Part shown: positions 1 through 64,000 of the stretch, one piece after another
How the letters are laid out: each line of letters begins with the position of its first letter
Position numbering within the stretch: position 1 is the stretch's first letter
Source of the DNA: Actinomycetota bacterium
Lineage (GTDB): Bacteria; Actinomycetota; Acidimicrobiia; Acidimicrobiales; GCA-2861595
Direction: 5' to 3'
DNA length: 64,000 nucleotides
Assembly: GCA_052387235.1 (NCBI GenBank)
Contig: JBQTJJ010000001.1
Location: 7,581-71,580 of the forward strand
The notes under the pieces: model-generated
Told to the model about the DNA's origin: nothing
What the model saw: the letters and a program-made list of their open reading frames with translations, nothing else
The model's database searches: none
Position numbers and translations under genes: made by a program

Positions 1-2
1 TC

Positions 3-1478
3 GACTTCACCGTCCCCGCCGAGGAGGCCACGGACGGCCCGAGGCGACTGGGGTGGATCCTCGCCTCCGTAACGGTCGCAGCCGTCGCCGTCCGTCTGGC
101 CAGCACCCGGGACTTCTGGATCGACGAGGCGACGAGCGCGCGCGCCGTGGACCGGTCGCTCTCGACCATGCTCGAAGCCGTCCGGGGCAGCGATCCTCAT
201 CCGCCGCTGCACCTGGTGCTCACCTGGCTGGCGCATCAGGCCTTCGGCGAGGGGACGCTGGCTGTGCGGATGCCGTCGGTCGTGGCCGGCACCCTTCTGG
301 TTCCCCTGCTCTACCTCGTGGGCAAGGAGCTCTACGACCGGCGGGTGGGCATCGTGGCCGCCGCCCTGGCGGCGTTCGCGCCTGCGCTCGTGTGGTTCTC
401 CACCGAGGCCCGCCCGCCGGTCCTGGCCGCCTTTCTCGCTGCCCTCTCGCTCCTGGCCATGGTCCGGGCGCTGCGCCGGGGCCGGGCCAGCGACTGGGTC
501 CTGTTCGGATTGGCCGGTGCGGCGCTGATCTGGTCGCACCAGCTGGCCTGGGTGCACGTGGCCGTGCTCCACGCCGCCGCCGGCCTCCTCGTGTGGCGGG
601 GTGAGAAGACAGCCCGGCGCCGGTGCATGACCGGGTGGGCGGGGGCCACCACCGTCGTCGTCCTGGCCGGTGTGGCGCTGGCCGCCTACCGGTCGGGCAT
701 CGGGCCTCCGCCCGCCCTGCCCCCCTTCGAGTACGCGACCCGCGCCGCACCGGGGGAGGGCACGTCGCTGTTCCCGGTGATCGGCAGCGGGGTCAGCGCC
801 CTCATAGGTCTCCACCCGCCCGACGTCACCTCCCGGCTGCTGGCCCTGTGGCCGCTCGGCATCCTGCTGTCGCTGCTAGGTCTGGGGCGGGCCCGGTCGG
901 AGCGCGGCGTGCTGCTCGTCGCCCTGAGTGCCGCCCCCTTCGTGGCCCTGTTCGCCGCCCAGGTGCTGGGCATCCCCCGTCACCCCGCATTCGCCCTCGG
1001 ATGGGCCGCCACCGCCATCCCCATGGTCGTCCTGTTGGCGGCCCGGGCCGTGACCTCGCTGGGAGGTCGCTGGCCCCGCGTGCGCGGCCTCGCCCTGGGG
1101 CTGGCCGCTCTGCTCGCTCTGGGCTTGGTGGACCAGGCCGTACGGGTGCAGCCCATCCCCCGTTACGACGTCGGGCCGCTCGTCGAGCAGGCGGCCGGGC
1201 GGGCGCGGGCGGGGGACGTGGTGGTCTTCGAGCCCCGCGCCCTGCGCGACCTGGTCCGCTTCCGCGCCCCCGACGGCGTCGCCACCCGGTCCGTGTCGGG
1301 CACCTCGTCCGAAGATGTCGAAGGCCAGGGGCGGGTGATCGTCGTGGCCGCCTTCGGACTCAGCACCAGCGACGAAAGCGGGGAGCGGGTGCTGTCGCTG
1401 GTGAAGGAGCTGTCGTCGTCGCGCCGGCTCGTCGCGGAGCGGGGACGACCCGACGTGAAGATGTGGGAGTTCGAATGA
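3..1478 (+). CDS. Membrane glycosyltransferase, GT39 (ArnT/PMT-like); 5' end probably outside the window
   Basis: Frame 3 is open from nt 3. The translation RRLGWILASVTVAAVAVRLAS..FWIDEATSARAV..HPPLHLVLTWL, followed by many hydrophobic helices, matches the N-terminal pattern of GT39/GT83 polyprenyl-phosphate-sugar transferases. The listed ORF start at 147 is an internal GTG. The stop overlaps the next start (ATGA, 1475-1478). Confidence 0.7.
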   Translation, partial: DFTVPAEEATDGPRRLGWILASVTVAAVAVRLASTRDFWIDEATSARAVDRSLSTMLEAVRGSDPHPPLHLVLTWLAHQAFGEGTLAVRMPSVVAGTLLVPLLYLVGKELYDRRVGIVAAALAAFAPALVWFSTEARPPVLAAFLAALSLLAMVRALRRGRASDWVLFGLAGAALIWSHQLAWVHVAVLHAAAGLLVWRGEKTARRRCMTGWAGATTVVVLAGVALAAYRSGIGPPPALPPFEYATRAAPGEGTSLFPVIGSGVSALIGLHPPDVTSRLLALWPLGILLSLLGLGRARSERGVLLVALSAAPFVALFAAQVLGIPRHPAFALGWAATAIPMVVLLAARAVTSLGGRWPRVRGLALGLAALLALGLVDQAVRVQPIPRYDVGPLVEQAAGRARAGDVVVFEPRALRDLVRFRAPDGVATRSVSGTSSEDVEGQGRVIVVAAFGLSTSDESGERVLSLVKELSSSRRLVAERGRPDVKMWEFE

Positions 1479-3001
1479 GCCCGGACACCGACCTCCGCCT
1501 GCAGCGCCCGACGTGGGATCCAAGTCGGAACGAGGGCACCCTTCGCCTCGCCCGGATCCTCGCGCTGGTCAACGGGCCGCTCGCCCTGTGGTACGTGTCC
1601 TGGCTCCTCGAGCCGGGCCGGTCCGCCCACCCGATCCTGTACGTGATGCTAGTCGCCGCCGAACTGTTCAACATGGCGCAGGCGGCGGGCTTCTGGTGGA
1701 CCATCCGTGCCACCCGGCGCCACCGGCCTGCTCCCGCCGGTGGCGTGTCGGCGGCCGTCGACGTCCTGATCCCGACCTACAACGAGCCGGTCGAGGTCGT
1801 GGAGCCGACGTTGGCCGCCGCCCTGCGGATCCGTCATCCGGACCTGAACGTGGTGCTCCTCGACGACGGTGGCCGGCCGGAGATGGAGCGCCTGGCTGGC
1901 CGCTACGGCGTTCGCTACCTGCACCGCACGGAGCGCCACGGCGCCAAGGCGGGTGCAATCAACGCCGCCCTGGAGAAGACCGGCGCCCCCTTCGTCGCCG
2001 TGTTCGACTGCGACCACGTTCCCGACGCCAGGTTCCTCGAGGCAACGCTCACCCATTTCGCCGACGAGAAGGTGGCCTTCGTCCAGACGCCGCAGTACTA
2101 CGCCAACGGCCGGACCGGCGGCGTGGCCAGCGCCAGCTGGTCGCAGCAGTCGCTGTTCTTCGGGCCGATCGCAACTGGCCGTGACGCCCTGGGTGCCATG
2201 TTCTGCTGCGGCACCAACGTGGTGTTCCGCCGAGCGGCGCTGCAGGCGGTGGGTGGCTTCCCCACCGAGTCGCTGACCGAGGACTTCGAACTGTCCCTTG
2301 CCCTCCAGGAGGAAGGCTGGCAGACCCGCTACGTCCCGGAGGTGCTCGCCTCCGGGCTCGGCCCCGAGGACATGGCCTCGTACGTGAGCCAGCAGCTGCG
2401 CTGGGCCCGAGGCTGCCTGTCGGCGGCACCGCGCATCCTCGGGGCCCATCTGCCCTTCCGAGTGAAGCTCAACTACCTCCTGTCGGCCGGCTTCTGGCTC
2501 ACCGGGTGGACGGTCCTCGTCTACGTCAGCTTCCCGATCGTGCGCATCCTCACCGGTGAGCAGCCCGTCACCGTGGCGTCGCCGGACCAGTTCCTCGTCC
2601 ACTGGGCGCCCTACTTCGCCGCGTCCCTCGCCACCGTCGCCCTGTCCGCCCGCGGCAGCTACACCTTCTCGGCCTTCGCTGTCATGTCGGCCAACTTCTG
2701 GATCCACATCCAGGCAACGATCCTGGTTCTTCTCCGCCGCCGGGGCACGTTCGCCGTCACGCCCAAGGAGTCAGCAGGAGGGCGCCAGTTGCGGCCGGTG
2801 GCCGTGCCTCTCGCCGTGTGCACCCTTCTCGGCGGCGTCGCCGCCTACGGACTCGTGCGCGACCAGTCGCCCGCCACCATGAACAACGTCGCCTTCGCTC
2901 TGCTGCACATCACCGTCCTGCTCAGCGGCGCCTGGCCGGCGCTGCAGGGGAGGCCCAGCCCGCAAGAGGCTCCCAGCGCGGCCGCCGTGGAGGCCGCGTG
3001 A
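1475..3001 (+). CDS. Processive beta-glycan synthase, GT2 cellulose-synthase-like (BcsA/CslA type), no PilZ domain
   Basis: ATG 1475 overlaps the upstream stop. Motifs present: VLIPTYNE, LLDDG, FDCDH, LTEDFELS (TED), FCCGT, QQLRWARG (QxxRW), flanked by TM helices. At 508 aa there is no room for a C-terminal PilZ. The listed ORF 623..3001 has an Arg/Pro-rich N-terminus out of frame over the previous gene. Confidence 0.88.
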   Translation: MSPDTDLRLQRPTWDPSRNEGTLRLARILALVNGPLALWYVSWLLEPGRSAHPILYVMLVAAELFNMAQAAGFWWTIRATRRHRPAPAGGVSAAVDVLIPTYNEPVEVVEPTLAAALRIRHPDLNVVLLDDGGRPEMERLAGRYGVRYLHRTERHGAKAGAINAALEKTGAPFVAVFDCDHVPDARFLEATLTHFADEKVAFVQTPQYYANGRTGGVASASWSQQSLFFGPIATGRDALGAMFCCGTNVVFRRAALQAVGGFPTESLTEDFELSLALQEEGWQTRYVPEVLASGLGPEDMASYVSQQLRWARGCLSAAPRILGAHLPFRVKLNYLLSAGFWLTGWTVLVYVSFPIVRILTGEQPVTVASPDQFLVHWAPYFAASLATVALSARGSYTFSAFAVMSANFWIHIQATILVLLRRRGTFAVTPKESAGGRQLRPVAVPLAVCTLLGGVAAYGLVRDQSPATMNNVAFALLHITVLLSGAWPALQGRPSPQEAPSAAAVEAA

Positions 3002-4098
3002 GCCACCGCCCGAGGAGCCGCGGGCCGGTCACGACCCTCGCCGTCCTCGCCGCCTCGGCCTGTGTCGCCGTCCTCACCGCATGCGGTCGCGGCGGGGACG
3101 CCGCTGCCGGTCGCCGCGCCCGAGCCGGCGCGAACGCCTTCCTCGAGCGCTACATGGACGGCAACGGTCGGGTCGTCCGCCACGACCAGGGCGGAGACAC
3201 GGTGAGCGAGGGTCAGGCCTACGCCATGCTCATCGCCCTTGCCATCGGGGACCGGGCGCGCTTCGACCAGGCCTGGCGATGGGCAGGCGAGCACCTCCAG
3301 CGGGACGACGGCCTCCTGTCCTGGCACTGGAAGGACGGCGAGGTCGTCGACCCGAGCCCGGCGGCGGACGCCGACGTGGACGCCGCCCGGGCCCTGGTGC
3401 TGGCCGGTCGCCGCTTCAAGGCGCCCGAGCTCACTGAGGCCGGCGTCGACCTGGCCGAGGCAGTCCTGGCACACCAGACGATCCGGGTAGGCCAGGACGA
3501 GCTCGTCCTGGCCGCCGGGCCCTGGGCCGTGGAGCCCCGGATCGTCAACCCGAGCTACCTGGCAGTATGCGCCTTCGTCGACCCGGAGAAGGCGACGGGG
3601 GACCGGCGCTGGGATCAGCTCCGGACCAGCGCCCACCGTATCCTGGAGGAGCTCACCGCCGACGGCGGCCTCCCGCCCGACTGGTCGAGGCTCGGCACCG
3701 ACGGCCGAGTCCGGCCCATCGGGTCGCCCGACCAGCCCGACCGCTCGCCCCGCTACGGGTTGGATGCTTCCCGGGTGCCGTTCCGCATGGCCGAGCGGTG
3801 CGACGGAGGCGGTAAGGACGTCGCGGCCCGCCTATGGCCGCGGCTCCGGCGCCTCGATGGAGGCGGCGCCGCCATCGCCTACGGGCTCGACGGGGAGCGC
3901 CAGGACGAGGCCGACCACCCGACCGGGCTCGTGGGCGCCGCGGCTGCCGCCTGGGCGGCCGGGGACAGCCAGGCGGCCGAGCGCTTGCTGACACGCGCCG
4001 CCGATCTCGATCAGCGGGTCCCGACCTACTACGGCAGCGCCTGGCTGGCCATGGGCCGCACGTGGCTGGTCGGCGAGCCCGAGGGGGGGGACGGCTGA
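2998..4098 (+). CDS. Glycoside hydrolase family 8 endoglucanase (BcsZ-like), lipoprotein signal
   Basis: GTG 2998 overlaps the upstream stop (GTGA). N-terminus LAVLAASACVAVLTAC. TVSEGQAYAMLIAL and the downstream Trp/Asp-rich blocks are typical of GH8. Confidence 0.85.
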   Translation: MSHRPRSRGPVTTLAVLAASACVAVLTACGRGGDAAAGRRARAGANAFLERYMDGNGRVVRHDQGGDTVSEGQAYAMLIALAIGDRARFDQAWRWAGEHLQRDDGLLSWHWKDGEVVDPSPAADADVDAARALVLAGRRFKAPELTEAGVDLAEAVLAHQTIRVGQDELVLAAGPWAVEPRIVNPSYLAVCAFVDPEKATGDRRWDQLRTSAHRILEELTADGGLPPDWSRLGTDGRVRPIGSPDQPDRSPRYGLDASRVPFRMAERCDGGGKDVAARLWPRLRRLDGGGAAIAYGLDGERQDEADHPTGLVGAAAAAWAAGDSQAAERLLTRAADLDQRVPTYYGSAWLAMGRTWLVGEPEGGDG

Positions 4099-4787
4099 TG
4101 TCGACCAGGCTCGTACGCACGCTGCTGGCGGCGTCCACGGTCGTCCTCTGCCTCGTCGCCCTGCCGGCGGCCGAGGGCCAGATCGACACCACCACCACGA
4201 CCACAGTGGCAACGACGACCACCACCCTCGCTCCGACGACCACGACCTTCGCCACGACGACGACCACGGCCGTCGCCACGACGACGACCACGACCGCCCT
4301 CGAGGAGACCACCACCACCTCGGCCCCGGTGACGGCCACCACCGACGGCACCGTCGTCGACGGCACGACCACGACGTCGCCCGACACGCCCCTGACCACG
4401 GCGACCGTCATCGACCGCACCACCACCACCACCACGCCCGGCACCCCCACGACGCCGCCGCCGCACCGGGACGCCGCCGTCCAGCAGCGCCGCGACCGGG
4501 TGGCCCGGGCCTTCGGCGGCGTGGAGGAGCCGGCCGACACCCCGGACCTGGGGCGGTTCCTGGACGACGGCGGGCGCCGGCCGCGGCCCCGGGCGCGGGA
4601 GCGGACCACCGGCGGTCTGTTCCTCGGCGGCCTGCTCACCGCCGTCGGAGCCGGCGTGGTGCTCGGCGCGAGGGACCGCGCCGCCAACGGCCGGCCGCCG
4701 GACGACCCGCTGGTCCAGGATCGAAAAGGCGAGAGCGGTGACCCGAGCCGCCGTCAGGCGGAGCGCTCGGCCAGACCTACCGCGTAG
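4098..4787 (+). CDS. Thr-rich (mucin-like) secreted protein with C-terminal TM anchor
   Basis: ATG 4098 overlaps the GH8 stop (TGATG). Signal peptide MSTRLVRTLLAASTVVLCLVALPAAEG, then about 90 aa dominated by Thr runs, then a C-terminal hydrophobic helix GGLFLGGLLTAVGAGVVLGA. Low complexity, so no family assignment. Confidence 0.55.
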   Translation: MSTRLVRTLLAASTVVLCLVALPAAEGQIDTTTTTTVATTTTTLAPTTTTFATTTTTAVATTTTTTALEETTTTSAPVTATTDGTVVDGTTTTSPDTPLTTATVIDRTTTTTTPGTPTTPPPHRDAAVQQRRDRVARAFGGVEEPADTPDLGRFLDDGGRRPRPRARERTTGGLFLGGLLTAVGAGVVLGARDRAANGRPPDDPLVQDRKGESGDPSRRQAERSARPTA

Positions 4788-4794
4788 TCGGCCC

Positions 4795-4985
4795 ACGACA
4801 TCCGGGCCGGCGGACCGCTGCGGCTGCTGTCGACGACAAAGGCCTTCTCCCCGAGCCGCTGGGCCAGCGTCCGCCCGTACTCGACCCCCGGCTGCGGTCC
4901 ATTGGAAGTTCGACACGTTCAGGGCGAACCCGCGTGCACCGGCGACACCCGCTCCCGGGAGGGCGCTTGCACCTCCCACCGCAAC
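4795..4985 (-). pseudogene. Remnant of a GH6 glucanase gene (frameshifted, truncated)
   Basis: Minus-strand translation gives ARGFALNVSNFQWT in one frame. After a 1-nt shift it gives VEYGRTLAQRLGEKAFVVDSSRSGPP. Together these resemble the conserved GFAxNVSNY ... VIDTSRNGxGP blocks of GH6 enzymes. There is no start codon, it is cut off by the tRNA on one side, and it decays on the other. Confidence 0.5.
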
Positions 4986-5007
4986 GCGGTGACCTGCGAC
5001 TTCGGGG

Positions 5008-5081
5008 TGGGCCGTAAGGGACTTGAACCCCTGACCCCTTGCGCGTCATGCAAGTGCTCTACCAGGCTGAGCTAACGGCCC
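5008..5081 (-). tRNA. tRNA-Val (anticodon GAC), CCA not encoded
   Basis: The reverse complement GGGCCGTTAGCTCAGCCTGGTAGAGCACTTGCATGACGCGCAAGGGGTCAGGGGTTCAAGTCCCTTACGGCCCA folds into a 74-nt cloverleaf. It has a 7-bp acceptor stem, D arm GCTC/GAGC, anticodon stem CTTGC/GCAAG with loop A-T-GAC-G-C, and T arm AGGGG-TTCAAGT-CCCTT. Isotype was read from the loop by hand. Confidence 0.85.
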
Positions 5082-5086
5082 CCGGA

Positions 5087-5980
5087 TCAGGCGCCGACCT
5101 TAGCATCGGCCCCGGGCGGCACGAGGACGGTGAGGGCTCCGGGAAGGGAGCGGAAGCGCAGGGGCGACGCCAGCTGCACGACCTCGCCGTCGAGGGCGAC
5201 GGACACCGTGGGGGTGCGGAGGGTGACCTCGACATCGCACTCCTCACGCTGGACGAGGAGGGAGGACGCCGTCAGCCGCCCCAGCAGCAGCGCCAGCACC
5301 GTGCGGGTGCGGGCCAGGGCGACGTCGGCGCGCAGCACCCGGACGTCGAGAAGGGCCTGGTCCAGCGCGTCCCGGTGGATCAGGTCGGTCAGGCCCTCGC
5401 CGTAGCAGCCGTTGCCCACGAACACGAGCCAGGCCCGCTGGTTCGCCCCGTTCACGGCGACCCGGAAGCGGTGGCCCCTGCGGGCCTGGGCCCACGCCGC
5501 AGCGGCATTGGCGACCATGGGCGGGAGGCGGCGCTCGTGCCGGCCGCGCTCGCGGACCATGGCGGCGTAGAAGCCGATGCTGGCGTTGTTCACGAAGCGC
5601 TCGCCGTTGACCTCGGCCAGGTCGACCGCCCGGCGCGTCCCGCCCACCGCGGCGGCGGCGTCGGCGACCGTCTCGATCCCCAGCTCCCTGGAGAAGTGGT
5701 TCCTGGTCCCGGTCGGCACCGGGAGCAGAGGGATGCCGGTGCCGGCCAGCAGGCCGGCCACGCAGCGGATGCTGCCGTCCCCGCCGGCGACACCGATGAA
5801 GTCGGGCCGGGCCGCGACCTCCTCCTGCGCCGTCGCCTCGAGGTCGTCACCCTCGCACGTCACCACGCGGGCGGTCGTGAAGCGCTCCTTGACCTCGTCC
5901 ACAGGAGAGCTCCCGGGCCCGGACGCCGGATTGACGAGGATGACCCCTCCGGCGCCGGCGGCGACCCCGCCCGCGTTCAC
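5087..5980 (-). CDS. Diacylglycerol/lipid kinase family protein (DAGK catalytic domain)
   Basis: VILVNPASG ... IGVAGGDGS ... LPVPTGTRNHF motifs. The GTG start overlaps the upstream stop (GTGA). The stop is 5 nt from the tRNA. Confidence 0.85.
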   Translation of the reverse strand: MNAGGVAAGAGGVILVNPASGPGSSPVDEVKERFTTARVVTCEGDDLEATAQEEVAARPDFIGVAGGDGSIRCVAGLLAGTGIPLLPVPTGTRNHFSRELGIETVADAAAAVGGTRRAVDLAEVNGERFVNNASIGFYAAMVRERGRHERRLPPMVANAAAAWAQARRGHRFRVAVNGANQRAWLVFVGNGCYGEGLTDLIHRDALDQALLDVRVLRADVALARTRTVLALLLGRLTASSLLVQREECDVEVTLRTPTVSVALDGEVVQLASPLRFRSLPGALTVLVPPGADAKVGA

Positions 5981-6453
5981 GACGTCTTCTTCTCGTTCGG
6001 CGGGTGCCGATCCCTGTCGAAGGTGATGAACGAGAATGCTCCGTCCGGCTCCAGGAGCGCCACCTCCACCCGGGCCAGGTCACCGATCCCCTGCTGGCGG
6101 GCCTCCTCCAGCACCTCGTCGACGGTGAGGCGCTCCACCCGCAGTGCCTCGACCAGTGGCTCGCCGTTGCGCACGATGAGCACGGGGTCGCCCTCGATCA
6201 CGTTCCGGGCCCGCTGGAAGCGGAACGACACGTAGGCGAACACGAGCACCCACATGGCCAGCGTGCCGGTGGCCAGCATGGCTCCGGTGACCGAGTAGTC
6301 CTCCTGCGTCACGCCCTGCTGCACCAGGTCGCCCAGGGTGATCAGGAGGACGAGCTCGAACGCGCTCATCTGGGCCAGCTCCCGCTTCCCGAGCGCCCGC
6401 GTGAGACCCCAGAGGAAGAAGAAGACGACCGTGGCCCGAAGGGGGATCTCCAT
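5977..6453 (-). CDS. DUF421 (YetF-like) membrane protein
   Basis: MEIPLRATVVFFFLWGLTRALGKRELAQMSAFELVLLITLGD... is the typical DUF421 N-terminus. I chose the ATG at 6453, which overlaps the upstream stop by 1 nt, over the longer listed ORF. Confidence 0.8.
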   Translation of the reverse strand: MEIPLRATVVFFFLWGLTRALGKRELAQMSAFELVLLITLGDLVQQGVTQEDYSVTGAMLATGTLAMWVLVFAYVSFRFQRARNVIEGDPVLIVRNGEPLVEALRVERLTVDEVLEEARQQGIGDLARVEVALLEPDGAFSFITFDRDRHPPNEKKTS

Positions 6454-6911
6454 CAGGGCATGACCCAGGTGCGGTACGCGACGGACGCCACGGGCTCTCC
6501 GTCCACCAGGACGGCGGTCTCTCCCCTCGCTCCCCACTGCACGTTCGGGCCCATGCGGGTGTCGAGGGACACCTCCACGGTGTCACCGGCGTCCGGCGTC
6601 TCGAACTCCCACAGCACCCGCTCGCCGTCGGAGGTACTGGAGGAGGGGTCGGGGTCGAGGGAGTTCTCGTCGAACAGATCGAAGTACGAGGCGGTGCTGG
6701 CCAGGGTGATCGGGCCGTCGAAGCCTCCGCGACGGTGGACCGTGACCGACCACGGCACGGAGAGCCCCGGGCGGGCCACCTCGGGGTACCGGACCTCGAC
6801 GGTGTAGCCGCCCCCCGAGCTGCGCGCGGTGCCGGTGCGGACCCCGAAGACACCGACGGCCCCCAGCGCCACGAACACGGCCACGAACGTGAGGAACGCC
6901 CTGCGGGCCAT
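6453..6911 (-). CDS. Hypothetical N-terminally anchored protein
   Basis: MARRAFLTFVAVFVALGAVGVFGV TM/signal anchor followed by a beta-rich domain. It is first in a three-gene overlapping operon. The start is uncertain because upstream GTGs are possible. Confidence 0.55.
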   Translation of the reverse strand: MARRAFLTFVAVFVALGAVGVFGVRTGTARSSGGGYTVEVRYPEVARPGLSVPWSVTVHRRGGFDGPITLASTASYFDLFDENSLDPDPSSSTSDGERVLWEFETPDAGDTVEVSLDTRMGPNVQWGARGETAVLVDGEPVASVAYRTWVMP

Positions 6912-7057
6912 CCGGGCCCGGCGCAACGCGCCGAGGGGCACCTCGGCCGGGACGGTGGAGCGCGACACGACCCCGCGTACCCGGGCGCTGCCCGGCGCAA
7001 ACGGCCGGGCGCGGCGGCCAGCCTTGCCCCTCCCTGCCTGCGGTCTTACCCTTCCCC

Positions 7058-8743
7058 ATGGCCTCACCGTCGCTCGACCCCCGGTTGGAGGTCGGCGGAC
7101 CGGTTCGCCACGTGCTGGTGGAGGCGGCGCGCGCCCTCCATACCGAGAGCGACCGCACGAGGCTGCTGGCCTGGGCGGTCGACGGAGCGCGGTCGCTCAC
7201 CGGCGCCGAGGTGGCCGGTCTGTGGATGCTGGACGGCGACGAGTCGCCGCAGTGGCGCGTCGCGGCCGGGCGGGCGGCGGCGACCACCGAGCTGGACGGG
7301 CTCGGGGATCCCCGGCTGCATGCCGCCCTGCACCCGGCCGTGCGCCGGGGTGCACCCGTGCATTTCGCCGACCTCAAGGGCGAACAGGGCGATCGCGACC
7401 TGGCCTCGGCCCTGCCCGGCATGGCCAGCGTGCTGGCCGCCCCCGTGCCCGCTGTCGACGGGGCCACCTACGGGGTGCTGCTGGTGGCCGACTCCCGATC
7501 GGGACGGCTGGCGCGCCACACCGACGACCTGGCGGCCCTGGGCGCCCACCTGGGCGTCGCCCTCGACAACGCCGCGAGCCGCCTCGCCCTCGAGCAGCTG
7601 CGAGCCACCGAGCAGCAGATGGTGAACCAGCTCCAGGCCGCGGTGATGCCGAGCCGGCCCGAGGTGCGGTTCACCGAGCTCGGCAGCTACTACTCGCCCG
7701 CCGATCCGGGGGTTGCCACCGGCGGCGACCTGCACGACTGGATCGTCCTGCCCGACGGCGACCTCCACTTCGCGGTGGTCGACGTGATGGGCAAGGGCGT
7801 CGCCGCCACCAAGGACGCCCTGGCCGTGACCCATGCCTTGCGCCTCCTGGTCATCGACGGCTGCCCGCTCGCCGACGTGGTGGCACGGGCCGACGCCATC
7901 GTCACGGCCCAGAACCCAGAGCTCGTGGCCACGCTGCTCGTCGGCCGCTACCGCCCCGCCACCGGCAGGCTCAGGCTGGCGGGCGGCGGGCACCCGCCTG
8001 CGTTCGTCGTGAAGGACGGCACCGCCCGGGAGGTGGCTGCCCCCGGCGTGCCGATCGGCTGGCCCGGCGCCGGCTCGGAGGGAGTGACGGAGGTGTCACT
8101 CGGGCGGACCGACAGCGTGCTCCTCTACACCGACGGGCTGGTGGAGGGCACCAAGGACGTGGTGAGCGGTCTGGCTGCGCTGCGCCGCTTCGCGGAGGAG
8201 ACGGCGCCCTACCCGGCCCAGCAGCAGGCCCGCATCCTGGTGGAGCGCACCCTCGCGGGAGCGGCGCGCCGGGACGACTCCCTCGCGCTGGTCCTTCGCC
8301 GCCGCGTGCCGCCGGCCAAGAGCCACGGCCTGGCCCTCGGACCGTTCGAGCACCGCCTGTCCCGGAGCATGGCTGCGGTGTCGGTGAGCCGGGGCCTCCT
8401 TCGGGAGTGGCTGATCCGGGTCCCGGTCGACGCCGACTCCATCCACGACCTCCTCCTGGCCGCCACCGAGCTGTGCGCCAACGCGGTGGAGCACGCCACC
8501 TGGACGGCCGCAGGCGTGGTGATCCGGGCCCGAACCGAGGGGGCCGACGTCGTCCTCGAGGTGGAGGACGACGGGAGCGGCCTGAGCTGGCCCCTGCTGG
8601 CCCAGGAGCCGCCCGATCCGGAGGCGGACCACGGGCGGGGCCTGTGGCTGGTGCGGACGTTCACCGACGAGGTGGCGCCGCTGACGGTCGACGGCCGGAC
8701 CGTCATCCGCTGCGTCAAACGGTCCGTGGTGGCCGCCGGGTAG
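7058..8743 (+). CDS. Fusion protein: GAF sensor + PP2C/SpoIIE phosphatase + HATPase (RsbW-like anti-sigma kinase) domain
   Basis: N-terminal GAF-like region. SpoIIE block GGDLHDWIVLPDGDLHFAVVDVMGKGVAAT ... LLYTDGLVE. C-terminal ELCANAVEHA ... LEVEDDGSGL ... GRGLWLV. Confidence 0.8.
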   Translation: MASPSLDPRLEVGGPVRHVLVEAARALHTESDRTRLLAWAVDGARSLTGAEVAGLWMLDGDESPQWRVAAGRAAATTELDGLGDPRLHAALHPAVRRGAPVHFADLKGEQGDRDLASALPGMASVLAAPVPAVDGATYGVLLVADSRSGRLARHTDDLAALGAHLGVALDNAASRLALEQLRATEQQMVNQLQAAVMPSRPEVRFTELGSYYSPADPGVATGGDLHDWIVLPDGDLHFAVVDVMGKGVAATKDALAVTHALRLLVIDGCPLADVVARADAIVTAQNPELVATLLVGRYRPATGRLRLAGGGHPPAFVVKDGTAREVAAPGVPIGWPGAGSEGVTEVSLGRTDSVLLYTDGLVEGTKDVVSGLAALRRFAEETAPYPAQQQARILVERTLAGAARRDDSLALVLRRRVPPAKSHGLALGPFEHRLSRSMAAVSVSRGLLREWLIRVPVDADSIHDLLLAATELCANAVEHATWTAAGVVIRARTEGADVVLEVEDDGSGLSWPLLAQEPPDPEADHGRGLWLVRTFTDEVAPLTVDGRTVIRCVKRSVVAAG

Positions 8744-8756
8744 GTTGGTCAGCCTC

Positions 8757-8936
8757 ATGACCGACTCTCCCGACGACTTCGTTCCCGAGGCCGACAGCCA
8801 GGAGCAGCACCAGGCCGCCATCCCTCCCGACATGGGCAACGAGGCGGTGGAGATAGGCGCCGACGTGCCCGAGGCGGATGCCATCGAGCAGGCCCTCCCC
8901 GGCCCGCTGCCGGACGAGGACGAGGCGCCCCGGTAG
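8757..8936 (+). CDS. Small acidic hypothetical protein
   Basis: ATG 8757 (or TTG 8745) lies right after the upstream stop. Third-position GC is high through the ORF. No recognisable family. Confidence 0.35.
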   Translation: MTDSPDDFVPEADSQEQHQAAIPPDMGNEAVEIGADVPEADAIEQALPGPLPDEDEAPR

Positions 8937-9021
8937 GAGCCAGGCCCCGGCGGCTGCGTTCGCCGCCGGCACAGGAGGGGTAAGGGCGCGATGCCCGCCG
9001 TCGCCAAGGAGGACGACGCCC

Positions 9022-10005
9022 ATGCCTGCCATCGAGCTCGGCTTCGCCATCTCGAGCGAGGAGCACCCGCCCCACGACCTGGTGCGCCAGGCCGTGCGGG
9101 CCGAGGAGACCGGGTTCGCCTTCGTCGGCGTCTCGGACCACTACCACCCGTGGGTGCGGGCCCAGGGCCACAGCCCCTTCGTCTGGGGCGTGCTCGGCGC
9201 CATCGCCCAGGCGACGGAGCGCATCCGGGTGGGCACGGGCGTCACCTGTCCAACGGTGCGGCTGCACCCGGCCATCGTGGCCCAGGCCGCGGCCACCGCC
9301 GGATGCCTGATGCCGGGCCGGTTCTTCCTGGGCGTGGGCAGCGGCGAGGCCCTCAACGAGCACATCCTCGGCGACCGCTGGCCGCCAGCGCCGGTGCGCC
9401 TCGAGATGCTGGAGGAGGCCATCGCCGTGATCCGGCTGCTCTGGGAGGGCGGTAGCAGGGACCACTACGGCAGGCACTACACGGTCGAGGACGCCACGGT
9501 GTTCGACCTGCCCGACCCGCTCCCCGAGATCGTGGTGGCCGGATCGGGGGCCAGGGCAGCGTCCCTCGCGGCCCGGGCCGGCGACGGGTTCTGGGGCACG
9601 GCACCGAGCCGGGAGACCTTGGACGCGTTCGAGGCGGACGGTGGCGCCGGCAAGCCCCGCTACGGCCAGGCCACGGTGTGCTGGGCCGAGGACGAGCACC
9701 AGGCCCGCAAGACGGCCCTGCAGGTGTGGCCCAATGCCGGCGTGACCGGCCAGCTGTCGCAGGACCTTCCCACGCCGCTGCACTTCGAGGCGGCCGCCGA
9801 GATGGTGACCCTCGACGATGTGGCCCAGAAGGTGGTGTGCGGTCCCGACCTTGCCCGCCACGTCGGGCTGGTGAGGAAGTACGCCGACGCCGGCTACACC
9901 CACGTCTACCTGCACCAGGTCGGCCCCGACCAGGAGGGCTTCTTCCGGTTCTGCGTGCGCGAGCTGCTGCCGGCCCTGGCCGACCAGGGCCTGCTGGCCG
10001 GCTGA
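9022..10005 (+). CDS. LLM-class F420-dependent oxidoreductase (G6PDH-family type)
   Basis: ATG 9022 is preceded by AAGGAGGA. MPAIELGFAISSEEHPP..GFAFVGVSDHYHPW..FLGVGSGEALNEH is characteristic of this luciferase-like subfamily. Confidence 0.85.
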   Translation: MPAIELGFAISSEEHPPHDLVRQAVRAEETGFAFVGVSDHYHPWVRAQGHSPFVWGVLGAIAQATERIRVGTGVTCPTVRLHPAIVAQAAATAGCLMPGRFFLGVGSGEALNEHILGDRWPPAPVRLEMLEEAIAVIRLLWEGGSRDHYGRHYTVEDATVFDLPDPLPEIVVAGSGARAASLAARAGDGFWGTAPSRETLDAFEADGGAGKPRYGQATVCWAEDEHQARKTALQVWPNAGVTGQLSQDLPTPLHFEAAAEMVTLDDVAQKVVCGPDLARHVGLVRKYADAGYTHVYLHQVGPDQEGFFRFCVRELLPALADQGLLAG

Positions 10006-10029
10006 GCGGGTCGGGAGGCCCGGGACGAC

Positions 10030-11064
10030 GTGCCCCGGCTGCGGCGGGTCGACTGCTCTGCCCCCGGGATCGAGCGCCGGCGGGCCGGCCGCGGCTTCGT
10101 CTACCTCGCCGGTGGCCGCCGGGTCACGGACCCCGACGTGCTGGCCCGGATCCGGGCGCTCGCCATCCCGCCGGCGTGGACCGGCGTGTGGATCTGCTCC
10201 GATCCCGACGGGCACCTCCAAGCCGTGGGGGTCGACGCCGCCGGTCGCAAGCAGTACCGGTACCACGACGCCTGGCGGGTGCGCCAGGACCAGGAGAAGT
10301 TCGACCACATGCTGGACTTCGCGCGGGCCCTGCCCGGGCTTCGCCGTGTGATCGCCTCCGACCTGGCCGGCACCGAGCTGTCGCGACCGAGGGTGCTGGC
10401 GTGCGCCACCCGCCTGCTGGACATCGGGTTCTTCCGCATCGGCACCGAGGGCTACGCAGAGCAGAACCAGAGCTACGGACTCGCCACCATCCGCAAGCGC
10501 CACGTCCGGGTCCTCGATCGGGAGGTCCGCTTCGACTACGTGGCGAAGGGCGGGAAGCAGCGCATCCAGTCGGTGGTCGACCCCGAGGTGGCCGAGGTCG
10601 TGGATGCGCTCAAGCGCCGGCGCGGCGGCGGACCGGAGCTGCTGGCCCACAGGGATGGCCGGCGCTGGCACGACGTCAGGTCCGGGGACATCAACTCCTA
10701 CATCAAGGACGCCACCGGCGCCGACTTCACGGCCAAGGACTTCCGGACCTGGAACGCCACCGTCCTGGCCGCCGTGAGCCTGGCCGTGGCCAGGCACGCG
10801 GCGTCACCCTCCGCCCGCAAGCGGGCGGTGGCATGGACCATGAAGGAGGTGGCGTTCTGGCTCGGCAACACCCCGGCGGTGTGCCGGTCCTCCTACGTGG
10901 ACCCGAGGATCGTGGATCGCTATCGGGCCGGCGTCACCGTCGCCGGCGACCTGACCCGCCTCGGCGAAGGCACGGCGTTCGGCCAGCTGTCGACCCAGGG
11001 TGCGGTGGAGCGGGCCGTCCTCGCCCTGTTGGACGAGGCCCCGGCCGCCGGGGCAGTGGCCTGA
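10030..11064 (+). CDS. DNA topoisomerase IB (bacterial/poxvirus type)
   Basis: GFVYL..G..VTD...L.RIRALAIPPAWTGVWIC...GHLQAVGVDAAGRKQYRYH..W and downstream FTAKDFRTW blocks. Confidence 0.85.
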   Translation: MPRLRRVDCSAPGIERRRAGRGFVYLAGGRRVTDPDVLARIRALAIPPAWTGVWICSDPDGHLQAVGVDAAGRKQYRYHDAWRVRQDQEKFDHMLDFARALPGLRRVIASDLAGTELSRPRVLACATRLLDIGFFRIGTEGYAEQNQSYGLATIRKRHVRVLDREVRFDYVAKGGKQRIQSVVDPEVAEVVDALKRRRGGGPELLAHRDGRRWHDVRSGDINSYIKDATGADFTAKDFRTWNATVLAAVSLAVARHAASPSARKRAVAWTMKEVAFWLGNTPAVCRSSYVDPRIVDRYRAGVTVAGDLTRLGEGTAFGQLSTQGAVERAVLALLDEAPAAGAVA

Positions 11065-11088
11065 GCGCTCGAGCCGGGCCCGGACGCG

Positions 11089-11133
11089 CACGTACCGGGA
11101 AAGCCGGCTATAGCTCGGCTCTCCCGGTACGTG
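11089..11133. terminator. Long hairpin between convergent genes (putative bidirectional terminator)
   Basis: CACGTACCGGGA (11089-11100) pairs perfectly with TCCCGGTACGTG (11122-11133). The inner AGCCG/CGGCT segments also pair. No U-tract. Confidence 0.5.
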
Positions 11134-11248
11134 GGGCTCCCGGGGGGCGGGACGCTCACAGTTCTGCCCACGCCCCGTCGGGCCCAAACACGTTCTCCGA
11201 GAAAAATTCTCCTGGCCTGCCGCTGCTCCGGCGCCTGGAGGCGACCTC

Positions 11249-12427
11249 CTAGCCCGGAGGGGCGATGGTGTCGTCCACGGGCTGGTCCCGGTCTGCCTCC
11301 CCCTCCTCGATGAACCGCTCCTCGCCAGGGCGGGACGGGTCGTCGCCGGCCGTCCGCCGGCGCACGTCGTCGATCTCGTCGCCCAGGGCATCCAGAAGCT
11401 GCTGGGGTTGGCTGTCCGTGCCGCCGTCGGCGGTCGTCGCTTCCGTTTCGTCGTTCATGGCGGTGGTGTACCCCGGGACGCGGCCCCTCCACCCATCGGG
11501 CACGCCCCCCTCGCCCCGAAGGGAGCGGGCGCAGGCCACGCCGGCCGTGGCGCCGCCCGCCGCCGCCACCTGCAGGAGCTGCAGGCCGGGCGTCACGTCA
11601 CCAGCGGCGTACACGCCCGGTACCGACGTGGCCTGCTGGTGGTCGACCTCGATGCAGCCCTCCGGCGTGAGGCGGCAGCCCAGCTGGCGGGCCAGGTCGA
11701 CCCGCGGCTCGTGGGCGATCGAGAAGAACGCCAGCTGGCACGACAGCACGTCGCCACCCCGCAGCCGAACCCCCTCCAGCCGGCCCCGCCGGCCCAGGAG
11801 CTCGACGGCGTCGTCCTCCAGCACGGGCACGCCGGCCTCCGCAAGCCGGCGCCGGCAGCCGGCGTCACCCTCGAACGGCCGGCCGTCGGTGACGATCACC
11901 ACATCGCGGGCCCAGCCGAGGAGGGTGAGGGCGAAGCCGGTGACGTCCTCGTTCCAGCCGAACACCACCACCTCGGCGTCCCGGGCCTCGTAGCCGTCGC
12001 AGGTCGGGCAGTGGAACACGTCTGCCCCGTAGTGCTCGAAGAAGCGATCGACCTCGGGGAAGCGGTCCTCCACGCCGGTGGCCAGCACCAGCCGGCGGGC
12101 CGCGACCTCGCCTCCGCCGGTCGCCACCACGAAGACCCCGTCGTCCCGCCGCCGGGCCCGCGTGGCCGGCGTGGCCCGGAACGTGGCCTCCTCGTACCGG
12201 GACACCTCCTCGCGTGCCCGCTCCAGCAGTGCGCCGGGGTGCACGGGGTCCGCTCCGAGGTAGCCATGGGCCTGGTCGACCCAGCGGTTCCGGGGCTCGC
12301 CGCCGTCGAGCACCACCACCGAGCGGCGGTACCGGGCGATCCAGGTCGCGGCGGCCAGACCGGCGGCGCCGCCCCCCACCACGACGGCGTCGTGGACCGG
12401 CCCGGCCCGCCCGTCGGGCCCGCTCAT
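11249..12427 (-). CDS. Thioredoxin-reductase-like NAD(P)/FAD oxidoreductase with acidic C-terminal tail
   Basis: DAVVVGGGAAGLAAA (FAD GxGxxG), HCPTCDG redox motif, GVYAAGD. The ATG at 12427 overlaps the treZ stop (ATGA). The listed ORF 11249..14137 is a shadow extension over treZ. Confidence 0.8.
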   Translation of the reverse strand: MSGPDGRAGPVHDAVVVGGGAAGLAAATWIARYRRSVVVLDGGEPRNRWVDQAHGYLGADPVHPGALLERAREEVSRYEEATFRATPATRARRRDDGVFVVATGGGEVAARRLVLATGVEDRFPEVDRFFEHYGADVFHCPTCDGYEARDAEVVVFGWNEDVTGFALTLLGWARDVVIVTDGRPFEGDAGCRRRLAEAGVPVLEDDAVELLGRRGRLEGVRLRGGDVLSCQLAFFSIAHEPRVDLARQLGCRLTPEGCIEVDHQQATSVPGVYAAGDVTPGLQLLQVAAAGGATAGVACARSLRGEGGVPDGWRGRVPGYTTAMNDETEATTADGGTDSQPQQLLDALGDEIDDVRRRTAGDDPSRPGEERFIEEGEADRDQPVDDTIAPPG

Positions 12428-14154
12428 CCGGGCCGGGACCCGGTCACGGCCACCGTGTCGGGAGGGAGCCGGACGCCACCCCCGGGCTCGCGCGCCACGC
12501 CGTCCGAGGCCAGCAGGATCGGACCCCCGACCCCGAGCGTCACCGCCTCCGGGCCGAGGTTGACGGCGACGGTCACCGGGCCCCGCTCGAGGACGAGCCA
12601 GCCGGCCTCGTCGTCGACCCGGCACCGGACCCGGTCGAGTCGCCCGTCGCGCAGGGCCGGGAGGGAGCGGCGCAGGCCGATCAGGCGGCGGTGCCAGTCG
12701 AGCAGGGTGGCATGTGGCTCCCGCTCCGGCTCCCGCCAGTCCAGCTTCGAGCGCTCGAAGGTGCCCGGGTCCTGCGGGTCCGGGACCTCGTCGGGCTTCC
12801 ATCCGAAGGCGGCGAACTCGGCCCGGCGCCCGTCGCGCACGGCCGCGCCGAGGGCGGGGTCCGCGTGGTCGGTGAAGTACTGGAAGGGCGTGCGGGCGCC
12901 CCACTCCTCGCCGGCGAAGACCATGGGCACGAAGGGCGCGGTGAGCACCAGCGCGGCGGCGACCTGCAGGCGCTCCGCCGACAGGAGGGCGGCGCTGCGC
13001 TCCCCCAGGGCCCGGTTCCCCACCTGGTCGTGGTTCTGGGCGAACCCGACGAGGCGGTGGCCGGGAAGGGTGGGGTCGAGGCGGCCGTGGCGCCTTTCCC
13101 GGGAGGCGGAGTACTCGCCGGCGTAGACGAAGCCCCGCCGGAGGGCGGTGGCCAGGTGGGCCAGCGAGCCGAAGTCGGCGTAGTAGCCGTCCCGCTCGCC
13201 GGTGAGGGCGGCGTGCAGGGCGTGGTGGAAGTCGTCGCTCCACTGGGCGTCCATCCCGTAGCCCCCGACCTCGCGACGGCGCACGACCCGGGGGTCGTTG
13301 AGGTCGCTCTCGGCCACCACGAACAGGTGGCGGCCGGTGGCCGCGGCCAGGTCCCCCACCGCCTCCCCCAGCTGCTCGAGGAGGTGGACGGCCGAGGTGT
13401 CGACGATGGCGTGCACGGCGTCGAGGCGCAGGCCGTCCACGTGGTAGTCCCGCAGCCACATGAGGGCGTTGTCGACGAAGAAGGCGCGGACCTCGTCGCT
13501 CCCGGGACCGTCCAGGTTGACGGCCCGGCCCCAGGGCGTGGCGTAGCGGTCGGTGAAGTAGGGCCCGAACTCGCCCAGGTGGTTGCCGTCCGGGCCGAGG
13601 TGGTTGTACACGACGTCCAGCACCACGCCGATGCCCCGGGCGTGGCAGGCGTCCACCAGGCGCTTGAGCCCGAGGGGGCCGCCGTAGGCGGAGTGGGGGG
13701 CGAACAGGTCCACCCCGTCGTAGCCCCAGCCCCGGTCCCCCGGGAACTCGGCCACCGGCATCAGCTCCACCGCGTCCACGCCCAGGGCCACCAGGTGGTC
13801 GAGGCGGCCGATGACGGCGTCGAAGGTGCCTTCGGGCGTGAAGGTCCCCACGTGCAGCTCGTAGAGGACGGCAGAGGGCAGGTGGACGCCCCGCCAGCCG
13901 GCGTCGGACCACTCGAACGAGCCGTGGTCGACGATCCGGGACGGGCCGTGGACGCCGGCGGGTTGGAAGGCGGAGCGTGGGTCGGGGCGTACCGGTCCCC
14001 CGTCCAGGACGAACCCGTAGTCGGTGCCGGGACCCGCCTCGGCGACCTCGGCCCGGTGCCAGCCGCCGCCGGCCGGCGCCATCGGCACCCGTCGCCCGCC
14101 CAGGTCGGCCTCGACGGTCCCGGCCAGGGGCGCCCACACCCGGAGCTCTGTCAT
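12424..14154 (-). CDS. treZ: Malto-oligosyltrehalose trehalohydrolase (GH13)
   Basis: MTELRVWAP...GFVLDGGPVRPDPRS.FQP.GVHGPS, GH13 blocks GIGVVLDVVYNH, GLRLDAVH, AESDLND. The start ATG 14154 has an upstream purine-rich RBS. Confidence 0.9.
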   Translation of the reverse strand: MTELRVWAPLAGTVEADLGGRRVPMAPAGGGWHRAEVAEAGPGTDYGFVLDGGPVRPDPRSAFQPAGVHGPSRIVDHGSFEWSDAGWRGVHLPSAVLYELHVGTFTPEGTFDAVIGRLDHLVALGVDAVELMPVAEFPGDRGWGYDGVDLFAPHSAYGGPLGLKRLVDACHARGIGVVLDVVYNHLGPDGNHLGEFGPYFTDRYATPWGRAVNLDGPGSDEVRAFFVDNALMWLRDYHVDGLRLDAVHAIVDTSAVHLLEQLGEAVGDLAAATGRHLFVVAESDLNDPRVVRRREVGGYGMDAQWSDDFHHALHAALTGERDGYYADFGSLAHLATALRRGFVYAGEYSASRERRHGRLDPTLPGHRLVGFAQNHDQVGNRALGERSAALLSAERLQVAAALVLTAPFVPMVFAGEEWGARTPFQYFTDHADPALGAAVRDGRRAEFAAFGWKPDEVPDPQDPGTFERSKLDWREPEREPHATLLDWHRRLIGLRRSLPALRDGRLDRVRCRVDDEAGWLVLERGPVTVAVNLGPEAVTLGVGGPILLASDGVAREPGGGVRLPPDTVAVTGSRPG

Positions 14155-14227
14155 CCGGACACCCTTCCCCGAACTCGTCCGCACGACGACACCAGACCCA
14201 CGCCGCCGTGCGGACCCCTCCGGGAGC

Positions 14228-16913
14228 TCACCCGTCCTGGCGCTCGAGCAGGGCCACCGGGAAGGCGGCCAGGAGGGAGCCGAGGGCCACGGTGCCGCCC
14301 GCCACCGGCTCCCCCGTGAGGACGTTGCGCCACGAGGCGCCGGGCAAGCGGACCGACGTGTCCTCCCAGCGGCCGGCCAGGCCCAGCACCAGGCGGGGCA
14401 CCACCGTCGCCACCCGCCCGCCCCGGCTGAAGGCCACCACGTGACCGGCCCGGGCGCCGGCGGCGTGGAGGGGCTCGTAGGCGCCGCCGGGGCCGAAGGC
14501 CTCGGGCCGGCGCCGGCGGAGGTGGAGGGCCTCGTGCACCACGTGCAGCTTGGGCAGGCCGTCCTCGGCCCGGGCCCAGATGGCGCCGGCGCTGAGCCCG
14601 GGCAGCTCCCCCAGGAGGCGCCGCCGCAGCTCGTAGTCCACGGGCCGGCGGTTGTCGGGGTCCACCAGGCTGAGGTCCCACAGCTCGGTGCCCTGGTAGG
14701 TGTCGGGCACGCCGGGGGCCGTGAGGCGCACCAGCACCTGGGCCAGGGACGTGACCCGTCCCGGCTCCACCAGCGGCGCCACGAAGGCGGCCAGGTCGGC
14801 CTGGAAGCCCTGGTCGGCCATGACGCCCTCCACGAACGAGCGCAGGGCTGCGTCGTAGGCGGGATCGGGGTCGATCCACGACGTGTGGGACTTGGCCTCC
14901 TTGGACGCCTTCTCCATGTAGGTCACGGCCCGCTCCGCCGCGAGGGGCCAGGCGCCCACCAGGGTCTGGTACAGCAGGTACTCGGCGTTGGCGTCCGGCA
15001 GGCCGTCCGTGCGGTGGTCCTGGTTGGCCTTGACCCAGCGCCGCACCGCGTCGGCCCATTCCGCCGGCCGCTCGGACAGCAGGTGGAGGCGGGCCCGCAC
15101 GTCCTCGCTGCGCTTGGTGTCGTGGGTGGACGTGGCCAGCATGGCCGTGGGCCGCCGGCGCTGCGCCTCGCCGGCCCAGCGGTGGAACTCCGACACCCGG
15201 GTGCCCCAGCTCCCCGGCGCGCCGCCCACCTCGTTGAGCGAGACCAGGGGCACGTAGGTGTAGAAGGCGGTGTCCTCGACGCCCTTGGCCATCACCGGCG
15301 CCGTCACCTGCTGGAAGCGCCACACCAGCTCGGCCTCCGCCTCGCCCACCGCCCTCGGAAGTCCCGGGGCCCCGGCTGCCCGCCCCCGCAGCAGGAGCAG
15401 GTCGGCGAGGAAGGCGAACAGCTCGTCATCGAGATCGGGCCGGCGGGACGCGGCGTCGGACACGGCCGCCTCCACGAACCCGACGTCCGAGCCGGACACC
15501 GCCCCGGCGTCGGGCCGGACGTAGGTCCGGTAGACGGGGAACGAGGCCACCACCTCGCGCAGCACCTCGTGCAGCTCGTGGCGGGTGTAGTCCCGGTACC
15601 GCCGGTTCCGCTCGCACACCTGCACGAACTGGCCCGTGAGGCGGTTGAGGTCGGCGCCCAGGATCGACCGCACCACCAGGTGCTTCTTGTCCAGGGCCAC
15701 GTCGTCGAAGGCGGTGGGCTCGCCCGTCGCGCCGGCGTAGACGTCGAGCAGCGGCTCCCGGCCGTCCGGGTCCACGAACAGGCCGCCGACCACGTTGAGG
15801 AAGTCGTACCCCGTGGTGCCCGCCACCGGCCACGAGGGAGGCAGCTCCTCGCCGGGCTCGAGGATCTTCTCGACCACTGTCCAAGCGCCCCCGCTGGCCT
15901 CGTGGAGCCGGTGGAGGTAGCCCTCGGGGTCGCGCAGCCCGTCGGGGTGGTCGATCCGCAGGCCGTCGACCCACCCGTCGGCCACCCAGCGCAGCAGCAG
16001 CTCGGAGGTGTCGTCGAACACGACCGGGTCCTCGACCCGGACGCCGACGAGGGTGTTGATGTCGAAGAAGCGCCGGTAGTCCAGCTCCCGCCCCGCCGTG
16101 CGCCAGTAGGCCAGGCGGTAGTTCTGCCGCTCCAGGAGGCCGTCCAGGGCGTCCCAGTCCGCGTTGATGCGCTCGACCTGGCTGTCCACCGCCGCCGACG
16201 CCTCCGCGTCGCCGAGGAGGAGGGCGGCGAGGCGGGAGCGGAGCACCTCTTTGTCCCGGTGGCGCTCCCGCACGCTCTCCCTGTCGGTGGCGGTGGAGTG
16301 CGGGAGCCGGCCCAGGGCGGCGCCGATCGACTCGAGCTCGTCGTTGCCGCATACCTCGGCCGCGGCCGACAGCAGCCGGTCCAACGAGCGGGGCGCGACC
16401 GGGACGGCGTGCTCGTGGTAGAGGATGGCGAACGACCCGCCCTCCCGGACCAGGCGCAGCTCCCCGGCCTCCAGCACCCGCCCGTAGTGGTCGCCCAGCA
16501 CCGGCAGGAGCACCGTGTCACGGAGCTTGGCCTCGGGCGGGTCCCAGTCCACGTCGAAGTGGGCGGCGTACACGCTGGCCGGGCCGTTCTCCAGCACGTC
16601 CCACCACCAGGCGTTGCCCCGGCCTCCCACCGCCATGTGGTTGGGGACCACGTCGAGCACGTGGCCGAGCCCTGCCTCCCGCAGGGCGGCACGGAGCCTC
16701 CCGTGCCCTGCCTCGCCGCCGAGCTCGGAGCTGACCCGGGTGTGGTCCACCACGTCGTAGCCGTGCGTGCTGCCCGGCGCGGCCTGGAGGACCGGGGAGG
16801 TGTAGAGGTGGGTCACCCCGAGGTCGGCCAGGTAGGCGGCGGCGGCGGCGGCCTCGTCGAACCCGAACCCCGGCGTGAGCTGGACCCGGTAGGTGGACCG
16901 GGCCGGTGCGTCC

Positions 16914-16924
<11 letters not shown>
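14228..16924 (-). CDS. treY: Malto-oligosyltrehalose synthase
   Basis: STYRVQLTPGFGFDEAAAAAAYLADLGVTHLYTSPVLQAAPGSTHGYDVVDH and length (898 aa). GTG start overlaps the glgX end by 11 nt. Confidence 0.9.
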
Positions 16925-19010
<2,086 letters not shown>

Positions 19011-19019
19011 CCGGCAACG

Positions 19020-19145
19020 CTAGTGCTCCGATTCGACCTTTCCCGACGCGTCCGCCGGAGACGCGCCGGCCGCGGCGAAGAGACTGTCGGCCGGACTCAG
19101 GATGCCGTCAGAAATGGGGACCTCGTCGAACTCCGGGAAAGACAT
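19020..19145 (-). CDS. Possible small upstream ORF (41 aa) preceding glgX
   Basis: MSFPEFDEVPISDGILSPADSLFAAAGASPADASGKVESEH ends 9 nt before the glgX ATG. GC3 is fairly high inside an otherwise lower-GC intergenic region. An alternative ATG lies at 19172. No homology known to me. Confidence 0.25.
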   Translation of the reverse strand: MSFPEFDEVPISDGILSPADSLFAAAGASPADASGKVESEH

Positions 19146-19217
19146 TGCATTCGCGACCCCGCAGTGCTTCATTTTGAGCGCTGACGAAGTCCCCGAGCAC
19201 CAGCGGAACGGACGTTG

Positions 19218-20477
19218 ATGGAACTCGCCAGAAGGCGGCCCCGCGTCGTCACCCTGGTCCTCACAGGTGTCCTCGCCCTCGTCGGGGCCGGCTGTGCCGG
19301 CGAATCGGACGATGCCGCCACCACCCTCCGGGTCCTGATGACCGACGACTGGGTCACAGCCCCGTTCGTCTCCGCCGTCAAGGACTTCGAACGGGACCAC
19401 CCCGGCGTCCGGGTCGAGGTGGAGCGGGCGCCGATCAGCCACATGCTGGACACGGTCTCGGCCCAGACGCGCGACGGCCAGGCGCCCGACGTGGTCCAGG
19501 CCCACGCCTTCTCGGCCGCGGCCCAGGGCCTGGCCCAGCCCGTCGACGATCTCTGGGAGGCGTCGCTGAAGACGTCGGAGTTCCTGCCCGGTGCCATCGA
19601 CGACGTGACCTGGGGCGATCGGCTCTACGGCGTGCCCCTGGACACCAACGCCATGTTCCTGATCGTGAACAAGGAGCACTATCAGGCGGCCGGGCTGACC
19701 CCGCCGTCCGGCCGCTCGACGTTCGAGGAGTTCGAGGCCACGGCGCGGTCCCTGGCCGCGGCGGGCGGTGAGCGGCGGGCCATCGCCATTCCCACCAGCA
19801 CCTGGTGGACCTACGGCTGGATCAAGGCCAACGGCGGCGAGGTCATCAGCGTCGACCCCGGCGGGCAGGTGCGCCTCAGCCTCGATGCGCCCGAGGTGGT
19901 GGAGGCCCTCGACTTCCTCTCCCGCCTGGTCAAGGCGGGGCTGGCCTTCCCGCCGCAGGCCGCCGACTCCCACAGCAACGACGCCCTCTCGCTCTTCCGG
20001 TCCGGCCGGGCCGCCACCCTGGCGTCAGGATCGTGGGACCTCAGCATCCTGGGCAAGGACCCCGGCGCGGCGCGCTACGACTCGGCGCTGCTGCCCCAGG
20101 GCGCTGACGCGTCCGGCACCGCCATGGGGGGGAGCAGCCTGTTCGTGCCCACCGGATCGGACAAGCGGGAGCTCGCCTTCGAGTTCATGGCCCACCTCGT
20201 CTCCGACCGGTACGCGCTGCGGCTGGCCAAGGAGGAGGGACGCCTGCCGGTGCGGCCCCGGGTGTACGAGGACCCCTACTTCAAGAGCCCGGCGCTGGCC
20301 ACCGTGATCGAGCAGCTGCCCTCGGCCAGCCCGTTCAAGCTCACCGCCTTCCCCGATGCCCACGACGTGTTCGCCGGCGCCGTCGACGAGATCCTCCGCA
20401 CCGGGGCCGACGCCACCGCTGCCATGAAGGACGCGCAACAGCGGGCCCAGGCCCTCGTGCCGCCGAAGTCCCCGTGA
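19218..20477 (+). CDS. Extracellular solute-binding protein (ABC family-1, sugar type) lipoprotein, no cognate permease/ATPase nearby
   Basis: Lipobox LALVGAGCAG and overall SBP_bac_1-like sequence. TTG 19215 is an alternative start. The stop overlaps the kinase start. Confidence 0.8.
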   Translation: MELARRRPRVVTLVLTGVLALVGAGCAGESDDAATTLRVLMTDDWVTAPFVSAVKDFERDHPGVRVEVERAPISHMLDTVSAQTRDGQAPDVVQAHAFSAAAQGLAQPVDDLWEASLKTSEFLPGAIDDVTWGDRLYGVPLDTNAMFLIVNKEHYQAAGLTPPSGRSTFEEFEATARSLAAAGGERRAIAIPTSTWWTYGWIKANGGEVISVDPGGQVRLSLDAPEVVEALDFLSRLVKAGLAFPPQAADSHSNDALSLFRSGRAATLASGSWDLSILGKDPGAARYDSALLPQGADASGTAMGGSSLFVPTGSDKRELAFEFMAHLVSDRYALRLAKEEGRLPVRPRVYEDPYFKSPALATVIEQLPSASPFKLTAFPDAHDVFAGAVDEILRTGADATAAMKDAQQRAQALVPPKSP

Positions 20478-22255
20478 CACCGGGCCGGCGACGTGGCTCG
20501 GACGCGCCCGCAGGCACGCCCGCACGTCGGCCGGACCCCGTGTCCCGGGTGCAGTCCTCCCTGCTGCTCAAGATCATGGCCGCCCTCCTGGTGGCGGTCG
20601 TCGGATCGAGCACCCTCACCGCCTTCCTCGAGACCCGGCTGGCCCGGTCCGCCCTCCGGTCCCAGGCCCAACGGGTCACCGCCACCAACCTCAGGCTCCT
20701 CGAGCAGGCGTACAACGCCAGGGAGCGCACGCTCAAGGCGAACCTCCGGAACCTGGGCCAGCGCCTCATCGCCGAGCACCGGCTGGACCCGGAGAACCGC
20801 AACGGCCTCATCCAGGACCTGGGCACGGCGCAGCGCGGCCTGGAGCTCGACGTCCTGCAGGTGGTCGACGCCGGCGGCCGGCCCCTCGACGCCGCGGTCG
20901 GCGTAGGCGACGCCCTGGCGGCCGACCCCCGGGTGACCCGGCTCGATCGCCGGGCGCCGTCCAGCCGCCTCGTGACCCTCGCCGACGGGCGCTGGGTCCA
21001 GGTGGTGCTCATGCCGCTGGGCCCGGCTGCCTCCGCGCCCCTGCTGGTGGGGGGCTACGAGTTCAGCGACCCGTTCGCCTACGAGCTGCGCCGGCTCATG
21101 CGCGACGTCGGCGACGTCGTCCTCGTCGCCGACAGCCGCGTCGTCGGCTCCACCTTGACCACCGACCTCGACCGGCCCCCGGCCCGCACCGCCGGGACCC
21201 TCCCCACCGAGCCGACCGTGATCCGCCCCGAGGGCAGGCACACGCTGGTCGCCTACCGGCCGGTGCCGGCCGCCGTCGGCGGCGCCAGCGGGGCCCTCGG
21301 TGTCCTGCTGGCCGACCCGGAGGCACCTCTGGAGCGGTCCCTGGCCGATGCCAGGATGCTGGCGGCCGGGGTCCTGGCCGTGGTGGCGCTGGCCATGGGC
21401 TGGCTCTTCTTCCGGGCCCTGGTGCGCCCGCTGGTGTATCTCAAGAGCATCGCCGGGCGCATCTCCGAGGGTGACCTCGACGCCGCGTTCGAGGTCGCCG
21501 GAAGCGACGAGATCGCGGCCTTGGCCCGGTCCCTGGAGCGCATGCGCCTGGAGCTGCGGACCCAGCTCGAGCTCATCGCGGCCCAGGCCGCGGACCTCAA
21601 GGACAGCTCGCAGCGGATCGTGGCGGCCCAGGACGAGGAGCGGCACCGCCTGGCCCGGGACCTCCACGACGGCATCCAGCAGCAGCTGGTGGTGCTCCGC
21701 ATGGGACTGGGGATGGCGAAGGAGGCGGCCGAGCGCACCCCGGGCGCCCTGCCGGTTTCGCTGGAGGAGCTGAACGCCGAGCTGAACGCCGTGATCGAGC
21801 GGGTCCGGGAGGTGAGCCACGACCTGTACCCGTCCATCCTGGTCGACCGGGGACTGGCTCCCGCCATGCGCACCTGCCTGTCCCGCCTCCCGCTCTCGGC
21901 CCGCCTCGAGTGCACGCCCGACCCGCTCCCCCGCCTCCCTCCGGAGATCGAGAGCGGCGCCTACTTCCTCATGGGCGAGGCCCTGGCCAACGCCCTCAAG
22001 CACGCCGACGCCACCGAGATCACGTTGCGGCTGGAGGTGCGCGACGGCTGGCTGGAGGTGGTGGTGCGAGACGACGGCAAGGGGTTCCCCGCCGGTGAGC
22101 AGCTGGCCCGGCGGTCGGGCGGGCTGCTCCACATCGAGGACCGGGCCCGGTCCTTCGGCGGCACTGTCCGGATCTCGTCGCAGCCGGGGAAGGGCACCGA
22201 GGTGCGGGCCGCCTTCCCGGTCCCCGACCCGGCGATCGCGGCCCCCACGGCCTGA
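20474..22255 (+). CDS. Sensor histidine kinase (2 TM, large extracytoplasmic domain, HAMP, HisKA_3, HATPase)
   Basis: GTG 20474 overlaps the SBP stop (GTGA). HAMP around LVYLKSIAGRISEGDL. H-box DEERHRLARDLHDGIQQQL. C-terminal ATPase blocks. Confidence 0.88.
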   Translation: MTPGRRRGSDAPAGTPARRPDPVSRVQSSLLLKIMAALLVAVVGSSTLTAFLETRLARSALRSQAQRVTATNLRLLEQAYNARERTLKANLRNLGQRLIAEHRLDPENRNGLIQDLGTAQRGLELDVLQVVDAGGRPLDAAVGVGDALAADPRVTRLDRRAPSSRLVTLADGRWVQVVLMPLGPAASAPLLVGGYEFSDPFAYELRRLMRDVGDVVLVADSRVVGSTLTTDLDRPPARTAGTLPTEPTVIRPEGRHTLVAYRPVPAAVGGASGALGVLLADPEAPLERSLADARMLAAGVLAVVALAMGWLFFRALVRPLVYLKSIAGRISEGDLDAAFEVAGSDEIAALARSLERMRLELRTQLELIAAQAADLKDSSQRIVAAQDEERHRLARDLHDGIQQQLVVLRMGLGMAKEAAERTPGALPVSLEELNAELNAVIERVREVSHDLYPSILVDRGLAPAMRTCLSRLPLSARLECTPDPLPRLPPEIESGAYFLMGEALANALKHADATEITLRLEVRDGWLEVVVRDDGKGFPAGEQLARRSGGLLHIEDRARSFGGTVRISSQPGKGTEVRAAFPVPDPAIAAPTA

Positions 22256-22270
22256 GCCGGCTGTTCCCTC

Positions 22271-22960
22271 TCACTCGCCGGGGCCGGCGTTGTGCTGGAG
22301 GAAGAAGAGCACGGCCGCCACGCGGTGGTTGATGTCCAGCTCCTCGTTGAGGCCGAGCTTCCGGAATATGGCATTGATGTGCTTCTCCACCGCCCGCTCG
22401 CTCAGGACGAGGGCGTCACCGATGGCGGCGTTGGTGCGCCCGGTGGCCATCAGCTCAAGCACCTGGTTCTCGCGGGGGGTGAGGCCGTGGAGCCGGGAGA
22501 GGCTGCGGCGGTGCTGCGCCTCGATCAGGGCGTCGACCACCTTCGGATCGAGGACCGAGCCGCCGGCGGCCACCTCCCGGATGGCCTCGGCCAGCTTGGT
22601 GGGCTCGCCCAGCCGCTCCTTCAGCAGGTAGGCCAGCCCCTTCGATCCGCCCCGCAGGAGCTCCAGGGCGTACTCGGGGTCGGCGTACTGCGAGAGGATC
22701 ACGATGCCGATGTCGGGGTCGCCGCCGCGGATGCGGAGGGCGGCATCGATGCCCTCGGTCTGGTACGTGGGCGGCATCCTGATGTCGAGCACCACCGCGG
22801 CGCACGCGGTGGTCTCCATCAGCGCGAACAGCTCGGCGGGGTCGGCGGCCGTGCCGACCACCTCGATGCCGGCGACGGACGACAGCACGCTGCGCGCACC
22901 CTCGCGGACGAGGTACTCGTCGTCGACGACGATGACGCGAAGTGCGCCGCCTGGCGACAT
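22271..22960 (-). CDS. NarL/LuxR-family response regulator
   Basis: LRVIVVDDEYLVREG receiver and C-terminal LTPRENQVLELMATGRTNAAIGDALVLSERAVEKHI HTH. ATG 22960 is preferred over 22987 (GAAAGG RBS). Convergent with the kinase. Confidence 0.88.
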   Translation of the reverse strand: MSPGGALRVIVVDDEYLVREGARSVLSSVAGIEVVGTAADPAELFALMETTACAAVVLDIRMPPTYQTEGIDAALRIRGGDPDIGIVILSQYADPEYALELLRGGSKGLAYLLKERLGEPTKLAEAIREVAAGGSVLDPKVVDALIEAQHRRSLSRLHGLTPRENQVLELMATGRTNAAIGDALVLSERAVEKHINAIFRKLGLNEELDINHRVAAVLFFLQHNAGPGE

Positions 22961-23014
22961 GGCCACCTTTCTCTGCTTCGCCGCCATCGTATTTGAGCGC
23001 AGGCGACGTGACAG

Positions 23015-23030
23015 GGGGTGCTAGCACCCC
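23015..23030. promoter_or_regulatory. Perfect 16-nt palindrome in a divergent intergenic region
   Basis: GGGGTGCTAGCACCCC equals its own reverse complement. It lies 28 nt upstream of the longest response-regulator ORF start and about 100 nt upstream of the 23128 gene. Confidence 0.4.
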
Positions 23031-23127
23031 TTGGAAATACACCTGATCCCACGGTTTCGTATCAAGCCCGGTAGCGGCCACTCTTGCTGGGTCGACGGTC
23101 ATCGGCCGGCGACTGACGGAGGCACCA

Positions 23128-24648
23128 ATGAGCACACTGACGCCCGATGCCACCAGGCCCGGCCCTTGGGGCCCGGGGCAGTTCGTCACGCACGCCGACT
23201 GGGGGTCCCTCGGTCCGGGCGAGCACGGTGCCGTCGACAGGAACTTCCTGGAAGACGCCCTCGCCTCCCACGTGGCCGGCGCCGGTCGAGCCCGGCTCGA
23301 CCCACAGCGCCTGGGAGCCGTCCTGGCCCGCATGGGCCTCCTCGGCCGGCCCCCGCTCACCCTGGCCGAAGCCGGCCGCCTGGCCGGGCTCACGGGCGAG
23401 CGGGTGCGCCAGCTGGAGGCCCGGGTGCGCAAGCACTTCGCCGATGCGGGCCCGACCGCGCTGCCCGAGCTGGACGCGGCGCTGTCGGCGGTGGCCAGGG
23501 CCGCGCCGATGCCGGCCGGCGCCGTGGGGCAACTGCTGGCCGAGCGGGGCGTGAGCGCGGGGCCGTTCTGCGCCGAGAGCCTCGTCCGCGCCGCCGGGCT
23601 CCTGGGCCGGGAGGTGCCGTTCGTCATCCTGGGCGCCGGGTCCACCGCGGTGGTCGTGCCCAGGCTCACGGCCGCCGCCGCCGCCAACGCCGGCGCCATC
23701 GAGCCCCGGGCCCGGCGCCAGGCCGAGCGCACGGGGGCGTTCACCATGGCCACCCTGGAGAAGGAGCTGTCCGAGGAGCGGATCACCGTCTCGCGCCGCC
23801 AGATGAAGCTCGTCATGGCGACCTGCGAGGGGCTGGAGCCCTGCGGGCAGGGGTGGCTGTGCTTCCGGGACGCCCGGCCCGCGGGCAGCTTCGTCCGGGC
23901 ATCCCTGCGCATGCTGGCGGTCACGTCGCCCCTGGCGGTGCACTCGCTGCACGACGGCCTTCGACGCCACAACGCCTTCCGGCGCCTGCCGCCTCCGCCG
24001 CCGGTCCAGGTGCTGGCCGCCGTGTACCGCTCCCATCCCTCCTTCGTCGTCGAGCCGGACGGTCGGGTGGCGCCGGCGCAGCCGGTGGAGCTGTCCATCG
24101 TCGGCCCGCTGAACCAGCGGATCGTCGAGATCATCCGGGCCGCCGGCGGCGTGCTGGCCCGCCCCGATCTGCTGGACGCCTGCCACCGGGCCGAGCTGAA
24201 CCTCACCTCGGTGAACCTCTACACGACCTACTCCGAGTGCCTGGAGCGGGTCGGCCCCGCCCTGTTCGCTCCACGCGGGTCGGCGGTGGCGGCTCCCGTC
24301 GGGCCGGGCCGCAGCACGCGGCGCGATCCGGACCACGCCTTCGGCCGGACCCCGGACGGGCGGCCGTGGATGGTGGCCAGGGTGACGTCCAGCACCTGGG
24401 CCAATGGCGTGGTCCACGTCCCCGCCGGGCTGCGGCCCCTCGTCGAGGACCGCCGATTCGTGGGCGAGTCCGTCGACGGGTCGCCGCTCACCACGCTGGG
24501 GGTCGATCGCCACGGCAACTCCTGGGGCTGGACCGGCTTCCTGCGGCGGGCCGGGGTGCAACCGGGCCAGTTGGTGCGGGCCACGTTCGACCTCGCGGAC
24601 GAGACCGTGCTGCTCGAGGCCGTCGCCCCCGCCGATCCCGGCAGGTAG
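23128..24648 (+). CDS. Hypothetical protein with sigma-70 region-4-like HTH near the N-terminus
   Basis: ATG preceded by GACGGAGG. LTLAEAGRLAGLTGERVRQLEARVRKHF resembles a sigma70_r4 HTH. I do not recognise the rest (about 400 aa). Confidence 0.6.
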   Translation: MSTLTPDATRPGPWGPGQFVTHADWGSLGPGEHGAVDRNFLEDALASHVAGAGRARLDPQRLGAVLARMGLLGRPPLTLAEAGRLAGLTGERVRQLEARVRKHFADAGPTALPELDAALSAVARAAPMPAGAVGQLLAERGVSAGPFCAESLVRAAGLLGREVPFVILGAGSTAVVVPRLTAAAAANAGAIEPRARRQAERTGAFTMATLEKELSEERITVSRRQMKLVMATCEGLEPCGQGWLCFRDARPAGSFVRASLRMLAVTSPLAVHSLHDGLRRHNAFRRLPPPPPVQVLAAVYRSHPSFVVEPDGRVAPAQPVELSIVGPLNQRIVEIIRAAGGVLARPDLLDACHRAELNLTSVNLYTTYSECLERVGPALFAPRGSAVAAPVGPGRSTRRDPDHAFGRTPDGRPWMVARVTSSTWANGVVHVPAGLRPLVEDRRFVGESVDGSPLTTLGVDRHGNSWGWTGFLRRAGVQPGQLVRATFDLADETVLLEAVAPADPGR

Positions 24649-24891
24649 GCACTGAGCCCCGCCGGTCACGCCGGCGGCGGGTGCGCCGGCCGGGCACCGG
24701 AGGCGGGTGGAGGATCCCTGGGCGCCGGCCGGACGCGCCGCCTCGGGTGCCGGGGCTTCCCGAGCCTCTCCCTGCTCTGTCCTCGGCGGCTGCGGCGCGG
24801 TAGATTTTCCGGGCAGCAGCACCATGTGTCGTGCCCGCACGGGCGATGTGACCCCGGCCCACACAGCCGGAGCGAGAGGAGAGAGAGCCGG

Positions 24892-25407
24892 ATGTCCGAC
24901 ATCACCAAAGTGCTGAGGGATGACCACGCCAGGATCAAGCGCCTGTTCCTCCGGGCCAACCAGGCGTCGGAGGACGTTTCCATAGCCCTCGACGTGTGCG
25001 ACGAGCTGGTGATCCACGGCACCATCGAGGAGGAGATCGTCTACCCGGCCCTGGCCGAGCTCGACTCCCGCCTGGCGGAGGAGTCCGAGGACGAGCACGA
25101 GGAGGCCAAGGAGATCATCGCCGAGATCCAGGACCTCGATCCGTACGACCCGGCGGTGGCCGGCCTCATGGTCCAGCTCAAGAAGGCGGTGATGCGCCAC
25201 GTCGACAAGGAGGAGAAGGTCGTATTCCCCGTCCTCGAGCGCGGCCTCCCCGACCAGCTGCTCGAGCTCGGCAGCCAGGCCTTCGCCATGCGCCAGGAGC
25301 TCCTCGGCGCTCGGCCGCCCCGGCGGTCGACCCAGACGACCCAGACCGCCAACGTGGGCTGGAGCCGGGCCCGTCGCAAGTCGGCCACGAGCAACATGGG
25401 GTTCTGA
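24892..25407 (+). CDS. Hemerythrin (HHE cation-binding) domain protein
   Basis: LRDDHARIKRLF ... HGTIEEEIVYP ... DEHEEAKEII ... RHVDKEEKVVFP His/Glu ligand pattern. ATG 24892 follows a purine-rich RBS. Confidence 0.8.
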   Translation: MSDITKVLRDDHARIKRLFLRANQASEDVSIALDVCDELVIHGTIEEEIVYPALAELDSRLAEESEDEHEEAKEIIAEIQDLDPYDPAVAGLMVQLKKAVMRHVDKEEKVVFPVLERGLPDQLLELGSQAFAMRQELLGARPPRRSTQTTQTANVGWSRARRKSATSNMGF

Positions 25408-25474
25408 GCAGCTCCGCCGTTTTTCCGGATCGGGGGGTGTTTCACCCGTTCCGGCGCTTTAGACTCTCCCTCCG

Positions 25475-26641
25475 ATGCATCGCATGGTCCGGCGTCTGCT
25501 GTTCGCGTCCGTCGGTCTGCTCGTCGTTCTCGGGGGGACGGCCGCCGCCGCGGCCTGGTACGACGGCGCCCACCGTGACCGGCTGCTCCCCGGCGTCACG
25601 GTGGGCGGGATCGACGCCGGCGGGAAGCCGGCGGCCGCCATCGTCCAGGCCCTGGACGCCGAGTTGCCGCCCATCGGCGCCACCGCCCTGCGGGTGACGG
25701 CCGGACCGGCCCGCACCACGCTGACGCTCTCCGACCTCGGGCTGCGCTCCGACGCGGCCGAGAGCGTGGCCCGGGCCCGGGCCGAGGCCGACCGGATGGG
25801 CGTCCTGGGCAGGGTGTGGCACCACCTGCTGGACAAGCCGGTGGAGCGGCACTACCCCGTGCGCCTCCAGGTCAGCCGGGCCGAGGTGGAGCGGGCCGTC
25901 CTCCGCCTGTCCAAGCAGGTGCAGCTCGATCCGGTGGACGCCCGGATCGACACCTCGTCGGGCATGGTGAGCATCCTGCCGGCGGCCCGGGGCCGCACCC
26001 TCGACGTGGCCGCCGCCACCGAGCGCGTCCATGCCGCTGCCGTCGACGTCGCCAACGGCACACGCACCGACGTGGAGGTCTCGGCGCCGGTGCGGGCCCT
26101 CGAGCCCCGGATCAAGGGCTTCGACGACGTCATCCTCGTTCGCGTGGCCGAGAACAAGCTCTACCACTACGACAACGGCGTCCTGGCCAAGACCTACAGC
26201 GTGGCCACGGGCACGGCCAGGTACCCCACCCCCAAGGGGAACTTCTCGGTGGTGCTCAAGCGCCGCAACCCCACGTGGGTGAACCCCGACCCTCGCGGCT
26301 GGGGCCGCAGCCTCCCGGCCAGGATCGGGCCCGGGCCCCGCAATCCGCTCGGCACCAGGGCCCTGAACCTCGACGCACCCGGCATCCGGATCCATGGCAC
26401 CGCCAACGTGGCCTCGCTCGGCACGCCGGCGTCGCACGGCTGCATCCGGATGGCCATGCCCGACATCGAGGAGCTGTTCGACAAGGTCGAGCAGGGCACG
26501 CCCGTCGCCATCATCCAGGGCCCGCCCCCGCCCACGCCTGTGCCGCCTGTACCCGGAGCGGCTCCGGTGCCGGCCGCGCCCGCATCGCCGGTCGCCACCA
26601 TCGGCGACCCCGACTCGCCGGTCGACCTGGAGGCCGGGTAG
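25475..26641 (+). CDS. L,D-transpeptidase (YkuD) with N-terminal anchor and accessory domain
   Basis: VATGTARYPTPKGNFSV ... IRIHGT ... SHGCIRM catalytic motif. N-terminal TM helix. Confidence 0.88.
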   Translation: MHRMVRRLLFASVGLLVVLGGTAAAAAWYDGAHRDRLLPGVTVGGIDAGGKPAAAIVQALDAELPPIGATALRVTAGPARTTLTLSDLGLRSDAAESVARARAEADRMGVLGRVWHHLLDKPVERHYPVRLQVSRAEVERAVLRLSKQVQLDPVDARIDTSSGMVSILPAARGRTLDVAAATERVHAAAVDVANGTRTDVEVSAPVRALEPRIKGFDDVILVRVAENKLYHYDNGVLAKTYSVATGTARYPTPKGNFSVVLKRRNPTWVNPDPRGWGRSLPARIGPGPRNPLGTRALNLDAPGIRIHGTANVASLGTPASHGCIRMAMPDIEELFDKVEQGTPVAIIQGPPPPTPVPPVPGAAPVPAAPASPVATIGDPDSPVDLEAG

Positions 26642-26684
26642 AGGACCCGCCGGGCCGGAGGCGCCACGCCGCTAGCGTCCCGCC

Positions 26685-28190
26685 ATGGCCGAGGTTTCCG
26701 ACGACGATCGCGCAACCCCGGTCATCCTCGTGTCCAACCGGGGTCCGGTGGGGTACTCCAGCGAGGGCGGGCGGCGCACCACCAAGCGGGGGGGCGGCGG
26801 CCTGGTCACCGCCCTTTCGGGCCTGGCGGGGCGCTTGGACGACGTGGTGTGGGTCTGCGCCGCCCTGTCGGAGGAGGACGCCGTCGTCGCCGGGGAGCAC
26901 GGAGGCCTGGCTTTCGAGCCCGGCGAGCCGGGTGGCGGGCTCAAGGTCCGCTTCCTCGTCCTCGACCCCGACGAGCAGCACAAGTTCTACAACGTGATCT
27001 CGAACCCGCTGCTCTGGTTCATCCAGCACTACCTGTGGGGGATGAGCACCGCTCCCGACATCACCGGCGTGGAGACCGACGCCTTCGCCCACGGGTACGA
27101 GCCCGTCAACCGGGCCTTCGCCGACGCCGTGGTGGAGGAGGTCGAGGCTCGGGGCGGGAGGGCGATCGTCATGCTGCAGGACTACCACTTCTACCTCGTG
27201 CCGGACACGGTCCGGTCCCGGTGCCCCGACGCCTTCCTCCACCACTTCGTGCACATCCCCTGGCCCCAGCCCGACGCGTGGCTCGTCCTGCCCCCCGCCA
27301 TGCGCGAGGCCGTGCTCCGGGGCGTGCTCGGCAACGACGTGGTGGCCTTCCACACCGAGCGCTACGCCCGGAACTTCCTCCTGGGCTGCCAGGAGCTGCT
27401 GGACCTGCCGGTGGACCTGGAGCGCATGACGGTGGACGTGGACGGCCGCACCGTGCGGGCCCGCTGGTATCCCATCTCGGTCGACGCCGGCGCCCTGGAG
27501 GAGCTGGCCGCCTCCCCCGGCGTGGCCGAGCACCAACGGCGGCTGGCGGAGCGCCAGCGGGACCACCTGGTGCTGCGGGTCGACCGGGCCGACCTCAGCA
27601 AGAACATCGTCCGGGGCTTCCGCGCCTTCGACGTGCTCCTCGACGACCATCCCGAGCTGCTCGAGCGGGTGACCTTCCTGGCCCTGATCCAGCCCAGCCG
27701 CCAGGATGTGGACGCCTACGTCGAGTACCTGGAGCGGGTCCGGCGGGTGGTGGCCGACGTCAACTTGAAGCACGGCACGTCGGACTGGCAGCCCATCGAC
27801 CTCCGCCTCGAGGACGACCTGGAGCAGGCGGTGGCCGCCTACAAGCTGTTCGACGTGCTCGTGGTCAACGCCATCTTCGACGGCATGAACCTGGTGGCGA
27901 AGGAGGCGGTCCTGGTGAACGAGCGGGACGGCGTGCTGGCGCTCTCCGAGAACACCGGTGCCCACGAGGAGCTGGGCGAGTTCGCGGTGACACTGCACCC
28001 CTTCGACATCCAGCAGCAGGCCGATGCCCTGCACGAGGCGCTCGAGATGGAGCCGGCCGAGCGCCGGCGCCGGCTGGCTGCGTGCGCCGAGCTGATCCGG
28101 GAGAACGACATCGGCAAGTGGCTCAGCGAGCAGCTGCGCGACGCGCGCCGGCTGCACCATCCGACGGGGGCGGGGACCGGCGCGGACTAG
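26685..28190 (+). CDS. otsA: Trehalose-6-phosphate synthase (GT20)
   Basis: VILVSNRGP ... GGLVTAL ... FYNVISNPLLWFIQHYLW ... VNAIFDGMNLVAKE. Confidence 0.9.
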   Translation: MAEVSDDDRATPVILVSNRGPVGYSSEGGRRTTKRGGGGLVTALSGLAGRLDDVVWVCAALSEEDAVVAGEHGGLAFEPGEPGGGLKVRFLVLDPDEQHKFYNVISNPLLWFIQHYLWGMSTAPDITGVETDAFAHGYEPVNRAFADAVVEEVEARGGRAIVMLQDYHFYLVPDTVRSRCPDAFLHHFVHIPWPQPDAWLVLPPAMREAVLRGVLGNDVVAFHTERYARNFLLGCQELLDLPVDLERMTVDVDGRTVRARWYPISVDAGALEELAASPGVAEHQRRLAERQRDHLVLRVDRADLSKNIVRGFRAFDVLLDDHPELLERVTFLALIQPSRQDVDAYVEYLERVRRVVADVNLKHGTSDWQPIDLRLEDDLEQAVAAYKLFDVLVVNAIFDGMNLVAKEAVLVNERDGVLALSENTGAHEELGEFAVTLHPFDIQQQADALHEALEMEPAERRRRLAACAELIRENDIGKWLSEQLRDARRLHHPTGAGTGAD

Positions 28191-28305
28191 TGCTCCATCA
28201 GTCATCGTCGGCGATGCGCACGGCGAGCCGGGGGCGCCGCTGGCAGGGCCGCAGGACGAAGGCGCACACCGCGTGCGTCGGGCCGGAACGGGCCACCTCG
28301 GGGCG

Positions 28306-29868
28306 ATGGTCCCGCCCGGCGTCGTAGGGTCGCACGCCGTGACCGGTGTGGACGTGGTGGTCGGCGCCGGCCACAACGGGCTGGTGGCGGCCTGCTACCT
28401 GGCCCGGGCCGGGCGCGACGTGGTCGTGCTGGAGCAGCTCGACCGCCCCGGGGGCGGCTCCCGCACCGAGGAGACCGTGGCCGGCTACCGCTTCGACCTG
28501 CACTCGGCGGCCCACAACATCATCAACATGACCGACATCCCGGCCGAGCTCGACCTGGCCGGCGCCGGCCTCGACTACCTGGAGATGGACCCGTTCTCGA
28601 TCGCCGTCCACGCCGACGGCCGGCGGGTCCGCTTCTTCCGGTCCATCGAGGCCACGCTCGACTCCATCGCCGAGGACTCCCCCACCGAGGCGCTCGCCTA
28701 CCGATGCTTCCTGGACCAGGCGGTGCCGGTGGTGCGGGCCATCCTCCCCGCCGTCCGGGGCGACACCTCGCGCCGGGCCCTCCCCCGCCAGTTGGCAAGT
28801 GTCGTCCGCTGCCTGCGCCGTCACCCGCTGGCCACCGTCCGCGACGTCCTGAGCCCCTACGAGACGCTGCTGGAGCGCTGGCTCCCGTCCGACCTCACCC
28901 GCGGCCCGGTGGCGGCCTTCGCCGCCCACGCCGGCGTCGGCCCCTCCACCCCTGGTGGCGCGCTGTACGCGTTCTGGCAGGCCGCCTACCACCTGTTCGG
29001 GCAGTGGCACGGACGGGGCGGGGCCCAGAACCTCACCGATGCGCTGGCCGCCCGGCTGCGCTCGCTCGGCGGGCAGCTGCGGTGCTCGGCGCCGGTGGCC
29101 AGGATCGAGGCCCCCGGCGGCCGGGTCCGCGCCGTGGTCCTGGAGGACGGGGAGCGGATCGAGGCGGCAACCGTCCTCACCGCCATGGACCCGAAGACCG
29201 CCCTGCTGGAGCTCCTCCAGCCGCCGCTGGCCGGCGAGGCCGGCGCCGACCTGGCCGCGGCCCGGCGCTCCAACGTGGTGCAGGCCGTCGTCCACGTTGC
29301 CACCGACCGCCTGCCCGCCTACCCGGGCGCCCGGCACGGGGACTGGAACGGGCTGCAGTCCTACGTCGACGGGCTGGGTGACCTCAGCCGGGCCTGGGCC
29401 GCGGCCGAAGCCGGGCTGCTCCCGGACCCGCTCCCCCTCTACGCCTTCACCCCGTCCGCGCTCGACGACGGCCTGGCGCCGCCAGGTCACCACACCGTCT
29501 ACCTGGCCTGCCCGGCCTCGCCGGCGGTGGTGGGGGGCGGCTGGCCGGCCCGGCGGGACGAGCTCGTGGAGCGCAGCCTGGACGTGGTGGAGTCCCGCGC
29601 CCCCGGCTTCCGGGCATCGGTGCAGGGCGTCGCCACCTGGACCCCGGACGAGATGGAGCAGGTGGAGCGGTGGCCCGGGGGCCATCCCATGTACCTCGAC
29701 ATCGCCCTCGACCAGCTCGGCCCCTTCCGGCCCACCCGGCAGCTGGGCGGCTGGCGCACACCCGTGCGGGGCCTCTTCATCTCAGGGGCCGGCACCAACC
29801 CGTCCGGCGGCATCGCCGGCACGCCGGGGCGCCAGGCGGCCCGGGCCCTGCTCGCCGACCACACCTGA
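28306..29868 (+). CDS. Phytoene-desaturase-family NAD(P)/FAD oxidoreductase
   Basis: VDVVVGAGHNGLVAACYLARAGRDVVVLE dinucleotide fold and CrtI-like length. GTG 28339 is an alternative start. Confidence 0.8.
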   Translation: MVPPGVVGSHAVTGVDVVVGAGHNGLVAACYLARAGRDVVVLEQLDRPGGGSRTEETVAGYRFDLHSAAHNIINMTDIPAELDLAGAGLDYLEMDPFSIAVHADGRRVRFFRSIEATLDSIAEDSPTEALAYRCFLDQAVPVVRAILPAVRGDTSRRALPRQLASVVRCLRRHPLATVRDVLSPYETLLERWLPSDLTRGPVAAFAAHAGVGPSTPGGALYAFWQAAYHLFGQWHGRGGAQNLTDALAARLRSLGGQLRCSAPVARIEAPGGRVRAVVLEDGERIEAATVLTAMDPKTALLELLQPPLAGEAGADLAAARRSNVVQAVVHVATDRLPAYPGARHGDWNGLQSYVDGLGDLSRAWAAAEAGLLPDPLPLYAFTPSALDDGLAPPGHHTVYLACPASPAVVGGGWPARRDELVERSLDVVESRAPGFRASVQGVATWTPDEMEQVERWPGGHPMYLDIALDQLGPFRPTRQLGGWRTPVRGLFISGAGTNPSGGIAGTPGRQAARALLADHT

Positions 29869-29949
29869 CCGGGCGAGCGAGAGGCCCTGGCGGACCGGCC
29901 CCGGCGGGCGTACGGTGCCCACCTGAACGACGACGAGAGGGGGACGGCA

Positions 29950-30540
29950 ATGTTCGTACAGGTGATCCAGGGGAAGGTCGCGGACGCCGAGGGCATGCGC
30001 CGGCAGGTGGAGCGCTGGCAGGAGGAGCTGCGGCCGGGCGCCACGGGGTACCTCGGCAGCACCGCCGGCATCGCCGACGACGGGACCTTCGTGGCCTTCG
30101 TGCGGTTCGCGTCAGCCGAGGAGGCGCAGCGAAACAGCGAGCGACCGGAGCAGGGCGCCTGGTGGGCCGAGACCGCCACGTGCATCGACGGTGAGGCCAG
30201 CTTCCTCGAGGGCGACGACGTGGAGACGACGCTGGAGGGCGGGTCGGACCAGGCCGGCTTCGTCCAGATCATGCAGGGCACCGTCACCGACCGCGCCGTC
30301 GTCGCGGCGATGGAGCAGGAGTTCCTGCCCCGGCTCCAGGCCATGCGGCCCGACGTCATCGGCTCGGTACGGCTCTGGTCGGGCTCGCAGTTCACCGACG
30401 CCATCTACTTCACCAACGAGTCCGACGCCCGCAAGGGCGAGGAGGCCATGGGCCAGGAGGCCGGCGCCGACCTCGAGCGGTGGGCCGAGGTGATCAAGGA
30501 CGTGAGCTTCATCGACCTCCGGGACCCCTGGCTCCACTAG
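29950..30540 (+). CDS. Hypothetical protein (two similar halves, possibly ABM/dimeric alpha-beta-barrel-like)
   Basis: MFVQVIQGKV... and ...GFVQIMQGTV... begin two related about 90-aa halves. The fold assignment is a guess. Confidence 0.55.
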   Translation: MFVQVIQGKVADAEGMRRQVERWQEELRPGATGYLGSTAGIADDGTFVAFVRFASAEEAQRNSERPEQGAWWAETATCIDGEASFLEGDDVETTLEGGSDQAGFVQIMQGTVTDRAVVAAMEQEFLPRLQAMRPDVIGSVRLWSGSQFTDAIYFTNESDARKGEEAMGQEAGADLERWAEVIKDVSFIDLRDPWLH

Positions 30541-30595
30541 AGGGGCAGGCAAGAGCCCGCACCCTCGAGGGGCCGAGCGTCTACCTTCTGCAGAC

Positions 30596-31195
30596 ATGAG
30601 ACCGGCGTCGGCCCTCGCACTGGCGGCGGCCCTGGCCCTGGCCGGCTGCAGCTCGGGCGACGGCGGGGAGGCACCCACCACCACGAGGGAGCCGGCGTCC
30701 ACCACCAGTGCGCCGGCTTCCACCACCACGACGGCCGGTGCCGCGGCCACCCCCACCACGGGCGTGCCCACCCTGGGCCTGGACGGCATCGGCGCGCTAC
30801 GCCTCGGGATGTCACGCGCCGCCGCCGAGCAGACCAGGATGCTCGGCCCGGTGGGGCCGGCGTGCGAGCTGTCAGGGACCACGGGCGCCGACCTGCTCCC
30901 GCCGCTCGAGGGCAGCGTGGAGTTCGGCCCCGACGGCCGCCTGGAATCGATCAACCTGCGGGCCGGCGCCACCACGGCGGAGGGCGTGGCGCCCACCGCC
31001 AGCCTGGACGAGGTACGCCAGGCCTACGACGGCCGCAACGGCTTCACCCTCACCCGCGACGACAGCCCCGCCGAGGTGTTCGGCATCTTCCTGGAGGAGG
31101 CCTCGAAGGGGGACGCCAGCTACACCTTCGACTTCGACGTGGGCTCGTCCAAGGCGTCGTCGGTGTCGGTGCCGGCTCCCGCGTTCTGCGATTGA
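30596..31195 (+). CDS. Hypothetical lipoprotein
   Basis: Lipobox LALAGCSS followed by a Thr/Ala/Pro-rich linker and a globular domain. Confidence 0.6.
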   Translation: MRPASALALAAALALAGCSSGDGGEAPTTTREPASTTSAPASTTTTAGAAATPTTGVPTLGLDGIGALRLGMSRAAAEQTRMLGPVGPACELSGTTGADLLPPLEGSVEFGPDGRLESINLRAGATTAEGVAPTASLDEVRQAYDGRNGFTLTRDDSPAEVFGIFLEEASKGDASYTFDFDVGSSKASSVSVPAPAFCD

Positions 31196-31659
31196 ACCTC
31201 GACCGGTGCGTACCCGACGGCGGGCGTCCCCGGGGGGTTGTGGACGCCGGGCCGGGCGTCCGGGTTCGGGACGCACACCTCGCCCTCCAGCCCGTCGGGG
31301 TCGCGGAAGAACAGGCTCAGGACCGGGCCGAAATCAGTGACGAACCCGTCCGTGGACCCCAACTCGATGAGCCGGTCGCGGATGGTGTCGAAGGCCTCGA
31401 GTGACGCCGCTTGCAGCCCGAGGTGGTCGATGCGGCCCCGCCCCAGCATCGGCGTCTGTCGCTCGGCCTCGGTGTTCCCCTCGACCTCGAACACGTTGAG
31501 CTGGGCCGTGGGGCCGATGTCGATGAAGGTGAGGAGCGCACCCTCACCTGCCTCCATCTGGCCGCTCGACGTGGCCTCGAACACCTCCTGGTAGAACCGG
31601 ACCAGCCGCTGCGTGTCGCCCGTGAGAAGGGCCACGTGGTTGACGCCGTCGAGGAGCAT
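31120..31659 (-). CDS. VOC (glyoxalase/bleomycin-resistance/dioxygenase) family protein
   Basis: VNHVALLTGD..RLVRFYQEVF ... IDHLGL ... LFFRDPDGLEGEV. The 3' end overlaps the convergent lipoprotein gene by about 75 nt. Confidence 0.75.
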   Translation of the reverse strand: MLLDGVNHVALLTGDTQRLVRFYQEVFEATSSGQMEAGEGALLTFIDIGPTAQLNVFEVEGNTEAERQTPMLGRGRIDHLGLQAASLEAFDTIRDRLIELGSTDGFVTDFGPVLSLFFRDPDGLEGEVCVPNPDARPGVHNPPGTPAVGYAPVEVQSQNAGAGTDTDDALDEPTSKSKV

Positions 31660-31775
31660 GGCCGAAGCGTAGGCCCTGTTCCAGGCACTCCCTCGACGAG
31701 ATCTTTAGGAAAGGCTTGCACCTTCGAGGCGAGCGACCTACCGTTCACATCTCGTTCACGGGGAGGCTGGGAACC

Positions 31776-32990
31776 ATGCATTTTCAGCGGCTGTTTTCGA
31801 TCGTCGCGGTCGTAGCGCTCGTTGCGACCGGTTGCGGTGATGACGACGATGACGACACCGGTGCCACGCAATCGACCCAGGCGGCCGGGGGTGGCGGGGG
31901 CAGGATCACCGTGGACGTCGATGCCGACACCGACGATCCGAACGCGTTCCACCTCGGGTACTTCCCGGCAGCCGTGAAGGTCCGGCCGGGCGACACCGTC
32001 GTCTACAAGTCCAATTTCACGGGCGAGCCGCACACCATCAGCTTCGGCTCGTTGATCACGCCCGCCATCGAGGCAGTCGAGAACGCCACGCCCGAGCAGC
32101 TCGCAGCGGACGAGCCGCCGCCGGCCTTCGAGCCTTTGCTCAAGTACGCCATGCTCCCGGAGGGCCCCGGCGACGCCAACCAGGTCTCCGCCAACCCGTG
32201 CTTCGTCACGAGCGGCGAGCTCCCGGCCGACACCACCCAACCGTGTGCGGAGCAGGAGCCGGTGCCCTTCACGGGCAAGGAGGTGTTCTACAACTCCGGG
32301 TTCCTCGCTGACGAGGAGGAGTTCGAGGTCAAGCTGGCGGACGACATCGCGCCAGGCATCTACAAGGGCTTCTGCATGCTCCATTTCACCGAGATGGTCT
32401 CCACCATCGAGGTGGTCGCGGACGACGCCGACGCGACGAGCGAGGACGAGGCCCGCGCCCAGGCCGGAAAGGAGCTGGAGGCCGTCACGGCCAAGGCCAA
32501 GGAGGCGTACGAGAAGGCAAAGGCATCGGCCCAGCCCGGTACCGTGCTGTCGGGCGATCCCGTGACCGAGGAGGAAGAGCGGACCGGCCCACCGAAGCCC
32601 AACACGACCGTCGGTCTCGCCGAGTTCACTCCGGCCGAGAGCTCTGTGGCCGCGGGGGATTCTGTGACCTGGACCATCAATGGTCCCCACACCATCACGT
32701 TCAACGCTCCAGAGGACGCCAAGGTGGTGATCGCAAAGGGGCCGGACGGCAACACGCACCTGGTCCAGAAGGCGGTGACGCCGGCGAAGTTCAACGTGCC
32801 GCCCCCGCCCGAGGGGGAACCGGAGGGCCCGCCGCCGACCGTCGACCTCGGTTCCTACGACGGCACAGGCTTCGCCAGCACGGGGCTCCAGTTCGGCGGC
32901 TCGTTCAAGGTCACCTTCACCAAGCCGGGCACCTACAACTACGTCTGTGTCGTCCACCCGGAGATGGAGGGCACCGTCAAGGTGACGTAG
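31776..32990 (+). CDS. Cupredoxin (blue-copper) two-domain lipoprotein
   Basis: ATG 31776 after GGGAGG. Lipobox LVATGCGDD. Two Cys-x-x-His-x-x-Met type sites (GFCMLHFTEM and YVCVVHPEMEG). Confidence 0.8.
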   Translation: MHFQRLFSIVAVVALVATGCGDDDDDDTGATQSTQAAGGGGGRITVDVDADTDDPNAFHLGYFPAAVKVRPGDTVVYKSNFTGEPHTISFGSLITPAIEAVENATPEQLAADEPPPAFEPLLKYAMLPEGPGDANQVSANPCFVTSGELPADTTQPCAEQEPVPFTGKEVFYNSGFLADEEEFEVKLADDIAPGIYKGFCMLHFTEMVSTIEVVADDADATSEDEARAQAGKELEAVTAKAKEAYEKAKASAQPGTVLSGDPVTEEEERTGPPKPNTTVGLAEFTPAESSVAAGDSVTWTINGPHTITFNAPEDAKVVIAKGPDGNTHLVQKAVTPAKFNVPPPPEGEPEGPPPTVDLGSYDGTGFASTGLQFGGSFKVTFTKPGTYNYVCVVHPEMEGTVKVT

Positions 32991-32997
32991 CGGTGGC

Positions 32998-33087
32998 CGG
33001 GCGGATGAACCGGCCTTTCGCCTTGACACCCTGAGGGCCATCCACGTCGGTGTCGAGCACGTCGAGCCGCTCGGGGCCTCACCGAAG
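32998..33087 (-). pseudogene. Decayed fragment of a periplasmic (siderophore-type) binding-protein gene
   Basis: The minus-strand frame reads GPERLDVLDTDVDGPQGVKAKGRFIRP and is bounded by stops. PERLDVLDTDV is identical to residues of the intact gene at 58157-59176. An extra C (33077/33078) breaks the frame relative to that gene. Confidence 0.6.
33043..33084 (+). repeat. Left copy of a direct repeat (partner at 58364-58404)
   Basis: CACGTCGGTGTCGAGCACGTCGAGCCGCTCGGGG (34 nt) is identical at 33043-33076 and 58364-58397. After a 1-nt indel, CTCACCG also matches. Confidence 0.9.
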
Positions 33088-33146
33088 CGTCGGCCCGGGC
33101 AGCAGTGCCGACGCGACCAGCCCGCCCGGTCGGGCAGTGGCTCGGC

Positions 33147-33536
33147 TCACGTGCCGTCGACCGTGGCCTGCCCCGGGTTGGTGATGCTGATCACGCCGCC
33201 CCACGTGCACATGCAGGTGCAGACGTCGGTGAGGGCCGGGGTGCCCCCGATGAGCACGGTGGCGGCGCCGGGCGTCCACGGCGCCGTCGTCACCGGGATG
33301 CACGGCTGGGGCGTCAGCACCCCCGACGCGGCCGACGTGGCCGCCGCCACCTGGGGGTTGGACGGCGTGGTGCACATCCCGAACGGGGCCAGGTTGGCCA
33401 TGGGCACGCTGTCCGTGACGACCGCTCCAGGCGGGCCGCCGGCGTTCGTGCGCTTGGCGGGAGGCACGGTGAGGGTGGACGGGTTGGTACCCATCGTGCA
33501 GGCCACCATCGCACCGGACACGACCAGCTTGGGCAC
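33147..33536 (-). CDS. DUF4280 (PAAR-like) spike-tip protein
   Basis: MPKLVVSGAMVACTMGT.PSTL.V ... PFGMCT ... C.P.T..PW.PG ... GG.PAL ... C.C..GG.I is the DUF4280 pattern. GTG start preceded by GGAAGGGAGG. Confidence 0.8.
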   Translation of the reverse strand: MPKLVVSGAMVACTMGTNPSTLTVPPAKRTNAGGPPGAVVTDSVPMANLAPFGMCTTPSNPQVAAATSAASGVLTPQPCIPVTTAPWTPGAATVLIGGTPALTDVCTCMCTWGGVISITNPGQATVDGT

Positions 33537-33559
33537 GGTCGGAGCCTCCCTTCCTGGGG

Positions 33560-34726
33560 TCAGCGATGGACGAGCTGGGTGAGGCGCACGAGTTGGGCCA
33601 CATCCCGGCCCGACGGGGTCACCGTGGGGGGGACCACCAGGAAGGCGGTCGCGGCAGATGGGCCGCCCCCCACCTCCCCCACCGCCTGCCGGGGCCCGGG
33701 GGCGTCGCCCGGCATCACCAGCATCTGCGTGGAGAAGGATCCGGTGGCGTCGGCGGTGACGGCCTTCTCGCCCAGGCCGGGCAGCCAGCGCAGGGTGACG
33801 GCGGCGTTGGCCGGGTAGCCGGTCCCGTTCAGCTGGGTCACGAAGCCCGGCGGCCCGATGCAGGGCGAGCAGGTCAGCACCACCACGCCCGGCACGGTGG
33901 GCGGGATGGTGGTGGTCGTGGTGGGGATGGTGCTGTCCGGGGTGGTGGGCCTCGTCGTCGATGACGAGGAGGACGACGACGAGGACGAGCTGCTGCTGCT
34001 ACTACTACTGCTGCTGCTTGACGAGGTGGTGGTGCCAGGCGGCTTGCAGGGGACGTTCCAGTCCAGGCGGGCGCTCGCGCCTCGCTGGTCGCCGGCCCGC
34101 ACCGTGTAGCTGCCGGCCGCCGCCTCGGGCTGGGCGGGGACGGCCCAGCCCGTGACCTGCCAGGTGCCGCTGGCGGTGACCGTGGCCGTGATGCGGGTGA
34201 TCACGGTCTCCAGGCGGTAGAAGACCACCGTCACGATGTTCTGGGCCGTCGCCCCCCCCTGCCAGAGCGTCCCCGAGGCGGTGACCGACCAGGTGCCCGG
34301 CGCGGCGGGGCCGCACTGCTCCTCGCCGGTAGCCGCGTACGAGGGCTCGTCGTAGGCCCGCATGTCGGGCACGGACAGGAACGGGGCGCTGGCCGTGACG
34401 TTGAAGCAGGTCGTCCCGCACACCGTCTGGGTGGCCATCACGGTGTAGGTGCCGCCCGCCCGCCGGGCGGGCGCGATCGGGAGGGAGAACATGCCCTGGC
34501 CGTTGGCGGCGGTGCCACCGGCCGGGGCGCCGGCGAAGGTGACGTCGACCTTGCCGTTCGGGGCGAACCCGGTGCCGGTGACGGTGATGGACCATGTGCC
34601 GCTGGTGCCGGCCGGGGCCGACGAAGGGGTGAGGGTGATGGCGGCGCTGCTCTGCGCCGACGCGGCCGGGACCAGGACGGCGCCGGCCAGCAGGGCGGCG
34701 GCGACCAGGACCCGGGCCCGGCTCAT
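33560..34726 (-). CDS. Secreted multi-domain (Ig/IPT-like) protein with 22-Ser linker
   Basis: Sec signal MSRARVLVAAALLAGAVLVPAASA. Repeated beta-rich segments such as ITLTPSSAPAGTSGTWSITVTGTGF. ATG 34726 overlaps the upstream stop (ATGA). Confidence 0.65.
   Translation of the reverse strand: MSRARVLVAAALLAGAVLVPAASAQSSAAITLTPSSAPAGTSGTWSITVTGTGFAPNGKVDVTFAGAPAGGTAANGQGMFSLPIAPARRAGGTYTVMATQTVCGTTCFNVTASAPFLSVPDMRAYDEPSYAATGEEQCGPAAPGTWSVTASGTLWQGGATAQNIVTVVFYRLETVITRITATVTASGTWQVTGWAVPAQPEAAAGSYTVRAGDQRGASARLDWNVPCKPPGTTTSSSSSSSSSSSSSSSSSSSSSSTTRPTTPDSTIPTTTTTIPPTVPGVVVLTCSPCIGPPGFVTQLNGTGYPANAAVTLRWLPGLGEKAVTADATGSFSTQMLVMPGDAPGPRQAVGEVGGGPSAATAFLVVPPTVTPSGRDVAQLVRLTQLVHR
33959..34024 (-). 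repeat. Coding homopolymer: 22 consecutive Ser codons, flanked by Thr/Pro-rich linker
   Basis: Mixed TCG/TCA/AGC/AGT/TCC codons, read directly from the reverse complement. Confidence 0.9.
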
Positions 34727-35997
34727 GTCCCGATGGTCTTCACGAACCCCGCGAGGTAGACGGCAGTTGTGCAGGCCGGGCTGGCGCACTCGACGTGGAG
34801 CGTGACCTTGGTTCCTGGGGACACGATGACGGGTGACACGAAGTGGTAGTCCAAGTCCCGGAAGTTGGCCAGGTTGAGGCGAAGCAGGACCCGGTCACCC
34901 CGCTTCAATTCCACGATACCGCTGTCCCCGGCGGGGTTCTGGAGCACGATGTCGGTGAGCGAGAAGACCTGCTTGTCGCCCACCGTGACGGCATCCTCGA
35001 GCACCCCGGGCCCGTTCACGGCCAGCCTGGCGTCGAACGGGTTCCCGAGGTCCGTCTCCACCTCCTCGGCGCCGGCCTGGGCGCCGGGCGGCGTGCCGCC
35101 CGAGTCCCCGCCCCCGGTGTCGATCTGGGGTGCGGCCGCGCCGACCTGCTTGGCCAGGTCCTGCAGGGCTTCCTCGGTCTGCTCCAGGGGCTCCTCCACC
35201 GCCTCCTTCGCCGCCGACTCCACGGTCGGCTTGAGCAGGGTGAACCACAGGATGACCAGCAGGAGCAGGAGGGCCAGCACGGCCAGGAGGACCTTCCAGA
35301 ACCAGCTGGGCAGGCGGGGCTCTTGGAGATAGGAGCCGTCGACGGTGATCGGCGCGGCGCCGTCCGCCTCCACCGACACCTGGAACGGCAGCGTCTTCGG
35401 CCGCCCCCGCCAGAACGTCTTGAGCGGGCGGACCACGACCTTGGAGAACGTGGCGGTGTCGGGCTCGGCCACCAGCGCAGGGGGCCCGAACGAGAAGCGG
35501 AGCAGGTCGGCCGGGTCGGCGGCGGTGAGCACGGCGTTGACGCGGGTGTTGCCCCGGTTGTCGAGGGCCAGCTCGTGGCGCCCGACCCGGCCGCCGTGGG
35601 AAGTCCGCGGAAGCAGCTCGGCCGAGACGTCGACGAAACCGCCGACCTCGAGGGTGCCCTCCTCCACCATCCCGCCGGCCGGGTCCTCCTTGGACGACAC
35701 CTTGACCGCGAAGGGGATGGCGCCGGACCGGGCCTCCGCCGATCGGGGCACGGTGAAGCGGATGTGGGCGACGCCCTCTGCACCGGGGAACAGCGACAGG
35801 CTGGGTGGGTCGGCGGTGGCCCAGGCGGCGGCGTCGCCGAGGATCTCGAAGGTGAACTGGTCCACGACGGTGCCGGTGTTGCGGAGGCGGACGTCGACGA
35901 CGACGGTCCCTCCGGGCTCGACCTGCAGCGCCGAAGACGAGAGGGAGGCGGTCGCGCCCACGGCCCCGCAACATACGCCCGGGACCTGCGCCGTCAA
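34723..35997 (-). CDS. Bitopic membrane protein: N-terminal Ig/CARDB-like domains, one TM, C-terminal beta-rich domain
   Basis: No signal peptide. LQVEPGGTVVVDVRLRNTGTVVDQFTFEILG resembles CARDB/NEW3-type Ig folds. TM helix WFWKVLLAVLALLLLLVILWFTLL sits at about aa 235-258. Start is TTG 35997 or GTG 35961. Confidence 0.65.
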   Translation of the reverse strand: MTAQVPGVCCGAVGATASLSSSALQVEPGGTVVVDVRLRNTGTVVDQFTFEILGDAAAWATADPPSLSLFPGAEGVAHIRFTVPRSAEARSGAIPFAVKVSSKEDPAGGMVEEGTLEVGGFVDVSAELLPRTSHGGRVGRHELALDNRGNTRVNAVLTAADPADLLRFSFGPPALVAEPDTATFSKVVVRPLKTFWRGRPKTLPFQVSVEADGAAPITVDGSYLQEPRLPSWFWKVLLAVLALLLLLVILWFTLLKPTVESAAKEAVEEPLEQTEEALQDLAKQVGAAAPQIDTGGGDSGGTPPGAQAGAEEVETDLGNPFDARLAVNGPGVLEDAVTVGDKQVFSLTDIVLQNPAGDSGIVELKRGDRVLLRLNLANFRDLDYHFVSPVIVSPGTKVTLHVECASPACTTAVYLAGFVKTIGT

Positions 35998-36155
35998 AGG
36001 GCCCCGGGGAAGCCACCGGGGCAGCTCGCACTGCCCGTTCGGGTGACCTTCGCGGGAGGCCCGTTCGGGCCGTCCCGTGTGGAGCGCGCGTAGAGCCGTT
36101 GCGGAGGGGACCGTGCAAGAGTGCGGGCCCGGCGGGGGAAGGAGCAGGAACGAAA

Positions 36156-36782
36156 GTGGCCGATCGCATCCCCGTGTTCGTCTATGCCGCGGACCCGATC
36201 TCCCAGGCCGGGCTGGTGGCGCAGCTCCGCAGCCGGCCGGAGGTGACCGTCGTGGCCGCGGGCGACGTGGACACCGCCGTGGTGGCCATCGTCCTCTGCG
36301 ACGAGATCGACGACGAGGCCCTCAAGGCGGCCCGGGCCGTACAGCGCAACGGCTGTCCCAAGCTGGTGCTGGTGGCCACCCGCCTCGACGACGCCGGCCT
36401 CCTCCGGGCCGCGGAGACCGGCGCCAGCGGCCTCTTGCGCCGGAGCGAGGCCTCGCCCGAGCGCCTGGTGACGTGCGTCCGGTCGGCCCTGGCCGGCGAC
36501 GGGGCCGTCCCGCCCGACCTGCTGGGCCGGCTGCTCGACCAGGTGGGCCGCCTGCAGCGCCAGGTGCTGGCACCCCGCGGCCTCACCATGAGCGGCATGG
36601 CCGAGCGGGAGCTGGAGGTGCTCCGGCTCGTGGCCGACGGCCTCGACACGGCCGAGATCGCCAGCCGGCTCTCCTACTCGGAGCGCACGGTGAAGAACGT
36701 CATCCACGACATCACGTCCCGCTTCCAGCTGCGCAACCGGGCCCACGCCGTCGCCTACGCCGTGCGGGAGGGCCTCATCTGA
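36156..36782 (+). CDS. LuxR-family regulator with receiver-like N-terminal domain (atypical), no adjacent kinase
   Basis: GTG 36156 after GGGGGAAGGAGCAGG. C-terminal ERELEVLRLVADGLDTAEIASRLSYSERTVKNVI HTH. The N-terminal domain has only one Asp in the usual DD position and no clear conserved Lys. Confidence 0.8.
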   Translation: MADRIPVFVYAADPISQAGLVAQLRSRPEVTVVAAGDVDTAVVAIVLCDEIDDEALKAARAVQRNGCPKLVLVATRLDDAGLLRAAETGASGLLRRSEASPERLVTCVRSALAGDGAVPPDLLGRLLDQVGRLQRQVLAPRGLTMSGMAERELEVLRLVADGLDTAEIASRLSYSERTVKNVIHDITSRFQLRNRAHAVAYAVREGLI

Positions 36783-36803
36783 CCGGCTGACCCCGCCGGC
36801 GCC

Positions 36804-36853
36804 GGACTGGTAGCGGAACTGGTGCCCAGGGGGACCGATCCCGCTACCAGTCC
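36804..36853. promoter_or_regulatory. 13-bp perfect inverted repeat (hairpin/operator candidate) between the LuxR gene and the CIS operon
   Basis: GGACTGGTAGCGG (36804-36816) and CCGCTACCAGTCC (36841-36853) are separated by 24 nt that is itself partly self-complementary. Confidence 0.5.
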
Positions 36854-36946
36854 TGGCGGCGCGGGCCGAAAGGGCACCGGGAGCTGCCCGAACGGCTGCA
36901 CGGCGGCGGCTGGGCGGCGGCGGGCGGGGCTGGAATCGTCGCGACG

Positions 36947-37696
36947 GTGATCCACGACGTGGACGAGTCGCTCCGCCGGTTGCTGCGCCGGGACGCCCTC
37001 AACGGCTCCGACGTGGAGGTGGCGTTCGACGCGCCCACCAAGGAGTGGGCCGCGTCCCGGAACACGCCCAGCGTCGACGTCTACCTGTACGACATCCGCG
37101 AGAACATGCGCCGGCGGGACGTGATGTACGAGGAGGTCCGGGACGAGGACGGGCGGGTCCTCGCCCGCCGCCCGCCGCCCCGGCGCTTCGACCTCTCCTA
37201 CCTCCTCACCGCCTGGACGCAGCGGCCCGAGGACGAGCACCGCCTCCTGGCCGCCTGCCTGGGTTGCTTCCTGCGCTACGAGGTCCTCCCCGAGGAGGTG
37301 CTGGCCGGCGCCCTGGCCGACCAGGACCGGCCCGCCCACGTGCACATCGCCCTCCCACCGGCCGAGGACCGCAACATCTCCGACGTGTGGTCGGCGCTCG
37401 GGGGCGAGCTGAAGCCGTCCCTCGACCTGGTGGTGACCGCGCCGTTCGTGACGGGCCGCTCGGTGGACGTGGGCGCCCCGGTGCTGGAGGGACCGCTGCT
37501 GCGCATGCGGGGCGACGGCGTGGGGGAGGCGGCCGGCGCCCCGACCGTGACCGCCGCCAGGCCCGGCGCCGGCGGCCGGCGGCCCCGGGCCCCGGCCCGG
37601 CAGAAGCGGGCCCTGGCCGAGGAGCTGGTGCAGGGTGCCAAGGGCGAGGACCAGCCCGGGCGCAGCTTCTGGCTCAAGCAGCTGGAGTCGCCGTGA
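36947..37696 (+). CDS. CIS tail terminator/cap protein (DUF4255, Afp16/Pvc16-like)
   Basis: MIHDVDESLRRLLRRD ... VEVAFDAPTKEW ... PSVDVYLYDIREN ... DLSYLLTAW is the DUF4255 signature. GTG start. Confidence 0.85.
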   Translation: MIHDVDESLRRLLRRDALNGSDVEVAFDAPTKEWAASRNTPSVDVYLYDIRENMRRRDVMYEEVRDEDGRVLARRPPPRRFDLSYLLTAWTQRPEDEHRLLAACLGCFLRYEVLPEEVLAGALADQDRPAHVHIALPPAEDRNISDVWSALGGELKPSLDLVVTAPFVTGRSVDVGAPVLEGPLLRMRGDGVGEAAGAPTVTAARPGAGGRRPRAPARQKRALAEELVQGAKGEDQPGRSFWLKQLESP

Positions 37697-39810
37697 GCGG
37701 CCCCGGGAGCTCGCCCGTGCGGCCCTCGCCCTCGACAGCGCCGGGACGCAACGGCGGCCCGGTGCCGGCCGGGGCCGACCCGTCGCTGGCCCAGCTGCTG
37801 GCCCGGCTGGCCGCCGTGGAGGCCCGGGTGCGCGAGGAGGTGGGCCGGCGGCGGGCGCGCGACGCGGCCCCCGACGACCGCTTCCGCGGCCTCTACATCT
37901 CCGAGGCCCAGGTCGACGAGCTGCTGTCGGGGCCCCGCCCCCGGCCGGCCGGCCGGACCGCAGCGGCGACGCCGCCACCGGGGAGCCGCGACCGGGCCGG
38001 CGCCGGGCCGACCCGGCTGGAGCGCCTGGCCGGCGCCTTCGCCCTCGACGACGTGGACCTCGACCTGGTCGTCGTCGCCCTGGCGCCAGACCTCGACCCC
38101 CGCTTCGAGCGGCTGTACGGCTACCTCCACGACGACGTGACCAGGCGGCGGGCCAGCACCGGGCTGGCCCTGGAGCTGTGCGGTCTCGGGCTGGCGTCGG
38201 CCGAGCGCCGCCGCCTGGGCGAGGCCGGGGCGCTGTGCCGGGGCGGCGTCCTGGTGGTGGGCGAGCCCGAGCGACCCTTCCCCACCCGCTCCCTGCGCGT
38301 GCCCGACCGGGTCGCCCTCCACCTCCTGGGCGACCCCACGCCGGAGCCGTCGCTGGCGGGGCTCGTCATGACCACGGCCCCCCTCGCCAGCCGGGCGTCG
38401 TCCGATCTGGCCCGCGCCCTGGCCGCCGGGACCCGGCTCGCGTACCTGCGGGAGCGCCCCGGTGCGTCGGGCCACGCCACCGCCGCGGCCGCCTTCGCGG
38501 CTGCGGGGTGGCCGGCCGTCGTCCTGGACCTGCGCCGGCTGGCCCCCGGCGCCGACGCCGCGGTCATGGCCGCCACCGCGGTGAGGGAGGCGCGCCTGCT
38601 CGGCGCCGGCCTGGTGGCCGGCCCGGTCGAGGGGCTGGCCGAGCGGGACGTGGCCGCCCTGCGCACCATGGCCGACGTCACCTGGCCGGTGGTGCTGGTG
38701 GGGGGCCGGGGCTGGGACCCGGGGTGGTCGGCCGACGTGCCGCTGCTCCTGGATGCGCCGGCGCCGGCGCCGTCCCAGCGCGCCTCGCTGTGGCTGGCGG
38801 CCCTGTCCGGCGCGGGGGCGGAGGCCGTCGACGCGGCCGCGGCCACCACCCACTTCACCCTCTCGCCCGACCAGGTGTGGCGGGCGACGGTGACGGCCCG
38901 GCTGCGGGCCGAGGCCGAGGGCCGACCGCTGGGCGCCGGCGACCTGGGGCACGGCGCCCTGGCCCAGAACGGCGCCGGCCTGGAGCGGCTGGCCCGGCGC
39001 GTCGAGCCGGAGGTCGGCTGGGACGACCTGGTGCTGCCGGCGCCGGTGCTGCACCAGCTGCGGGAGCTCACCGTCCGGGCCCGCCTGGGCGACACCGTGT
39101 TCGGCGACTGGGGCCTGGGCCGTGGCCACCGGGGCCACCGCAGCCTCAGCGCCCTGTTCGCCGGGCCGTCGGGCGTCGGCAAGACGATGGCCGCCGAGGT
39201 GGTGGCCGGCGACCTGGGGCTCGACATGTACGCCATCGACCTGGCCACCGTCGTCGACAAGTACATCGGGGAGACGGAGAAGAACCTCGACCGCATCTTC
39301 ACCGAGGCGGAGCGGGTGAACGGGGTGATCTTCTTCGACGAGGCCGACGCCCTGTTCGGCAAGCGCTCCGAGGTCAAGGACGCCAGGGACCGCTACGCCA
39401 ACGTGGAGGTGGCCTACCTGCTCCAGCGGCTGGAGGCGTTCACCGGCATCGCCGTGCTCGCGACCAACCTGCGCAACAACGTGGACGAGGCCTTCGCCCG
39501 CCGCCTCGACGCGGTGGTGGACTTCCCGCTGCCCGAGGAGCCCGAGCGGCTCCGGCTCTGGGAGCACTGCCTGGGCCCGCTGGTGCCGAGGGCGCCCGAC
39601 CTGGACCTGGCCTTCATGGCCCGCTCCTTCAGCCTCTCGGGCGGCAACATCCGCAACGTGACCGTGGCCGCCGCCTTCAGCGCGGCGAGCCGCAGGGAGG
39701 AGGTCACCATGGCCGATCTGGTCCGGGCCACCCAGCGCGAGTACCGCAAGCTGGGCCGCCTGTGCGTGGAGGCCGAGTTCGGCCCCTGGCTCGAGGTGGT
39801 GGCGCCATGA
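37693..39810 (+). CDS. CIS AAA+ ATPase (Afp15/Pvc15-like)
   Basis: GTG 37693 overlaps the upstream stop. Walker A FAGPSGVGKT, Walker B VIFFDEADALF, ATNL...D.A..RR. Long N-terminal non-ATPase region, as in Afp15-type proteins. Confidence 0.88.
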   Translation: MSGPGSSPVRPSPSTAPGRNGGPVPAGADPSLAQLLARLAAVEARVREEVGRRRARDAAPDDRFRGLYISEAQVDELLSGPRPRPAGRTAAATPPPGSRDRAGAGPTRLERLAGAFALDDVDLDLVVVALAPDLDPRFERLYGYLHDDVTRRRASTGLALELCGLGLASAERRRLGEAGALCRGGVLVVGEPERPFPTRSLRVPDRVALHLLGDPTPEPSLAGLVMTTAPLASRASSDLARALAAGTRLAYLRERPGASGHATAAAAFAAAGWPAVVLDLRRLAPGADAAVMAATAVREARLLGAGLVAGPVEGLAERDVAALRTMADVTWPVVLVGGRGWDPGWSADVPLLLDAPAPAPSQRASLWLAALSGAGAEAVDAAAATTHFTLSPDQVWRATVTARLRAEAEGRPLGAGDLGHGALAQNGAGLERLARRVEPEVGWDDLVLPAPVLHQLRELTVRARLGDTVFGDWGLGRGHRGHRSLSALFAGPSGVGKTMAAEVVAGDLGLDMYAIDLATVVDKYIGETEKNLDRIFTEAERVNGVIFFDEADALFGKRSEVKDARDRYANVEVAYLLQRLEAFTGIAVLATNLRNNVDEAFARRLDAVVDFPLPEEPERLRLWEHCLGPLVPRAPDLDLAFMARSFSLSGGNIRNVTVAAAFSAASRREEVTMADLVRATQREYRKLGRLCVEAEFGPWLEVVAP

Positions 39811-40964
39811 GAGGGCGCGCCCATGTCGAGGCCGAGGAACGGGTCCCGGTCGCCAGGCCGGCGCCCGCGCCGGCCGGCCCCGCCGTCGCGACCGAGCCGG
39901 GCCTGGCCGGCGGCCTCCTCGGCCTCCAGGCCACCGCCGGCAACGCGGCGGTGGGGAGTCTGGTGGAGCGGCGCGGGAGCGGCCCGTGCCCCTGCGGCGG
40001 CAGCGGTGGCGACTGTGCCTGCGAGGCCGGGAGGGGCGACGAGCAGGGGGAGGATCGGGCAGGCGAGGCCCTCGACCCCGGCGCCCGCGCCTTCCTGGAG
40101 GCCCGCTTCGGGCGGGACCTGGGCGACGTGCGGGTCCACACCGGTGCCGGGGCGGCCGCCTCGGCCGAGTCGGCCGGCGCCGAGGCGTACACCACCGGCA
40201 AGGACATCGTGTTCGCCCCGGGCGCCTACCGGCCCGACTCGCCCGAGGGCCGCCACCTGCTGGCCCACGAGGTGGCCCACACCCTCCAGCCCGAGCGCGG
40301 GCCGGCCCCGTCCGGGCCCGTCTCCCGCCCCGGCGACCCGGCCGAGGTGGCCGCGGCCCGGGCCGCCGATGCCGTCGCCGCCGGCGCCGCCCCGGCCCGG
40401 CTCGGCAGCCGGCCGGCCGGGGTGGTGCACCGCCAGGCCGAGGACGAGGAGGCCGCTCCCCAGCCGGTGCCGGACATGAGCGGGACCGGGGAGGTGACCG
40501 AGGTGCAGGCCATGGCCAACATCTCCCTGCCCGGACGGACCGATGCCAGCTTCTCCAGCTCGTTCACGACCCAGGGCGCCACCCGCAGGCGCGGCGAGGG
40601 CGGCTGCGACACCGTCGCCGGGAACATGGTGAACACCTTCACCGTGTCGACCACGGTGACGCTGCCGCCGGTCCCGGACGGGCTCACCGAGTGCCAGGCC
40701 GCCAACGCCCAGCGCTTCATCGACACGATCCTCGCCCCGCACGAGCAGGAGCACGTGGCCCACTTCAACACCTACAACGGGACGTCCACCGTGCCGTTCA
40801 GCCTGACGGTCTGCGCCGGCGACGACCTCCAGGCCATGATCCAGGCCGAGCACGACACGGCCCAGTCCACCCGGCAGGCCGCGGCCCAGGCCCTCAGCGA
40901 CTCCATCGACCCGTTCAACGTCGACGTCGACATCGACGCGGGCTGCGAGGCACCGGCGGAGTGA
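39807..40964 (+). CDS. DUF4157 protein (intact HEVAH) with Cys cluster and unknown C-terminal domain carrying a second HExxH; candidate CIS cargo
   Basis: ATG 39807 overlaps the ATPase stop. LQATAGNAAV ... FLEARFGRDLGDVRVHTG ... AYTTGKDIVFAPG ... LLAHEVAHTLQ matches DUF4157. CPCGGSGGDCAC lies upstream. HEQEH at nt 40740-40754. Confidence 0.8.
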   Translation: MRGRAHVEAEERVPVARPAPAPAGPAVATEPGLAGGLLGLQATAGNAAVGSLVERRGSGPCPCGGSGGDCACEAGRGDEQGEDRAGEALDPGARAFLEARFGRDLGDVRVHTGAGAAASAESAGAEAYTTGKDIVFAPGAYRPDSPEGRHLLAHEVAHTLQPERGPAPSGPVSRPGDPAEVAAARAADAVAAGAAPARLGSRPAGVVHRQAEDEEAAPQPVPDMSGTGEVTEVQAMANISLPGRTDASFSSSFTTQGATRRRGEGGCDTVAGNMVNTFTVSTTVTLPPVPDGLTECQAANAQRFIDTILAPHEQEHVAHFNTYNGTSTVPFSLTVCAGDDLQAMIQAEHDTAQSTRQAAAQALSDSIDPFNVDVDIDAGCEAPAE

Positions 40965-41013
40965 TCAAGGCGGGTGCCGGCGCACCCGGACCCGAACGAG
41001 AGGAGCCTGACCG

Positions 41014-42381
41014 ATGGCCGGAGCCGGACGAGCGAGGAGGCCGGGGGGTGAGGAGGCCCGCCACCCGGAGCGCGCCGTGGCCCCGGCCCGGCCGGCGCCG
41101 GCGCCCGCCGACGACGCGGCACCGGAGCACTCCCCCCTGCTCGACCTGCAGCGCCAGGTCGGCAACGCCGGTGTGCAGGAGCTGGTCGACCTGGCCGGGT
41201 CGGAGCCGGGGCGGCCGCTCGACCCCGACGTGCGGGCCTCGATGGAGGCGTCGTTCGGCCGGTCGTTCGCCGGCGTCGAGGTCCATGAGGGACCGGCCGT
41301 CGACCGGGCCGCCGAGGGGCTCGGCGCCGCCGCCTTCGCGGCCGGGGAGGACGTCTTCCTGCGATCCGACGTCGACCCCGGGACGCCGCCGGGCCGGGAG
41401 GTGCTGGGTGAGGAGCTGGCCCACGTGGCCCAGGGGGTGGGCGCGAACCGCGCCGCCCACCTGCTGCCGCCAGAGGGCGGGGTCGAGCAGGAGGCCCACC
41501 GGGCCGCCCACGAGGCGGCCGAAGGGCGGCCCGCGGCGGTGAGCTTCGCCCCGGCCGCCGCCACCGGCGTCGGCCGCTTCCTCGACCCCATCAGCCTCGG
41601 TGTCATCGGGGGCATCGGCTACGGGGTCAAGAAGCTCTACGAGGAGCTCACCGAGGAGGAGGTGGAGGCGACCAAGCCCGACCCCGACCAGCCCACCCAG
41701 GCGACCGTCGATGCGATAAAGGGCGGTGTCCCGCCCCAGCTCGACGCCGCCGTGGCCAAGCTGGGCGGTGACCCGACCCCGGCCAACAGCAAGGCCGCCG
41801 CCGCCTCCCTCTCCTCGGTGAAGGACTTCCTGATCGGCCAGCTGCCCCCCACCAACCAGGGGCCGGTGATGTCCGTGCTGCTCACCGTGACAGGGGCCAT
41901 CAACACCCTGGAGGCGGCGGCCGACCCGACCGGTGTGCTCAAGGAGCTGCAGGGCAGCGTGGCCGCCAAGAAGGCCGAGCTGGACGGGCTCGTGGCCAGC
42001 GCCAAGGAGCCGGCCGTGGGACCGGACGGCAAGGAGCTGCCGCCGGACGCGCTCACGCCCGACCAGGCGTCGATCCTGAGCAGCGGGCCGGTGGTCTGGA
42101 TGGGCGAGGCGGCCACCATGCTGGCCGAGCCGGAGCCCGATCCCGATCTGATCGCCGGCAAGCTCGACGGGGCGGCCGGCGCCATCCGCAGCGTGAACGC
42201 GCCGCCGGCCGTCCTGCCGCAGCTGACCAAGATCGCCTTGAACTGCGGGTTGTACGCGGAGACGGCCAAGGCGACCAAGCTCACCGTGGCCGAGTCCGTC
42301 CCCCAGGCCATGGCGCAGCTCGAGGCGGCCAAGTCGATGATCGCCGAGCTGGGCGTGCCGCCCGAGATCCCGCCGGAGTGA
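41014..42381 (+). CDS. DUF4157 protein (degenerate metal motif EELAH) with helical C-terminal domain; candidate CIS cargo
   Basis: LQRQVGNAGVQELV ... MEASFGRSFAGVEVHEG ... AFAAGEDVFL ... LGEELAHVAQG. The C-terminal about 270 aa is Ala/Leu/Lys/Pro-rich and I do not recognise it. Confidence 0.75.
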   Translation: MAGAGRARRPGGEEARHPERAVAPARPAPAPADDAAPEHSPLLDLQRQVGNAGVQELVDLAGSEPGRPLDPDVRASMEASFGRSFAGVEVHEGPAVDRAAEGLGAAAFAAGEDVFLRSDVDPGTPPGREVLGEELAHVAQGVGANRAAHLLPPEGGVEQEAHRAAHEAAEGRPAAVSFAPAAATGVGRFLDPISLGVIGGIGYGVKKLYEELTEEEVEATKPDPDQPTQATVDAIKGGVPPQLDAAVAKLGGDPTPANSKAAAASLSSVKDFLIGQLPPTNQGPVMSVLLTVTGAINTLEAAADPTGVLKELQGSVAAKKAELDGLVASAKEPAVGPDGKELPPDALTPDQASILSSGPVVWMGEAATMLAEPEPDPDLIAGKLDGAAGAIRSVNAPPAVLPQLTKIALNCGLYAETAKATKLTVAESVPQAMAQLEAAKSMIAELGVPPEIPPE

Positions 42382-42388
42382 CGGGGCC

Positions 42389-42416
42389 GCCGGCCTGCCC
42401 GTAGGGGCAGGCCGGC
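42389..42416 (+). terminator. Perfect 12-bp stem / 4-nt loop hairpin between the cargo genes and the sheath gene
   Basis: GCCGGCCTGCCC-GTAG-GGGCAGGCCGGC starts 8 nt after the stop at 42381. It is followed only by TT, so the U-tract is weak. Confidence 0.5.
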
Positions 42417-42506
42417 TTACCCGGAGGCACGCCCGGCCGGCCCTACCGGCAGCCCGGGCCCGGCGCCATCCTCGCCTCCGACCGACCTTGTGCGAGGAGG
42501 GGCCGC

Positions 42507-44045
42507 ATGCCTCAGTACCTTTCGCCCGGCGTCTACATCGAGGAGAAGGAGCCCGGCGCCCGACCCATCGAAGGGGTGGCGACGGCAGTGGCCGCCTTCG
42601 TCGGCGTGGCGACCCAGGGACCGTTCAACACGCCCACCCTCGTCACGAACTGGACGCAGTTCACCCAGACGTTCGGGGACTTCGCCGAGGGCTCCTACCT
42701 GGCCCACGCCGTCTACGGGTACTTCCTCAACGGCGGCGGCAGCGCCTACATCGTGCGCATCGGCGACGACGCCTCGGCCGGCGCCGCCCCGCCGGCCCGG
42801 GCCGAGCTGATGAGCGCCAGCGACACCACCATCGGCGCCTACCGGGTCAACGCCCTGGAGCCCGGAACGACGGGGAACGACATCACCGTCGAGGTGCAGG
42901 ACGCCTCGGAGCCCGGCCCCGAGACCTTCAAGCTGGTGGTGCGCAAGGGCAGCACCGAGGAGACCTTCGACAACCTCACCACCAGGCGGGGCCGGCAGAA
43001 CGCGGTCACGGTGGTGAACCAGCAGTCGCAGCTCGTCCGGCTGGAGGAGATCGGCACCGCGGCGGCGGTCGAGCGCCGGCCCGCCTCGGGCGTGGCCACC
43101 CTGGGCGGCGGCGGCGCCGTGCCCACGCCGGCCAGCATCTCGGCCGAGGACTACGTGGGCAACTCGGCCGACCGCACCGGCTTCGGTGGGCTGGAGGCCA
43201 TCGACGACGTCACCATGGTGAGCGTCCCCGACATCATCGCCGCCTACGAGCGGAACATGATCGAGCTGGAGGGCCTCCAGGCCGTGCAGCTGGCCATGAT
43301 CGCCCACTGCGAGCTGATGGGCGACCGCATGGCCATCCTCGACCCCCCGCCCGGCCTCAACGCCCAGCAGATCAAGGAGTGGCGGGTCGACAAGGCCGGC
43401 TACGACTCCAAGTACGCAGCCCTCTACTGGCCCCGGATCAGGGTCTTTGACCCCGCCTCGGGCCAGAACATCTACGTGCCGCCCAGCGGGCACATGGCCG
43501 GGATCTGGGCCCGCACCGACGGCACCCGGGGCGTCCACAAGGCCCCGGCCAACGAGGTCGTGCGGGGCGCCATCTCCCTCGAGACGAACATCACCAAGGG
43601 CGAGCACGACAGCCTGAACCCGGTGAACGTGAACTGCATCCGCGCCTTCCCGGGCCGGGGCGTGCGCGTCTGGGGGGCCCGGACCCTGTCCAGCGATCCC
43701 GGGTGGCGCTACGTCAACGTGCGCCGCCTCTTCAACTACGTGGAGAAGTCGATCCTGGGCGGGACCCAGTGGGTGGTGTTCGAGCCCAACGACAACCTGC
43801 TGTGGGGGGCGGTCAAGCGGACCATCGCCGCCTTCCTCTACCGGGTGTGGCTGGACGGCGCCCTCTTCGGCACCACGCCCGAGCAGGCCTTCTACGTGAA
43901 GTGCGACGACGAGACCAACCCCCAGGAGGTCATCGAGGCGGGGCAGGTGGTGTGCGAGATCGGCATCGCCCCCGTCAAGCCGGCCGAGTTCGTGGTGTTC
44001 CGGCTGGCCCAGCTGCCGTCCGGCACGTCGGCCCTCTCCGAGTAG
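42507..44045 (+). CDS. Contractile tail sheath protein (Afp2-4/Pvc2-4-like)
   Basis: MPQYLSPGVYIEE....RPIEGV.T..AAFVG ... NPVN.IR.FPGRG..VWGARTL is the canonical sheath N- and C-terminal signature. Confidence 0.93.
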   Translation: MPQYLSPGVYIEEKEPGARPIEGVATAVAAFVGVATQGPFNTPTLVTNWTQFTQTFGDFAEGSYLAHAVYGYFLNGGGSAYIVRIGDDASAGAAPPARAELMSASDTTIGAYRVNALEPGTTGNDITVEVQDASEPGPETFKLVVRKGSTEETFDNLTTRRGRQNAVTVVNQQSQLVRLEEIGTAAAVERRPASGVATLGGGGAVPTPASISAEDYVGNSADRTGFGGLEAIDDVTMVSVPDIIAAYERNMIELEGLQAVQLAMIAHCELMGDRMAILDPPPGLNAQQIKEWRVDKAGYDSKYAALYWPRIRVFDPASGQNIYVPPSGHMAGIWARTDGTRGVHKAPANEVVRGAISLETNITKGEHDSLNPVNVNCIRAFPGRGVRVWGARTLSSDPGWRYVNVRRLFNYVEKSILGGTQWVVFEPNDNLLWGAVKRTIAAFLYRVWLDGALFGTTPEQAFYVKCDDETNPQEVIEAGQVVCEIGIAPVKPAEFVVFRLAQLPSGTSALSE

Positions 44046-44093
44046 CAGCAGGCCCACCGGCGGCACCACCCCGCCCCAGAAAGGAGCGCGTCC

Positions 44094-44537
44094 ATGCCCA
44101 TCGGCGAACACCCGATCGCGGGTTACAGCTACCACGTCGAGATCAGCGGCGTCACCATGGCCCAGTTCAAGTCGGCCGAGGGCCTCGGCATCAAGATCGG
44201 CGTCATCGAGCACCGGGAGAACAAGCTGACCGGCCTGCCCGTGCTGAAGAAGCTGCCCGGCCACGTCCAGTACAGCGACATCACCCTCAAGCGGGGCAAG
44301 GTCAACGACAAGGTCTTCTGGGACTGGATCAAGCAGGTGGCCGACGGCGACATCGACGGGGCCCGCAAGGAGGGCTCGGTGGTGCTGTTCGACTACGCCC
44401 ACGGCGAGGTGGGGCGCTTCGACTTCGAGGGCGCCTGGCCCAGCGACGTGAACGTGGGCGCCCTGGACGCGGCGGGCGACGAGGTCCTGCTCGAGAGCCT
44501 CACCATCACCATCGAGAAGCTCAACGTCCCGGCCTAG
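44094..44537 (+). CDS. Tail tube protein (T4 gp19-like, Afp1-like)
   Basis: Y.V.I.G...A.F....GL...I.V.E.RE ... G.V.Y.DITLKRG...D..FWDW pattern. RBS AAAGGAG. Confidence 0.9.
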   Translation: MPIGEHPIAGYSYHVEISGVTMAQFKSAEGLGIKIGVIEHRENKLTGLPVLKKLPGHVQYSDITLKRGKVNDKVFWDWIKQVADGDIDGARKEGSVVLFDYAHGEVGRFDFEGAWPSDVNVGALDAAGDEVLLESLTITIEKLNVPA

Positions 44538-44541
44538 GACG

Positions 44542-44949
44542 ATGACCCCGCCCGTCGCCGAGGCCGACCAGCAGGCCGGCCTGCACACCGAGTTCAGCTT
44601 CGAGCTGCCCGTGGGGTACGTGGACGGCTCCGGTGCCGTGCACAGGAGCGGCGTCATGCGCATGGCCACGGCGCGCGACGAGATCATGCCGCTGCGCGAC
44701 CCCCGCGTCCTCGACAACGAGGCCTACCTCTCGGTGATCCTGCTGGCGCGCGTCGTCACCCGGCTGGGCACGGTGACGTCGGTGAACCCCGGGGTCATCG
44801 AGGGCCTGTTCGCCGCCGACCTGGCCTTCCTCCAGGACCTCTACCGGCGGGTCAACCAGGAGGGCCACACCCGCGCCGCCGTCAGCTGCCCGTCCTGCCA
44901 GCACGAGTTCGCGGTCGACGTGGCCGGTGGTCGCCCGGGGGAATCGTGA
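44542..44949 (+). CDS. Conserved CIS protein at the tail-assembly-chaperone position, with C-terminal CxxC
   Basis: Sits between tube and tape-measure-like genes. FELPVGYVDGSG.VHRSGVMRMATARDE ... CPSCQHEF. Function is inferred from position only. Confidence 0.6.
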   Translation: MTPPVAEADQQAGLHTEFSFELPVGYVDGSGAVHRSGVMRMATARDEIMPLRDPRVLDNEAYLSVILLARVVTRLGTVTSVNPGVIEGLFAADLAFLQDLYRRVNQEGHTRAAVSCPSCQHEFAVDVAGGRPGES

Positions 44950-45110
44950 CGTACGCGCCCGACCGTCTGTTCGAGGAGGTCGCGTACGTGGCGTACCACT
45001 TCCACTGGCCGCTCGCCGAGATCATGGACCTGGAGCACCCGCTGCGGCGTCGCTTCGTGGAGGAGATCGGCGCCATCAACCGGCGCCTGTCCGAGCACCA
45101 GGGGGCCTGA
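44946..45110 (+). CDS. Small conserved CIS-associated protein (54 aa; not in the supplied ORF track)
   Basis: GTG 44946 overlaps the upstream stop (GTGA). Translation: VTYAPDRLFEEVAYVAYHFHWPLAEIMDLEHPLRRRFVEEIGAINRRLSEHQGA. It resembles the short protein usually encoded here in actinobacterial CIS loci (I believe DUF6760; to be verified). Confidence 0.6.
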   Translation: MTYAPDRLFEEVAYVAYHFHWPLAEIMDLEHPLRRRFVEEIGAINRRLSEHQGA

Positions 45111-45117
45111 CGAGGCC

Positions 45118-47616
45118 ATGCGCCGGCCCTTCCGGCGGGAGCGCACCGAGCCCGCACCGGCGCCGGCGCCGGCCGCCGCCCCGCCGCCCGCGCCCCCGGC
45201 CTCACCGGACCGGGGCGCCCGCCACGGCCCGTGGGACGAGCTGCCCCGCCTGCGGGCCACGGCCGAGCAGCTGGAGACGACCGCGGCGACAGCGGCGTTC
45301 CTTTCCGAGCTGATCACCCGCCAGCCGGCGCCGGTGGCCCTGCAGCCCCTCAGCCACGACGTCTCGCTCAGCGCGCCGGCCGGCATCGTGCTCGGCATCG
45401 CCACCACCGTGGAGCGGCGGGGGCCGGACGCGGAGCTGCCCCTCGCCCCTCCCCCACCGCCCGCCGGTGCCCCGGCGGGCCGGTCCACACCGGTCCCGGC
45501 GGCCAGGCGGCCGGCGAGCGACGGACCGGCGGTGCGGGCCAGCGGCGACCGCCGACGGGCCCCGGACCAGGGCCGAATCCGGCCCCTCCCCACCGTGGCG
45601 GCCCCGACCCGGGCCGGGCCGGCGAGGGCTCCCGCTCCGCCTCCTGACACCGCCATCGGCTCGGCCCCGGCCGGCGAGGCGGGCGGCGAGGGCACGGGGG
45701 CGGCGACGCTGGGCCGGGCCGGGCGCGCCGCGCCGGTGCCGGCCCGCGCCCCCGGCGACGACCCCGCCGCCCCGCCGGCCGGGCCCGAGCCCACTGCCAC
45801 CGCGCCCGACCTGGTGCTGCCCCCCGTGACCGGCACGACTCGGCCCCCGCCCGGCCACGACCGGACCGCCCCCGCGGGCGCGGCCGCCGCCTCGCCGACC
45901 GGGCTCGACCCCGCCTCGCCGGCCGGGCCCGACCCTGCCCCGCCGGCCGAGCCGGTCCCGGGGCCGGATCCTGCCCCGCCGGCCGAGCCGGGCCCGCGGC
46001 CGGCACCAGCGCTCCGCGAGCCGGCCCCCGTCTCGGTGGACCGGCCCCGCCCGCCGGCCGTCCCGGCGCCGGCCAAGCCCGACCGGCCGCCGCAGCTGCG
46101 GGCTCCCACCCTGGGGCGCCGAGCCGAGGCCCGGCCCCGCATCGGGCCCCCGATGGCGTCGCCGGCCGGCGGCGCCCAGCGGGCCCCCAAGAAGGTGGGC
46201 GGCACGGCCACCGGAGGCAGCTCGCCCGCCCCGGCCACCGGGCCGGTGGCCAAATCGACCGGCGGCGGCGGGCCCGGCGGCGGGGAACCGATGCTGCCGC
46301 CGTCGACCCTCCCCGTGCTCAACCCCGGTGGCGACCTCACGGGCGGGGGTGGATCCGGTGCCGGCCCGGGCGGCGAGACGACCGTGTCCGGCGGCGGGAG
46401 CTTCGGGGGCTCCCTCACCGTGGGCGGCGAGGTCACGGCCGGCGGCGGCCTGACGGCCGGGGGCGGCCTGTCGGCGGGCGGCGAGGGTGTGGTCGGCGGA
46501 GGGGCCACCGTGGGAGGCGGCGTGCTGGCCGGGGGCGACGTCACGGCCGGCGGAGCCGGCACCTTCGGGGGGGCGGCCACGGTGGGCGGCGACCTCTCGG
46601 TGGGCGGGGCCGCATCAGTGGGTGGGGCGGCCGCCGTGGGCGGGGAGATCACGGCCGGCGGGGCCGCCACCGTGGGTGGCTCGGCCACGGTGGGGGCCAA
46701 CCTGTCGGTCGGGTCCACCGTCAGCGCCGGCGCCGGCATGTCGGCGCCCACGCTGGCCGTGGGCAGCCTGATCGCCGGCTCGGTGACGGCCGGGTCGGTG
46801 GAGGCGGCCACCATCAGCGGGGGGGGTGGTGGGGGCGCCGGCGGTGGGGCGGCCCGGGCGCCCGACGCCACCGCGCCCCTGGTGAGCCGGCGCCCGCCCC
46901 TCACCGAGCGGGCCCACCGGCCGGAGGACCTGCCCGACGACGTGCGCCGGGACGTGGAAGCGGCGGCCGGCGTCCCCCTGGCCGGCGTGATGGTGCACCG
47001 GGGCGCGGGCGTCGGCATCGAGGCGGGCCGGCGGGAGGCACGGGCCTTCACCGCCGGCGGCGAGGTGTACCTGCCCAGCGAGCACGGCCCCCTCGACCAG
47101 GAGCCGGCCCGGTCACTGCTGGCCCACGAGCTGGTCCACGTCGGCCAGCAGCGCCGCCTCGGCCGGGCCCTCCCCCACGAGGCCACCACGGAGGGCCGCC
47201 AGCTGGAGGCCGGCGCGGCCGACGTGGAGCACCGGGTCTCCACCCTCCCCACCCGGGCCCACCACCCGCCCGGCGACCGCCCGGCCGCGGCCGCCGTCCG
47301 GGCCGGCGTGGCCAGCGAGGCCGGCGACGGCACGGTCCTGTTCTCCCCCCCGCCCGGCGAGGGGCCGGCCGCGACCGGCGCCGCCTCCGTCCCCGTGGCG
47401 CGCCCGGGACCGCAGCGGGCCGCCGGCGACGCCTCCGACACCGGCGCCAGCGCCCCCGCCGCCACCGGCGAGACCACCGGCCCGGCGCCGGCCGGCGCCG
47501 GCGACGAGGACGTCGAGGAGGTCGTCGACAAGCTCTACCGCCCCATCCTCGACCGCCTCCGCCGCGACCTGCTGATCGAGCGGGAGCGGGCCGGGCTCCT
47601 GCTGGACCGGAGGTAG
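45118..47616 (+). CDS. Tape-measure-position protein: Pro/Ala-rich region + Gly-rich repeats + embedded DUF4157 + conserved C-terminal helix
   Basis: Located between tube/chaperone and tube-initiator genes. DUF4157 block DVRRDVEAAAGVPLAGVMVHRG ... FTAGGEVYLP ... LLAHELVHVGQQ at about 46920-47155. C-terminus DKLYRPILDRLRRDLLIERERAGLLLDRR. Confidence 0.75.
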   Translation: MRRPFRRERTEPAPAPAPAAAPPPAPPASPDRGARHGPWDELPRLRATAEQLETTAATAAFLSELITRQPAPVALQPLSHDVSLSAPAGIVLGIATTVERRGPDAELPLAPPPPPAGAPAGRSTPVPAARRPASDGPAVRASGDRRRAPDQGRIRPLPTVAAPTRAGPARAPAPPPDTAIGSAPAGEAGGEGTGAATLGRAGRAAPVPARAPGDDPAAPPAGPEPTATAPDLVLPPVTGTTRPPPGHDRTAPAGAAAASPTGLDPASPAGPDPAPPAEPVPGPDPAPPAEPGPRPAPALREPAPVSVDRPRPPAVPAPAKPDRPPQLRAPTLGRRAEARPRIGPPMASPAGGAQRAPKKVGGTATGGSSPAPATGPVAKSTGGGGPGGGEPMLPPSTLPVLNPGGDLTGGGGSGAGPGGETTVSGGGSFGGSLTVGGEVTAGGGLTAGGGLSAGGEGVVGGGATVGGGVLAGGDVTAGGAGTFGGAATVGGDLSVGGAASVGGAAAVGGEITAGGAATVGGSATVGANLSVGSTVSAGAGMSAPTLAVGSLIAGSVTAGSVEAATISGGGGGGAGGGAARAPDATAPLVSRRPPLTERAHRPEDLPDDVRRDVEAAAGVPLAGVMVHRGAGVGIEAGRREARAFTAGGEVYLPSEHGPLDQEPARSLLAHELVHVGQQRRLGRALPHEATTEGRQLEAGAADVEHRVSTLPTRAHHPPGDRPAAAAVRAGVASEAGDGTVLFSPPPGEGPAATGAASVPVARPGPQRAAGDASDTGASAPAATGETTGPAPAGAGDEDVEEVVDKLYRPILDRLRRDLLIERERAGLLLDRR
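46381..46850 (+). repeat. In-frame Gly-rich short-period repeats (about 20 units of V/T-G-G-x-x-T/S)
   Basis: SLTVGGEVTAGGGLTAGGGLSAGGEGVVGGGATVGGGVLAGGDVTAGGAGTFGGAATVGGDLSVGGAASVGGAAAVGGEITAGGAATVGGSATVGANLSVGSTVSAG... Confidence 0.85.
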
Positions 47617-47620
47617 GGAG

Positions 47621-48055
47621 GTGGCGGCGTCGAAGGACCCGGGCCTGGCCATCCGCTACGAGGTGAAGGTCGACGGCGTGGACCTGGGCGCCTTCACCGA
47701 GTGCGACGGGCTGGCCGGCGAGTACGAGGTCCTCGAGTACCCGGAGGGCGGCAACAACGGCTTCGTCCACCGCCTCCCGGGCCGCCTCAAGCACACCAAC
47801 GTCACGCTGAAGCGGCCCATCGACGCCGAGTCCGGGAAGCTGGCCGCCTGGTTCAGCAGCCTCAAGGACGCGGTGAGCCGCAAGACGGCCTCGATCACCG
47901 TCTACGACGGCAACAAGAAGAAGATCGCGGGCTGGAGCCTGGTGGGGGTCTGGCCGGCCAGGTACAGCGGCCCGAAGCTGTCGTCCACCGACGAGGGCGT
48001 GGCCATCGAGACCCTGGAGCTGGTCCACGACGGCTTCACCCACGAGGGCGGCTGA
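47621..48055 (+). CDS. Second gp19-like tube-family protein (Afp5-like tube initiator)
   Basis: RYEVKVDGVDLGAFTECDGL..EYEV.EY.EGG ... LKHTNVTLKRP is paralogous to 44094-44537. GTG after GGGAGG. Confidence 0.88.
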   Translation: MAASKDPGLAIRYEVKVDGVDLGAFTECDGLAGEYEVLEYPEGGNNGFVHRLPGRLKHTNVTLKRPIDAESGKLAAWFSSLKDAVSRKTASITVYDGNKKKIAGWSLVGVWPARYSGPKLSSTDEGVAIETLELVHDGFTHEGG

Positions 48056-48058
48056 CCG

Positions 48059-48721
48059 GTGCCCGCCCTCGACAAGGCCTACCTGGCGGTGCAGGGATCG
48101 GGCGACCGGCTCGAGTTCGCCTTCAACCCCACCGAGGTCGACCTGGCCAAGTCCTCGCAGTGGAAGGACTCCAAGAACAAGGGCGCCAAGAAGGCGCCAC
48201 CCAAGGAGTTCATCGGCACCAACGCCCGCACGCTGGCCATGGAGCTGCTGTTCGACGGGTGGAACGACGGGAGCGGCGACGTGTCGGCCGCGGTGGAGAA
48301 GCTGTTCACCTGGACCTGCCCCACCGAGGAGTCGCTCAGCAACAACAAGCCGCAGCCGCCCGTGGTGGTCCTGCACTGGGGCGCGACCTCCTACTTCGAG
48401 GTCTACGTCAAGCAGGTCCAGGCCAAGTACACGCTGTTCGACCAGCAGGGCCACCCGGTGCGGGCCACCGTCAAGGTGACCCTGGAGGAGCTGCCCCAGA
48501 ACCCGGCCGCCCAGAACCCGTCCTCGGGCGGCGTACCCGGCCGGCGCACGTACCAGATGACGGCCGGCGACACCCTGCAGTCGGTGGCCTACCGCGAGTA
48601 CCGCCGGCCCCAGTACTGGCGGGCCCTGGCCGAGGTCAACGGCATCGACGACCCGATCCGGGTGCGGCCCGGGACCCAGCTGCTCGTCCCGCCCGCCACC
48701 GAAGCGGCCCGGCTGTCGTAG
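48059..48721 (+). CDS. LysM-domain baseplate/tube-initiator protein (Afp7-like)
   Basis: The N-terminal tube-like half (LEFAFNPTEVDLAKSSQW) and the C-terminal LysM (YQMTAGDTLQSVAYREY..PQYWRALAEVNGIDDP.RVRPGTQLLVP). Confidence 0.85.
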   Translation: MPALDKAYLAVQGSGDRLEFAFNPTEVDLAKSSQWKDSKNKGAKKAPPKEFIGTNARTLAMELLFDGWNDGSGDVSAAVEKLFTWTCPTEESLSNNKPQPPVVVLHWGATSYFEVYVKQVQAKYTLFDQQGHPVRATVKVTLEELPQNPAAQNPSSGGVPGRRTYQMTAGDTLQSVAYREYRRPQYWRALAEVNGIDDPIRVRPGTQLLVPPATEAARLS

Positions 48722-48731
48722 GGGGAGGAGC

Positions 48732-50465
48732 GTGCCCGACACCCAGCAGTTCGGAGCCAAGCCGGTGATCGAGATCGACGGCAGCCCCCTGCCATCGAGC
48801 GTGGAGCCGGCCCTGGAGGAGGTGGTGGTGGACGACCACCTCCACCTGCCCGACATGTTCCTGCTGCGGCTGCGCGACGACGGCAAGGACGTGTTCCGGC
48901 AGCTGGCGGTGCGCATCGGCAGCAGGGTCACCATCTCGGCCACCCCCGTCGGCGACGGGCGCCAGGACCCGCTCATCGTGGGCGAGGTCACCGCCCTGGA
49001 GGCCGAGTACGACAAGACCGGGACCCACGCACTGGTACGCGGCTACGACCTGTCCCACCGGCTGTGCCGGGGCCGCAGGACCCAGACCTTCAACGACGTC
49101 ACCGACTCCGACCTGGCCGCCCAGATCGCCGAGGGGGCCGGCCTCGACCTGGGCCACGTCGACGCCACCTCCACCACCTACGAGCACGTGTCCCAGGTGA
49201 ACGTCAACGACTGGGAGTTCCTCAAGGCCCGGGCCCGGGAGATCGGCTACGAGGTTGCGGTGGTGCTGGGCAAGTTCGAGTGGCGGCGCCCCGCCGAGTC
49301 GTCGGCCGGCCCGGGCGAGTCGGGCGTGGAGCCGGGAGAGCCCACCCAGCTGGTGCTGGGCTCCAACCTCGAGTGGTTCCGGCCCCGGGTGACGGCCGGC
49401 GAGCAGGTGAAGGAGGCCCAGGTGCGGGGGTGGGACCCCACCACCAAGCAGAAGGTGGTGGCCACTGCCGCGGCCGCCACGACCAGCGCGTCGGTGGGCC
49501 TGGGGCCGGCCGAGCTGGCCGGCACCTTCGGCAACCCCACCTACGTGTGCGTCGACCTGCCCCTGGCCACCCAGGCCGAGGCCGACGCCGCCGCCGCCGC
49601 CCTCATCGAGCAGATCGGCAGCGTCCACTGCGAGGCCGACGGCGTCGCCCAGGGCAACCCGAAGCTCCGGGCCGGCACGGCCGTGAGCGTGTCGCTGGCG
49701 GGCTGGCCCTACGACGGCCGCTACACCATCACGTCCTCCCGCCACTGCTACAGCCCCGGCGGGTACCGGTCGCACTTCCAGGTGAGCGGGCGCAACGAGC
49801 GCTCCCTGCTGGGCCTGGCCTCCATGGGCGCCACCAAGGGCAACGGCAGCGCGGGCGGGCCGCCCATGTACGGCGTGGTGATCGCCCAGGTCACCGACCT
49901 CGACGACCCCGAGGAGCTGGGCCGGGTCAAGCTGGCCATGCCCTGGCTGTCGGACACGTACGAGTCCTGGTGGGCCCGCGTGGTGCAGCTCGGGGCCGGC
50001 GACCAGCGGGGGGCGGTCTGGCTCCCGGAGGTGGACGACGAGGTGCTCGTGGCCTTCGAGCACGGCGACGTGCGCCGGCCCTACGTCATCGGCAGCCTGT
50101 GGAACGGCGTGGACAGGCCGAACCTGGGCTCGCGCCTGTTCGACCACGGCGCCGTGAAGCGGCGTGGCTTCGTGTCCAAGAAGGGCCACCGCCTGGTGTT
50201 CTTCGACGACGACGGCAAGTCGGGAGTGGCCACCATCACGGCTGACGACGGACTGCGCATCTCGCTCAACCAGACCGAGACGACGATCAAGGTGACCAGC
50301 TCGGGCAAGGTCGAGATCCAGGGCACGGGCGAGGTCTCCATCACGTCCAGCAGCAACGTCACGGTGGAGGCCACCGGCAAGCTCGACCTCAAGGGGTCGG
50401 CCGGCGTCAGCATCGACGGCGGCCCCCAGGTGGCCATCACCGGCGGGGTGGTGAAGCTCAATTGA
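48732..50465 (+). CDS. Spike/baseplate hub protein (gpD + gp5-OB + beta-helix; VgrG/Afp8-like)
   Basis: gpD-like N-terminus. VVIAQVTDLDDPEELGRVKL..PWL ... WARVVQ ... GAVWLPEVDDEVLVAFEHGD.RRPYVIGSLWN. Ends in beta-helical repeats. Confidence 0.9.
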   Translation: MPDTQQFGAKPVIEIDGSPLPSSVEPALEEVVVDDHLHLPDMFLLRLRDDGKDVFRQLAVRIGSRVTISATPVGDGRQDPLIVGEVTALEAEYDKTGTHALVRGYDLSHRLCRGRRTQTFNDVTDSDLAAQIAEGAGLDLGHVDATSTTYEHVSQVNVNDWEFLKARAREIGYEVAVVLGKFEWRRPAESSAGPGESGVEPGEPTQLVLGSNLEWFRPRVTAGEQVKEAQVRGWDPTTKQKVVATAAAATTSASVGLGPAELAGTFGNPTYVCVDLPLATQAEADAAAAALIEQIGSVHCEADGVAQGNPKLRAGTAVSVSLAGWPYDGRYTITSSRHCYSPGGYRSHFQVSGRNERSLLGLASMGATKGNGSAGGPPMYGVVIAQVTDLDDPEELGRVKLAMPWLSDTYESWWARVVQLGAGDQRGAVWLPEVDDEVLVAFEHGDVRRPYVIGSLWNGVDRPNLGSRLFDHGAVKRRGFVSKKGHRLVFFDDDGKSGVATITADDGLRISLNQTETTIKVTSSGKVEIQGTGEVSITSSSNVTVEATGKLDLKGSAGVSIDGGPQVAITGGVVKLN

Positions 50466-50538
50466 CGGCGGCGGATGGGGCTGGGGCCCCCATCTCGGCG
50501 AGGAGGCTGGGGTTGGGGCCCCAGCCGGGGAGAGAACA

Positions 50539-50931
50539 TTGAGTAGTGAGTTCATTGGCGCGGGGTGGGCCTATCCCGTTCGCACGGACGCGACCGGGGG
50601 CATCGCCCTGGTGTCGGGGGACCGGGAACTGGCCGAGAGCATCCGGCTCATCCTGGGCACGGCCTACGGCGACCGGCCCATGCGGCCCGAGTTCGGCTGC
50701 GCCATCCACGACTTCGTGTTCTCCCCCGCCGACACCGGGATGGCCGGCCTCATCGCCTACGAGGTCCAGGCCTCGCTGGCCCGCTGGGAGCCCCGCATCG
50801 TGGTGCAGGGGGTGGACGTGAGCTTCGACCCGGACCGGCCCGTCGTCTACATCGACCTGCGCTACTCCACCAGCGACGCCAACGACCCCCGCAACCTCGT
50901 CTTCCCCTTCTACTACCTGCCGGAGGAGTGA
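50539..50931 (+). CDS. Baseplate wedge protein gp25/GPW-like (Afp9-like)
   Basis: GAGWAYPV ... ESIRLILGTAYGDRPMRPEFGC.IHDFVF is the GPW_gp25 signature. TTG start after GGGGAGAG. Confidence 0.88.
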   Translation: MSSEFIGAGWAYPVRTDATGGIALVSGDRELAESIRLILGTAYGDRPMRPEFGCAIHDFVFSPADTGMAGLIAYEVQASLARWEPRIVVQGVDVSFDPDRPVVYIDLRYSTSDANDPRNLVFPFYYLPEE

Positions 50932-50932
50932 G

Positions 50933-52873
50933 ATGGCGCTCCCCGCCCCCAACCTCGACGACCGCCGCTTCCAGGACCTCGTCGACGACTGCAAGCGGCT
51001 GGTGCAGCAGCGGTGCCCCGAGTGGACCGACCACAACGTCCACGACCCCGGGGTCACGCTTCTCGAGACCTTCGCCTGGCTGGCCGACCAGCTCCTCTAC
51101 CGGCTCAACCGGGTGCCGGACAAGAACTACGTGAAGTTCCTGGAGCTGGTGGGCGTGCGCCTGTTCCCGCCCAACGCGGCCCGGGCCGGCGTCACCTTCT
51201 GGCTGTCGGCGCCGCGGCCCGACACCGTCCGCATCCCGTCGGGCACGCGGGTGGCCACGCCCCGCGCCGGCTCCGAGGAGCTGGTGGCCTTCACGACCCT
51301 GGACGACGTCGACGTCGTCCCCTGCCGGGTCGCCCACGTCCTGTCCACCGTGGCCGAGGGGGCCTACCGCCACCACGACGACGCCCTCGGGCTGGAGCAG
51401 GAGTTCGCCTGCTTCGACCAGGTCCCCAAACCCGGCGACAGCCTGCTGGTCGGCCTGGACGACGCCGTCCCGTCCTGCGCCGTGGTGGTGCGCTTCGACG
51501 CGCGCATCGAAGGCATAGGCGTCGACCCCGACCGGCCGCCGCTGGCGTGGGAGGCGTGGGACGGCGAGGGCTGGGCCGCCTGCCAGCTGGACACCGACAC
51601 CACCGGCGGCATCAACCGGGCCGGCGACGTCGTGCTCCACGTGCCGCCCAGCCACACCACGGCCATCGTCGACCGGCTCCGGGCCGGGTGGCTGCGGGCC
51701 CGGGTGCTGGAGGCAGAGGACGACCAGCCCGCCTACAGCGCCTCGCCGTCGGTGCAGCGCCTGTCGGCGTTCACCATCGGAGCCACCACGCCGGCTGTCA
51801 ACGCCGAGGTGGTGGAGGACGAGGTGCTCGGGTTCTCCGACGGCACGCCCGGGCAGTGCTTCCGGGTGAGCCGGCTGCCCATCGTCCCGGTGGGCGACCC
51901 CGTGGTGGTCGAGGTGGCGGGCGACGACTGGGAGCCGTGGGAGGAGGTCGAGGACTGGGCGTCGAGCGGGCCCGACGACGCCCGCTTCGTGGTCGACCGT
52001 GTCAGCGGTGAGGTGCGCTTCGGCCCGGCCGTGCGCCAGCCCGACGGCACCGTGACCTCCTACGGCCGGGTCCCGCCCAAGGGCGCGGCCGTGCGCATCC
52101 GCTCCTACCGCACCGGCGGAGGCCAGCGGGGCAACGTGGCCCGGCGCAGCCTCACCGTGCTCAAGTCCTCGATCCCGTTCGTGGCGCGCGTCGAGAACCG
52201 GTCCGCGGCCTCGGGCGGCCGGGACGGCGAGACGGTGGGGAACGCCAAGGAGCGGGGGCCCATCACCCTTCGGTCGAGGGGCCGGGCCGTCACGGCCGAG
52301 GACTTCGAGTCCATCGCCGGCCAGGCCGCGCTGGAGGTTGCCCGGACCCGCTGCACGCCGGTCACCGACGGCGACGGCGGGAGCGGCGTGCGCGTGCTGA
52401 TCGTCCCCCACGCCACCGACGACCGGGGCCGCCTCTCGTTCGGTCAGATGGTGCCGGCCGACGAGACCTACCAGAAGGTGGCCGCCGCCCTGGACGAGCG
52501 CCGCATCGTGGGCACGCGGGTGGTGGTGGAGCCGCCCGAGTACATGGGCGTCACCGTGGTGGCCCGCCTGCGGCCCCACCCGTCGGCCAACCAGGCCCGC
52601 CTCCGCGAGGCCGCCCTGGAGGCGCTGTTCGGCTACTTCCACCCGCTGCGGGGCGGACCCGACGGGGATGGTTGGCCGTTCGGCCGGCCCGTCCACGTGG
52701 GCGAGGTCTACGCCGTGCTCCAGGGCCTGCCCGGGCTCGGCATCATCGAGGACGCCCGCCTGTTCACCGCCAACCCGGCCACCATCGAGCGGGGCCGCGA
52801 CGCCGTGCCGCGCATCGACCTGGAGCCCAACCAGCTCGTCTTCTCCGTGGACCACCAGGTGGTCCTCCGGTGA
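50933..52873 (+). CDS. Baseplate J-like protein (gp6-like, Afp11-like)
   Basis: LPAPNLDDRRFQDLVDD....Q.RCPEWTDHNVHDPGVTLLE.FAW..D.L.YRLN..P is the typical N-terminus of the putative baseplate assembly protein family. 646 aa. Confidence 0.88.
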   Translation: MALPAPNLDDRRFQDLVDDCKRLVQQRCPEWTDHNVHDPGVTLLETFAWLADQLLYRLNRVPDKNYVKFLELVGVRLFPPNAARAGVTFWLSAPRPDTVRIPSGTRVATPRAGSEELVAFTTLDDVDVVPCRVAHVLSTVAEGAYRHHDDALGLEQEFACFDQVPKPGDSLLVGLDDAVPSCAVVVRFDARIEGIGVDPDRPPLAWEAWDGEGWAACQLDTDTTGGINRAGDVVLHVPPSHTTAIVDRLRAGWLRARVLEAEDDQPAYSASPSVQRLSAFTIGATTPAVNAEVVEDEVLGFSDGTPGQCFRVSRLPIVPVGDPVVVEVAGDDWEPWEEVEDWASSGPDDARFVVDRVSGEVRFGPAVRQPDGTVTSYGRVPPKGAAVRIRSYRTGGGQRGNVARRSLTVLKSSIPFVARVENRSAASGGRDGETVGNAKERGPITLRSRGRAVTAEDFESIAGQAALEVARTRCTPVTDGDGGSGVRVLIVPHATDDRGRLSFGQMVPADETYQKVAAALDERRIVGTRVVVEPPEYMGVTVVARLRPHPSANQARLREAALEALFGYFHPLRGGPDGDGWPFGRPVHVGEVYAVLQGLPGLGIIEDARLFTANPATIERGRDAVPRIDLEPNQLVFSVDHQVVLR

Positions 52874-52925
52874 CGGCCGGGGTGGGTACGATCGTGGCCG
52901 CGGCGGCCGGGAGGGGGTCGATGGC

Positions 52926-53468
52926 GTGCGAGGGCTGATCGAGGGCCTGGCCAGCCCCCACCCGCTCGAACCCATGCTGCCCCCCATGTTGCGGGGCGAG
53001 GACTTCCTGGAGCGCTTCACCGGTGCCCTCGACGATGTGCTGGCACCGGCCTTGTGCGCCCTCGACAACCTGCCCGCCTACCTCGACCCGGTGCTGGCGC
53101 CGCCCGACTTCCTGGCCTGGCTCGGCAGCTGGTTGGGGATGGACCTCGACGACGACTGGCCGCTCGACCGGCGCCGCACCATGGTCGCCCACGCCGCCGG
53201 TCTGTACGAGCGGCGCGGGACGGTGTCCGGACTGGCCGACCTGGTGGCCCTGTACACGGGGGCGGGGCCGGAGATCGTGGAGGGCGGCGGGGTCTCGTGG
53301 TCGGCCACACCGGGCGGCAGCCTCCCGGGCACGGGGTCCCCGCTCGTCCTGGTACGGGCCCGCTTCGCGGGCGACCCGCCAACCGACACCGACCTGGCCC
53401 GTATCGACGGGCTGGTGGCGGCGGCCAAGCCGGCCCATCTCCAGCACACCGTGGAGGTCCTGCCGTGA
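52926..53468 (+). CDS. Phage tail protein I-like baseplate protein (P2 gpI/Afp12-like)
   Basis: LPPMLRGEDFLERF...LD.VLAP....LDNL.AYLDP..AP.DFL.WL..WLG..LD..W ... YE.RGT..GL pattern. GTG 52926 after GGGAGGGGG. The longer listed ORF overlaps the previous gene. Confidence 0.8.
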   Translation: MRGLIEGLASPHPLEPMLPPMLRGEDFLERFTGALDDVLAPALCALDNLPAYLDPVLAPPDFLAWLGSWLGMDLDDDWPLDRRRTMVAHAAGLYERRGTVSGLADLVALYTGAGPEIVEGGGVSWSATPGGSLPGTGSPLVLVRARFAGDPPTDTDLARIDGLVAAAKPAHLQHTVEVLP

Positions 53469-53487
53469 ACGAGAGGGCTGGCGGCCG

Positions 53488-55092
53488 GTGATCATCTGCG
53501 AGGAGTGCGGCAACCAGAACGACTCCACCGACACCTTCTGCGGGTCGTGCGGCGCCTTCCTGGAATGGCAGGGCCAGCGAGTCGAGGAGCCGGCCCCGGA
53601 ACCGGAGCCCGAGGTGGAGGAGACGGCCGAGGAAGCGGCCCGGCCGGGGATCGTGCAGCGGGTCAAGACGGCCATCGGCATCGAGGACCAGCCCGGCGGG
53701 GGCGGTGGGCCCGCCGCAGCCGGTGGGGCCGGGCCCGGCACCGACGAGGCGGTCGAAGCCGAAGAGGCCCGCCGGCTGGCCGCGGCCGAGCGGGCCGGCG
53801 CGGAGGAGGCCGCCGAGCGGGCCCGGCGGGAGGCGGCAGAGGCCCGGGCCGAGGCGGAGCGGGCCGAGCGACTGGCCCGGGAGCAGGCCGAGGCCGCGGC
53901 CCGGGCCCAGCGCGAGGCGGAGGCCCGGGCCCAGCGCGAGCACGCGGCCGGGGCCCAGGCCGAGACCGAGGCGGCCCGCCGGGAGGCGGAGGCGGAGGCG
54001 GCCCGCCGGGAGGCCGAGGCGGAGGCGGAGGCGGCCCGCCGGCGGGCCGAGGAGGTGGCCGGCTCCACCGCCGCGGCCGAGGCGGCTGCGGAGCGGGCCA
54101 GGGCCGAGGAGGCCAGGCGGGAGGAGGCGGCCCGCCGGGCCGCGGCCATGGTGGCCCAGCCCAGACAGGCGCCCACTCCCCCGTCTCCACCGGCGCCGGC
54201 GGCGGTACGGCCGACCGAGCAGCGCCAGCGGCCCGCCCCCCGCCAGCCGGCCGCCCCCGCCCCGGTGGTCAAGCCGGGCGACCTCATCTGCGGGCAGTGC
54301 GGCGAGGGCAACGACCCGGCCCGGAACTTCTGCCGGCGCTGCGGCCACACCCTGGCCACCGCCCTGGTGGCCAGGGTGCCGTGGTACCGCCGCGTGTTCT
54401 CGCGCCGGAAGAAGGCGGTCCCTGCCGGCGCCCGTCCCGGCCGGGCCGGAGGCGCGGTCGCCGCAACGACCGGCGGGCGGGGCCGCCGCGGTGCCGTCCG
54501 CGACGCCAAGATGGCCGGGCGCAAGGCCAAGTCGGTCTACAACAAGTTTCGCAGGGTGGCCGCCCTGCTGGTGATCCTCGGCGTGGGCCTGGCCTTCCTC
54601 GGTCCCTTCCGGGAGCCGGCCAACCGCGCCTACCAGTCGGTCCGGCGGGTCATCAAGCCCGAGTTCGAACCGGTGCGCCCCGTCGCCGCCGTCGCCTCCA
54701 GCTCAGCCCCGGGCCGTGATCCCACCGCCGTCATCGACGGCATCAAGAACACCTTCTGGGCCGAGGGCGCCCCCGGTCCCGGCGACAGGCAGACCCTCAC
54801 CGTCACCTTCTCGGAGCCCACCGACCTCGACAAGTTCGGGATCATCCCGGGGGCGTCGGAGAACCCGGCCCAGTTCGTGGCCCAGCCCCGGCCCCGGACC
54901 CTGCATCTCGTGTTCGACGGCACCACTCCGAGTGCCAAGGACGTCGCGGTCAAGGACTCGGCCAAATTCCAGTCCTTCGACCTGAAGGCCAAGGGCGTCA
55001 CCAGCGTGCTGGTGGAGATCGTGTCGGTCCACGCCAGCACGGGCGGCGAGGACTGCGCCATCACGGAGCTGGAGTTCTTCCGGAAGAAGTGA
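53488..55092 (+). CDS. Zinc-ribbon x2 / Glu-Ala-Arg coiled coil / TM / discoidin-like (glycan-binding type) protein
   Basis: ICEECGNQNDSTDTFCGSCGAFL and ICGQCGEGNDPARNFCRRCGHTL ribbons. TM helix VAALLVILGVGLAFLGPF. C-terminal DGIKNTFWAEG ... ITELEFF resembles F5/8-type-C/NADase-type glycan-binding domains. GTG 53488 is 20 nt after the gpI-like gene. Confidence 0.75.
   Translation: MIICEECGNQNDSTDTFCGSCGAFLEWQGQRVEEPAPEPEPEVEETAEEAARPGIVQRVKTAIGIEDQPGGGGGPAAAGGAGPGTDEAVEAEEARRLAAAERAGAEEAAERARREAAEARAEAERAERLAREQAEAAARAQREAEARAQREHAAGAQAETEAARREAEAEAARREAEAEAEAARRRAEEVAGSTAAAEAAAERARAEEARREEAARRAAAMVAQPRQAPTPPSPPAPAAVRPTEQRQRPAPRQPAAPAPVVKPGDLICGQCGEGNDPARNFCRRCGHTLATALVARVPWYRRVFSRRKKAVPAGARPGRAGGAVAATTGGRGRRGAVRDAKMAGRKAKSVYNKFRRVAALLVILGVGLAFLGPFREPANRAYQSVRRVIKPEFEPVRPVAAVASSSAPGRDPTAVIDGIKNTFWAEGAPGPGDRQTLTVTFSEPTDLDKFGIIPGASENPAQFVAQPRPRTLHLVFDGTTPSAKDVAVKDSAKFQSFDLKAKGVTSVLVEIVSVHASTGGEDCAITELEFFRKK
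53741..54150 (+). repeat. In-frame Glu/Ala/Arg-rich imperfect tandem repeats (coiled-coil coding)
   Basis: ARAQREAEARAQRE and EAARREAEAEAARREAEAEAEAARRRAE units are visible in both the DNA and the protein. Confidence 0.8.
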
Positions 55093-57985
55093 CCGGCTCG
55101 GGCCCCAGCCCCAGCTCGGACAGCGCCTCGTCGTACCCCTTCCGAGCCTTGGTCGCGGCCGCCCGCTCGCCGGCCGCCTCATGGGCCGCGACCAGCAGGC
55201 GCCACAGCCCGTCCCGGTAGCGGTCGATCTGCAGGCCCCGCTCGGCGGCACCGGCCGCGGCCGACGGCCGGCCCAGCGCCAGCTCGGCCTCGGCCAGCGC
55301 GTGGGCGGCATCGACCGCCGCGGCGCCGAGCTGCTCGCGCCGCTTGACCACCCATTCCGCCGGCCCGTCCTCGGGGAGCAGGTCGCCGCGATAGCGGTTG
55401 AGAGCGGCGTGGAAGGCGACCGCGGCATGGGCCGGGTCGCCGGCCCGGAAGGCGGCCCTTCCGTCCTCGACGGCCCGTTCGAAGCCGACCACGTCCACGT
55501 CGGCGCCGGCCGGGAGCTCCAGCCGGTAGGCGTCGCCGTCCCGAACCACGTAGGCGCCGGGCCCGTTTCCGGGGTCCGGCCGGAGCACCTGGCGGAGGGT
55601 GGACACGGCCACCTGGAGCTGGTGGGCGGCGGCGTGGGGGTCGACATCGGGCCAGAAGGCGTCCAGGAGGTGCTCGCGGTGCACGCTGCGGCCGGCCGAC
55701 ACGGCCAGCAGCCGGAGCACGGCGCGGGCGCGGGGGCGGATGCCGCCCAGCTCGACGGCCCGGCCCCGCACCGACACCCGGAAGCCGCCGAAGCAGAGCA
55801 GCTCCACCGGCGGCGGGCCGCCCGCCTCCGGGCCGGCGCCGGTCGGGTGGTGCACCAGGGCCACGGCGGCCAGGCCGCACTCCTCGGCCAGGGTGCGGCC
55901 CAGGGCGGCGTGCTCGGTGGCCCGCTCCCCGCCCATGGCCCCGAGCAGGGCGTGGGCCACCGCCTGTGGGCCCCGAACGCCGGTCGAACGGGCCAGGGCC
56001 TCGGCGTCGAGGGCGGCTCGACGGGCCTCGGTCGAGCCCGACCGCGCGAGGGCGACGGCCAGCAGTGACCGGCACCACGCCTCCAGCACGCTGGAGCCGA
56101 GGCGGCGGAAGCGCCCCGCGGCGTCGTCCAGCAGGGCCAGCGGTGCCCCTCCCCGGGCCAGGAGGCCGAGCGACTCCATCAGCGCGGACAGGCCGGCGCC
56201 CCAGTCGTCGCCGGCCTCCTCGCACGCGACCCGGATGGCCGCCGCCTCGTCCACGCCGGACGGCCTCGGCGTGAGGGCAAGGGCCGCCCTGGCCAGGGCG
56301 GCCAGCCAGGGCAGGCCGCGGCGCTCGGCATAGACGGCGGCCCCCTCGACCTCATCCGGAGCGCCTCCGCCGGGGGTGAGCAGGAGGGCCACCGCAGCCG
56401 CCACCCGGGCCCCCGCCACCACGGCCGGCGAGGCGAACGGGTCGTCGGCGGCCCGGACGAGGTGGTCCCGACCCGGCACTGGGTGCCCGTAGAGCAGGGC
56501 GGCCACCCCGGCCACCAGCTGCCCGGACGGGCCCGGCAGCTCCAGTGCCCTGGTCCAGGCCGCCCTGGGGTCGCGCCGCACCCCGGCCAGGGCCACGCCG
56601 GTCCAGCCGGGCGGCGCCACGGCCGACGGGTCGAACCACGGGGCCACCAGGCGGCGCTCCCGCCGGCAGGCGTCACGGGCGGTGGCCGAACCGGAGGTGG
56701 CGTCGGCCCGCTGGTAGGCGTCCAGGGCCTGGTGCCACTGGCCCTGGGCCAGATGGCGCCGGGCCCGGGCCACCAGCAGCCAGGCTTCGCCGGCCACGAG
56801 GGAGACGGGGAGGGTCTCCACCCAGGCGCACGGGTCGTCCACCAGCTGCTCCCCGTCCCGCCCGAGCAGCCGGGCCGCGGCGGCCCAGTCCTCGGCCCGG
56901 CAGTAGGCGTAGAGCGCCTCGCTCAGGGCGCCGTCTGCCTCCAGGAGGCGGGCTCCCCGCTGGTAGTGGGCCCGGGCCGCCTCCTCGCCCCGCTCCTCGA
57001 ACAGTGCCGTGTCGAGGTGGGAGCGCAGGACTTCGTGATAGCGGTACGAGGTGTCGTCGACGGCGGACGTGAAGATCTGGCGCCGCTCCAGCTCGGCCAG
57101 GACCGCCTCGCTCCCCTGCCGGCCCAGCAGCTCGTCGCACACTGGGCCCCGGAGCCGGCCGAGCACGCACGTGCCGATCAGGAAGGAGCGCAGCTCGTCG
57201 GGGAGCTCGTCCAGAACGTTGCGGGCCAGGTACTCGCGCACGAGGCGGGACCGGCTGCCGAGCGATGACAGGATCCGGCGGCGCTCGGCCGGTGACTTTC
57301 CCGATGTGGCCAGGTGGAACATCTGCAGCCCGGCCGCCCACCCCTCGGTGCGGCGGGCCAGATCGGCCAGCTCGCCGGGCGGGAGCGGGGCGGCATAGAG
57401 GTCGCGGAACAGGGCCTCGGCCTCCCAGGACCGGAAGCGGAGGTCGTCGGGACCGAGCTCGAGCAGGTGGCCGGACACCCGCAGCCGGGACAGGTTGAAC
57501 CCAGGGAGGTGACGCGTCGCGGCCAGGACGGCGGCGTTGGGAGGGAGGTAGTCGATGAGACGCTCGAAGGCGCGCTCGGCCTCCGTGCCCGCCAGGACGT
57601 GGAGGTCGTCGATGGCGAGGAGCACCCGCTGCTCCCACGCCTCCAGGCTCGCGGCCACATCGCCCACGCCGTTCCAGGGCCCGCTCGCGGCGGGCGCGGG
57701 CGCGGGAATGGCGCCGGCCAGGGCCCGTTCCAGGTGGGCCGCCAACGCAGCCTCGCTGCTGTCGCTGGCCTCGGCCCGGTACCAGCCCACCGCACAGTCG
57801 GCCCCCCGGGCGAACTGAGCCAGGAGGGTGGTCTTGCCCGAGCCGGCCGGCGCCACGACCAGGGCCAGGCGCCGGGCCCAGAGGCCGGCCAGGACAGTGT
57901 CGAGACGCTGGCGGGGGATCGCGGCGCAACCGGGGACTCGCGTCTTGGCGGCCAGCACGGCGGGCCGCTCGTCTTCCCCCAGCAT
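55061..57985 (-). CDS. STAND-type ATPase + TPR-like region + C-terminal SARP (OmpR-wHTH + BTAD) regulator
   Basis: N-terminal Walker A VVAPAGSGKTTLL and LLAIDDLH (MalT/LuxR-large-ATPase-like). C-terminal LLCFGGFRVSVRGR ... YRLELPAGADVDVVGFE ... YRGDLLPED ... (BTAD). The 3' end overlaps the convergent CIS gene by 32 nt. Confidence 0.8.
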   Translation of the reverse strand: MLGEDERPAVLAAKTRVPGCAAIPRQRLDTVLAGLWARRLALVVAPAGSGKTTLLAQFARGADCAVGWYRAEASDSSEAALAAHLERALAGAIPAPAPAASGPWNGVGDVAASLEAWEQRVLLAIDDLHVLAGTEAERAFERLIDYLPPNAAVLAATRHLPGFNLSRLRVSGHLLELGPDDLRFRSWEAEALFRDLYAAPLPPGELADLARRTEGWAAGLQMFHLATSGKSPAERRRILSSLGSRSRLVREYLARNVLDELPDELRSFLIGTCVLGRLRGPVCDELLGRQGSEAVLAELERRQIFTSAVDDTSYRYHEVLRSHLDTALFEERGEEAARAHYQRGARLLEADGALSEALYAYCRAEDWAAAARLLGRDGEQLVDDPCAWVETLPVSLVAGEAWLLVARARRHLAQGQWHQALDAYQRADATSGSATARDACRRERRLVAPWFDPSAVAPPGWTGVALAGVRRDPRAAWTRALELPGPSGQLVAGVAALLYGHPVPGRDHLVRAADDPFASPAVVAGARVAAAVALLLTPGGGAPDEVEGAAVYAERRGLPWLAALARAALALTPRPSGVDEAAAIRVACEEAGDDWGAGLSALMESLGLLARGGAPLALLDDAAGRFRRLGSSVLEAWCRSLLAVALARSGSTEARRAALDAEALARSTGVRGPQAVAHALLGAMGGERATEHAALGRTLAEECGLAAVALVHHPTGAGPEAGGPPPVELLCFGGFRVSVRGRAVELGGIRPRARAVLRLLAVSAGRSVHREHLLDAFWPDVDPHAAAHQLQVAVSTLRQVLRPDPGNGPGAYVVRDGDAYRLELPAGADVDVVGFERAVEDGRAAFRAGDPAHAAVAFHAALNRYRGDLLPEDGPAEWVVKRREQLGAAAVDAAHALAEAELALGRPSAAAGAAERGLQIDRYRDGLWRLLVAAHEAAGERAAATKARKGYDEALSELGLGPEPVTSSGRTPAP

Positions 57986-58156
57986 TGGCTTCTCAGGCGG
58001 CGAAGGTACCAGCGCCCGCCGGTCGGCGCTGGCGATCTCCCTGACCCTCGGAGCGCGTCGCGCCTCGGCCGACGAACTCGGGCGACGCTTCGTCGAGGCC
58101 TGAACCCTCGACGCTGGCCGGGTGACCCGCCGGCAACGGACCTGGCCCCTTCCGGG

Positions 58157-59176
58157 CTATGCGACGACGCCGTCCAGCATGGGGACCAGCCGGTCGAGGA
58201 CGAAAGGGAGGCTCAGCACGGAGTTGAAGGCGAAGGCGTTCTCGAGGTCGCCCTCGAGGAACACGGCACGACCGTCCTTCATCACGGCGAGCTGCTGTAC
58301 CAGCGGGTCCGACTTGATGGCCGCCGGACCACCCTCGACATACTGCAGCTGGTCCCACACGAGCACGTCGGTGTCGAGCACGTCGAGCCGCTCGGGGCTC
58401 ACCGTCCCGAAGAACTGGTCGCCGGCGATCTCGTCGAGCGCGGCCGGCACCTTGAAGCCGAGCGAGGTGAAGAAGCGCGACCGGGGATCCTCGGAGGCGA
58501 AGAACCCCGGCCCGGACCCTGGTCCCGAGTACGTGGCGACCGCGACCATCTTCCCGGCGAACGCCCCCTTCTCCGCCTTGATCGCCGCGAAGCGGCCCTC
58601 CAGCGCCTCCACCAGCTCGGTGGCGCGATCCTCCCGGCCGAGCGCCCGGCCGACGGTGCGCGTCATGTCCTGCCACGGCACTCCGTAATCGACGTAGTCG
58701 TCCGTCTGCGCCACCGTCGGTGCGATGGCGGACAGCGTCTCGTAGTCCTTGTCGGTCATGCCCGAGTAGATGCCGAGGATGAGATCGGGCTCCAGGCTGG
58801 CGATCTTCTCGAAGTTGAGGTTGTCGTAGGGCATCTCGAGGATCTCCGGCGTGGCGCCGGCGGCCTCGTCCTCTGCCCACGGGAAGATCACGTCGGTCTT
58901 GTCGCCGAACCAGTAGCGCACCGCGATCGGGGTCACGCCGAGGGCGAAGATGGCGTCGTGCTCCTGGAAGCCGAGGGACAGCACCCGCGCCGGCTCCCCG
59001 GGGATCTCCGTGCTGCCGTACTTGTGCTCGATCGTCACCGGGAACGCGGACTCCTGCGCCCCGCGATCTCCCTCGTCGGTGCCCGAGCTCGTCGCCGATC
59101 CGCCGCCGCACGCCGCCAGCGTCAGCGCTGCCCCCACGACGGCCGACGCCGCCACACGCACGCTCGCCCTGCCCAT
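58157..59176 (-). CDS. Iron-siderophore-type periplasmic binding protein (ABC, lipoprotein)
   Basis: Lipobox LTLAACGGGS. PBP type-2 pattern (RVLSLGFQEHDAIFALGVTPIAV ...). ATG 59176 after AGGAGG. Confidence 0.85.
   Translation of the reverse strand: MGRASVRVAASAVVGAALTLAACGGGSATSSGTDEGDRGAQESAFPVTIEHKYGSTEIPGEPARVLSLGFQEHDAIFALGVTPIAVRYWFGDKTDVIFPWAEDEAAGATPEILEMPYDNLNFEKIASLEPDLILGIYSGMTDKDYETLSAIAPTVAQTDDYVDYGVPWQDMTRTVGRALGREDRATELVEALEGRFAAIKAEKGAFAGKMVAVATYSGPGSGPGFFASEDPRSRFFTSLGFKVPAALDEIAGDQFFGTVSPERLDVLDTDVLVWDQLQYVEGGPAAIKSDPLVQQLAVMKDGRAVFLEGDLENAFAFNSVLSLPFVLDRLVPMLDGVVA
58364..58404 (+). repeat. Right copy of the direct repeat (partner at 33043-33084), inside the binding-protein gene
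   Basis: Encodes SPERLDVLDTDV on the minus strand. 34/34 identity to the left copy, extending to 41/42 with one indel. Confidence 0.9.
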
Positions 59177-59305
59177 GTCCGCCTCCTGTTGGTAGCCAAC
59201 CCTCACCCTTTATCTAAGGCGTCCCTAACATTCGATGTCAAGTCTCCCTAAGATGCAGCTCATGGGCGAGCCGCGAGCGATGCGACGACCGGACACGCCC
59301 CGCGC

Positions 59306-61018
59306 GTGGCACTAGCCGGCGCGCCGCCCGTCGCCGGCCAGGCGTCGGTGCTGCTGCGATCCATCGTCCGGGCCGAGCGCGGCCGGGTGTCCGGCGCGGC
59401 GGCGCTGTTCGTGACGCACCAGGTCGGCGAGATCATGGTCCCCGTCGTCGCCGGCGCCGTCATCGATCGGGCCGTGGTGACCGCAGACGCAGCCGCGCTG
59501 GGCCGGTGGCTCGCGGTGCTGGCCGTGGTGTTCGCCGTGCTGTCGACGTCGTGGCGGTGGGGCGAGCGGCTCCTCACCGTCGCTCTCGAGAACAGCGCCC
59601 ACCGCCTCCGCCTCGACCTGACCTCTCGGATCCTCGCCCCGGCGGGCGTCGACTGCTCCCGCCAGGGCGGGGAGATGGTGAGCGTGGCGAGCGGCGACGC
59701 CGCCGCCGCGGGCCGCGTGCTGGTGGCCGTGGCGGCCGGCATCGCCGGCGGCGCGGCGCTCGTGGTGACCGCCGCCGTCCTCCTCGTGATCTCCGTCGAG
59801 CTGGGGGCGGTCGTGATCCTCGGCCTCCCGCTCGTCGCCTGGCTGCTGCAGCGCCTCGTGCGACCCCTGGAGCGGCGAGCCGCCGCCCAGCGCGCCGACG
59901 CGGCTCACGCTGCTGCCCTCGCCACCGACCTGGTGACGGGCGTCCGCGTCCTCAAGGGCCTGCGGGCCGGCCCCACCGCGGCCGAGCGCTACCGGGCGGC
60001 CAGCCGGCGGTCGCTGGACGCCGGCCTCGCCGCGGCGCGCTCCGCCGCCGTGCACGAGGGGGCCACCGTGATGGCGACGGGTCTGTTCATCGCCGCCGTC
60101 GCCGCGGTCGCCGGCATCCTCGCCGCTCGAGGGGCGATGACCGTCGGCGGCCTCGTCGCCGCCGTGGGCGTGACCCAGTTCCTCGTCGGCCCCCTCTGGC
60201 GGCTCGGCTTCGCCGGCGCCGAGCTGGCCAAGGCCCGCGCCTCGGCGGCCAGGGTGGCCGACCTCCTCCAGGCGCCCGCCCCCGTCGCCGACGGGGTCGG
60301 GGAGGTCCCCGACGGCTGCGGGCGTCTCGCGTTCCGCGGGGTGCGTCACCGCACGCTGCGCGGCTTCGACCTCGACGTGCGCCCAGGCGAGCTCCTGGCC
60401 CTGGCCGCTCTCGAACCCCGCGACGCGGTGGCGGTGCTCGACCTGCTCGCCCGGTCCGCCGATCCCGACGGTGGCACCGTCGAGCTGGAGGGCGTGCCGC
60501 TCCCCTCCCTGCGCCTGCGGGACCTCCGCCGGGCGTTGCTCGTCACCCGCCACGACGCCGTGCTGTTCTCCGGCCAGCTCGTCGACGTGGTGCTCGACGG
60601 CGGCCGGGACGGCCTGACCGGCGTCGACGCCGGGCGCCTCCTCGCCGCCGTGGGAGCCGATGATCTCGGCGATGCCCTCCAGGGCGGCCTCCACGGGCGC
60701 GTCTCGGCCCGCGGGGCCTCGCTGTCCGGCGGCCAGCGCCAGCGCGTCGTCCTGGCCCGGGCGCTGGCCGCGTCGCCGCGCGTGCTGGTGCTCCACGACC
60801 CGACGACCGCCGTGGACCCGGTGACGGAAGCGACGCTCGCCGCCGGGCTGCGCCAGTGGCGCCGAGGCGCCACCACGATCGTCGTCACCACCAGCCCGAC
60901 GCTGCTGGCGACGGCCGACCGGGTGGCCGTCGTGGAACGGGGCGCGGTGATCGCCGAGGGTTCGCACCGGGAGCTGCTCGATCGCTGCCCGGCCTACGCT
61001 CGCACGGTCCTGGCGTGA
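59306..61018 (+). CDS. ABC transporter, fused permease/ATPase (siderophore exporter/importer type, IrtA/YbtP-like)
   Basis: Six-helix TMD followed by an NBD (LSGGQRQRVVLARAL, VLVLHDPT). The start is uncertain (GTG 59306 or 59348). Confidence 0.85.
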   Translation: MALAGAPPVAGQASVLLRSIVRAERGRVSGAAALFVTHQVGEIMVPVVAGAVIDRAVVTADAAALGRWLAVLAVVFAVLSTSWRWGERLLTVALENSAHRLRLDLTSRILAPAGVDCSRQGGEMVSVASGDAAAAGRVLVAVAAGIAGGAALVVTAAVLLVISVELGAVVILGLPLVAWLLQRLVRPLERRAAAQRADAAHAAALATDLVTGVRVLKGLRAGPTAAERYRAASRRSLDAGLAAARSAAVHEGATVMATGLFIAAVAAVAGILAARGAMTVGGLVAAVGVTQFLVGPLWRLGFAGAELAKARASAARVADLLQAPAPVADGVGEVPDGCGRLAFRGVRHRTLRGFDLDVRPGELLALAALEPRDAVAVLDLLARSADPDGGTVELEGVPLPSLRLRDLRRALLVTRHDAVLFSGQLVDVVLDGGRDGLTGVDAGRLLAAVGADDLGDALQGGLHGRVSARGASLSGGQRQRVVLARALAASPRVLVLHDPTTAVDPVTEATLAAGLRQWRRGATTIVVTTSPTLLATADRVAVVERGAVIAEGSHRELLDRCPAYARTVLA

Positions 61019-62793
61019 GCGGCGCCGCCTCCCTCCCCGTCGCGGACGCGCGGGCGATCGGCGCGGTCGTCCGCCGGCTCCTGCGACCCCGGTGGCGCAT
61101 GACCGCCCTCGGCCTGGGCCTGTTCGCGGCCGCAGCCGTGGCCGGCATGGTGGCGCCGATACTGCTCGGCACCATCGTCGACCGGGTGGCCGGCGGCGCC
61201 CCACCGGGGGCGCTGGCCGGGCCCGTCGCCGCCCTGGCCGTGGCCGCCGCCGTCCAGGGCCTGCTTTCAATGGCGGCGCCGGCGGTGGTGGCGCACGCCA
61301 GCGAGCCCGCCCTCGCCGAGCTGCGGGAGGAGTTCGTCACCCGGGCCCTCGACCTGCCCCTCGACCTCCTCGAGGAGGCGGGGACGGGCGACGTGGTGGC
61401 GCGCTGCGACGGCGACGTCGCCGCCGTCTCCGACGCGGTGCGCGCCGCGTTGCCGGAGCTGCTGGTTGCCGCCCTCACCGTGGCCGTGTCGATCGTCGGC
61501 ATCGCCGCCCTCGACTGGCGCCTCGGCGTCGCCGCGCTCTGCGCCGCGCCGGTCCAGGTGTACACCCTGCGCTGGTACCTGCCGCGCTCCGCGCCGCTCT
61601 ACGCCGCCGAGCGCGACGCGGCGGGCCGCCGGGCGGCCCAGCTCCTCGAGACCGTGGCGGGTGCCGACACCGTACGGGCGCTCGGCACGGCCGATCGACA
61701 CCGCGACCTCGTGGCCGAGCGGTCGGCCGGGGCGGCGGCTCTCGTGGTCGACGCCGCCCGCCTGCGCACCCGCTTCTTCGCCCGGCTCAACGTGGCCGAG
61801 GCCGTGGGGCTGAGTGCCGTGCTGGGGGTCGGCTTCCTCCTGGTCCGCGGCGGGGACGTCACCGTCGGAGCGGTCACGGCGGCCGCCCTGTTCGTCCAGC
61901 GTGCGTTCGACCCGGTGAACGTCCTGCTCGGACTGATGGACGAGATCCAGGTCGCGGCCGCCGCCCTCGGCCGGCTCGTGGGGATCACCGCCCTGCCCCG
62001 GCCGGCCCCGCCGCGGGCGACGTCCAGGGCCGCCCCGACCGTCGACCTCGCCGCCGTCACGCACGCCTACCGGCCGGGCCACGACGTGCTCCACGACGTC
62101 CGGCTCCACGTGCGCGCCGGTGAGCGGGTGGCCGTCGTCGGCGCCAGCGGTGCGGGCAAGACCACCCTGGCCAAGCTCGTGGCCGGCGTCCACACGCCGA
62201 GCGCGGGCACCGTCCACGTCGCCGGGCGCCCGGTGGCCGATCTCGCCGAGGTCGGCGGGCGCCGGCCCGTCGTGCTCGTGACCCAGGAGGTCCACGTCTT
62301 CGCCGGCACGCTGGCCGGCGACCTGCGGCTGGCCGCACCGGCGGCGGGCGACGACGACCTGCGGCGGGCGCTCGCGGCCGTCGGGGCGTGGCCGTGGGTG
62401 GACGCGCTGCCCGCGGGGCTCGACACGGTCGTCGGCGAGGGGGGGTGGCCCCTCACCGCCCTCCAGGCGCAGCACCTCGCCCTCGCCCGCCTGCTCCTGG
62501 CCGACCCGGCGGTGGCGATCCTCGACGAGGCGACGGCCGAGACCGGCAGCGCCGGCGCCCGCGTCCTCGAGTCGGCGTCGGCCGCCGCCGTCGCCGGGCG
62601 GACGGCGCTCGTCATCGCCCACCGCCTCACCCAGGCGACCGGTGCCGACCGGGTCGTCGTGCTCGACCACGGCAAGGTGGTCGAGGCGGGCACCCACGCG
62701 GACCTCGCCGCCGCCGGGGGCCGGTACGCCGACCTGTGGCGGGCGTGGTCCGGCCGGGGGCGTGACGCCGGCGACGACGCCGGCGACGGCTGA
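61015..62793 (+). CDS. ABC transporter, fused permease/ATPase (partner subunit)
   Basis: GTG 61015 overlaps the upstream stop. Walker A GASGAGKTTL, Q-loop, ILDEATA. Confidence 0.85.
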   Translation: MSGAASLPVADARAIGAVVRRLLRPRWRMTALGLGLFAAAAVAGMVAPILLGTIVDRVAGGAPPGALAGPVAALAVAAAVQGLLSMAAPAVVAHASEPALAELREEFVTRALDLPLDLLEEAGTGDVVARCDGDVAAVSDAVRAALPELLVAALTVAVSIVGIAALDWRLGVAALCAAPVQVYTLRWYLPRSAPLYAAERDAAGRRAAQLLETVAGADTVRALGTADRHRDLVAERSAGAAALVVDAARLRTRFFARLNVAEAVGLSAVLGVGFLLVRGGDVTVGAVTAAALFVQRAFDPVNVLLGLMDEIQVAAAALGRLVGITALPRPAPPRATSRAAPTVDLAAVTHAYRPGHDVLHDVRLHVRAGERVAVVGASGAGKTTLAKLVAGVHTPSAGTVHVAGRPVADLAEVGGRRPVVLVTQEVHVFAGTLAGDLRLAAPAAGDDDLRRALAAVGAWPWVDALPAGLDTVVGEGGWPLTALQAQHLALARLLLADPAVAILDEATAETGSAGARVLESASAAAVAGRTALVIAHRLTQATGADRVVVLDHGKVVEAGTHADLAAAGGRYADLWRAWSGRGRDAGDDAGDG

Positions 62794-62811
62794 GGCGATC
62801 GCCTCCGACGC

Positions 62812-63021
62812 CTACCCGCCCATGGCGTCGATCAGCGACCTCGGCCGCAGGTCGGTCCAGTGCTGCTCGACGTAGTCGAGGCACCGGGCCCTCGTCTCGT
62901 TCTCCACGACCGCGTGCCAGCCGTCGGGGACGGCGGCGAACGCCGGCCACAGCGAGTGCTGGCCCTCGTCGTTGACGAGGACGTGGAACGTCCCCTCCGG
63001 GTCGTCGAACGGGTTGGTCAT
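62812..63021 (-). CDS. MbtH-like protein
   Basis: [35 protein letters not shown] is the MbtH signature (69 aa). The ATG overlaps the NRPS stop (ATGA). Confidence 0.92.
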
Positions 63022-64000
63022 GACATCCTTTCCATGGTCCGTGACCGGGCTGCCCCGGTCTGGTCGTGCAGCCTGCGTTCGAGGATCGGCCCCCACGCCG
63101 CCAGGGCGTCGGGCTCCACCATGGCCAGGTGGTCCGCCTCCACGTCGTGGTTCTCGACGCGGCCGGCGACGAACGGCTCCCAGAGGGCGGCCGACAACGA
63201 GGTCCCCCCCTTGTCGCCCGTCGCCGTGAAGAACAGGGCGTCGCCGGCGAACAGGCGCGGCGTCGCCGCCCGGGCCAGCCGGGTGGCGTTCGCGGCCACG
63301 TCCACCACCGCCGGCAGCGTCTCGTCGTCGATGGCGCCGAAGAGGCCTCCGGCGGCCCGCACCTCGTCGAGGACGCGTCCCCGGTCCGGCGCGGCGCCGC
63401 CGGGGCGGCCGGGGTCCACCCCCGCCAGCCGGGCCACGAACTCGAGCACGTCCCGCTCGTCGTCGGGCCGGGCGCCGCCAGGGTCCTCGGCGACCAGCGG
63501 GTAGGAGTCCACCAGGGCGAGGAGCCCGACACGCTCCCCCGCCTCCTGGAGGTGGACGGCCATGGCGTGCGCCACCACGCCGCCGAGCGACCAGCCGAGC
63601 AGGTGGTAGGGGCCCTCGGGTTGCACCCGGCGCAGGTGGGCGACGTAGTCGGCGGCCATCTCGTCGAGCGACCGCGGCAGCGCCTCGGTGCGGGCCAGGC
63701 CCCGGGCCTGCAGCCCGTACACCGGGCGCTCCCGGTCGAGATGGCGGACGAGCCGGCCGTAGGGCCACGCCAGGCCGAACAGGGAGTGGACGCAGAACAG
63801 GGGCGCACGCCCGCCGGTGGGGCGCAGCGGGAGGAGGACGTCGAGGGCCGAGCGGTCGCGCCCGCCCGCCCGCCCGAGGTGCTCGGCGAGGGCCGCCACC
63901 GTGGGCCGGGCGACCAGGTCGTGCACGGGGACCCGGCGGCCCAGCACCTCCCACAGCCGGCCCTGGAGCGCCACCAGGAGCAGCGAGTGGCCCCCCAGGT
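63018..64000 (-). CDS. NRPS C-terminal end (PCP + thioesterase domains); 5' part outside the window
   Basis: [12 protein letters not shown] (PCP Ser motif) at the window edge. TE domain with LFCVHS...GWSLGG. The frame is open to nt 64000. Confidence 0.85.

What the first reader, a model, noticed from the sequence alone, without database searches (positions are those of the whole stretch)
33043..33084. 34-nt perfect direct repeat (partner 58364-58404) brackets the CIS block; the left copy is a relic of the siderophore-binding-protein gene
Seen in sequence:
- CACGTCGGTGTCGAGCACGTCGAGCCGCTCGGGG occurs at 33043-33076 and 58364-58397 on the same strand, 25,321 bp apart. Identity extends to 41/42 with one indel.
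- The right copy lies about 210 nt from the 3' end of the intact binding-protein gene and encodes SPERLDVLDTDV.
- The left copy lies in a stop-bounded, frameshifted fragment (GPERLDVLDTDVDGPQGVKAKGRFIRP) squeezed against the cupredoxin stop.
- Everything between the copies is the CIS locus plus the STAND-SARP regulator.

Inference: either the about 25-kb block was acquired by insertion or recombination into the 3' part of that gene, leaving a displaced gene end, or the left copy is the scar of a deleted paralogue. I saw no integrase.
Basis: partly seen in the sequence, partly recalled or inferred. Interest (0 to 1): 0.65.

Follow-up and report, generated by a model that had tools for sequence, protein, structure and literature searches.

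The report
Orphan 42-base gene-fragment copy beside injection-system block
A 42-base piece of an intact iron-uptake gene has a second, non-coding copy 25 kb away on the far side of a phage-tail-like injection-system gene block; it is most likely a harmless DNA-repair scar, not the site where the block was integrated, although the block has clearly changed its place in the genome.

Summary
The repeat is real. A perfect 34-mer (41/42 with one indel) lies at 33043-33084 and 58364-58404. These are the only two copies in the 2.56-Mb Acidimicrobiales MAG, and similarity stops abruptly on both sides.

The right copy is native. The Peripla_BP_2 gene is intact and colinear with its orthologues through the repeat to the stop codon. 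Each orthologue carries a single copy.

The left copy is an orphan patch in the 156-nt spacer between the convergent cupredoxin and DUF4280 genes.

The CIS+SARP block has moved:
- G004 and forest-soil contigs carry the same block (84-86% nt in G004) between a CarboxypepD_reg gene and (seen in G004) a YgfZ-like gene.
- Those two genes are adjacent on C101 of this genome, which is an empty site.

The block's borders are the DUF4280 stop (33147) and about 30 nt upstream of the SARP ATG (~58015). Both repeat copies lie outside them.

There is no recombinase on the contig and no compositional contrast. G004's block has no comparable bracket repeat in the short flanks available.

Best reading (0.55): a lineage-specific scar of illegitimate joining or template switching, with no function.

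An att or Campbell origin, a paralogue relic and an antisense role are less likely.

The parts
33043..33084 (.). Left (secondary, orphan) copy of the 42-nt segment: a perfect 34-mer, one extra C, then 7 matching bases
   Evidence: It lies outside the GC3 coding frame and is stop-bounded on the minus strand. No relative has a counterpart.
58364..58404 (-). Right (source) copy, codons for VSPERLDVLDTDV inside the intact binding-protein gene
   Evidence: The same 41-mer is present once in each orthologue: 0 mismatches in L070/L071, 1 in G011 and L072, 2 in L073.
32991..33146 (.). 156-nt lineage-specific spacer between the convergent cupredoxin and DUF4280 stops, holding the left copy
   Evidence: Outside the patch it has only background matches (17 nt or less) in the genome. 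It does not align with the DNA downstream of cupredoxin orthologues or downstream of DUF4280 in other carriers of the block. It folds no better than shuffles, has no promoter or terminator consensus and no Rfam hit.
32990..33021 (+). Hairpin followed by UUUCGCCUU just after the cupredoxin stop; a possible terminator upstream of the patch
   Evidence: -17.9 kcal/mol, z = -1.6. Weak evidence.
33085..33146 (-). Two hairpins just after the DUF4280 stop; a possible terminator region upstream of the patch on the minus strand
   Evidence: inverted repeat I5, 8/8; -37.8 kcal/mol for 33078-33146, z = -1.7. Weak evidence.
31716..32990 (+). Cupredoxin (plastocyanin/azurin-like) lipoprotein gene, left neighbour
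   Evidence: Pfam PF00127. The closest homologues are 75-79% identical. Its downstream neighbour differs between lineages.
33147..58015 (.). Relocatable CIS+SARP block, about 24.9 kb, running from the DUF4280 stop to about 30 nt upstream of the SARP ATG
   Evidence: Pfam hits: DUF4280, Pvc16_N, AAA ATPase, eCIS_core (three), sheath, tube (two), CIS_tube/LysM, Phage_base_V, gp25 and Baseplate_J. G004 contigs match at 84-86% nt from 33147 to 58012. The contexts diverge directly after the DUF4280 TGA.
33147..33536 (-). DUF4280 (PAAR-like) gene, leftmost gene of the block
   Evidence: PF14107, E = 7e-33. Orthologues at 85-88% lie in three different left-hand contexts.
55061..57985 (-). SARP-STAND regulator gene, rightmost gene of the block
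Evidence: ORF translation. G004:C470 matches window 56720-58012 at 85%.
58013..58156 (.). Right junction spacer between the block and the binding-protein stop
   Evidence: It is shared neither with G004, whose homology ends at 58012, nor with G011, whose homology starts at 58156.
58157..59206 (-). Intact iron-siderophore-type substrate-binding protein gene (Peripla_BP_2)
   Evidence: PF01497. It is 86% aa and 88% nt identical to G011:C308 over its full length with no break at the repeat. A 91% orthologue exists.

Best explanation
The left copy is an orphan secondary copy of 42 nt taken from inside the intact binding-protein gene. It lies in non-coding DNA where the cupredoxin gene and the first CIS gene end tail to tail.

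It was created in this lineage by illegitimate (homology-independent) DNA joining or replication template switching. Three routes would give this result:
- a short templated patch of the SPDIR or filler-DNA type;
- the remnant of a 25.3-kb tandem duplication that was later trimmed;
- a local copy made in the old cupredoxin/binding-protein spacer, when the two sites were only a few hundred bases apart, and later separated by insertion of the block.

Both copies belong to the DNA flanking the block, not to the block, and neither is a recombination site. The patch probably has no function. Its only foreseeable effect is to offer a 34-nt direct repeat at which rare deletion could remove the whole CIS+SARP block and truncate the binding-protein gene.

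Shown: the copy is real, is orphan, has its source in the gene, and lies outside the borders of a block that has relocated. Inferred: the mechanism and the neutrality.
For: - Only two copies exist, with perfect identity and abrupt edges.
- The right copy is ancestral. The gene is colinear with G011 and with orthologues at 87-91%, each of which has one copy.
- G011 differs from the right copy at one base, where the left copy matches this genome's own gene.
- The left copy lies outside any GC3 coding frame, in a spacer that is unalignable in all relatives.
- Comparison with G004 and G011 puts the block's borders at 33147 and about 58015, and the start of the binding-protein module at 58156. The repeats are therefore not at the junctions.
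- The block is mobile. The site it occupies in G004 and JX_forest is empty on own C101, and the two flanking genes align contiguously in six other family genomes from four genera.
- Ku is present, so non-homologous end joining is plausible.
- Ectopic patches of 3 to about 100 bp from intragenomic donors are a described mutation class (bioRxiv 10.1101/2023.11.22.568220).
- The patch lies beyond terminator-like hairpins on both strands, where neutral DNA would be tolerated.
Against: - No ancestral, uninterrupted cupredoxin/binding-protein junction could be found. The mechanism and the order of events are therefore inferred.
- Junction microhomologies cannot be evaluated without that sequence.
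- A donor 25 kb away that happens to sit within about 350 nt of the opposite end of the same block, in direct orientation, would be a coincidence of order 1e-4 for a random long-range patch. This argues for some link with the history of the locus.
- The same genome holds two small cassettes bracketed by 31-39-nt duplications of a gene end. Repeat-bracketed insertion is thus a real process in this genome.
- Perfect identity does not prove recency. The 39-nt repeat of the TA cassette is perfect here but has diverged in G004.
- The reads could not be inspected.
Confidence: 0.55

Rival explanations
1. The two copies are the actual crossover sites of block integration. They would be attL/attR of an integrative island, Campbell-type single crossover of a circle carrying the 42-nt homology, or a long target duplication. 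The element would supply a replacement 3' end for the binding-protein gene, and the displaced native end would have been deleted later.
For: - The repeats are direct and bracket a block shown independently to be relocatable.
- The left copy sits only 62 nt from the block's left end.
- Two other insertions in this genome are bracketed by 31-39-nt direct repeats that duplicate a gene's 3' end, and they carry no recombinase.
Against: - The gene's last 207 nt are orthologous to G011's, with no change in identity at the repeat. Homology to G011 ends at the stop codon, not at the repeat.
- The block shared with G004 excludes both copies and carries no binding-protein fragment.
- No displaced 3' end lies beside the left copy.
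- No recombinase gene was found in the block or on the contig.
- G004's block has no bracket repeat; the longest shared direct string is 9 nt, though only 176 nt of left flank are available.
- Composition shows no contrast.
Confidence: 0.15
2. The patch is a functional antisense element. Read-through transcripts of the cupredoxin gene would carry 34 nt (41/42) perfectly complementary to the binding-protein mRNA, which would couple copper-protein expression to iron-siderophore uptake.
For: - The orientation fits. The patch is on the cupredoxin sense strand, 52 nt after its stop, and is antisense to the minus-strand gene.
- Perfect identity is retained.
Against: - A terminator-like hairpin with a U-rich tail precedes the patch.
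- The patch has no promoter consensus, no structure beyond shuffles and no Rfam family.
- No relative has a counterpart downstream of a cupredoxin or binding-protein orthologue.
- There are no expression data.
Confidence: 0.08
3. The patch is the last remnant of a second binding-protein gene (paralogue or tandem duplicate) that once lay next to the cupredoxin gene and was otherwise deleted.
For: - Paralogues and pseudogenised copies of this gene family exist in family members (G011:C616, G020:C73 in tandem, and G010:C80 with frameshifts and stops).
- The minus-strand frame of the patch is open for 33 codons.
Against: - Known paralogues are 62% aa identical or less, which is incompatible with 34/34 nt identity.
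- Similarity ends abruptly on both sides instead of decaying.
- Only 52 and 62 nt of spacer flank the patch, so two separate deletions ending exactly at its edges are needed.
- This genome has a single gene of this family at the search threshold.
Confidence: 0.07
4. The patch is an assembly or binning artefact of the metagenome-assembled genome.
For: - The genome is a fragmented MAG (182 contigs).
- Reads could not be inspected.
- No second assembly of this locus exists in the protein collection.
Against: - Contig ends overlap by 127 nt, consistent with k=127, and a 42-nt repeat cannot cause a join at that k.
- Neither flank of the left copy continues into the binding-protein gene, so two chimeric joins without shared k-mers would be needed.
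- The left copy differs from the source by an indel.
Confidence: 0.03

Closest known systems
[quoted passage not shown]
   Same: A short stretch (3 to about 100 bp) is copied from an ectopic place in the same genome into an unrelated site. The edges are sharp, there is no flanking homology and no dedicated recombinase (bioRxiv 10.1101/2023.11.22.568220).
   Different: SPDIR was defined experimentally in Acinetobacter baylyi, using the recipient sequence and the microhomologies at both crossovers. Here the pre-event sequence is unknown, so the defining microhomologies cannot be checked. The donor's position at the other end of the same block also suggests a link to the locus's rearrangement history.
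attL/attR direct repeats of genomic islands integrated into the 3' end of a gene
   Same: Direct repeats of a few tens of bp, one of them inside a gene near its 3' end, bracket a 25-kb accessory block that occupies different sites in related genomes.
   Different: There is no recombinase. The repeats are not at the block's borders. The gene's 3' end is native rather than element-borne, there is no displaced pseudo-end, and there is no compositional contrast.
Remodelled tandem duplication (duplication followed by partial deletion)
   Same: The copies are in direct orientation, exactly one unit (25,321 bp) apart. The secondary copy abuts the start of the unit, and both joins look like blunt, microhomology-free joins.
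   Different: There is no direct evidence that a duplication ever existed here. This is a formal possibility inferred from geometry only.
Actinobacterial cytoplasmic CIS loci (Streptomyces CIS type) as horizontally moving gene blocks
   Same: The gene set matches: sheath, tubes, spike, gp25, baseplate J, Pvc16 cap, AAA ATPase and DUF4157/eCIS_core proteins. The locus is patchily distributed in the family, with sheath hits in 6 of 22 genomes.
   Different: Here the whole block, with its SARP regulator, is shown at three different chromosomal sites. Its borders are tight to gene ends, and the alternative site is empty in this genome. This concerns the surroundings of the finding, not the repeat itself.

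Membership tests
Integrative island with attL/attR | Site-specific recombinase (tyrosine or serine integrase) in or beside the element | tested here: not met
   The Pfam hits of the ORFs scanned between the repeats include no integrase. The four PF00589 hits of the genome lie on C119, C52 and C70, and none on C1. Serine recombinases and DDE transposases were not searched separately.
Integrative island with attL/attR | Repeats coincide with the borders of the inserted DNA | tested here: not met
   Homology with the G004 block spans 33147-58012, and homology with the G011 binding-protein module starts at 58156. The copies lie 63 nt and about 350 nt outside the block.
Integrative island with attL/attR | Target gene's 3' end replaced by an element-borne copy, with a displaced native end at the far repeat | tested here: not met
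   Identity to the G011 orthologue is continuous across the repeat (0.95-0.98 before it, 0.83-0.95 after, which is within the range seen elsewhere in the gene). No similarity to the gene's last 207 nt is found next to the left copy.
Integrative island with attL/attR | Empty site with a single repeat copy and contiguous flanks in relatives | tested here: inconclusive
   Orthologues have a single copy. No relative has cupredoxin next to the binding-protein gene, and nothing closer than 79% (cupredoxin) or 91% (binding protein) exists in the collections.
SPDIR / templated short-patch insertion | Patch of about 3-100 bp identical to an ectopic donor in the same genome, with no flanking homology | tested here: met
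   The patch is 42 nt at 41/42 identity, the donor lies 25,321 bp away, and the flanks are at random identity.
SPDIR / templated short-patch insertion | Microhomologies between donor and recipient at both crossover points | not testable with these tools
   This needs the recipient sequence before the event, and no conspecific or ancestral spacer is available.
Transposon target-site duplication | Short duplication (usually 2-14 bp) directly abutting terminal inverted repeats, plus a transposase | tested here: not met
   The repeat is 42 nt long and is not adjacent to the block ends. No transposase domain appeared among the Pfam hits, and no inverted repeat beyond short hairpin arms was found near the patch.
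CRISPR mini-array (self-targeting spacer) | Spacer flanked by two copies of a direct repeat | tested here: not met
   No direct repeats were found in 32960-33160 at seed 6.
Diversity-generating retroelement TR/VR pair | Reverse transcriptase nearby; TR/VR of about 100 nt or more differing at adenines | tested here: not met
   No reverse transcriptase appears among the Pfam hits. The copies are identical at all adenines and are only 42 nt long.
Multi-copy interspersed repeat (REP/MITE-like) | Many genomic copies, usually palindromic and intergenic | tested here: not met
   There are only two copies and one is coding. The genome's true REP-like families have different sequences.
Contractile injection system locus (context of the finding) | Sheath, tube, spike, gp25/baseplate J, cap and AAA ATPase genes in one cluster | tested here: met
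   Pfam hits PF04984/PF17482, PF06841 (two), PF19266, PF04717, PF04965, PF04865, PF14065, PF00004, PF14107 and PF13699 (three).

The most novel reading that the evidence does not exclude
The 34-42-nt bracket may be the footprint of an undescribed, recombinase-independent way of inserting gene cassettes. That process would duplicate 30-40 nt of a neighbouring gene. The same genome shows it at three scales:
- a 0.7-kb mazEF-like cassette with a 39-nt repeat;
- a 1.45-kb low-GC two-gene islet with a 31-nt repeat;
- the 25-kb CIS+SARP block with the 34-42-nt repeat.

If so, this would explain how whole injection-system loci hop between chromosomal sites without carrying an integrase.
Probability: 0.1. 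Interest if true: 0.6.

Novelty: new member of a known kind. Interest (0 to 1): 0.27.

Why it matters
By itself the repeat matters little. It is a small scar that mainly warns against reading every pair of direct repeats around an accessory block as att sites.

Its surroundings are more useful. They give a clean natural example of a complete CIS locus, with its SARP regulator, behaving as a discrete unit of about 24.9 kb. The unit sits at different chromosomal sites in related Acidimicrobiales. Its borders are tight to gene ends, the alternative site is empty, and the unit carries no mobility gene.

The 34-nt direct repeat is also a plausible substrate for spontaneous loss of the whole block, which would at the same time damage the iron-uptake gene.

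Tried and rejected
- Extended homology around the copies: sensitive blastn (word 7) found nothing beyond 41/42.
- Other patches in the spacer: only background matches of 17 nt or less.
- An 18/21 match between the sequence just right of the left copy and the reverse complement of a hairpin in the binding-protein/SARP spacer: not significant, since 52 of 1000 dinucleotide shuffles did as well.
- RNA element: folds of the spacer and of the patch on both strands are no better than shuffles (z between -1.0 and +0.5). There was no promoter or terminator consensus and no Rfam match above noise.
- CRISPR mini-array: no flanking repeats.
- DGR TR/VR pair: no reverse transcriptase and no adenine differences.
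- SARP operator: the two TCGAGC units are 9 nt apart, not the 11-nt spacing known (from my own knowledge) for SARP heptamer repeats. The left copy is at convergent gene ends, not at a promoter.
- Composition: the block's tetranucleotide distance is at the 66th percentile of 25-kb genome chunks. GC is 0.752 against 0.741, and GC3 is 0.96 against about 0.94.
- Empty cupredoxin/binding-protein junction: searched in 41 relatives, in the 5.8-billion-protein collection, and in seven context look-ups on five top homologues plus two DUF4280 homologues. None was found.
- Public collections: the exact 34-mer occurs only in the G011 orthologue among GTDB species representatives, and nowhere in the JGI metagenome contigs.
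- Bracket repeats around G004's copy of the block: none found, with the longest shared direct string 9 nt.
- A tblastx run timed out and was replaced by tblastn.
- The first attempt to match G004's 176-nt left flank to own C101 by blastn failed. It was resolved through the longer JX_forest contigs.

Full report
**1. The observation**

The 34-mer CACGTCGGTGTCGAGCACGTCGAGCCGCTCGGGG is present at 33043-33076 and 58364-58397 on the same strand. No further match exists at up to 3 mismatches in the window, and none appeared in 100 shuffles.

The window is C1:7581-71580 of a 2.56-Mb, 182-contig assembly. Names attached to homologues place it in the Acidimicrobiales. In the whole assembly the 34-mer occurs only twice, even allowing 5 substitutions.

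Identity continues for 7 more bases after a 1-nt indel, giving 41/42. It then drops to background on both sides.

Contig ends in this assembly overlap by 127 nt, consistent with a de Bruijn assembly at k=127. A 42-nt repeat cannot have produced a false join at that k. Neither flank of the left copy continues into the binding-protein gene.

**2. Anatomy**

GC3 frame analysis and Pfam searches give the following map.

| Coordinates | Strand | Feature |
|---|---|---|
| 31716-32990 | + | Cupredoxin |
| 32991-33146 | . | 156-nt spacer holding the left copy |
| 33147-33536 | - | DUF4280, PAAR-like |
| up to ~55092 | mixed | Further CIS genes: Ig-like, membrane protein, LuxR, Pvc16 cap, AAA ATPase, three eCIS_core/DUF4157 proteins, sheath, two tubes, LysM tube, spike, gp25, baseplate J, Zn-ribbon/F5_F8 protein |
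| 55061-57985 | - | SARP-STAND regulator |
| 57986-58156 | . | 171-nt spacer |
| 58157-59206 | - | Intact Peripla_BP_2 gene, holding the right copy |
| 59306 onward | + | Two ABC exporter genes |

The right copy encodes VSPERLDVLDTDV, 207 nt upstream of the stop.

The left copy is non-coding. The minus ORF 33079-33603 that ends beside it is not in the GC3 frame. The fragment itself reads *GPERLDVLDTDVDGPQGVKAKGRFIRPATATSP*.

The patch sits between a hairpin with a U-rich tail just after the cupredoxin stop and two hairpins just after the DUF4280 stop. Both are only weakly better than shuffles (z about -1.6).

**3. Which copy is the original**

The binding-protein gene aligns with its orthologue in G011 (another genus of the family) at 88% nt over its whole length. 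There is no discontinuity at either edge of the repeat, and homology ends exactly at the stop codon.

Closer orthologues from metagenomes (91%, 88%, 87%) each contain the 41-mer once, with 0-2 mismatches. None has a second copy in the DNA available downstream.

G011 differs from the right copy at one base, and at that base the left copy agrees with this genome's own gene.

The right copy is therefore native, and the left copy is a secondary copy made in this lineage.

**4. Is the block an insertion, and do the repeats mark it?**

No organism closer than 79% (cupredoxin) or 91% (binding protein) exists in the collections.

The reciprocal evidence exists, however. G004, a different genus, carries the same block at 84-86% nt.
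- Its contig C192 matches the window from exactly 33147, the DUF4280 stop.
- Its contig C470 matches up to 58012, which is 27 nt beyond the SARP start codon at 57985. The hand alignment follows the similarity a few bases further, hence the border of about 58015 used in this report.

To the right of the G004 block lies a YgfZ-like gene. To its left, and likewise in two independent forest-soil assemblies (L068, L069), lies a CarboxypepD_reg lipoprotein gene.

In this genome those two genes are adjacent on contig C101, only a few bases apart. Their DNA aligns as one contiguous match in six other family genomes from four genera. That adjacency is therefore ancestral, and the block is a derived insertion there.

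A third context, DUF4280 convergent with an FAD/BBE oxidase gene, occurs in L066 and L067. All contexts diverge immediately after the DUF4280 TGA. Own/G004 similarity on the other side ends about 30 nt upstream of the SARP ATG.

Three conclusions follow:
- The CIS+SARP block (33147 to about 58015) is a relocatable unit.
- Both repeat copies lie outside it, 63 nt to the left and about 350 nt to the right.
- The binding-protein gene was not its target.

The block carries no recombinase. It is not compositionally distinct: its tetranucleotide distance is at the 66th percentile, GC is 0.752 against 0.741, and GC3 is 0.96 against about 0.94. G004's copy shows no bracket repeat, although only 176 nt of its left flank are available.

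The left junction also coincides with a change of gene neighbourhood. In G009, G003 and a farmland contig, the cupredoxin orthologue is followed by a multicopper-oxidase-like gene of about 1470 aa, whose orthologue here is on C114. In the two closest homologues it is followed by a glyoxalase-like gene.

**5. What the patch is**

- A decayed paralogue would not be 34/34 identical with sharp edges, and the genome has a single gene of this family at the search threshold.
- An att or Campbell origin predicts an element-borne gene end, a displaced native end and repeats at the borders. None of these is seen (section 4).
- A CRISPR mini-array, a DGR pair, a REP family and a known RNA were each tested and rejected.

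What remains is an ectopic short copy made by homology-independent joining or template switching. The size class (3 to about 100 bp) and the intragenomic donor match SPDIR-type microindels. Ku is present in the genome.

The geometry argues against a purely random long-range patch. The copies are direct, exactly one block-plus-flank unit apart, and the donor lies within about 350 nt of the block's other end. Two explanations fit better:
- The copy was made when the two sites were neighbours in the old convergent spacer, and the block later came between them.
- The copy is the remnant of a tandem duplication of the 25.3-kb unit that was trimmed by deletion.

These variants cannot be separated without an ancestral sequence. 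All of them make the patch a neutral scar.

The antisense idea has the right orientation: read-through cupredoxin transcripts would pair perfectly with the binding-protein mRNA. It has no positive support.

**6. Background for short repeats in this genome**

Among 395 exact repeat pairs of 30-60 nt, 80 are isolated, meaning both flanks are below 50% identity. Most of these are palindromic REP-like families or local tandem repeats.

The present pair is one of the few distant two-copy pairs in which one copy is coding and the other is not. Two others bracket real small insertions:
- A 39-nt repeat surrounds a mazEF-like cassette after a yebC-like gene.
- A 31-nt repeat surrounds a 1.45-kb low-GC islet after the map gene.

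In both, the repeat includes the gene's stop codon and abuts the insert, unlike here. They keep alive, at low probability, the idea that repeat-bracketed insertion is a general process in this organism.

**7. Verdict**

The repeat is a real but ordinary scar. It is a new instance of a known kind, with low intrinsic interest. The most useful by-product is the demonstration that the whole CIS+SARP locus is a discrete, integrase-less unit found at three chromosomal sites, with an empty site in this genome.

Noticed in passing
window 33147-58015; G000:C101:8234-10034 (outside the window); G004:C192 and C470; L066-L069: The whole CIS+SARP block occupies three different chromosomal contexts in related Acidimicrobiales. 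The site it occupies in G004 and JX_forest, between a YgfZ-like and a CarboxypepD_reg gene, is empty in this genome. The two genes align as one contiguous match in six other family genomes. In G003, G006 and G015 they lie on separate contigs, so that site may be an insertion hotspot.
   Followed up: partly
G000:C47:8221-8945 (outside the window): A mazEF-like toxin-antitoxin cassette of about 0.65 kb is bracketed by a perfect 39-nt direct repeat that duplicates the last codons and stop of a yebC-like gene. Across the family this site holds inserts of different size: none in G005 and G008, about 1.3 kb in G016 and about 3.3 kb in G006. G004 has the same cassette, but its two repeat copies have diverged.
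   Followed up: partly
G000:C139:33012-34522 (outside the window): A 1.45-kb low-GC islet (57-65% GC against about 75%) encodes a secreted protein and a small membrane protein. It is bracketed by a perfect 31-nt direct repeat that duplicates the 3' end and stop of the methionine aminopeptidase gene. Relatives have the flanking genes on different contigs.
   Followed up: partly
window 58157-60734 against G011:C308 (L025): The binding-protein/ABC module is unusually similar to that of G011, which belongs to another genus: 88% nt overall, with 93-98% over long stretches of the binding-protein gene. The cupredoxin reaches only about 75-80% against that genus. This suggests recent exchange of the siderophore module. 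The closest orthologue (91%) sits on contigs from two different runs that both end 32 nt after the stop, which hints at a variable junction there.
   Followed up: partly
window 57986-58156: Only about 30 nt upstream of the SARP start codon are conserved with G004, so the block seems to bring no promoter for its own regulator. Here the SARP gene lies co-directionally 171 nt downstream of the iron-siderophore binding-protein gene. Read-through could therefore tie expression of the CIS regulator to iron status. This is speculative.
   Followed up: no
window 31716-32990; G000:C114:2811-8745 (outside the window): In three relatives the cupredoxin gene is followed by a multicopper-oxidase-like gene of about 1470 aa. 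In this genome that gene's orthologue (77% aa) lies on C114, convergent with a 40%-identical cupredoxin paralogue and close to an ORF that looks like a transposase by eye (C114:1-1521). The ancestral pair appears to have been split in this lineage.
   Followed up: partly
G000, many contigs (e.g. C41:11885, C171:5212, C131:1014, C47:50717; C153:4885, C160:8582): Two families of palindromic interspersed repeats of about 45-50 nt are present. One is strikingly AT-rich for this genome (CTCCCGAGTAAATAGCTCGCCAATTTGGCGAGCTATTTACTCGGGA). The other is TTCCGGGAAGCCTGACGTTCGCCAGGCGGACGTGAGCCTTCCCGGAAC. They look like REP or MITE elements.
   Followed up: no

Follow-up and report, generated by a model that had tools for sequence, protein, structure and literature searches.

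A probable type IId contractile injection system, of the CIS-Sc kind known from Streptomyces, encoded by an uncultured high-GC actinobacterium

The closest known systems to the locus described here are CIS-Sc of Streptomyces coelicolor (type IId; SCO4242-4263) and the near-identical SLP of S. lividans. Experiments in Streptomyces have shown cytoplasmic localisation, CisA-dependent contraction and a role in cell death (PMC10066040, PMC10020575, PMC12237407), and the published features of CisA are a Cys-rich Zn site before the transmembrane (TM) segment and a sugar-binding C-terminal domain of about 150 residues. Type IId loci are also carried by Streptomycetaceae megaplasmids, in S. clavuligerus (NZ_CP065235) and Kitasatospora (NZ_CP108248). 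Further away stand the haloarchaeal T6SS of Halogeometricum borinquense (PDB 9EZM), the S. davawensis CIS, whose sheath belongs to a separate clade, and a comparison group made up of Afp, PVC, AlgoCIS and the thylakoid-anchored tCIS of Anabaena.

In the 64 kb window, that is, the whole stretch of DNA analysed, genes were called by third-position GC and then scanned with Pfam, and the locus was compared with 80 related loci. The island at 33147-57985, whose bounds were set from synteny with close relatives, probably encodes a complete contractile injection system of type IId, the CIS-Sc/SLP kind. It is laid out as two divergent operons with a LuxR-type and a LAL/BTAD-type regulator, and its unassigned gaps are all of 212 bp or less. 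The unit was taken to reach 57985 since the convergent regulator accompanies the locus in the close relative L083, where it also adjoins the CisA-like gene and where the further flank differs. The host, an uncultured high-GC actinobacterium carrying the locus on its chromosome, is probably one of the Acidimicrobiales. The features, with the evidence for each, are as follows.

33147..33536 (-): DUF4280 PAAR-like protein, 129 aa; Pfam DUF4280, E 7e-33
33560..34726 (-): secreted Ig-like protein, 388 aa; signal-peptide-like N-terminus, Big_6 domain, poly-Ser/Thr/Pro linker
34723..35961 (-): Sco4256-type bitopic membrane protein, 412 aa; AF2 model, fold neighbours, homologues
35970..36069 (no strand): divergent control region; promoter-like site and two repeat copies
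36174..36782 (+): LuxR/GerE-family regulator with receiver-like N-terminus, 202 aa; Pfam GerE, E 6e-13
36947..37696 (+): cap/tail terminator Cis16; Pvc16_N/DUF4255, E 1.5e-45; best PDB match 9gts Cis16, 194 bits
37693..39810 (+): AAA+ ATPase Cis15 with N-terminal winged-helix domain; Pfam AAA and WHD
39807..40964 (+): DUF4157/eCIS_core protein 1; eCIS_core, C-terminal domain with invariant PHExxH motif and 4 invariant Cys
41014..42381 (+): DUF4157/eCIS_core protein 2, just upstream of the sheath; eCIS_core, E 1e-20
42507..44045 (+): contractile sheath Cis2, 512 aa; Phage_sheath_1 plus 1C
44094..44537 (+): inner tube Cis1a; Phage_T4_gp19, E 4e-31; 8bl4_v, 54 bits
44542..45110 (+): two small coupled genes, 135 aa and 54 aa; phrog_508, DUF6760
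45118..47616 (+): Pro/Ala/Gly-rich 832-aa protein in the tape-measure slot; eCIS_core at residues 605-680
47621..48055 (+): tube initiator Cis1b; gp19, E 1.5e-33; 9gtp_a, 107 bits
48059..48721 (+): hub Cis7, CIS_tube/LysM; CIS_tube, E 2e-25; 9gtp_P, 146 bits
48732..50465 (+): VgrG-like spike Cis8; Phage_base_V, E 4e-27; 9gtr_q, 335 bits
50539..50931 (+): gp25-like sheath initiator Cis9; GPW_gp25, E 4e-20; 9gtp_V, 123 bits
50933..52873 (+): baseplate wedge J, Cis11 (Baseplate_J); 9gtp_1K, 718 bits, full length
52926..53468 (+): gpI-like baseplate wedge Cis12; Tail_P2_I, E 5e-13; 9gtp_E, 140 bits
53488..55092 (+): CisA-family bitopic membrane protein, 534 aa; domains, hydropathy, homologues in type IId loci
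55061..57985 (-): convergent regulator, 974 aa; N-terminal MalT/LAL-like NTPase, C-terminal OmpR-type DNA-binding and BTAD domains

The same-strand train of CIS genes that the original prediction had read at 36947-55092 was recovered at those positions with strong Pfam support, the core components all matching their families. For the predicted gpD/VgrG-like spike, the match was to Phage_base_V, with its N-terminal part matching YQBQ-like and its PDB match spanning residues 9-590 of the Cis8 chain, but Phage_GPD as such was not matched. Similarly, the LysM protein predicted at 48059-48721 matched CIS_tube, but its LysM domain stayed below threshold (19.4 bits against a cutoff of 20.9). After correction of the sheath start to 42507, the alignment with Cis2 began at residue 1, and the protein scored 666 bits against the CIS-Sc sheath (8bky/9gtp), with 62% identity over 509 positions. 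The next-best solved sheath was that of Halogeometricum, 9EZM (374 bits); the Pvc, Afp and Anabaena sheaths scored at most 180 bits (122-180 bits across the Afp/PVC/AlgoCIS/tCIS group), and the pyocin sheath reached only 59 bits. CIS-Sc cryo-EM chains were the best solved match for all structural proteins, the likeness of Cis1a (54 bits) being far below that of the other parts. The gp25 gene probably starts at 50539; its homologue in L083 has 130 aa.

The structural set and its order (Cis16, 15, 2, 1a, 1b, 7, 8, 9, 11, 12) are those of CIS-Sc. Comparison with Streptomyces-type loci, which had been proposed, showed the gene order to agree also with plasmid-borne type IId loci of Streptomyces and Kitasatospora. 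It is near-identical to that of the S. clavuligerus and Kitasatospora megaplasmid loci, which share CisA-like and Sco4256-like proteins, BTAD regulators and a slot-protein C-terminal motif, but differ in the sheath (55-63% identity) and in the placing of accessory genes; the Cis15 ATPase is 43% identical to that of S. clavuligerus. Homology shows that the locus encodes a baseplate (Cis1b, 7, 8, 9, 11, 12), a DUF4280 tip, tube, sheath, cap and ATPase. The DUF4280 gene, correctly predicted on the opposite strand, closes the divergent operon, is conserved at the corresponding position in L085, a close relative, and adjoins the LuxR gene in L015, L045 and L057. Its product is presumed to be the spike tip, replacing Cis10, which S. 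coelicolor lacks and which is of PAAR type in S. venezuelae.

Both bitopic membrane proteins of the original prediction were found, hydropathy giving TM 356-374 in the 534-aa and TM 224-242 in the 412-aa protein. The CisA-family protein fills the fibre slot after the baseplate genes, as in CIS-Sc, and shows the published CisA features: a Zn ribbon, a Glu/Arg/Ala-rich repeat spacer, a second Zn ribbon and the TM segment are followed by a C-terminal domain of NADase-type discoidin, a glycan-binding fold. It matched same-slot genes of the type IId loci of Kitasatospora (35%, 2e-48) and S. clavuligerus (25%, 1e-13), and of 35 testable loci, 19 have a CisA-like N-terminus encoded after gpI. The 412-aa protein consists of two N-terminal PapD/Ig-like sandwiches, the TM helix, a disordered linker and a C-terminal beta-sandwich (AF2 model pLDDT 88; fold neighbours CEP192 SPD-2 and the pilus chaperones FimC/CsuC), and we infer that the N-terminal sandwiches are cytoplasmic and the C-terminal one extracytoplasmic. 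This predicted architecture matches the published description of Sco4256. Homologues were found in Streptomycetaceae type IId loci (L082 'hydrolase', 36%, 3e-41; L081, 41%, 1e-60), and the family is present in 22 of the 50 loci with enough upstream sequence. In contrast to CIS-Sc, the Sco4256-type gene is single and shares a divergent operon with the secreted Ig-like protein, and its C-terminal domain is a small beta-sandwich, not a ricin domain; in the S. clavuligerus Sco4256-like protein, PG_binding_1 is the C-terminal domain.

The 388-aa protein, predicted as secreted and Ig-like, does contain a Big_6 Ig domain, and its N-terminus resembles a signal peptide. The first 4 bp of its gene lie within the end of the preceding gene, the 412-aa/388-aa pair is kept in L085 and L086, and the 388-aa protein has only weak, partial matches in 6/80 more distant loci. 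It is the only lineage-restricted accessory, confined to close relatives. The proposal that the accessory genes make a distinct variant was not supported, since these are mostly known type IId accessories: the CisA- and Sco4256-type bitopic proteins, DUF4157 proteins upstream of the sheath, the PAAR-like tip and the LuxR/BTAD regulators have been described from, or occur in, type IId loci of Streptomycetaceae, and many of the 80 related loci have them too. The locus shares its membrane adaptor, accessory proteins and regulators with CIS-Sc and therefore belongs to a known family.

All three predicted DUF4157 proteins matched eCIS_core, the current Pfam name of that family, in 39807-40964, 41077-42381 and 45118-47616. 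As in CIS-Sc, DUF4157 proteins are encoded upstream of the sheath, but here on the sheath strand. The first, for which a PDB fold comparison of the AF2 model (pLDDT 89) gave no significant neighbour, is a candidate cargo or effector. The second probably starts at 41014 rather than 41077, the ATG at 41014 being preceded by a GAGGAG ribosome-binding site and the L085 homologue having 462 aa. It occupies the position of Sle2-type effector partners (for the Sle1/Sle2 context, PMC13277306).

That this is a fibre-less actinobacterial CIS acting from the cytoplasm or membrane, rather than a released particle or prophage tail, is supported as far as sequence allows, since CIS-Sc is the solved structure that the structural proteins resemble most, a CisA-family protein lies in the fibre slot and lysis and fibre genes are missing. 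All function is carried over from Streptomyces at 40-62% identity. The particle would assemble free in the cytoplasm, with the tube growing on the baseplate around the Pro/Ala/Gly-rich slot protein, aided by the two small chaperone-like proteins, and the DUF4157 proteins might be cargo or cargo adaptors. The CisA-family protein would span the membrane, its Zn-ribbon N-terminus facing the cytoplasm and its glycan-binding domain lying outside; it could recruit the baseplate to the membrane of its own cell and license contraction under envelope stress, with the Sco4256-type protein as an effector or second membrane partner. Firing would then damage the producer's own envelope (regulated cell death), not a distant target.

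A T6SS-like weapon, anchored in the membrane via the CisA-like and/or Sco4256-type proteins and firing DUF4157 toxins outwards into neighbours, is an unlikely reading. It would fit the second-best solved sheath, 9EZM, which comes from a cytoplasmic, fibre-less but membrane-anchored and outward-firing haloarchaeal system that secretes DUF4157 toxins and has a membrane partner, as well as the two DUF4157 proteins upstream of the sheath, one with a mobile HExxH domain that occurs on other N-termini, and the extracytoplasmic glycan- or wall-binding-type domains on both bitopic proteins. However, every part resembles CIS-Sc far more than it does the archaeal system (sheath 666 against 374 bits), and no ClpV or TssJLM-like gene was found in the window. 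Contact-dependent killing with immunity pairs has been shown in the haloarchaeon, whereas no immunity-like small gene follows either upstream DUF4157 gene here (gaps of 112 and 125 bp), and S. coelicolor particles float freely, outward killing not having been found there.

Still less likely is a conventional extracellular CIS of the Afp/PVC kind, released by lysis and binding its targets through the protein downstream of the baseplate as a fibre. Vladimirov et al. detected Sco4242 and Sco4256 in particle preparations they had purified, and suggested roles as fibre and toxin, reading Sco4242 as the fibre of a released particle, and the C-terminal domain of the 534-aa protein does have the glycan-binding discoidin fold. 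However, this candidate fibre lacks a signal peptide and contains a strong TM segment, which would place the binding domain outside the cell and the baseplate inside, and CisA is membrane-located and missing from the solved CIS-Sc particle. The locus shares the core Afp1-16-type parts with the Afp/PVC/AlgoCIS/tCIS group, save Afp6, Afp13 and a typical Afp14, whereas that group is set apart by fibres (Afp13), a typical tape measure (Afp14) and release; the likeness to the Afp and Pvc sheaths is low (at most 180 bits), and an Afp13-like fibre, holin and endolysin are all absent, as from CIS-Sc in the case of the fibre. In line with the original prediction, scans with Pfam, NCBIfam and PHROGs, covering nearly all other genes of the window, found no head, portal, terminase, integrase, holin, endolysin or fibre family, and the flanks are cellular genes. 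The tail module of a defective prophage or R-type tailocin, suggested by the P2-like order of sheath, tube, chaperone, tape-measure slot, hub and wedge, is effectively refuted by the lack of these head, packaging, integration, lysis and fibre genes in 64 kb, by the CIS hallmarks (Cis15 AAA+ ATPase, Cis16 cap, eCIS_core proteins), by the low pyocin sheath score and by the distance of the nearest tRNA (28 kb).

The locus would differ from CIS-Sc in its setting. The host is probably of the Acidimicrobiales and not a sporulating mycelial organism, so that a developmental role may not apply, and the locus holds no TTA codons, whereas most Streptomyces loci are under bldA control through them. The LuxR/GerE regulator, a type shared with CIS-Sc, is 45% identical to a response regulator in the S. 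clavuligerus locus and present in 39/80 related loci, mostly divergent from the 412-aa gene. The 974-aa regulator was found in 11/80 loci. LuxR and BTAD regulators flank Streptomyces loci too, and in S. clavuligerus BTAD regulators occur both within the locus and next to it. A promoter-like TTGACG-N16-TATGTT lies immediately upstream of the 412-aa gene at 35997-35970(-), and two exact copies of GCCCGTTCGGG are present, at 36033 and 36059. L085 keeps the promoter-like site and also has the first repeat, as CCCGATCGGG; the repeat was not seen in distant relatives and is thus a weak lead.

The 135-aa protein resembles a tail assembly chaperone (phrog_508 'tail assembly chaperone', E 8.5e-5), is matched by 1233 representative clusters and, like the 54-aa DUF6760 protein (E 3e-13), is found in 78-79/80 loci at 58-84% identity. 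Type IId systems have been reported without a typical tape measure. The 832-aa protein in that slot bears, unlike its CIS-Sc counterpart, an eCIS_core domain, together with Gly-rich hexapeptide-period repeats and a conserved C-terminal helix motif that also ends the slot proteins of the S. clavuligerus and Kitasatospora loci. It recalls Tme, the tape-measure-related effector of S. davawensis, as a large DUF4157 protein directly upstream of the baseplate genes; Tme, however, has its DUF4157 domain at the N-terminus, with TM helices, coiled coils and an EndA-like nuclease, whereas the 832-aa protein has none of these three and carries DUF4157 near its C-terminus. This conserved protein family in the tape-measure slot is a side lead.

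Genes were called by third-position GC, because the high G+C content of the window (70-79%) made mechanical ORF lists noisy. The contractile injection system (CIS) island, 33147-57985, comprises 22 genes in 24.8 kb, with borders set by synteny breaks and a longest unassigned gap of at most 212 bp. The gene list of the original prediction was confirmed by Pfam with small coordinate corrections: the sheath start was moved to 42507, and gp25 and the second DUF4157 gene probably start at 50539 and 41014, respectively. The Pfam E-values of the island genes, from 1e-13 to 1e-45, rule out a chance pattern, and the core parts Cis1a, 1b, 2, 7, 8, 9, 11, 12, 15 and 16 (part names of CIS-Sc, the S. coelicolor type IId system) were all found by Pfam in this one locus.

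Genes of the island in order along the window
33147-33536, minus strand: DUF4280 protein (Pfam), in a minus-strand operon with the 412-aa and 388-aa genes
33560-34726, minus strand: secreted Ig-like protein, 388 aa; start overlaps the preceding stop by 4 bp
34723-35961, minus strand: bitopic protein, 412 aa (hydropathy)
plus strand, first genes: LuxR/GerE regulator, Pvc16_N (DUF4255) cap, AAA+ ATPase, two eCIS_core (current Pfam name of DUF4157) proteins, sheath
plus strand, after the sheath: gp19 tube, 135-aa protein, 54-aa DUF6760 protein, 832-aa eCIS_core protein, second gp19 tube
plus strand, after the second gp19 tube: CIS_tube/LysM, Phage_base_V spike, gp25, Baseplate_J, Tail_P2_I, 534-aa protein
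plus strand, last of the train: the 534-aa protein, with two Zn ribbons, one TM segment and a discoidin-type C-terminal domain
55061-57985, minus strand: regulator, 974 aa, NTPase/OmpR-DBD/BTAD, converging on the end of the plus-strand train

Near-identical halves of the island lie on two contigs of one soil-metagenome sample (loci L083 and L085; 76-94% protein identity), and the flanks of these contigs part from the window immediately beyond the DUF4280 gene at one end and the BTAD regulator gene at the other. Since the flanks differ outside these two genes, the unit was delimited as 33147-57985. No integrase, tRNA or repeat marks the island borders; the sole Rfam match is a tRNA at 5008-5081 (minus strand, 63 bits), 28 kb from the island. 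The other window genes, nearly all of which were scanned, have ordinary cellular functions, including glycosyltransferases and ABC transporters. The left region (11249-30540) encodes TreZ, an alpha-amylase-family protein, an isoamylase/GlgX-type enzyme and a GT20 trehalose-phosphate synthase, together with a two-component system, a hemerythrin and an L,D-transpeptidase. Judged by its genes for a Peripla_BP_2 binding protein, two ABC exporter fusions, MbtH and a thioesterase, the right flank (58157-63974) appears to belong to a siderophore/NRPS cluster. At least 579 sheath relatives were found in GTDB species representatives; the best 80 of them (65-76% identity) come from MAGs mainly of Acidimicrobiia, other Actinomycetota, Chloroflexota and Dormibacterota, the closest being an Acidimicrobiia MAG with 76% identity. 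The core genes are conserved throughout these 80 related loci, and for two island proteins the closest relatives that bear a name are 'Acidimicrobiales bacterium' MAG proteins with 89% and 78% identity, which makes an Acidimicrobiales host probable.

The structural proteins were compared with all PDB sequences, and for every one of them the best match was a CIS-Sc cryo-EM chain.

Best PDB matches of the structural proteins
Sheath (Cis2): 8bky/9gtp, 666 bits, 62% identity over 509 positions, alignment from residue 1
Cis11: 9gtp_1K, 718 bits
Cis8: 9gtr_q, 335 bits
Cis16: 9gts, 194 bits
Cis7: 9gtp_P, 146 bits
Cis12: 9gtp_E, 140 bits
Cis9: 9gtp_V, 123 bits
Cis1b: 9gtp_a, 107 bits
Cis1a: 8bl4_v, 54 bits

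The runner-up sheath was that of the haloarchaeal T6SS 9EZM with 374 bits; the Pvc (Pvc2), Afp (Afp3), AlgoCIS and Anabaena (All3325) sheaths scored at most 180 bits and the pyocin sheath 59 bits. Sheaths of the Streptomycetaceae megaplasmid loci, retrieved by tblastn of plasmids, showed 55-63% identity. Comparison of gene order, proposed with the original prediction as a check, gave the same order in the annotated megaplasmid loci of S. clavuligerus and Kitasatospora. The Streptomyces systems are placed in eCIS subtype IId in the literature (PMC10066040, PMC10020575). On the basis of the best PDB matches to CIS-Sc, the megaplasmid gene order and this placement, the locus was filed as a putative type IId CIS. 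Belonging to a CIS family that is already known, it would not surprise a specialist.

We examined which accessory genes accompany this core. The C-terminal domain of the 534-aa protein passed the NCBIfam NADase_discoid model with 84 bits (cutoff 38). The protein aligned with the syntenic Kitasatospora protein at 35% identity over Zn ribbon, TM segment and C-terminal domain (E 2e-48), the N-terminal Zn ribbon aligning in addition, and with the syntenic S. clavuligerus protein at E 1e-13. It shares the hallmarks of the membrane adaptor CisA (Sco4242), namely a position downstream of the baseplate genes, a Cys-rich Zn site, a TM segment and a sugar-binding C-terminal domain of about 150 aa. Architecture and homology to the syntenic proteins therefore point to a CisA-type protein, Sco4242 itself having been compared by description. 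S. clavuligerus was scored positive for homologues of Sco4242 and Sco4256-58 (Casu 2023 table), and some entries at least of the eLife BLAST sheet already place CisA homologues in non-mycelial actinomycetes, e.g. Cellulomonas. Between the Zn ribbons, in the cytoplasmic part of the protein, lie Glu/Arg/Ala-rich tandem repeats with a 27-nt (9-aa) period (53766-54139), which may form a (helical) spacer.

The 412-aa protein has more than 1000 relatives. Its confident AlphaFold2 model (pLDDT 88) places two beta-sandwiches at the N-terminus, then a TM helix and a disordered linker, and a further beta-sandwich at the C-terminus. The fold neighbours were the CEP192 SPD-2/ASH domains and the pilus chaperones FimC and CsuC, in agreement with what has been published from HHpred for Sco4256 domain 1. 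The PapD-like N-terminal domain, single TM segment and variable C-terminal domain of Sco4256, which was compared by description, are all present. Homologues were found in the S. clavuligerus locus (annotated 'hydrolase'; L082, 11396-13075; 36% identity, 3e-41), in the Kitasatospora locus (41% identity, 1e-60) and in 22 of the 50 related loci with enough upstream sequence, mostly divergent from a LuxR gene as here. The C-terminal domains of this Sco4256-type family vary from the small beta-sandwich seen here to PG_binding_1 (S. clavuligerus) and ricin (Sco4257/58). With the discoidin domain of the CisA-like protein, we infer that both bitopic families carry C-terminal domains of glycan- or wall-binding types. 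As both bitopic proteins are devoid of a signal peptide, an N-in/C-out topology can be argued, and the charge distribution flanking the TM segment of the 412-aa protein agrees with it. Because of this apparent topology and of the wall- or glycan-binding C-terminal domains, a role as membrane partner would suit the Sco4256-type proteins no less well than the 'lumen cargo' role given in the literature.

Most of the remaining accessories have counterparts in Streptomyces as well. The DUF4157 proteins just upstream of the sheath stand in the same setting in which Sle2/Sle1 effector pairs were described for the S. lividans particle (PMC13277306), the DUF4280 protein is the presumed PAAR-like tip where S. 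venezuelae has a PAAR-type tip (Cis10), and LuxR-type and BTAD regulators occur in or beside the Streptomyces loci, as here. The suggestion that the accessory genes make the locus a distinct variant was accordingly not upheld: CisA-like, Sco4256-type, DUF4157 and PAAR-like proteins and the regulators are known type IId accessories, and the secreted Ig-like protein is the sole accessory confined to close relatives (L085 and L086). The C-terminal domain of the first DUF4157 protein (40389-40961), about 150 aa in size, is mobile: most of its 26 homologues are joined to other N-termini. A PHExxH motif and four Cys are invariant in this domain. In a PDB fold search with its confident AlphaFold2 model (pLDDT 89), no significant neighbour was retrieved (best E 0.04), and the pore-former fold matches were regarded as noise.

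By homology, the island provides the parts list and the membrane topology elements for the mechanism originally proposed, a fibre-less CIS acting from the cytoplasm or membrane, which is plausible on the same grounds. Its steps rest on Streptomyces experiments (PMC10066040, PMC10020575, PMC12237407). As in Streptomyces, particles would assemble in the cytoplasm, and the CisA-type protein, with its N-terminus inside the cell, would bring the baseplate to the membrane and be needed for contraction. Envelope stress would then lead to contraction and death of the producing cell, the Sco4256-type proteins being presumably required for the cell-death phenotype and for the tube-lumen density. The chief alternative is a T6SS-like mode with outward firing, known from the haloarchaeal system, which has DUF4157 toxins; against this alternative, no immunity-like genes were found, and the sequence distance to the haloarchaeal system is much larger than that to CIS-Sc.

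Nearly all remaining called genes of the window were scanned with Pfam, NCBIfam or PHROGs, and no head, portal, terminase, integrase, holin, endolysin or fibre families were found in these scans of the 64 kb, in keeping with the absence of capsid, portal, terminase, integrase, lysis and fibre genes first noted from the sequence between 33.1 and 58 kb. Within the island, no gene matched an Afp13-type fibre or typical Afp14 tape-measure family in Pfam or PHROGs. An extracellular CIS of the Afp/PVC type, released from the cell, is unlikely, since no fibre or lysis family was found and a membrane protein occupies the fibre slot. A prophage tail or R-type tailocin is likewise improbable, as head, packaging, lysis and fibre genes were not found in these scans, Cis15 and Cis16 are present and the pyocin sheath scored only 59 bits. 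In Tme-type CIS (S. davawensis), an N-terminal DUF4157 domain, TM helices and tape-measure similarity characterize the largest ORF upstream of the baseplate; this group was rejected because the 832-aa protein carries DUF4157 at residues 605-680, has no TM segment by hydropathy and matches no tape-measure family. A canonical T6SS was discarded, as no TssJLM-type or ClpV Pfam families occur among the window genes and the ATPase is Cis15-type.

The locus, taken as a Streptomyces-type CIS that is cytoplasmic by analogy, is a well-delimited example from a different actinobacterial class, in which the accessory set (adaptor, Sco4256-type protein, DUF4157 proteins, regulators) is complete. It lends support to the idea that fibre-less CIS dependent on CisA are widely distributed among soil Actinomycetota and in neighbouring phyla, and raises the question of their role in organisms without a Streptomyces-like life cycle. 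If complete IId sets with CisA indeed occur in the probably unicellular Acidimicrobiia, Chloroflexota and Dormibacterota MAGs, this role would be untied from mycelial development.

The sole element of the locus that might repay further work is the tape-measure slot. Sheath, tube, 135-aa protein, DUF6760 protein, 832-aa protein (45118-47616), tube initiator, hub and spike follow one another in a way that mirrors the P2 tail gene order FI-FII-E/E'-T-U-D. The 135-aa protein, which is matched by 1233 representative clusters, showed a weak match to a PHROG annotated as tail assembly chaperone (E 8.5e-5). This chaperone-like protein and the 54-aa DUF6760 protein (together 44542-45110) keep 58-84% identity across phyla and belong, after the sheath, to the best conserved proteins that the locus encodes; no solved structure of either exists, and a full-text literature search for 'DUF6760' gave no result. 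In 45 of the 54 related loci with one extractable ORF, the T-slot protein is rich in Pro, Ala, Gly and Ser, with lengths of 416-1030 aa (median 779). A low-complexity spacer of variable length is enclosed by WPF and W..LPP motifs, conserved at the N-terminus, and by a conserved C-terminal helix motif, (D/E)LxxLAxxLYxxIRxRLRxELxxDRERxG. Slot proteins of S. clavuligerus (up to 1383 aa; L082, 18705-22856) and Kitasatospora (1243 aa; L081, 18551-22282) terminate in the identical helix motif, so that the family spans 416-1383 aa overall; eCIS_core was found in 20 of 41 members. Inside the 832-aa protein, Gly-rich tandem repeats with an 18-nt (6-aa) period occupy 46423-46709, and a PDB search with this protein gave only insignificant matches to hexapeptide-repeat, left-handed beta-helix (LpxA-type) proteins (E at least 0.07).

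According to the Streptomyces papers, a typical tape measure is absent from type IId although particle length is uniform (PMC10066040, PMC10020575), and the T-slot family is not described in those Streptomyces CIS papers that were text-searched for tape measure or slot genes. It is conceivable, if rather doubtful, that the T-slot protein represents a family across type IId loci, Streptomyces included, which could be the 'missing' length ruler or a lumen protein; the tape-measure role is a lead and not a result. A T-slot ruler would work as an extended chain instead of a coiled coil, with a second function as cargo adaptor. Work on the fixed length of type IId particles has concrete targets in this family and its two small chaperone-like partners.

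Finally, the control elements of the island were inspected. The 974-aa regulator has an unusual domain order, with a MalT/LAL-like NTPase followed by an OmpR-type DNA-binding domain and a C-terminal BTAD, and its gene shares 32 bp at the 3' end with the CisA-like gene. No TTA codon occurs in any island gene, giving no sign of bldA/TTA control, and a scan found no intrinsic terminators. A promoter-like TTGACG-N16-TATGTT (region 35970-36069), conserved in L085, ends 9 nt before the GTG of the 412-aa gene. The divergent promoter region contains two exact GCCCGTTCGGG copies 26 bp apart, of which the first alone is conserved in L085, as the palindrome CCCGATCGGG. As an operator, GCCCGTTCGGG was rejected, since matches with at most one mismatch are not enriched in the window (12 vs 7.8 expected), the only conspicuous ones being the two exact copies in the divergent promoter.

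Follow-up and report, generated by a model that had tools for sequence, protein, structure and literature searches.

A relocated PAAR-like tip gene in a probable accessory operon of a Streptomyces-type CIS locus in Acidimicrobiia

In a 64,000-nucleotide stretch of DNA from an Acidimicrobiia bacterium (hereafter, the window), three co-directional minus-strand genes, here called genes 1, 2, and 3, lie divergent from a LuxR gene and adjoin a complete locus for a phage-tail-like contractile injection system (CIS). We propose, with moderate confidence, that they form an accessory or payload operon of a Streptomyces-type (class IId-like) CIS with a relocated tip. Gene 1 would encode a Sco4256-family protein with a PapD-like N-domain and a single TM helix, the variable C-domain of which is here a small jelly-roll and not a RICIN lectin. 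Gene 3, as the only PAAR-like tip of the system, would have moved from the slot between VgrG and gp25 to the 3′ end of the operon, so that the tip and the Sco4256-like protein may be expressed from one, probably leaderless, transcript next to the LuxR regulator of the cluster. The DUF4280 cone may cap the Cis8/VgrG trimer, and such co-transcription of a tip with a Sco4256-like protein would resemble the PAAR-plus-cargo modules known from eCIS and T6SS. A CisA-family protein encoded at 53485–55092, rather than gene 1, would be responsible for docking at the membrane and for firing. The Sco4256-like kind of CIS accessory protein has already been described, and only the position of the spike-tip gene is unusual here.

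The three minus-strand ORFs are all coding, with third-position GC contents of 0.93–0.95, and the original observation of three minus-strand genes divergent from the LuxR gene is confirmed. Gene 1 (34723–35961; third-position GC content of 0.93) encodes a protein of 412 aa, gene 2 (33560–34726) a Sec-secreted Ig-like protein of 388 aa, and gene 3 (33147–33536) a PAAR-like DUF4280 spike-tip protein of 129 aa that consists of the domain only. As had been noted, the start ATG of gene 2 lies within an ATGA that overlaps the stop codon of gene 1 (34723–34726). Gene 3 is preceded by its own ribosome-binding site, GGGAGG, and is separated from gene 2 by 23 nt instead of the 24 nt first given. The start of gene 1, initially placed at TTG 35997, is most likely GTG 35961, because all gene 1 homologues begin with MGA(T/S)A and TTG 35997 lies inside the −35 box of a sigma-70-like promoter, TTGACG-16-TATGTT (35970–35997, minus strand). 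This promoter was the sole such site found (one, compared to none expected in shuffled sequences), and it ends 8 nt before the GTG, implying a leaderless gene 1 mRNA; a shared transcript of genes 1–3 would probably be leaderless. A TAnnnT box also adjoins the start codon in most loci homologous to the gene 1 locus. No intrinsic terminators were detected, as expected at such a GC content.

The CIS-cluster LuxR/GerE regulator gene (36156–36782, plus strand; GerE, E=7e-13) has an ORF open from 36099, and its start is probably near 36156, because its orthologues align from residue ~20. The regulator, which has a degenerate receiver-like N-domain, matched the LuxR of a Streptomyces IId cluster at E=2.5e-54. 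Two weak copies (CCCGAACGGGC; score 8.2) of a direct-repeat motif that related loci conserve upstream of the LuxR orthologue are located at 36033–36068 (minus strand). In some Chloroflexota loci, only a half-site is present ~80 nt upstream of Pvc16. A LuxR box shared by the gene 1 operon and the CIS operons was considered and rejected, as the 29-nt bipartite motif occurs nowhere but upstream of LuxR and accompanies LuxR, not gene 1. It is very improbable, in our estimation, that genes 1 and 2 constitute a signalling module sensing an envelope cue and controlling an orphan LuxR that switches on the CIS genes. The LuxR orthologue nearly always adjoins gene 1, including at L004, L069, and L075, where no CIS genes lie within 10 kb, its receiver-like domain is degenerate with no kinase nearby, and the direct-repeat site accompanies it. 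However, the cytoplasmic part of gene 1 carries no signalling domain, the Streptomyces homologues lie several genes from LuxR, and regulation of gene 1 by LuxR explains the adjacency equally well.

The CIS core locus (36947–53468, plus strand) consists of genes for Pvc16_N, AAA, two DUF4157 proteins, sheath, tube, a 135-aa unknown protein, and DUF6760, followed by those for an 832-aa DUF4157/tape-measure-like protein, tube, LysM tube-initiator, VgrG, gp25, Baseplate_J, and Cis12. Directly after the baseplate genes and Cis12, at the end of the locus opposite gene 1, a putative CisA-family membrane protein is encoded at 53485–55092 (plus strand). Its two zinc ribbons and low-complexity coiled coil are combined with a TM helix spanning residues 357–375 (positive-inside) and an NADase-type discoidin, predicted glycan-binding C-terminal domain. 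This protein matched the proteins encoded after Cis12 in Actinosynnema (E=3e-28) and Kitasatospora (41.5% identity, E=6e-14), and a Streptomyces zinc-ribbon protein is also located after Cis12. These same-slot homologues of actinomycetes, along with the published description of Sco4242, suggest that 53485–55092 is the CisA-family gene, in agreement with its post-cis12 position, zinc ribbon before the TM helix, and conserved C-terminal domain.

Gene 1 was itself considered as a CisA homologue and rejected, its architecture and locus position being different and a CisA-family gene being present at 53485–55092. It lies ~17 kb from the slot downstream of cis11/cis12, on the other side of the locus, and searches with Pfam/NCBIfam profiles gave no zinc-ribbon or NADase-discoidin match. 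Where CisA has a Cys-rich zinc segment, gene 1 has Ig-like domains, and its TM helix is followed by a 110-aa jelly-roll in place of the carbohydrate-related C-domain of ~150 aa. The likeness in topology to Streptomyces membrane adaptors that had been seen in gene 1 therefore does not make it a CisA-like adaptor; its homology is to the Sco4256 family, and the CisA-family gene is in its canonical position.

For gene 1, a single strong TM helix (residues 224–242 of the 412-aa form) was predicted and a signal peptide was not, whereas gene 2 has a predicted Sec-type signal. In the AlphaFold2 model of gene 1 (mean pLDDT 88.7; 94.2 in a second AF2 model), two Ig-like domains at the N-terminus are followed by a long helix (221–272), a disordered linker, and a C-terminal beta-sandwich, which is a ~110-aa, 8-stranded jelly-roll with two conserved Cys. 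The Ig-like domains are predicted to be cytoplasmic (N-in/C-out topology). Foldseek using the full-length model returned generic Ig/ASH/PapD matches only (CEP192 SPD-2 7ptb, FimC, protein 4.2, transglutaminase, and 7sqc), which are the same structures as in the published HHpred list for Sco4256 domain 1. The C-terminal domain alone gave weak jelly-roll matches at E ~1e-3 (nucleoplasmin-like, BcsB carbohydrate-binding domain, GOLD, and fibre tips), and Foldseek recognised no toxin fold in it. The full-length matches identify the N-terminal domains as PapD/ASH-like and not as CARDB in particular; the original prediction of a signal-less protein with two Ig-like N-terminal domains, one TM helix, and a beta-rich C-terminus therefore stands in all but the CARDB assignment.

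The tblastn search of gene 1 against plasmids returned 28 records, mostly from Streptomyces, in which the matching genes bear the annotations hydrolase, hydrolytic protein, or RICIN domain-containing protein. Gene 1 aligned with a Streptomyces RICIN-domain protein colinearly from residue 1 through the TM helix (39% identity, E=1e-58), and this homologue, the best-characterised of the matches, is encoded between DUF4157 and an AAA ATPase in a IId CIS cluster. Judged by its homology to these plasmid-borne hydrolytic/RICIN cluster proteins, gene 1 belongs to the family of Sco4256, Sco4257, and Sco4258. Alignment and structural neighbours indicated a PapD-chaperone-like N-domain of ~215 aa in gene 1, and a single TM helix (224–242) follows it, as in Sco4256, for which a TM helix at 219–250 directly after the N-domain has been published. 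Gene 1 also resides in a class IId-type CIS locus, the setting outside which this family is rarely found.

Gene 3 matched PF14107 over its full length (E=7e-33; residues 5–123 of 129, profile 1–109 of 109) and the IglG-like NF041248 at E=1e-10, consistent with its earlier reading as a PAAR-like tip protein. No second PAAR-like gene accompanies it in the window: three PAAR-type queries against the six-frame translation detected no further PAAR-like or DUF4280 ORF. The VgrG-like spike gene (48732–50465, plus strand), ~15 kb from gene 3, encodes a C-terminus, ...GGVVKLN, that matches those of spikes whose genes adjoin a PAAR or DUF4280 gene. The usual PAAR slot between spike and gp25 (50466–50538) contains two 14-nt direct repeats, GGGGCTGGGGCCCC and GGGGTTGGGGCCCC, and no ORF, and had been correctly described as empty. 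DUF4280 relatives with 55–69% identity to gene 3 lie between VgrG and gp25, and the canonical order VgrG-DUF4280-gp25 was found in seven loci (L092, L096, L099, L102, L104, L147, and L163), in keeping with the proposed detachment of gene 3 from this slot. Gene 3 is a candidate CIS spike tip and putative binder of the blunt end of the spike beta-helix, and the position of the spike-tip gene is a lineage-specific relocation into a known kind of accessory/payload operon. As a matter of gene order, the relocated tip gene is a minor variant. We consider it highly improbable that the DUF4280 gene came to lie behind gene 2 by chance, as a passenger unrelated to the CIS and not serving it. Many close DUF4280 relatives do occur in contexts without detectable CIS genes, and the arrangement is present in a single narrow lineage. 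However, gene 3 is the sole PAAR-like gene near a spike with a tip-type C-terminus, DUF4280 relatives occupy the VgrG-gp25 slot of homologous loci, and L162 represents a second, independent placement of a DUF4280 gene beside LuxR and gene 1.

Relatives were found in 472 genomes. Gene 1 and the LuxR orthologue adjoin CIS loci in Acidimicrobiia, Chloroflexota, Dormibacterota, and Actinomycetes, and the LuxR orthologue was present in 83 of 87 distinct gene 1 loci. Among the 48 gene 1 loci in which the flank on the LuxR side reached 9 kb or more, 39 contained core CIS genes and five more contained eCIS_core only. A lack of co-occurrence with CIS, which had been named as evidence that would count against the original prediction, was not observed, because gene 1 and its gene 2-like secreted partner track CIS loci across phyla, supporting the operon as a functional part of the CIS locus. 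The proposed coupling of tip supply to an envelope-spanning anchor was not upheld as a conserved arrangement: besides the window, DUF4280 followed genes 1 and 2 in one of 88 related loci, that of an 89%-identical relative (L006), and was absent after genes 1 and 2 in an 80%-identical relative (L007). A conserved triad of gene 1, gene 2, and DUF4280 was rejected on this count. The link of DUF4280 to genes 1 and 2 is found only in the window and L006, which also speaks against the payload reading.

Gene 2 encodes a signal peptide of Sec type (MSRARVLVAAALLAGAVLVPAASA|QS), an Ig-like domain that matched Big_6 (E=4e-9), and a linker of exactly 22 consecutive Ser, confirming the signal and linker first noticed and identifying the Ig-like domain as Big_6. 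Its C-terminal Ig-like domain is common to the secreted partners of gene 1 homologues and shares 38% identity (E=5e-10) with the C-terminal end of a PD40-propeller partner from Chloroflexota. In most loci, the next gene after gene 1, across a short gap, encodes a signal peptide, and gene 2 is this lineage's version of the Sec-secreted partner that accompanies most gene 1 homologues. In another scenario, which we regard as improbable, gene 2 and the partners elsewhere would be periplasm-type immunity or latency factors, gene 2 holding the extracytoplasmic C-domain of gene 1 until CIS firing or stress. The translational coupling of gene 2 immediately downstream of gene 1, the conserved adjacency and signal peptide of the partners, and the toxicity of Sco4256–4258 in Escherichia coli are consistent with such an effector and antagonist pair. 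However, the partners are large (380–1070 aa) propeller or Ig proteins of variable architecture, unlike typical immunity proteins, and are missing from the Streptomyces clusters, and the jelly-roll has no toxin fold (best Foldseek E ~1e-3).

Also against the payload reading, gene 1 has the look of a protein residing N-in/C-out in the membrane and not of cargo for the tube, as its very hydrophobic TM helix, the conserved Cys pair of its C-domain, its wall-spanning linker, and its Sec-secreted operon partner all point to residency. It is possible, though doubtful, that gene 1 is a resident envelope receptor or trigger inserted N-in/C-out in the membrane of the producer and that the Sco4256 family is not cargo. 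The PapD-like domains would then dock the CIS baseplate or the PAAR tip, the jelly-roll would bind the gene 2 protein, and, with the CisA-family protein, a platform recruiting and firing the cytoplasmic CIS would be formed. Besides the modelled topology, this scenario is favoured by the conserved C-terminal Ig domain of the partner and by the recurrent co-operonic arrangement of gene 1 homologues with genes for CisA-like zinc-ribbon membrane proteins, in the order gene 1-X-Zn-ribbon in Chloroflexota and also in Actinosynnema and Kitasatospora; moreover, the CisA paper (PMC12237407) allows for an unknown additional factor. However, the tube lumen of the Streptomyces triple mutant is empty, indicating a loading or cargo role, Sco4256 co-purified with particles, and the secreted partner is missing from the clusters of the Streptomyces homologues. 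A broader version, in which Sco4256-like proteins, the CisA-family zinc-ribbon protein, and the Sec-secreted partner constitute a resident bitopic platform of monoderm cytoplasmic CIS and the tip is the engaged part, appears unlikely; the tip would be co-expressed in this lineage since the PapD-like domains engage it.

The locus carries a complete Streptomyces-type accessory set in Acidimicrobiia, in which a CisA-like adaptor and a Sco4256-like protein are joined by DUF4157 proteins and the LuxR of the cluster, in a class in which the published reciprocal BLAST for CisA found no match. In several phyla, Sco4256-like genes are accompanied by a secreted partner and often by a CisA-like gene too. 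This recurring linkage provides a lead on how cytoplasmic CIS meet the membrane and on whether the 'effectors' are really cargo.

Sco4256, Sco4257, and Sco4258 of S. coelicolor have been described as putative CIS-associated effectors (Casu et al., 2023, PMC10066040), and the Sco4256 family has also been termed a 'putative toxin' (Vladimirov et al., 2023, PMC10020575). Published as putative envelope-targeting effectors, they are needed for the tube lumen to be filled and for the cell death that the CIS mediates, are toxic in E. coli, and, in the case of Sco4256, co-purify with CIS particles; the effector status of the family is tentative in the literature. Gene 1 shares with them the ~215-aa PapD-like N-domain, the TM position, a homologous post-TM KPxVxSAA motif, a variable C-terminal domain, and a location in a CIS locus of class IId type that has the same LuxR regulator. 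Unlike Sco4256–4258, gene 1 has a ~110-aa jelly-roll with a Cys pair instead of a RICIN or pore-forming lectin domain, is not located between the AAA and sheath genes but divergent from LuxR, is followed by genes for a secreted Ig protein and a PAAR-like protein, and is present in a single copy rather than three. CisA (SCO4242) is a membrane adaptor required for the firing of cytoplasmic CIS (Casu et al., 2025, PMC12237407). Gene 1 has only the bitopic N-in/C-out topology in common with it, differing in its folded Ig-like cytoplasmic domains, lack of a zinc ribbon, unrelated C-domain, and locus position, whereas the protein of 53485–55092 shares with CisA the post-cis12 slot, a Cys-rich zinc segment before the TM helix, and a carbohydrate-related C-domain of ~150 aa.

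Class IId eCIS, or cytoplasmic CIS, are known from Actinomycetes and Chloroflexota (classification of Chen et al., 2019, as cited in PMC12237407; Roseiflexus CIS, PMC12998442). The window resembles them in its core gene set and order, DUF4157 genes, LuxR regulator, absence of a tail-fibre gene, and CisA-type gene after the baseplate, and differs in its Acidimicrobiia host and in having a PAAR-like gene, which is relocated. PAAR genes are entirely missing from the IId clusters of Streptomyces, and the tip may therefore not be essential in the class, a further point against the payload reading with a relocated tip. In T6SS and eCIS, PAAR/DUF4280 tip genes adjoin cargo effectors (PAAR_H type; Zhang et al., 2021, PMC8651086). 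Unlike in those systems, gene 3 lies ~15 kb from the spike gene and its 'cargo' neighbour is a TM protein of a probably cytoplasmic CIS; like them, it encodes a domain-only DUF4280 cone protein beside a putative effector, in an eCIS-type locus rich in DUF4157 genes.

The three minus-strand genes, gene 1 (34723–35961), gene 2 (33560–34726), and gene 3 (33147–33536), which the original prediction read as an operon that may join spike-tip supply to an envelope anchor, were found to be real, with a third-position GC of 0.93–0.95 in their ORFs. Genes 1 and 2 share the ATGA overlap described earlier, gene 2 starting at its ATG, and genes 2 and 3 are 23 nt apart, a small correction to the earlier value, with gene 3 preceded by a Shine–Dalgarno sequence of its own. 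The start of gene 1 is most likely GTG 35961 and not TTG 35997 as first placed, because all gene-1 homologues start with MGA(T/S)A and the TTG is part of the −35 box of the single promoter-like site, TTGACG-16-TATGTT, which ends 8 nt ahead of the GTG. The gene 1 product lacks a signal peptide and contains a single, very hydrophobic helix. In its AlphaFold2 model (pLDDT 88.7), two Ig-like domains at the N-terminus are joined by a long helix and a disordered linker to a beta-sandwich at the C-terminus, in agreement with the topology first described. For gene 2, the Sec-type signal peptide and the 22-serine run were confirmed, and a Big_6 Ig-like domain was found. Gene 3, described as PAAR-like, indeed encodes a domain-only DUF4280 protein (PF14107, E=7e-33).

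The GC content of the window is 73%, and the nearest relatives of its proteins are from Acidimicrobiales metagenome-assembled genomes. The real reading frames stand out by third-position GC. A complete contractile injection system (CIS) locus occupies 36947–53468 of the plus strand and encodes Pvc16_N/Cis16, an AAA ATPase, two DUF4157 (eCIS_core) proteins, sheath, tube, a conserved 135-aa protein, a small DUF6760 ORF, an 832-aa DUF4157/tape-measure-like protein, a second tube protein, a LysM tube initiator, a VgrG-like spike, gp25, Baseplate_J, and a Cis12-like protein. A LuxR/GerE gene lies ahead of this locus, and genes 1–3 are divergent from it. The three DUF4157 proteins are encoded at 39807–42381 and 45118–47616 (+), the 832-aa one in the tape-measure position; a recent paper linked DUF4157 proteins to the loading of cargo on the tube initiator. 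The small ORF, previously unlisted, at 44946–45110 (+) resembles the DUF6760 gene found after the 135-aa protein in L006 (a relative 89% identical), L169 (Actinosynnema), and L170 (Streptomyces class IId). A strong GC-rich hairpin at 42385–42415, GGCCGGCCTGCCC-GTAG-GGGCAGGCCGGC, separates the second DUF4157 gene from the sheath gene and may be a terminator or attenuator.

The gene 1 family contains more than 1000 proteins, with relatives in 472 species genomes (Acidimicrobiia, Chloroflexota, Dormibacterota, and others). A tblastn search of plasmids with gene 1 gave matches in Streptomyces, Streptantibioticus, and Kitasatospora, annotated as hydrolytic protein, RICIN domain-containing protein, or hydrolase, and one of these proteins is encoded in a IId cluster with a DUF4157 gene on one side and the AAA ATPase on the other. 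Because its alignment with gene 1 is colinear from residue 1, across the TM helix, to the KPxVxSAA motif that follows (39% identity, E=1e-58), gene 1 is, judged from sequence, a member of the known Sco4256–4258 family with a different C-terminal domain. Sco4256 is particle-associated and conserved across class IId loci, including those of Ilumatobacter, Roseiflexus, and Actinosynnema, and has a pilus-chaperone-like N-terminal domain, a TM helix at about 219–250, and a variable third domain; the Foldseek neighbours of the gene 1 model (CEP192 SPD-2, FimC, protein 4.2, transglutaminase, and ciliary ASH proteins) coincide with the structures in the HHpred table for Sco4256 (Vladimirov et al. 2023, PMC10020575). 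At its C-terminus, gene 1 has a jelly-roll of 8 strands and about 110 aa (pLDDT 94), in which the NFRDLDYHF motif is invariant and two cysteines are conserved. No informative structural neighbour was found for this domain, which is a non-lectin variant within the Sco4256 family. Sco4256–4258 have their N-terminus and a single TM helix in common, while their C-termini differ, two of them being RICIN; toxicity to E. coli was reported for them, and their joint deletion resulted in an empty tube lumen, a phenocopy of CIS mutants (Casu et al. 2023, PMC10066040). We consider it probable that genes 1–3 form a payload or accessory operon of the CIS.

Gene neighbourhoods were compared in 88 loci (87 distinct) fetched around gene-1 homologues and searched with the proteins of the window. 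An orthologue of the specific LuxR gene (E 1e-38 to 1e-120) was present in 83 of the 87 loci, usually divergent and about 830 bp upstream, and Streptomyces clusters have the same LuxR as their regulator (E=2.5e-54), named SlpR or putative regulator sco4263 in the literature. Of the 48 loci whose flank on the LuxR side reached 9 kb or more, core CIS genes were present in 39, eCIS_core genes alone in five, a CisA-like gene alone in one, and none of these CIS-related genes in three. In one of these three, from Egibacteraceae (L004/L005, 1–13364), the neighbours of the gene-1 homologue and the LuxR orthologue are Tcp-like conjugation genes (TcpC, TcpE, AAA_10) and a gene for a 1438-aa protein, with no CIS genes within 10 kb. 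Across phyla (L001–L088), the LuxR orthologue is preceded at a distance of 50–120 nt by a bipartite direct repeat with the consensus CACTTAACG-N3-ACTTAACGGGCAG, which keeps with LuxR where gene order differs; in at least eight Chloroflexota loci, Pvc16 has a half-site about 80 nt ahead of it. The copies in the window, at 36033–36068, are all weak, and a related CCCGAACGGC lies at 36887–36896. Given this linkage, a signalling role in which genes 1 and 2 control LuxR was also weighed; we regard it as improbable, behind both a payload role and a resident membrane role of gene 1.

In most loci, gene 1 is directly followed by a gene for a signal-peptide protein. Its product is of one of two kinds: Ig-like and about 385 aa long, which is the kind in the window, or a PD40 propeller of about 690 aa, whose C-terminal Ig domain is homologous to that of gene 2 (38% identity, E=5e-10). 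This secreted partner could restrain gene 1 as its antagonist, a reading that also falls behind the same two and is unlikely, though slightly less so than the signalling role. In Chloroflexota, a zinc-ribbon/TM protein is encoded after the secreted partner (L002, 10001–13990); in Actinosynnema the order is Cis12, CisA-like, propeller, gene-1 homologue, and LuxR (L169, 10001–15436); and in Kitasatospora the gene-1 homologue is the next gene after the CisA-like one (L172, 9961–13431). These adjacent or in-line arrangements suggest that gene-1 homologues and CisA-like zinc-ribbon membrane proteins work together.

The original prediction likened gene 1, in topology only, to the membrane adaptors of Streptomyces cytoplasmic CIS, of which Sco4242/CisA is one. 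A CisA-family membrane protein is instead encoded at 53485–55092 (+), directly after the Cis12-like gene, and the analogy was thus aimed at the wrong gene. This protein has two zinc ribbons and a low-complexity coiled coil, a TM helix whose cytoplasmic flank is strongly positive, and a 160-aa NADase-type discoidin glycan-binding domain. It fits the published Sco4242/CisA, which has a Cys-rich zinc-binding segment ahead of the TM helix and a carbohydrate-related C-terminal domain of about 150 aa, and whose gene comes behind those for the baseplate wedge. Its C-terminal 281 residues matched an Actinosynnema protein whose gene comes straight after Cis12 (E=3e-28), a Streptomyces spinoverrucosus protein of like layout (E=1.6e-26), a Kitasatospora post-Cis12 protein (41.5% identity, E=6e-14), and, more weakly, a post-Cis12 zinc-ribbon protein of a Streptomyces plasmid cluster. 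Since the published reciprocal BLAST gave a CisA hit in Actinosynnema mirum, none in Ilumatobacter or Roseiflexus, and no CisA in Acidimicrobiia (Casu et al. 2025, PMC12237407), the gene, on these alignments, extends the CisA family to Acidimicrobiia. At 55061–57985 (−), a large AAA/STAND, Trans_reg_C, and BTAD regulator (SARP/AfsR-like) is convergent with the CisA-like gene at this end of the CIS locus. A resident envelope complex, in which the Sco4256-like protein is a membrane component and not cargo, is favoured by the topology and conserved Cys pair of gene 1, by its secreted partner, and by its recurrent linkage with CisA-like genes. However, Streptomyces genetics favour a loading or cargo role, and we rank residence second, as a possible but doubtful explanation.

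The slot between spike and gp25 is empty, as first noted, being a 73-nt gap without an ORF, and three PAAR-type queries of the six-frame translation of the window detected no other PAAR-like gene. Within the gap, two 14-nt direct repeats, GGGGCTGGGGCCCC and GGGGTTGGGGCCCC, lie 18 nt apart at 50477–50522, both containing the palindrome GGGGCCCC; they may be the scar of a lost tip gene or a hairpin element. Besides the window, DUF4280 follows genes 1 and 2 only in L006, and in neither an 80% relative nor any other fetched locus. DUF4280 relatives at 55–69% identity occupy the canonical VgrG–DUF4280–gp25 slot in seven CIS loci, one of which has a gene-1 homologue 8 kb downstream, and DUF4280 (PAAR_H) types are known in eCIS and DUF4157-rich neighbourhoods (Zhang et al. 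2021, PMC8651086). In L162 (1785–4592), Pvc16 and LuxR have a DUF4280 gene (58% identical) between them, which is convergent with LuxR and beside a 509-aa gene-1 homologue; this is a second, independent arrangement. The spike of the window ends in ...GGVVKLN, which resembles the end of spikes whose tip gene is adjacent (...VN(I/L)N) and differs from that of the Streptomyces spike (L170 VgrG, ...VKYPLPA). The simplest reading is that the tip gene of the window's own system was relocated in this narrow lineage; that DUF4280 is a passenger unrelated to the CIS is the least probable of the readings considered, behind the payload and resident ones.

Considering the payload reading, which we prefer, the LuxR protein may co-regulate the operon and the CIS, the DUF4280 cone may cap the Cis8 spike, and the tip would be co-transcribed with the Sco4256-like protein, mirroring PAAR-plus-cargo modules. 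The arrangement originally described is thus real and mostly accounted for by published families. New features are the Sco4256-family variant with a non-lectin C-terminal domain, the linkage of this family across phyla to the LuxR regulator, CisA-like genes, and a secreted partner, and the tip gene, read as relocated. The Actinosynnema CIS cluster has a classical PAAR gene in the slot that is empty in the window, whereas Streptomyces clusters have no tip gene, as in the IId cluster L170 (1718–4127), which has no PAAR gene between VgrG and gp25.
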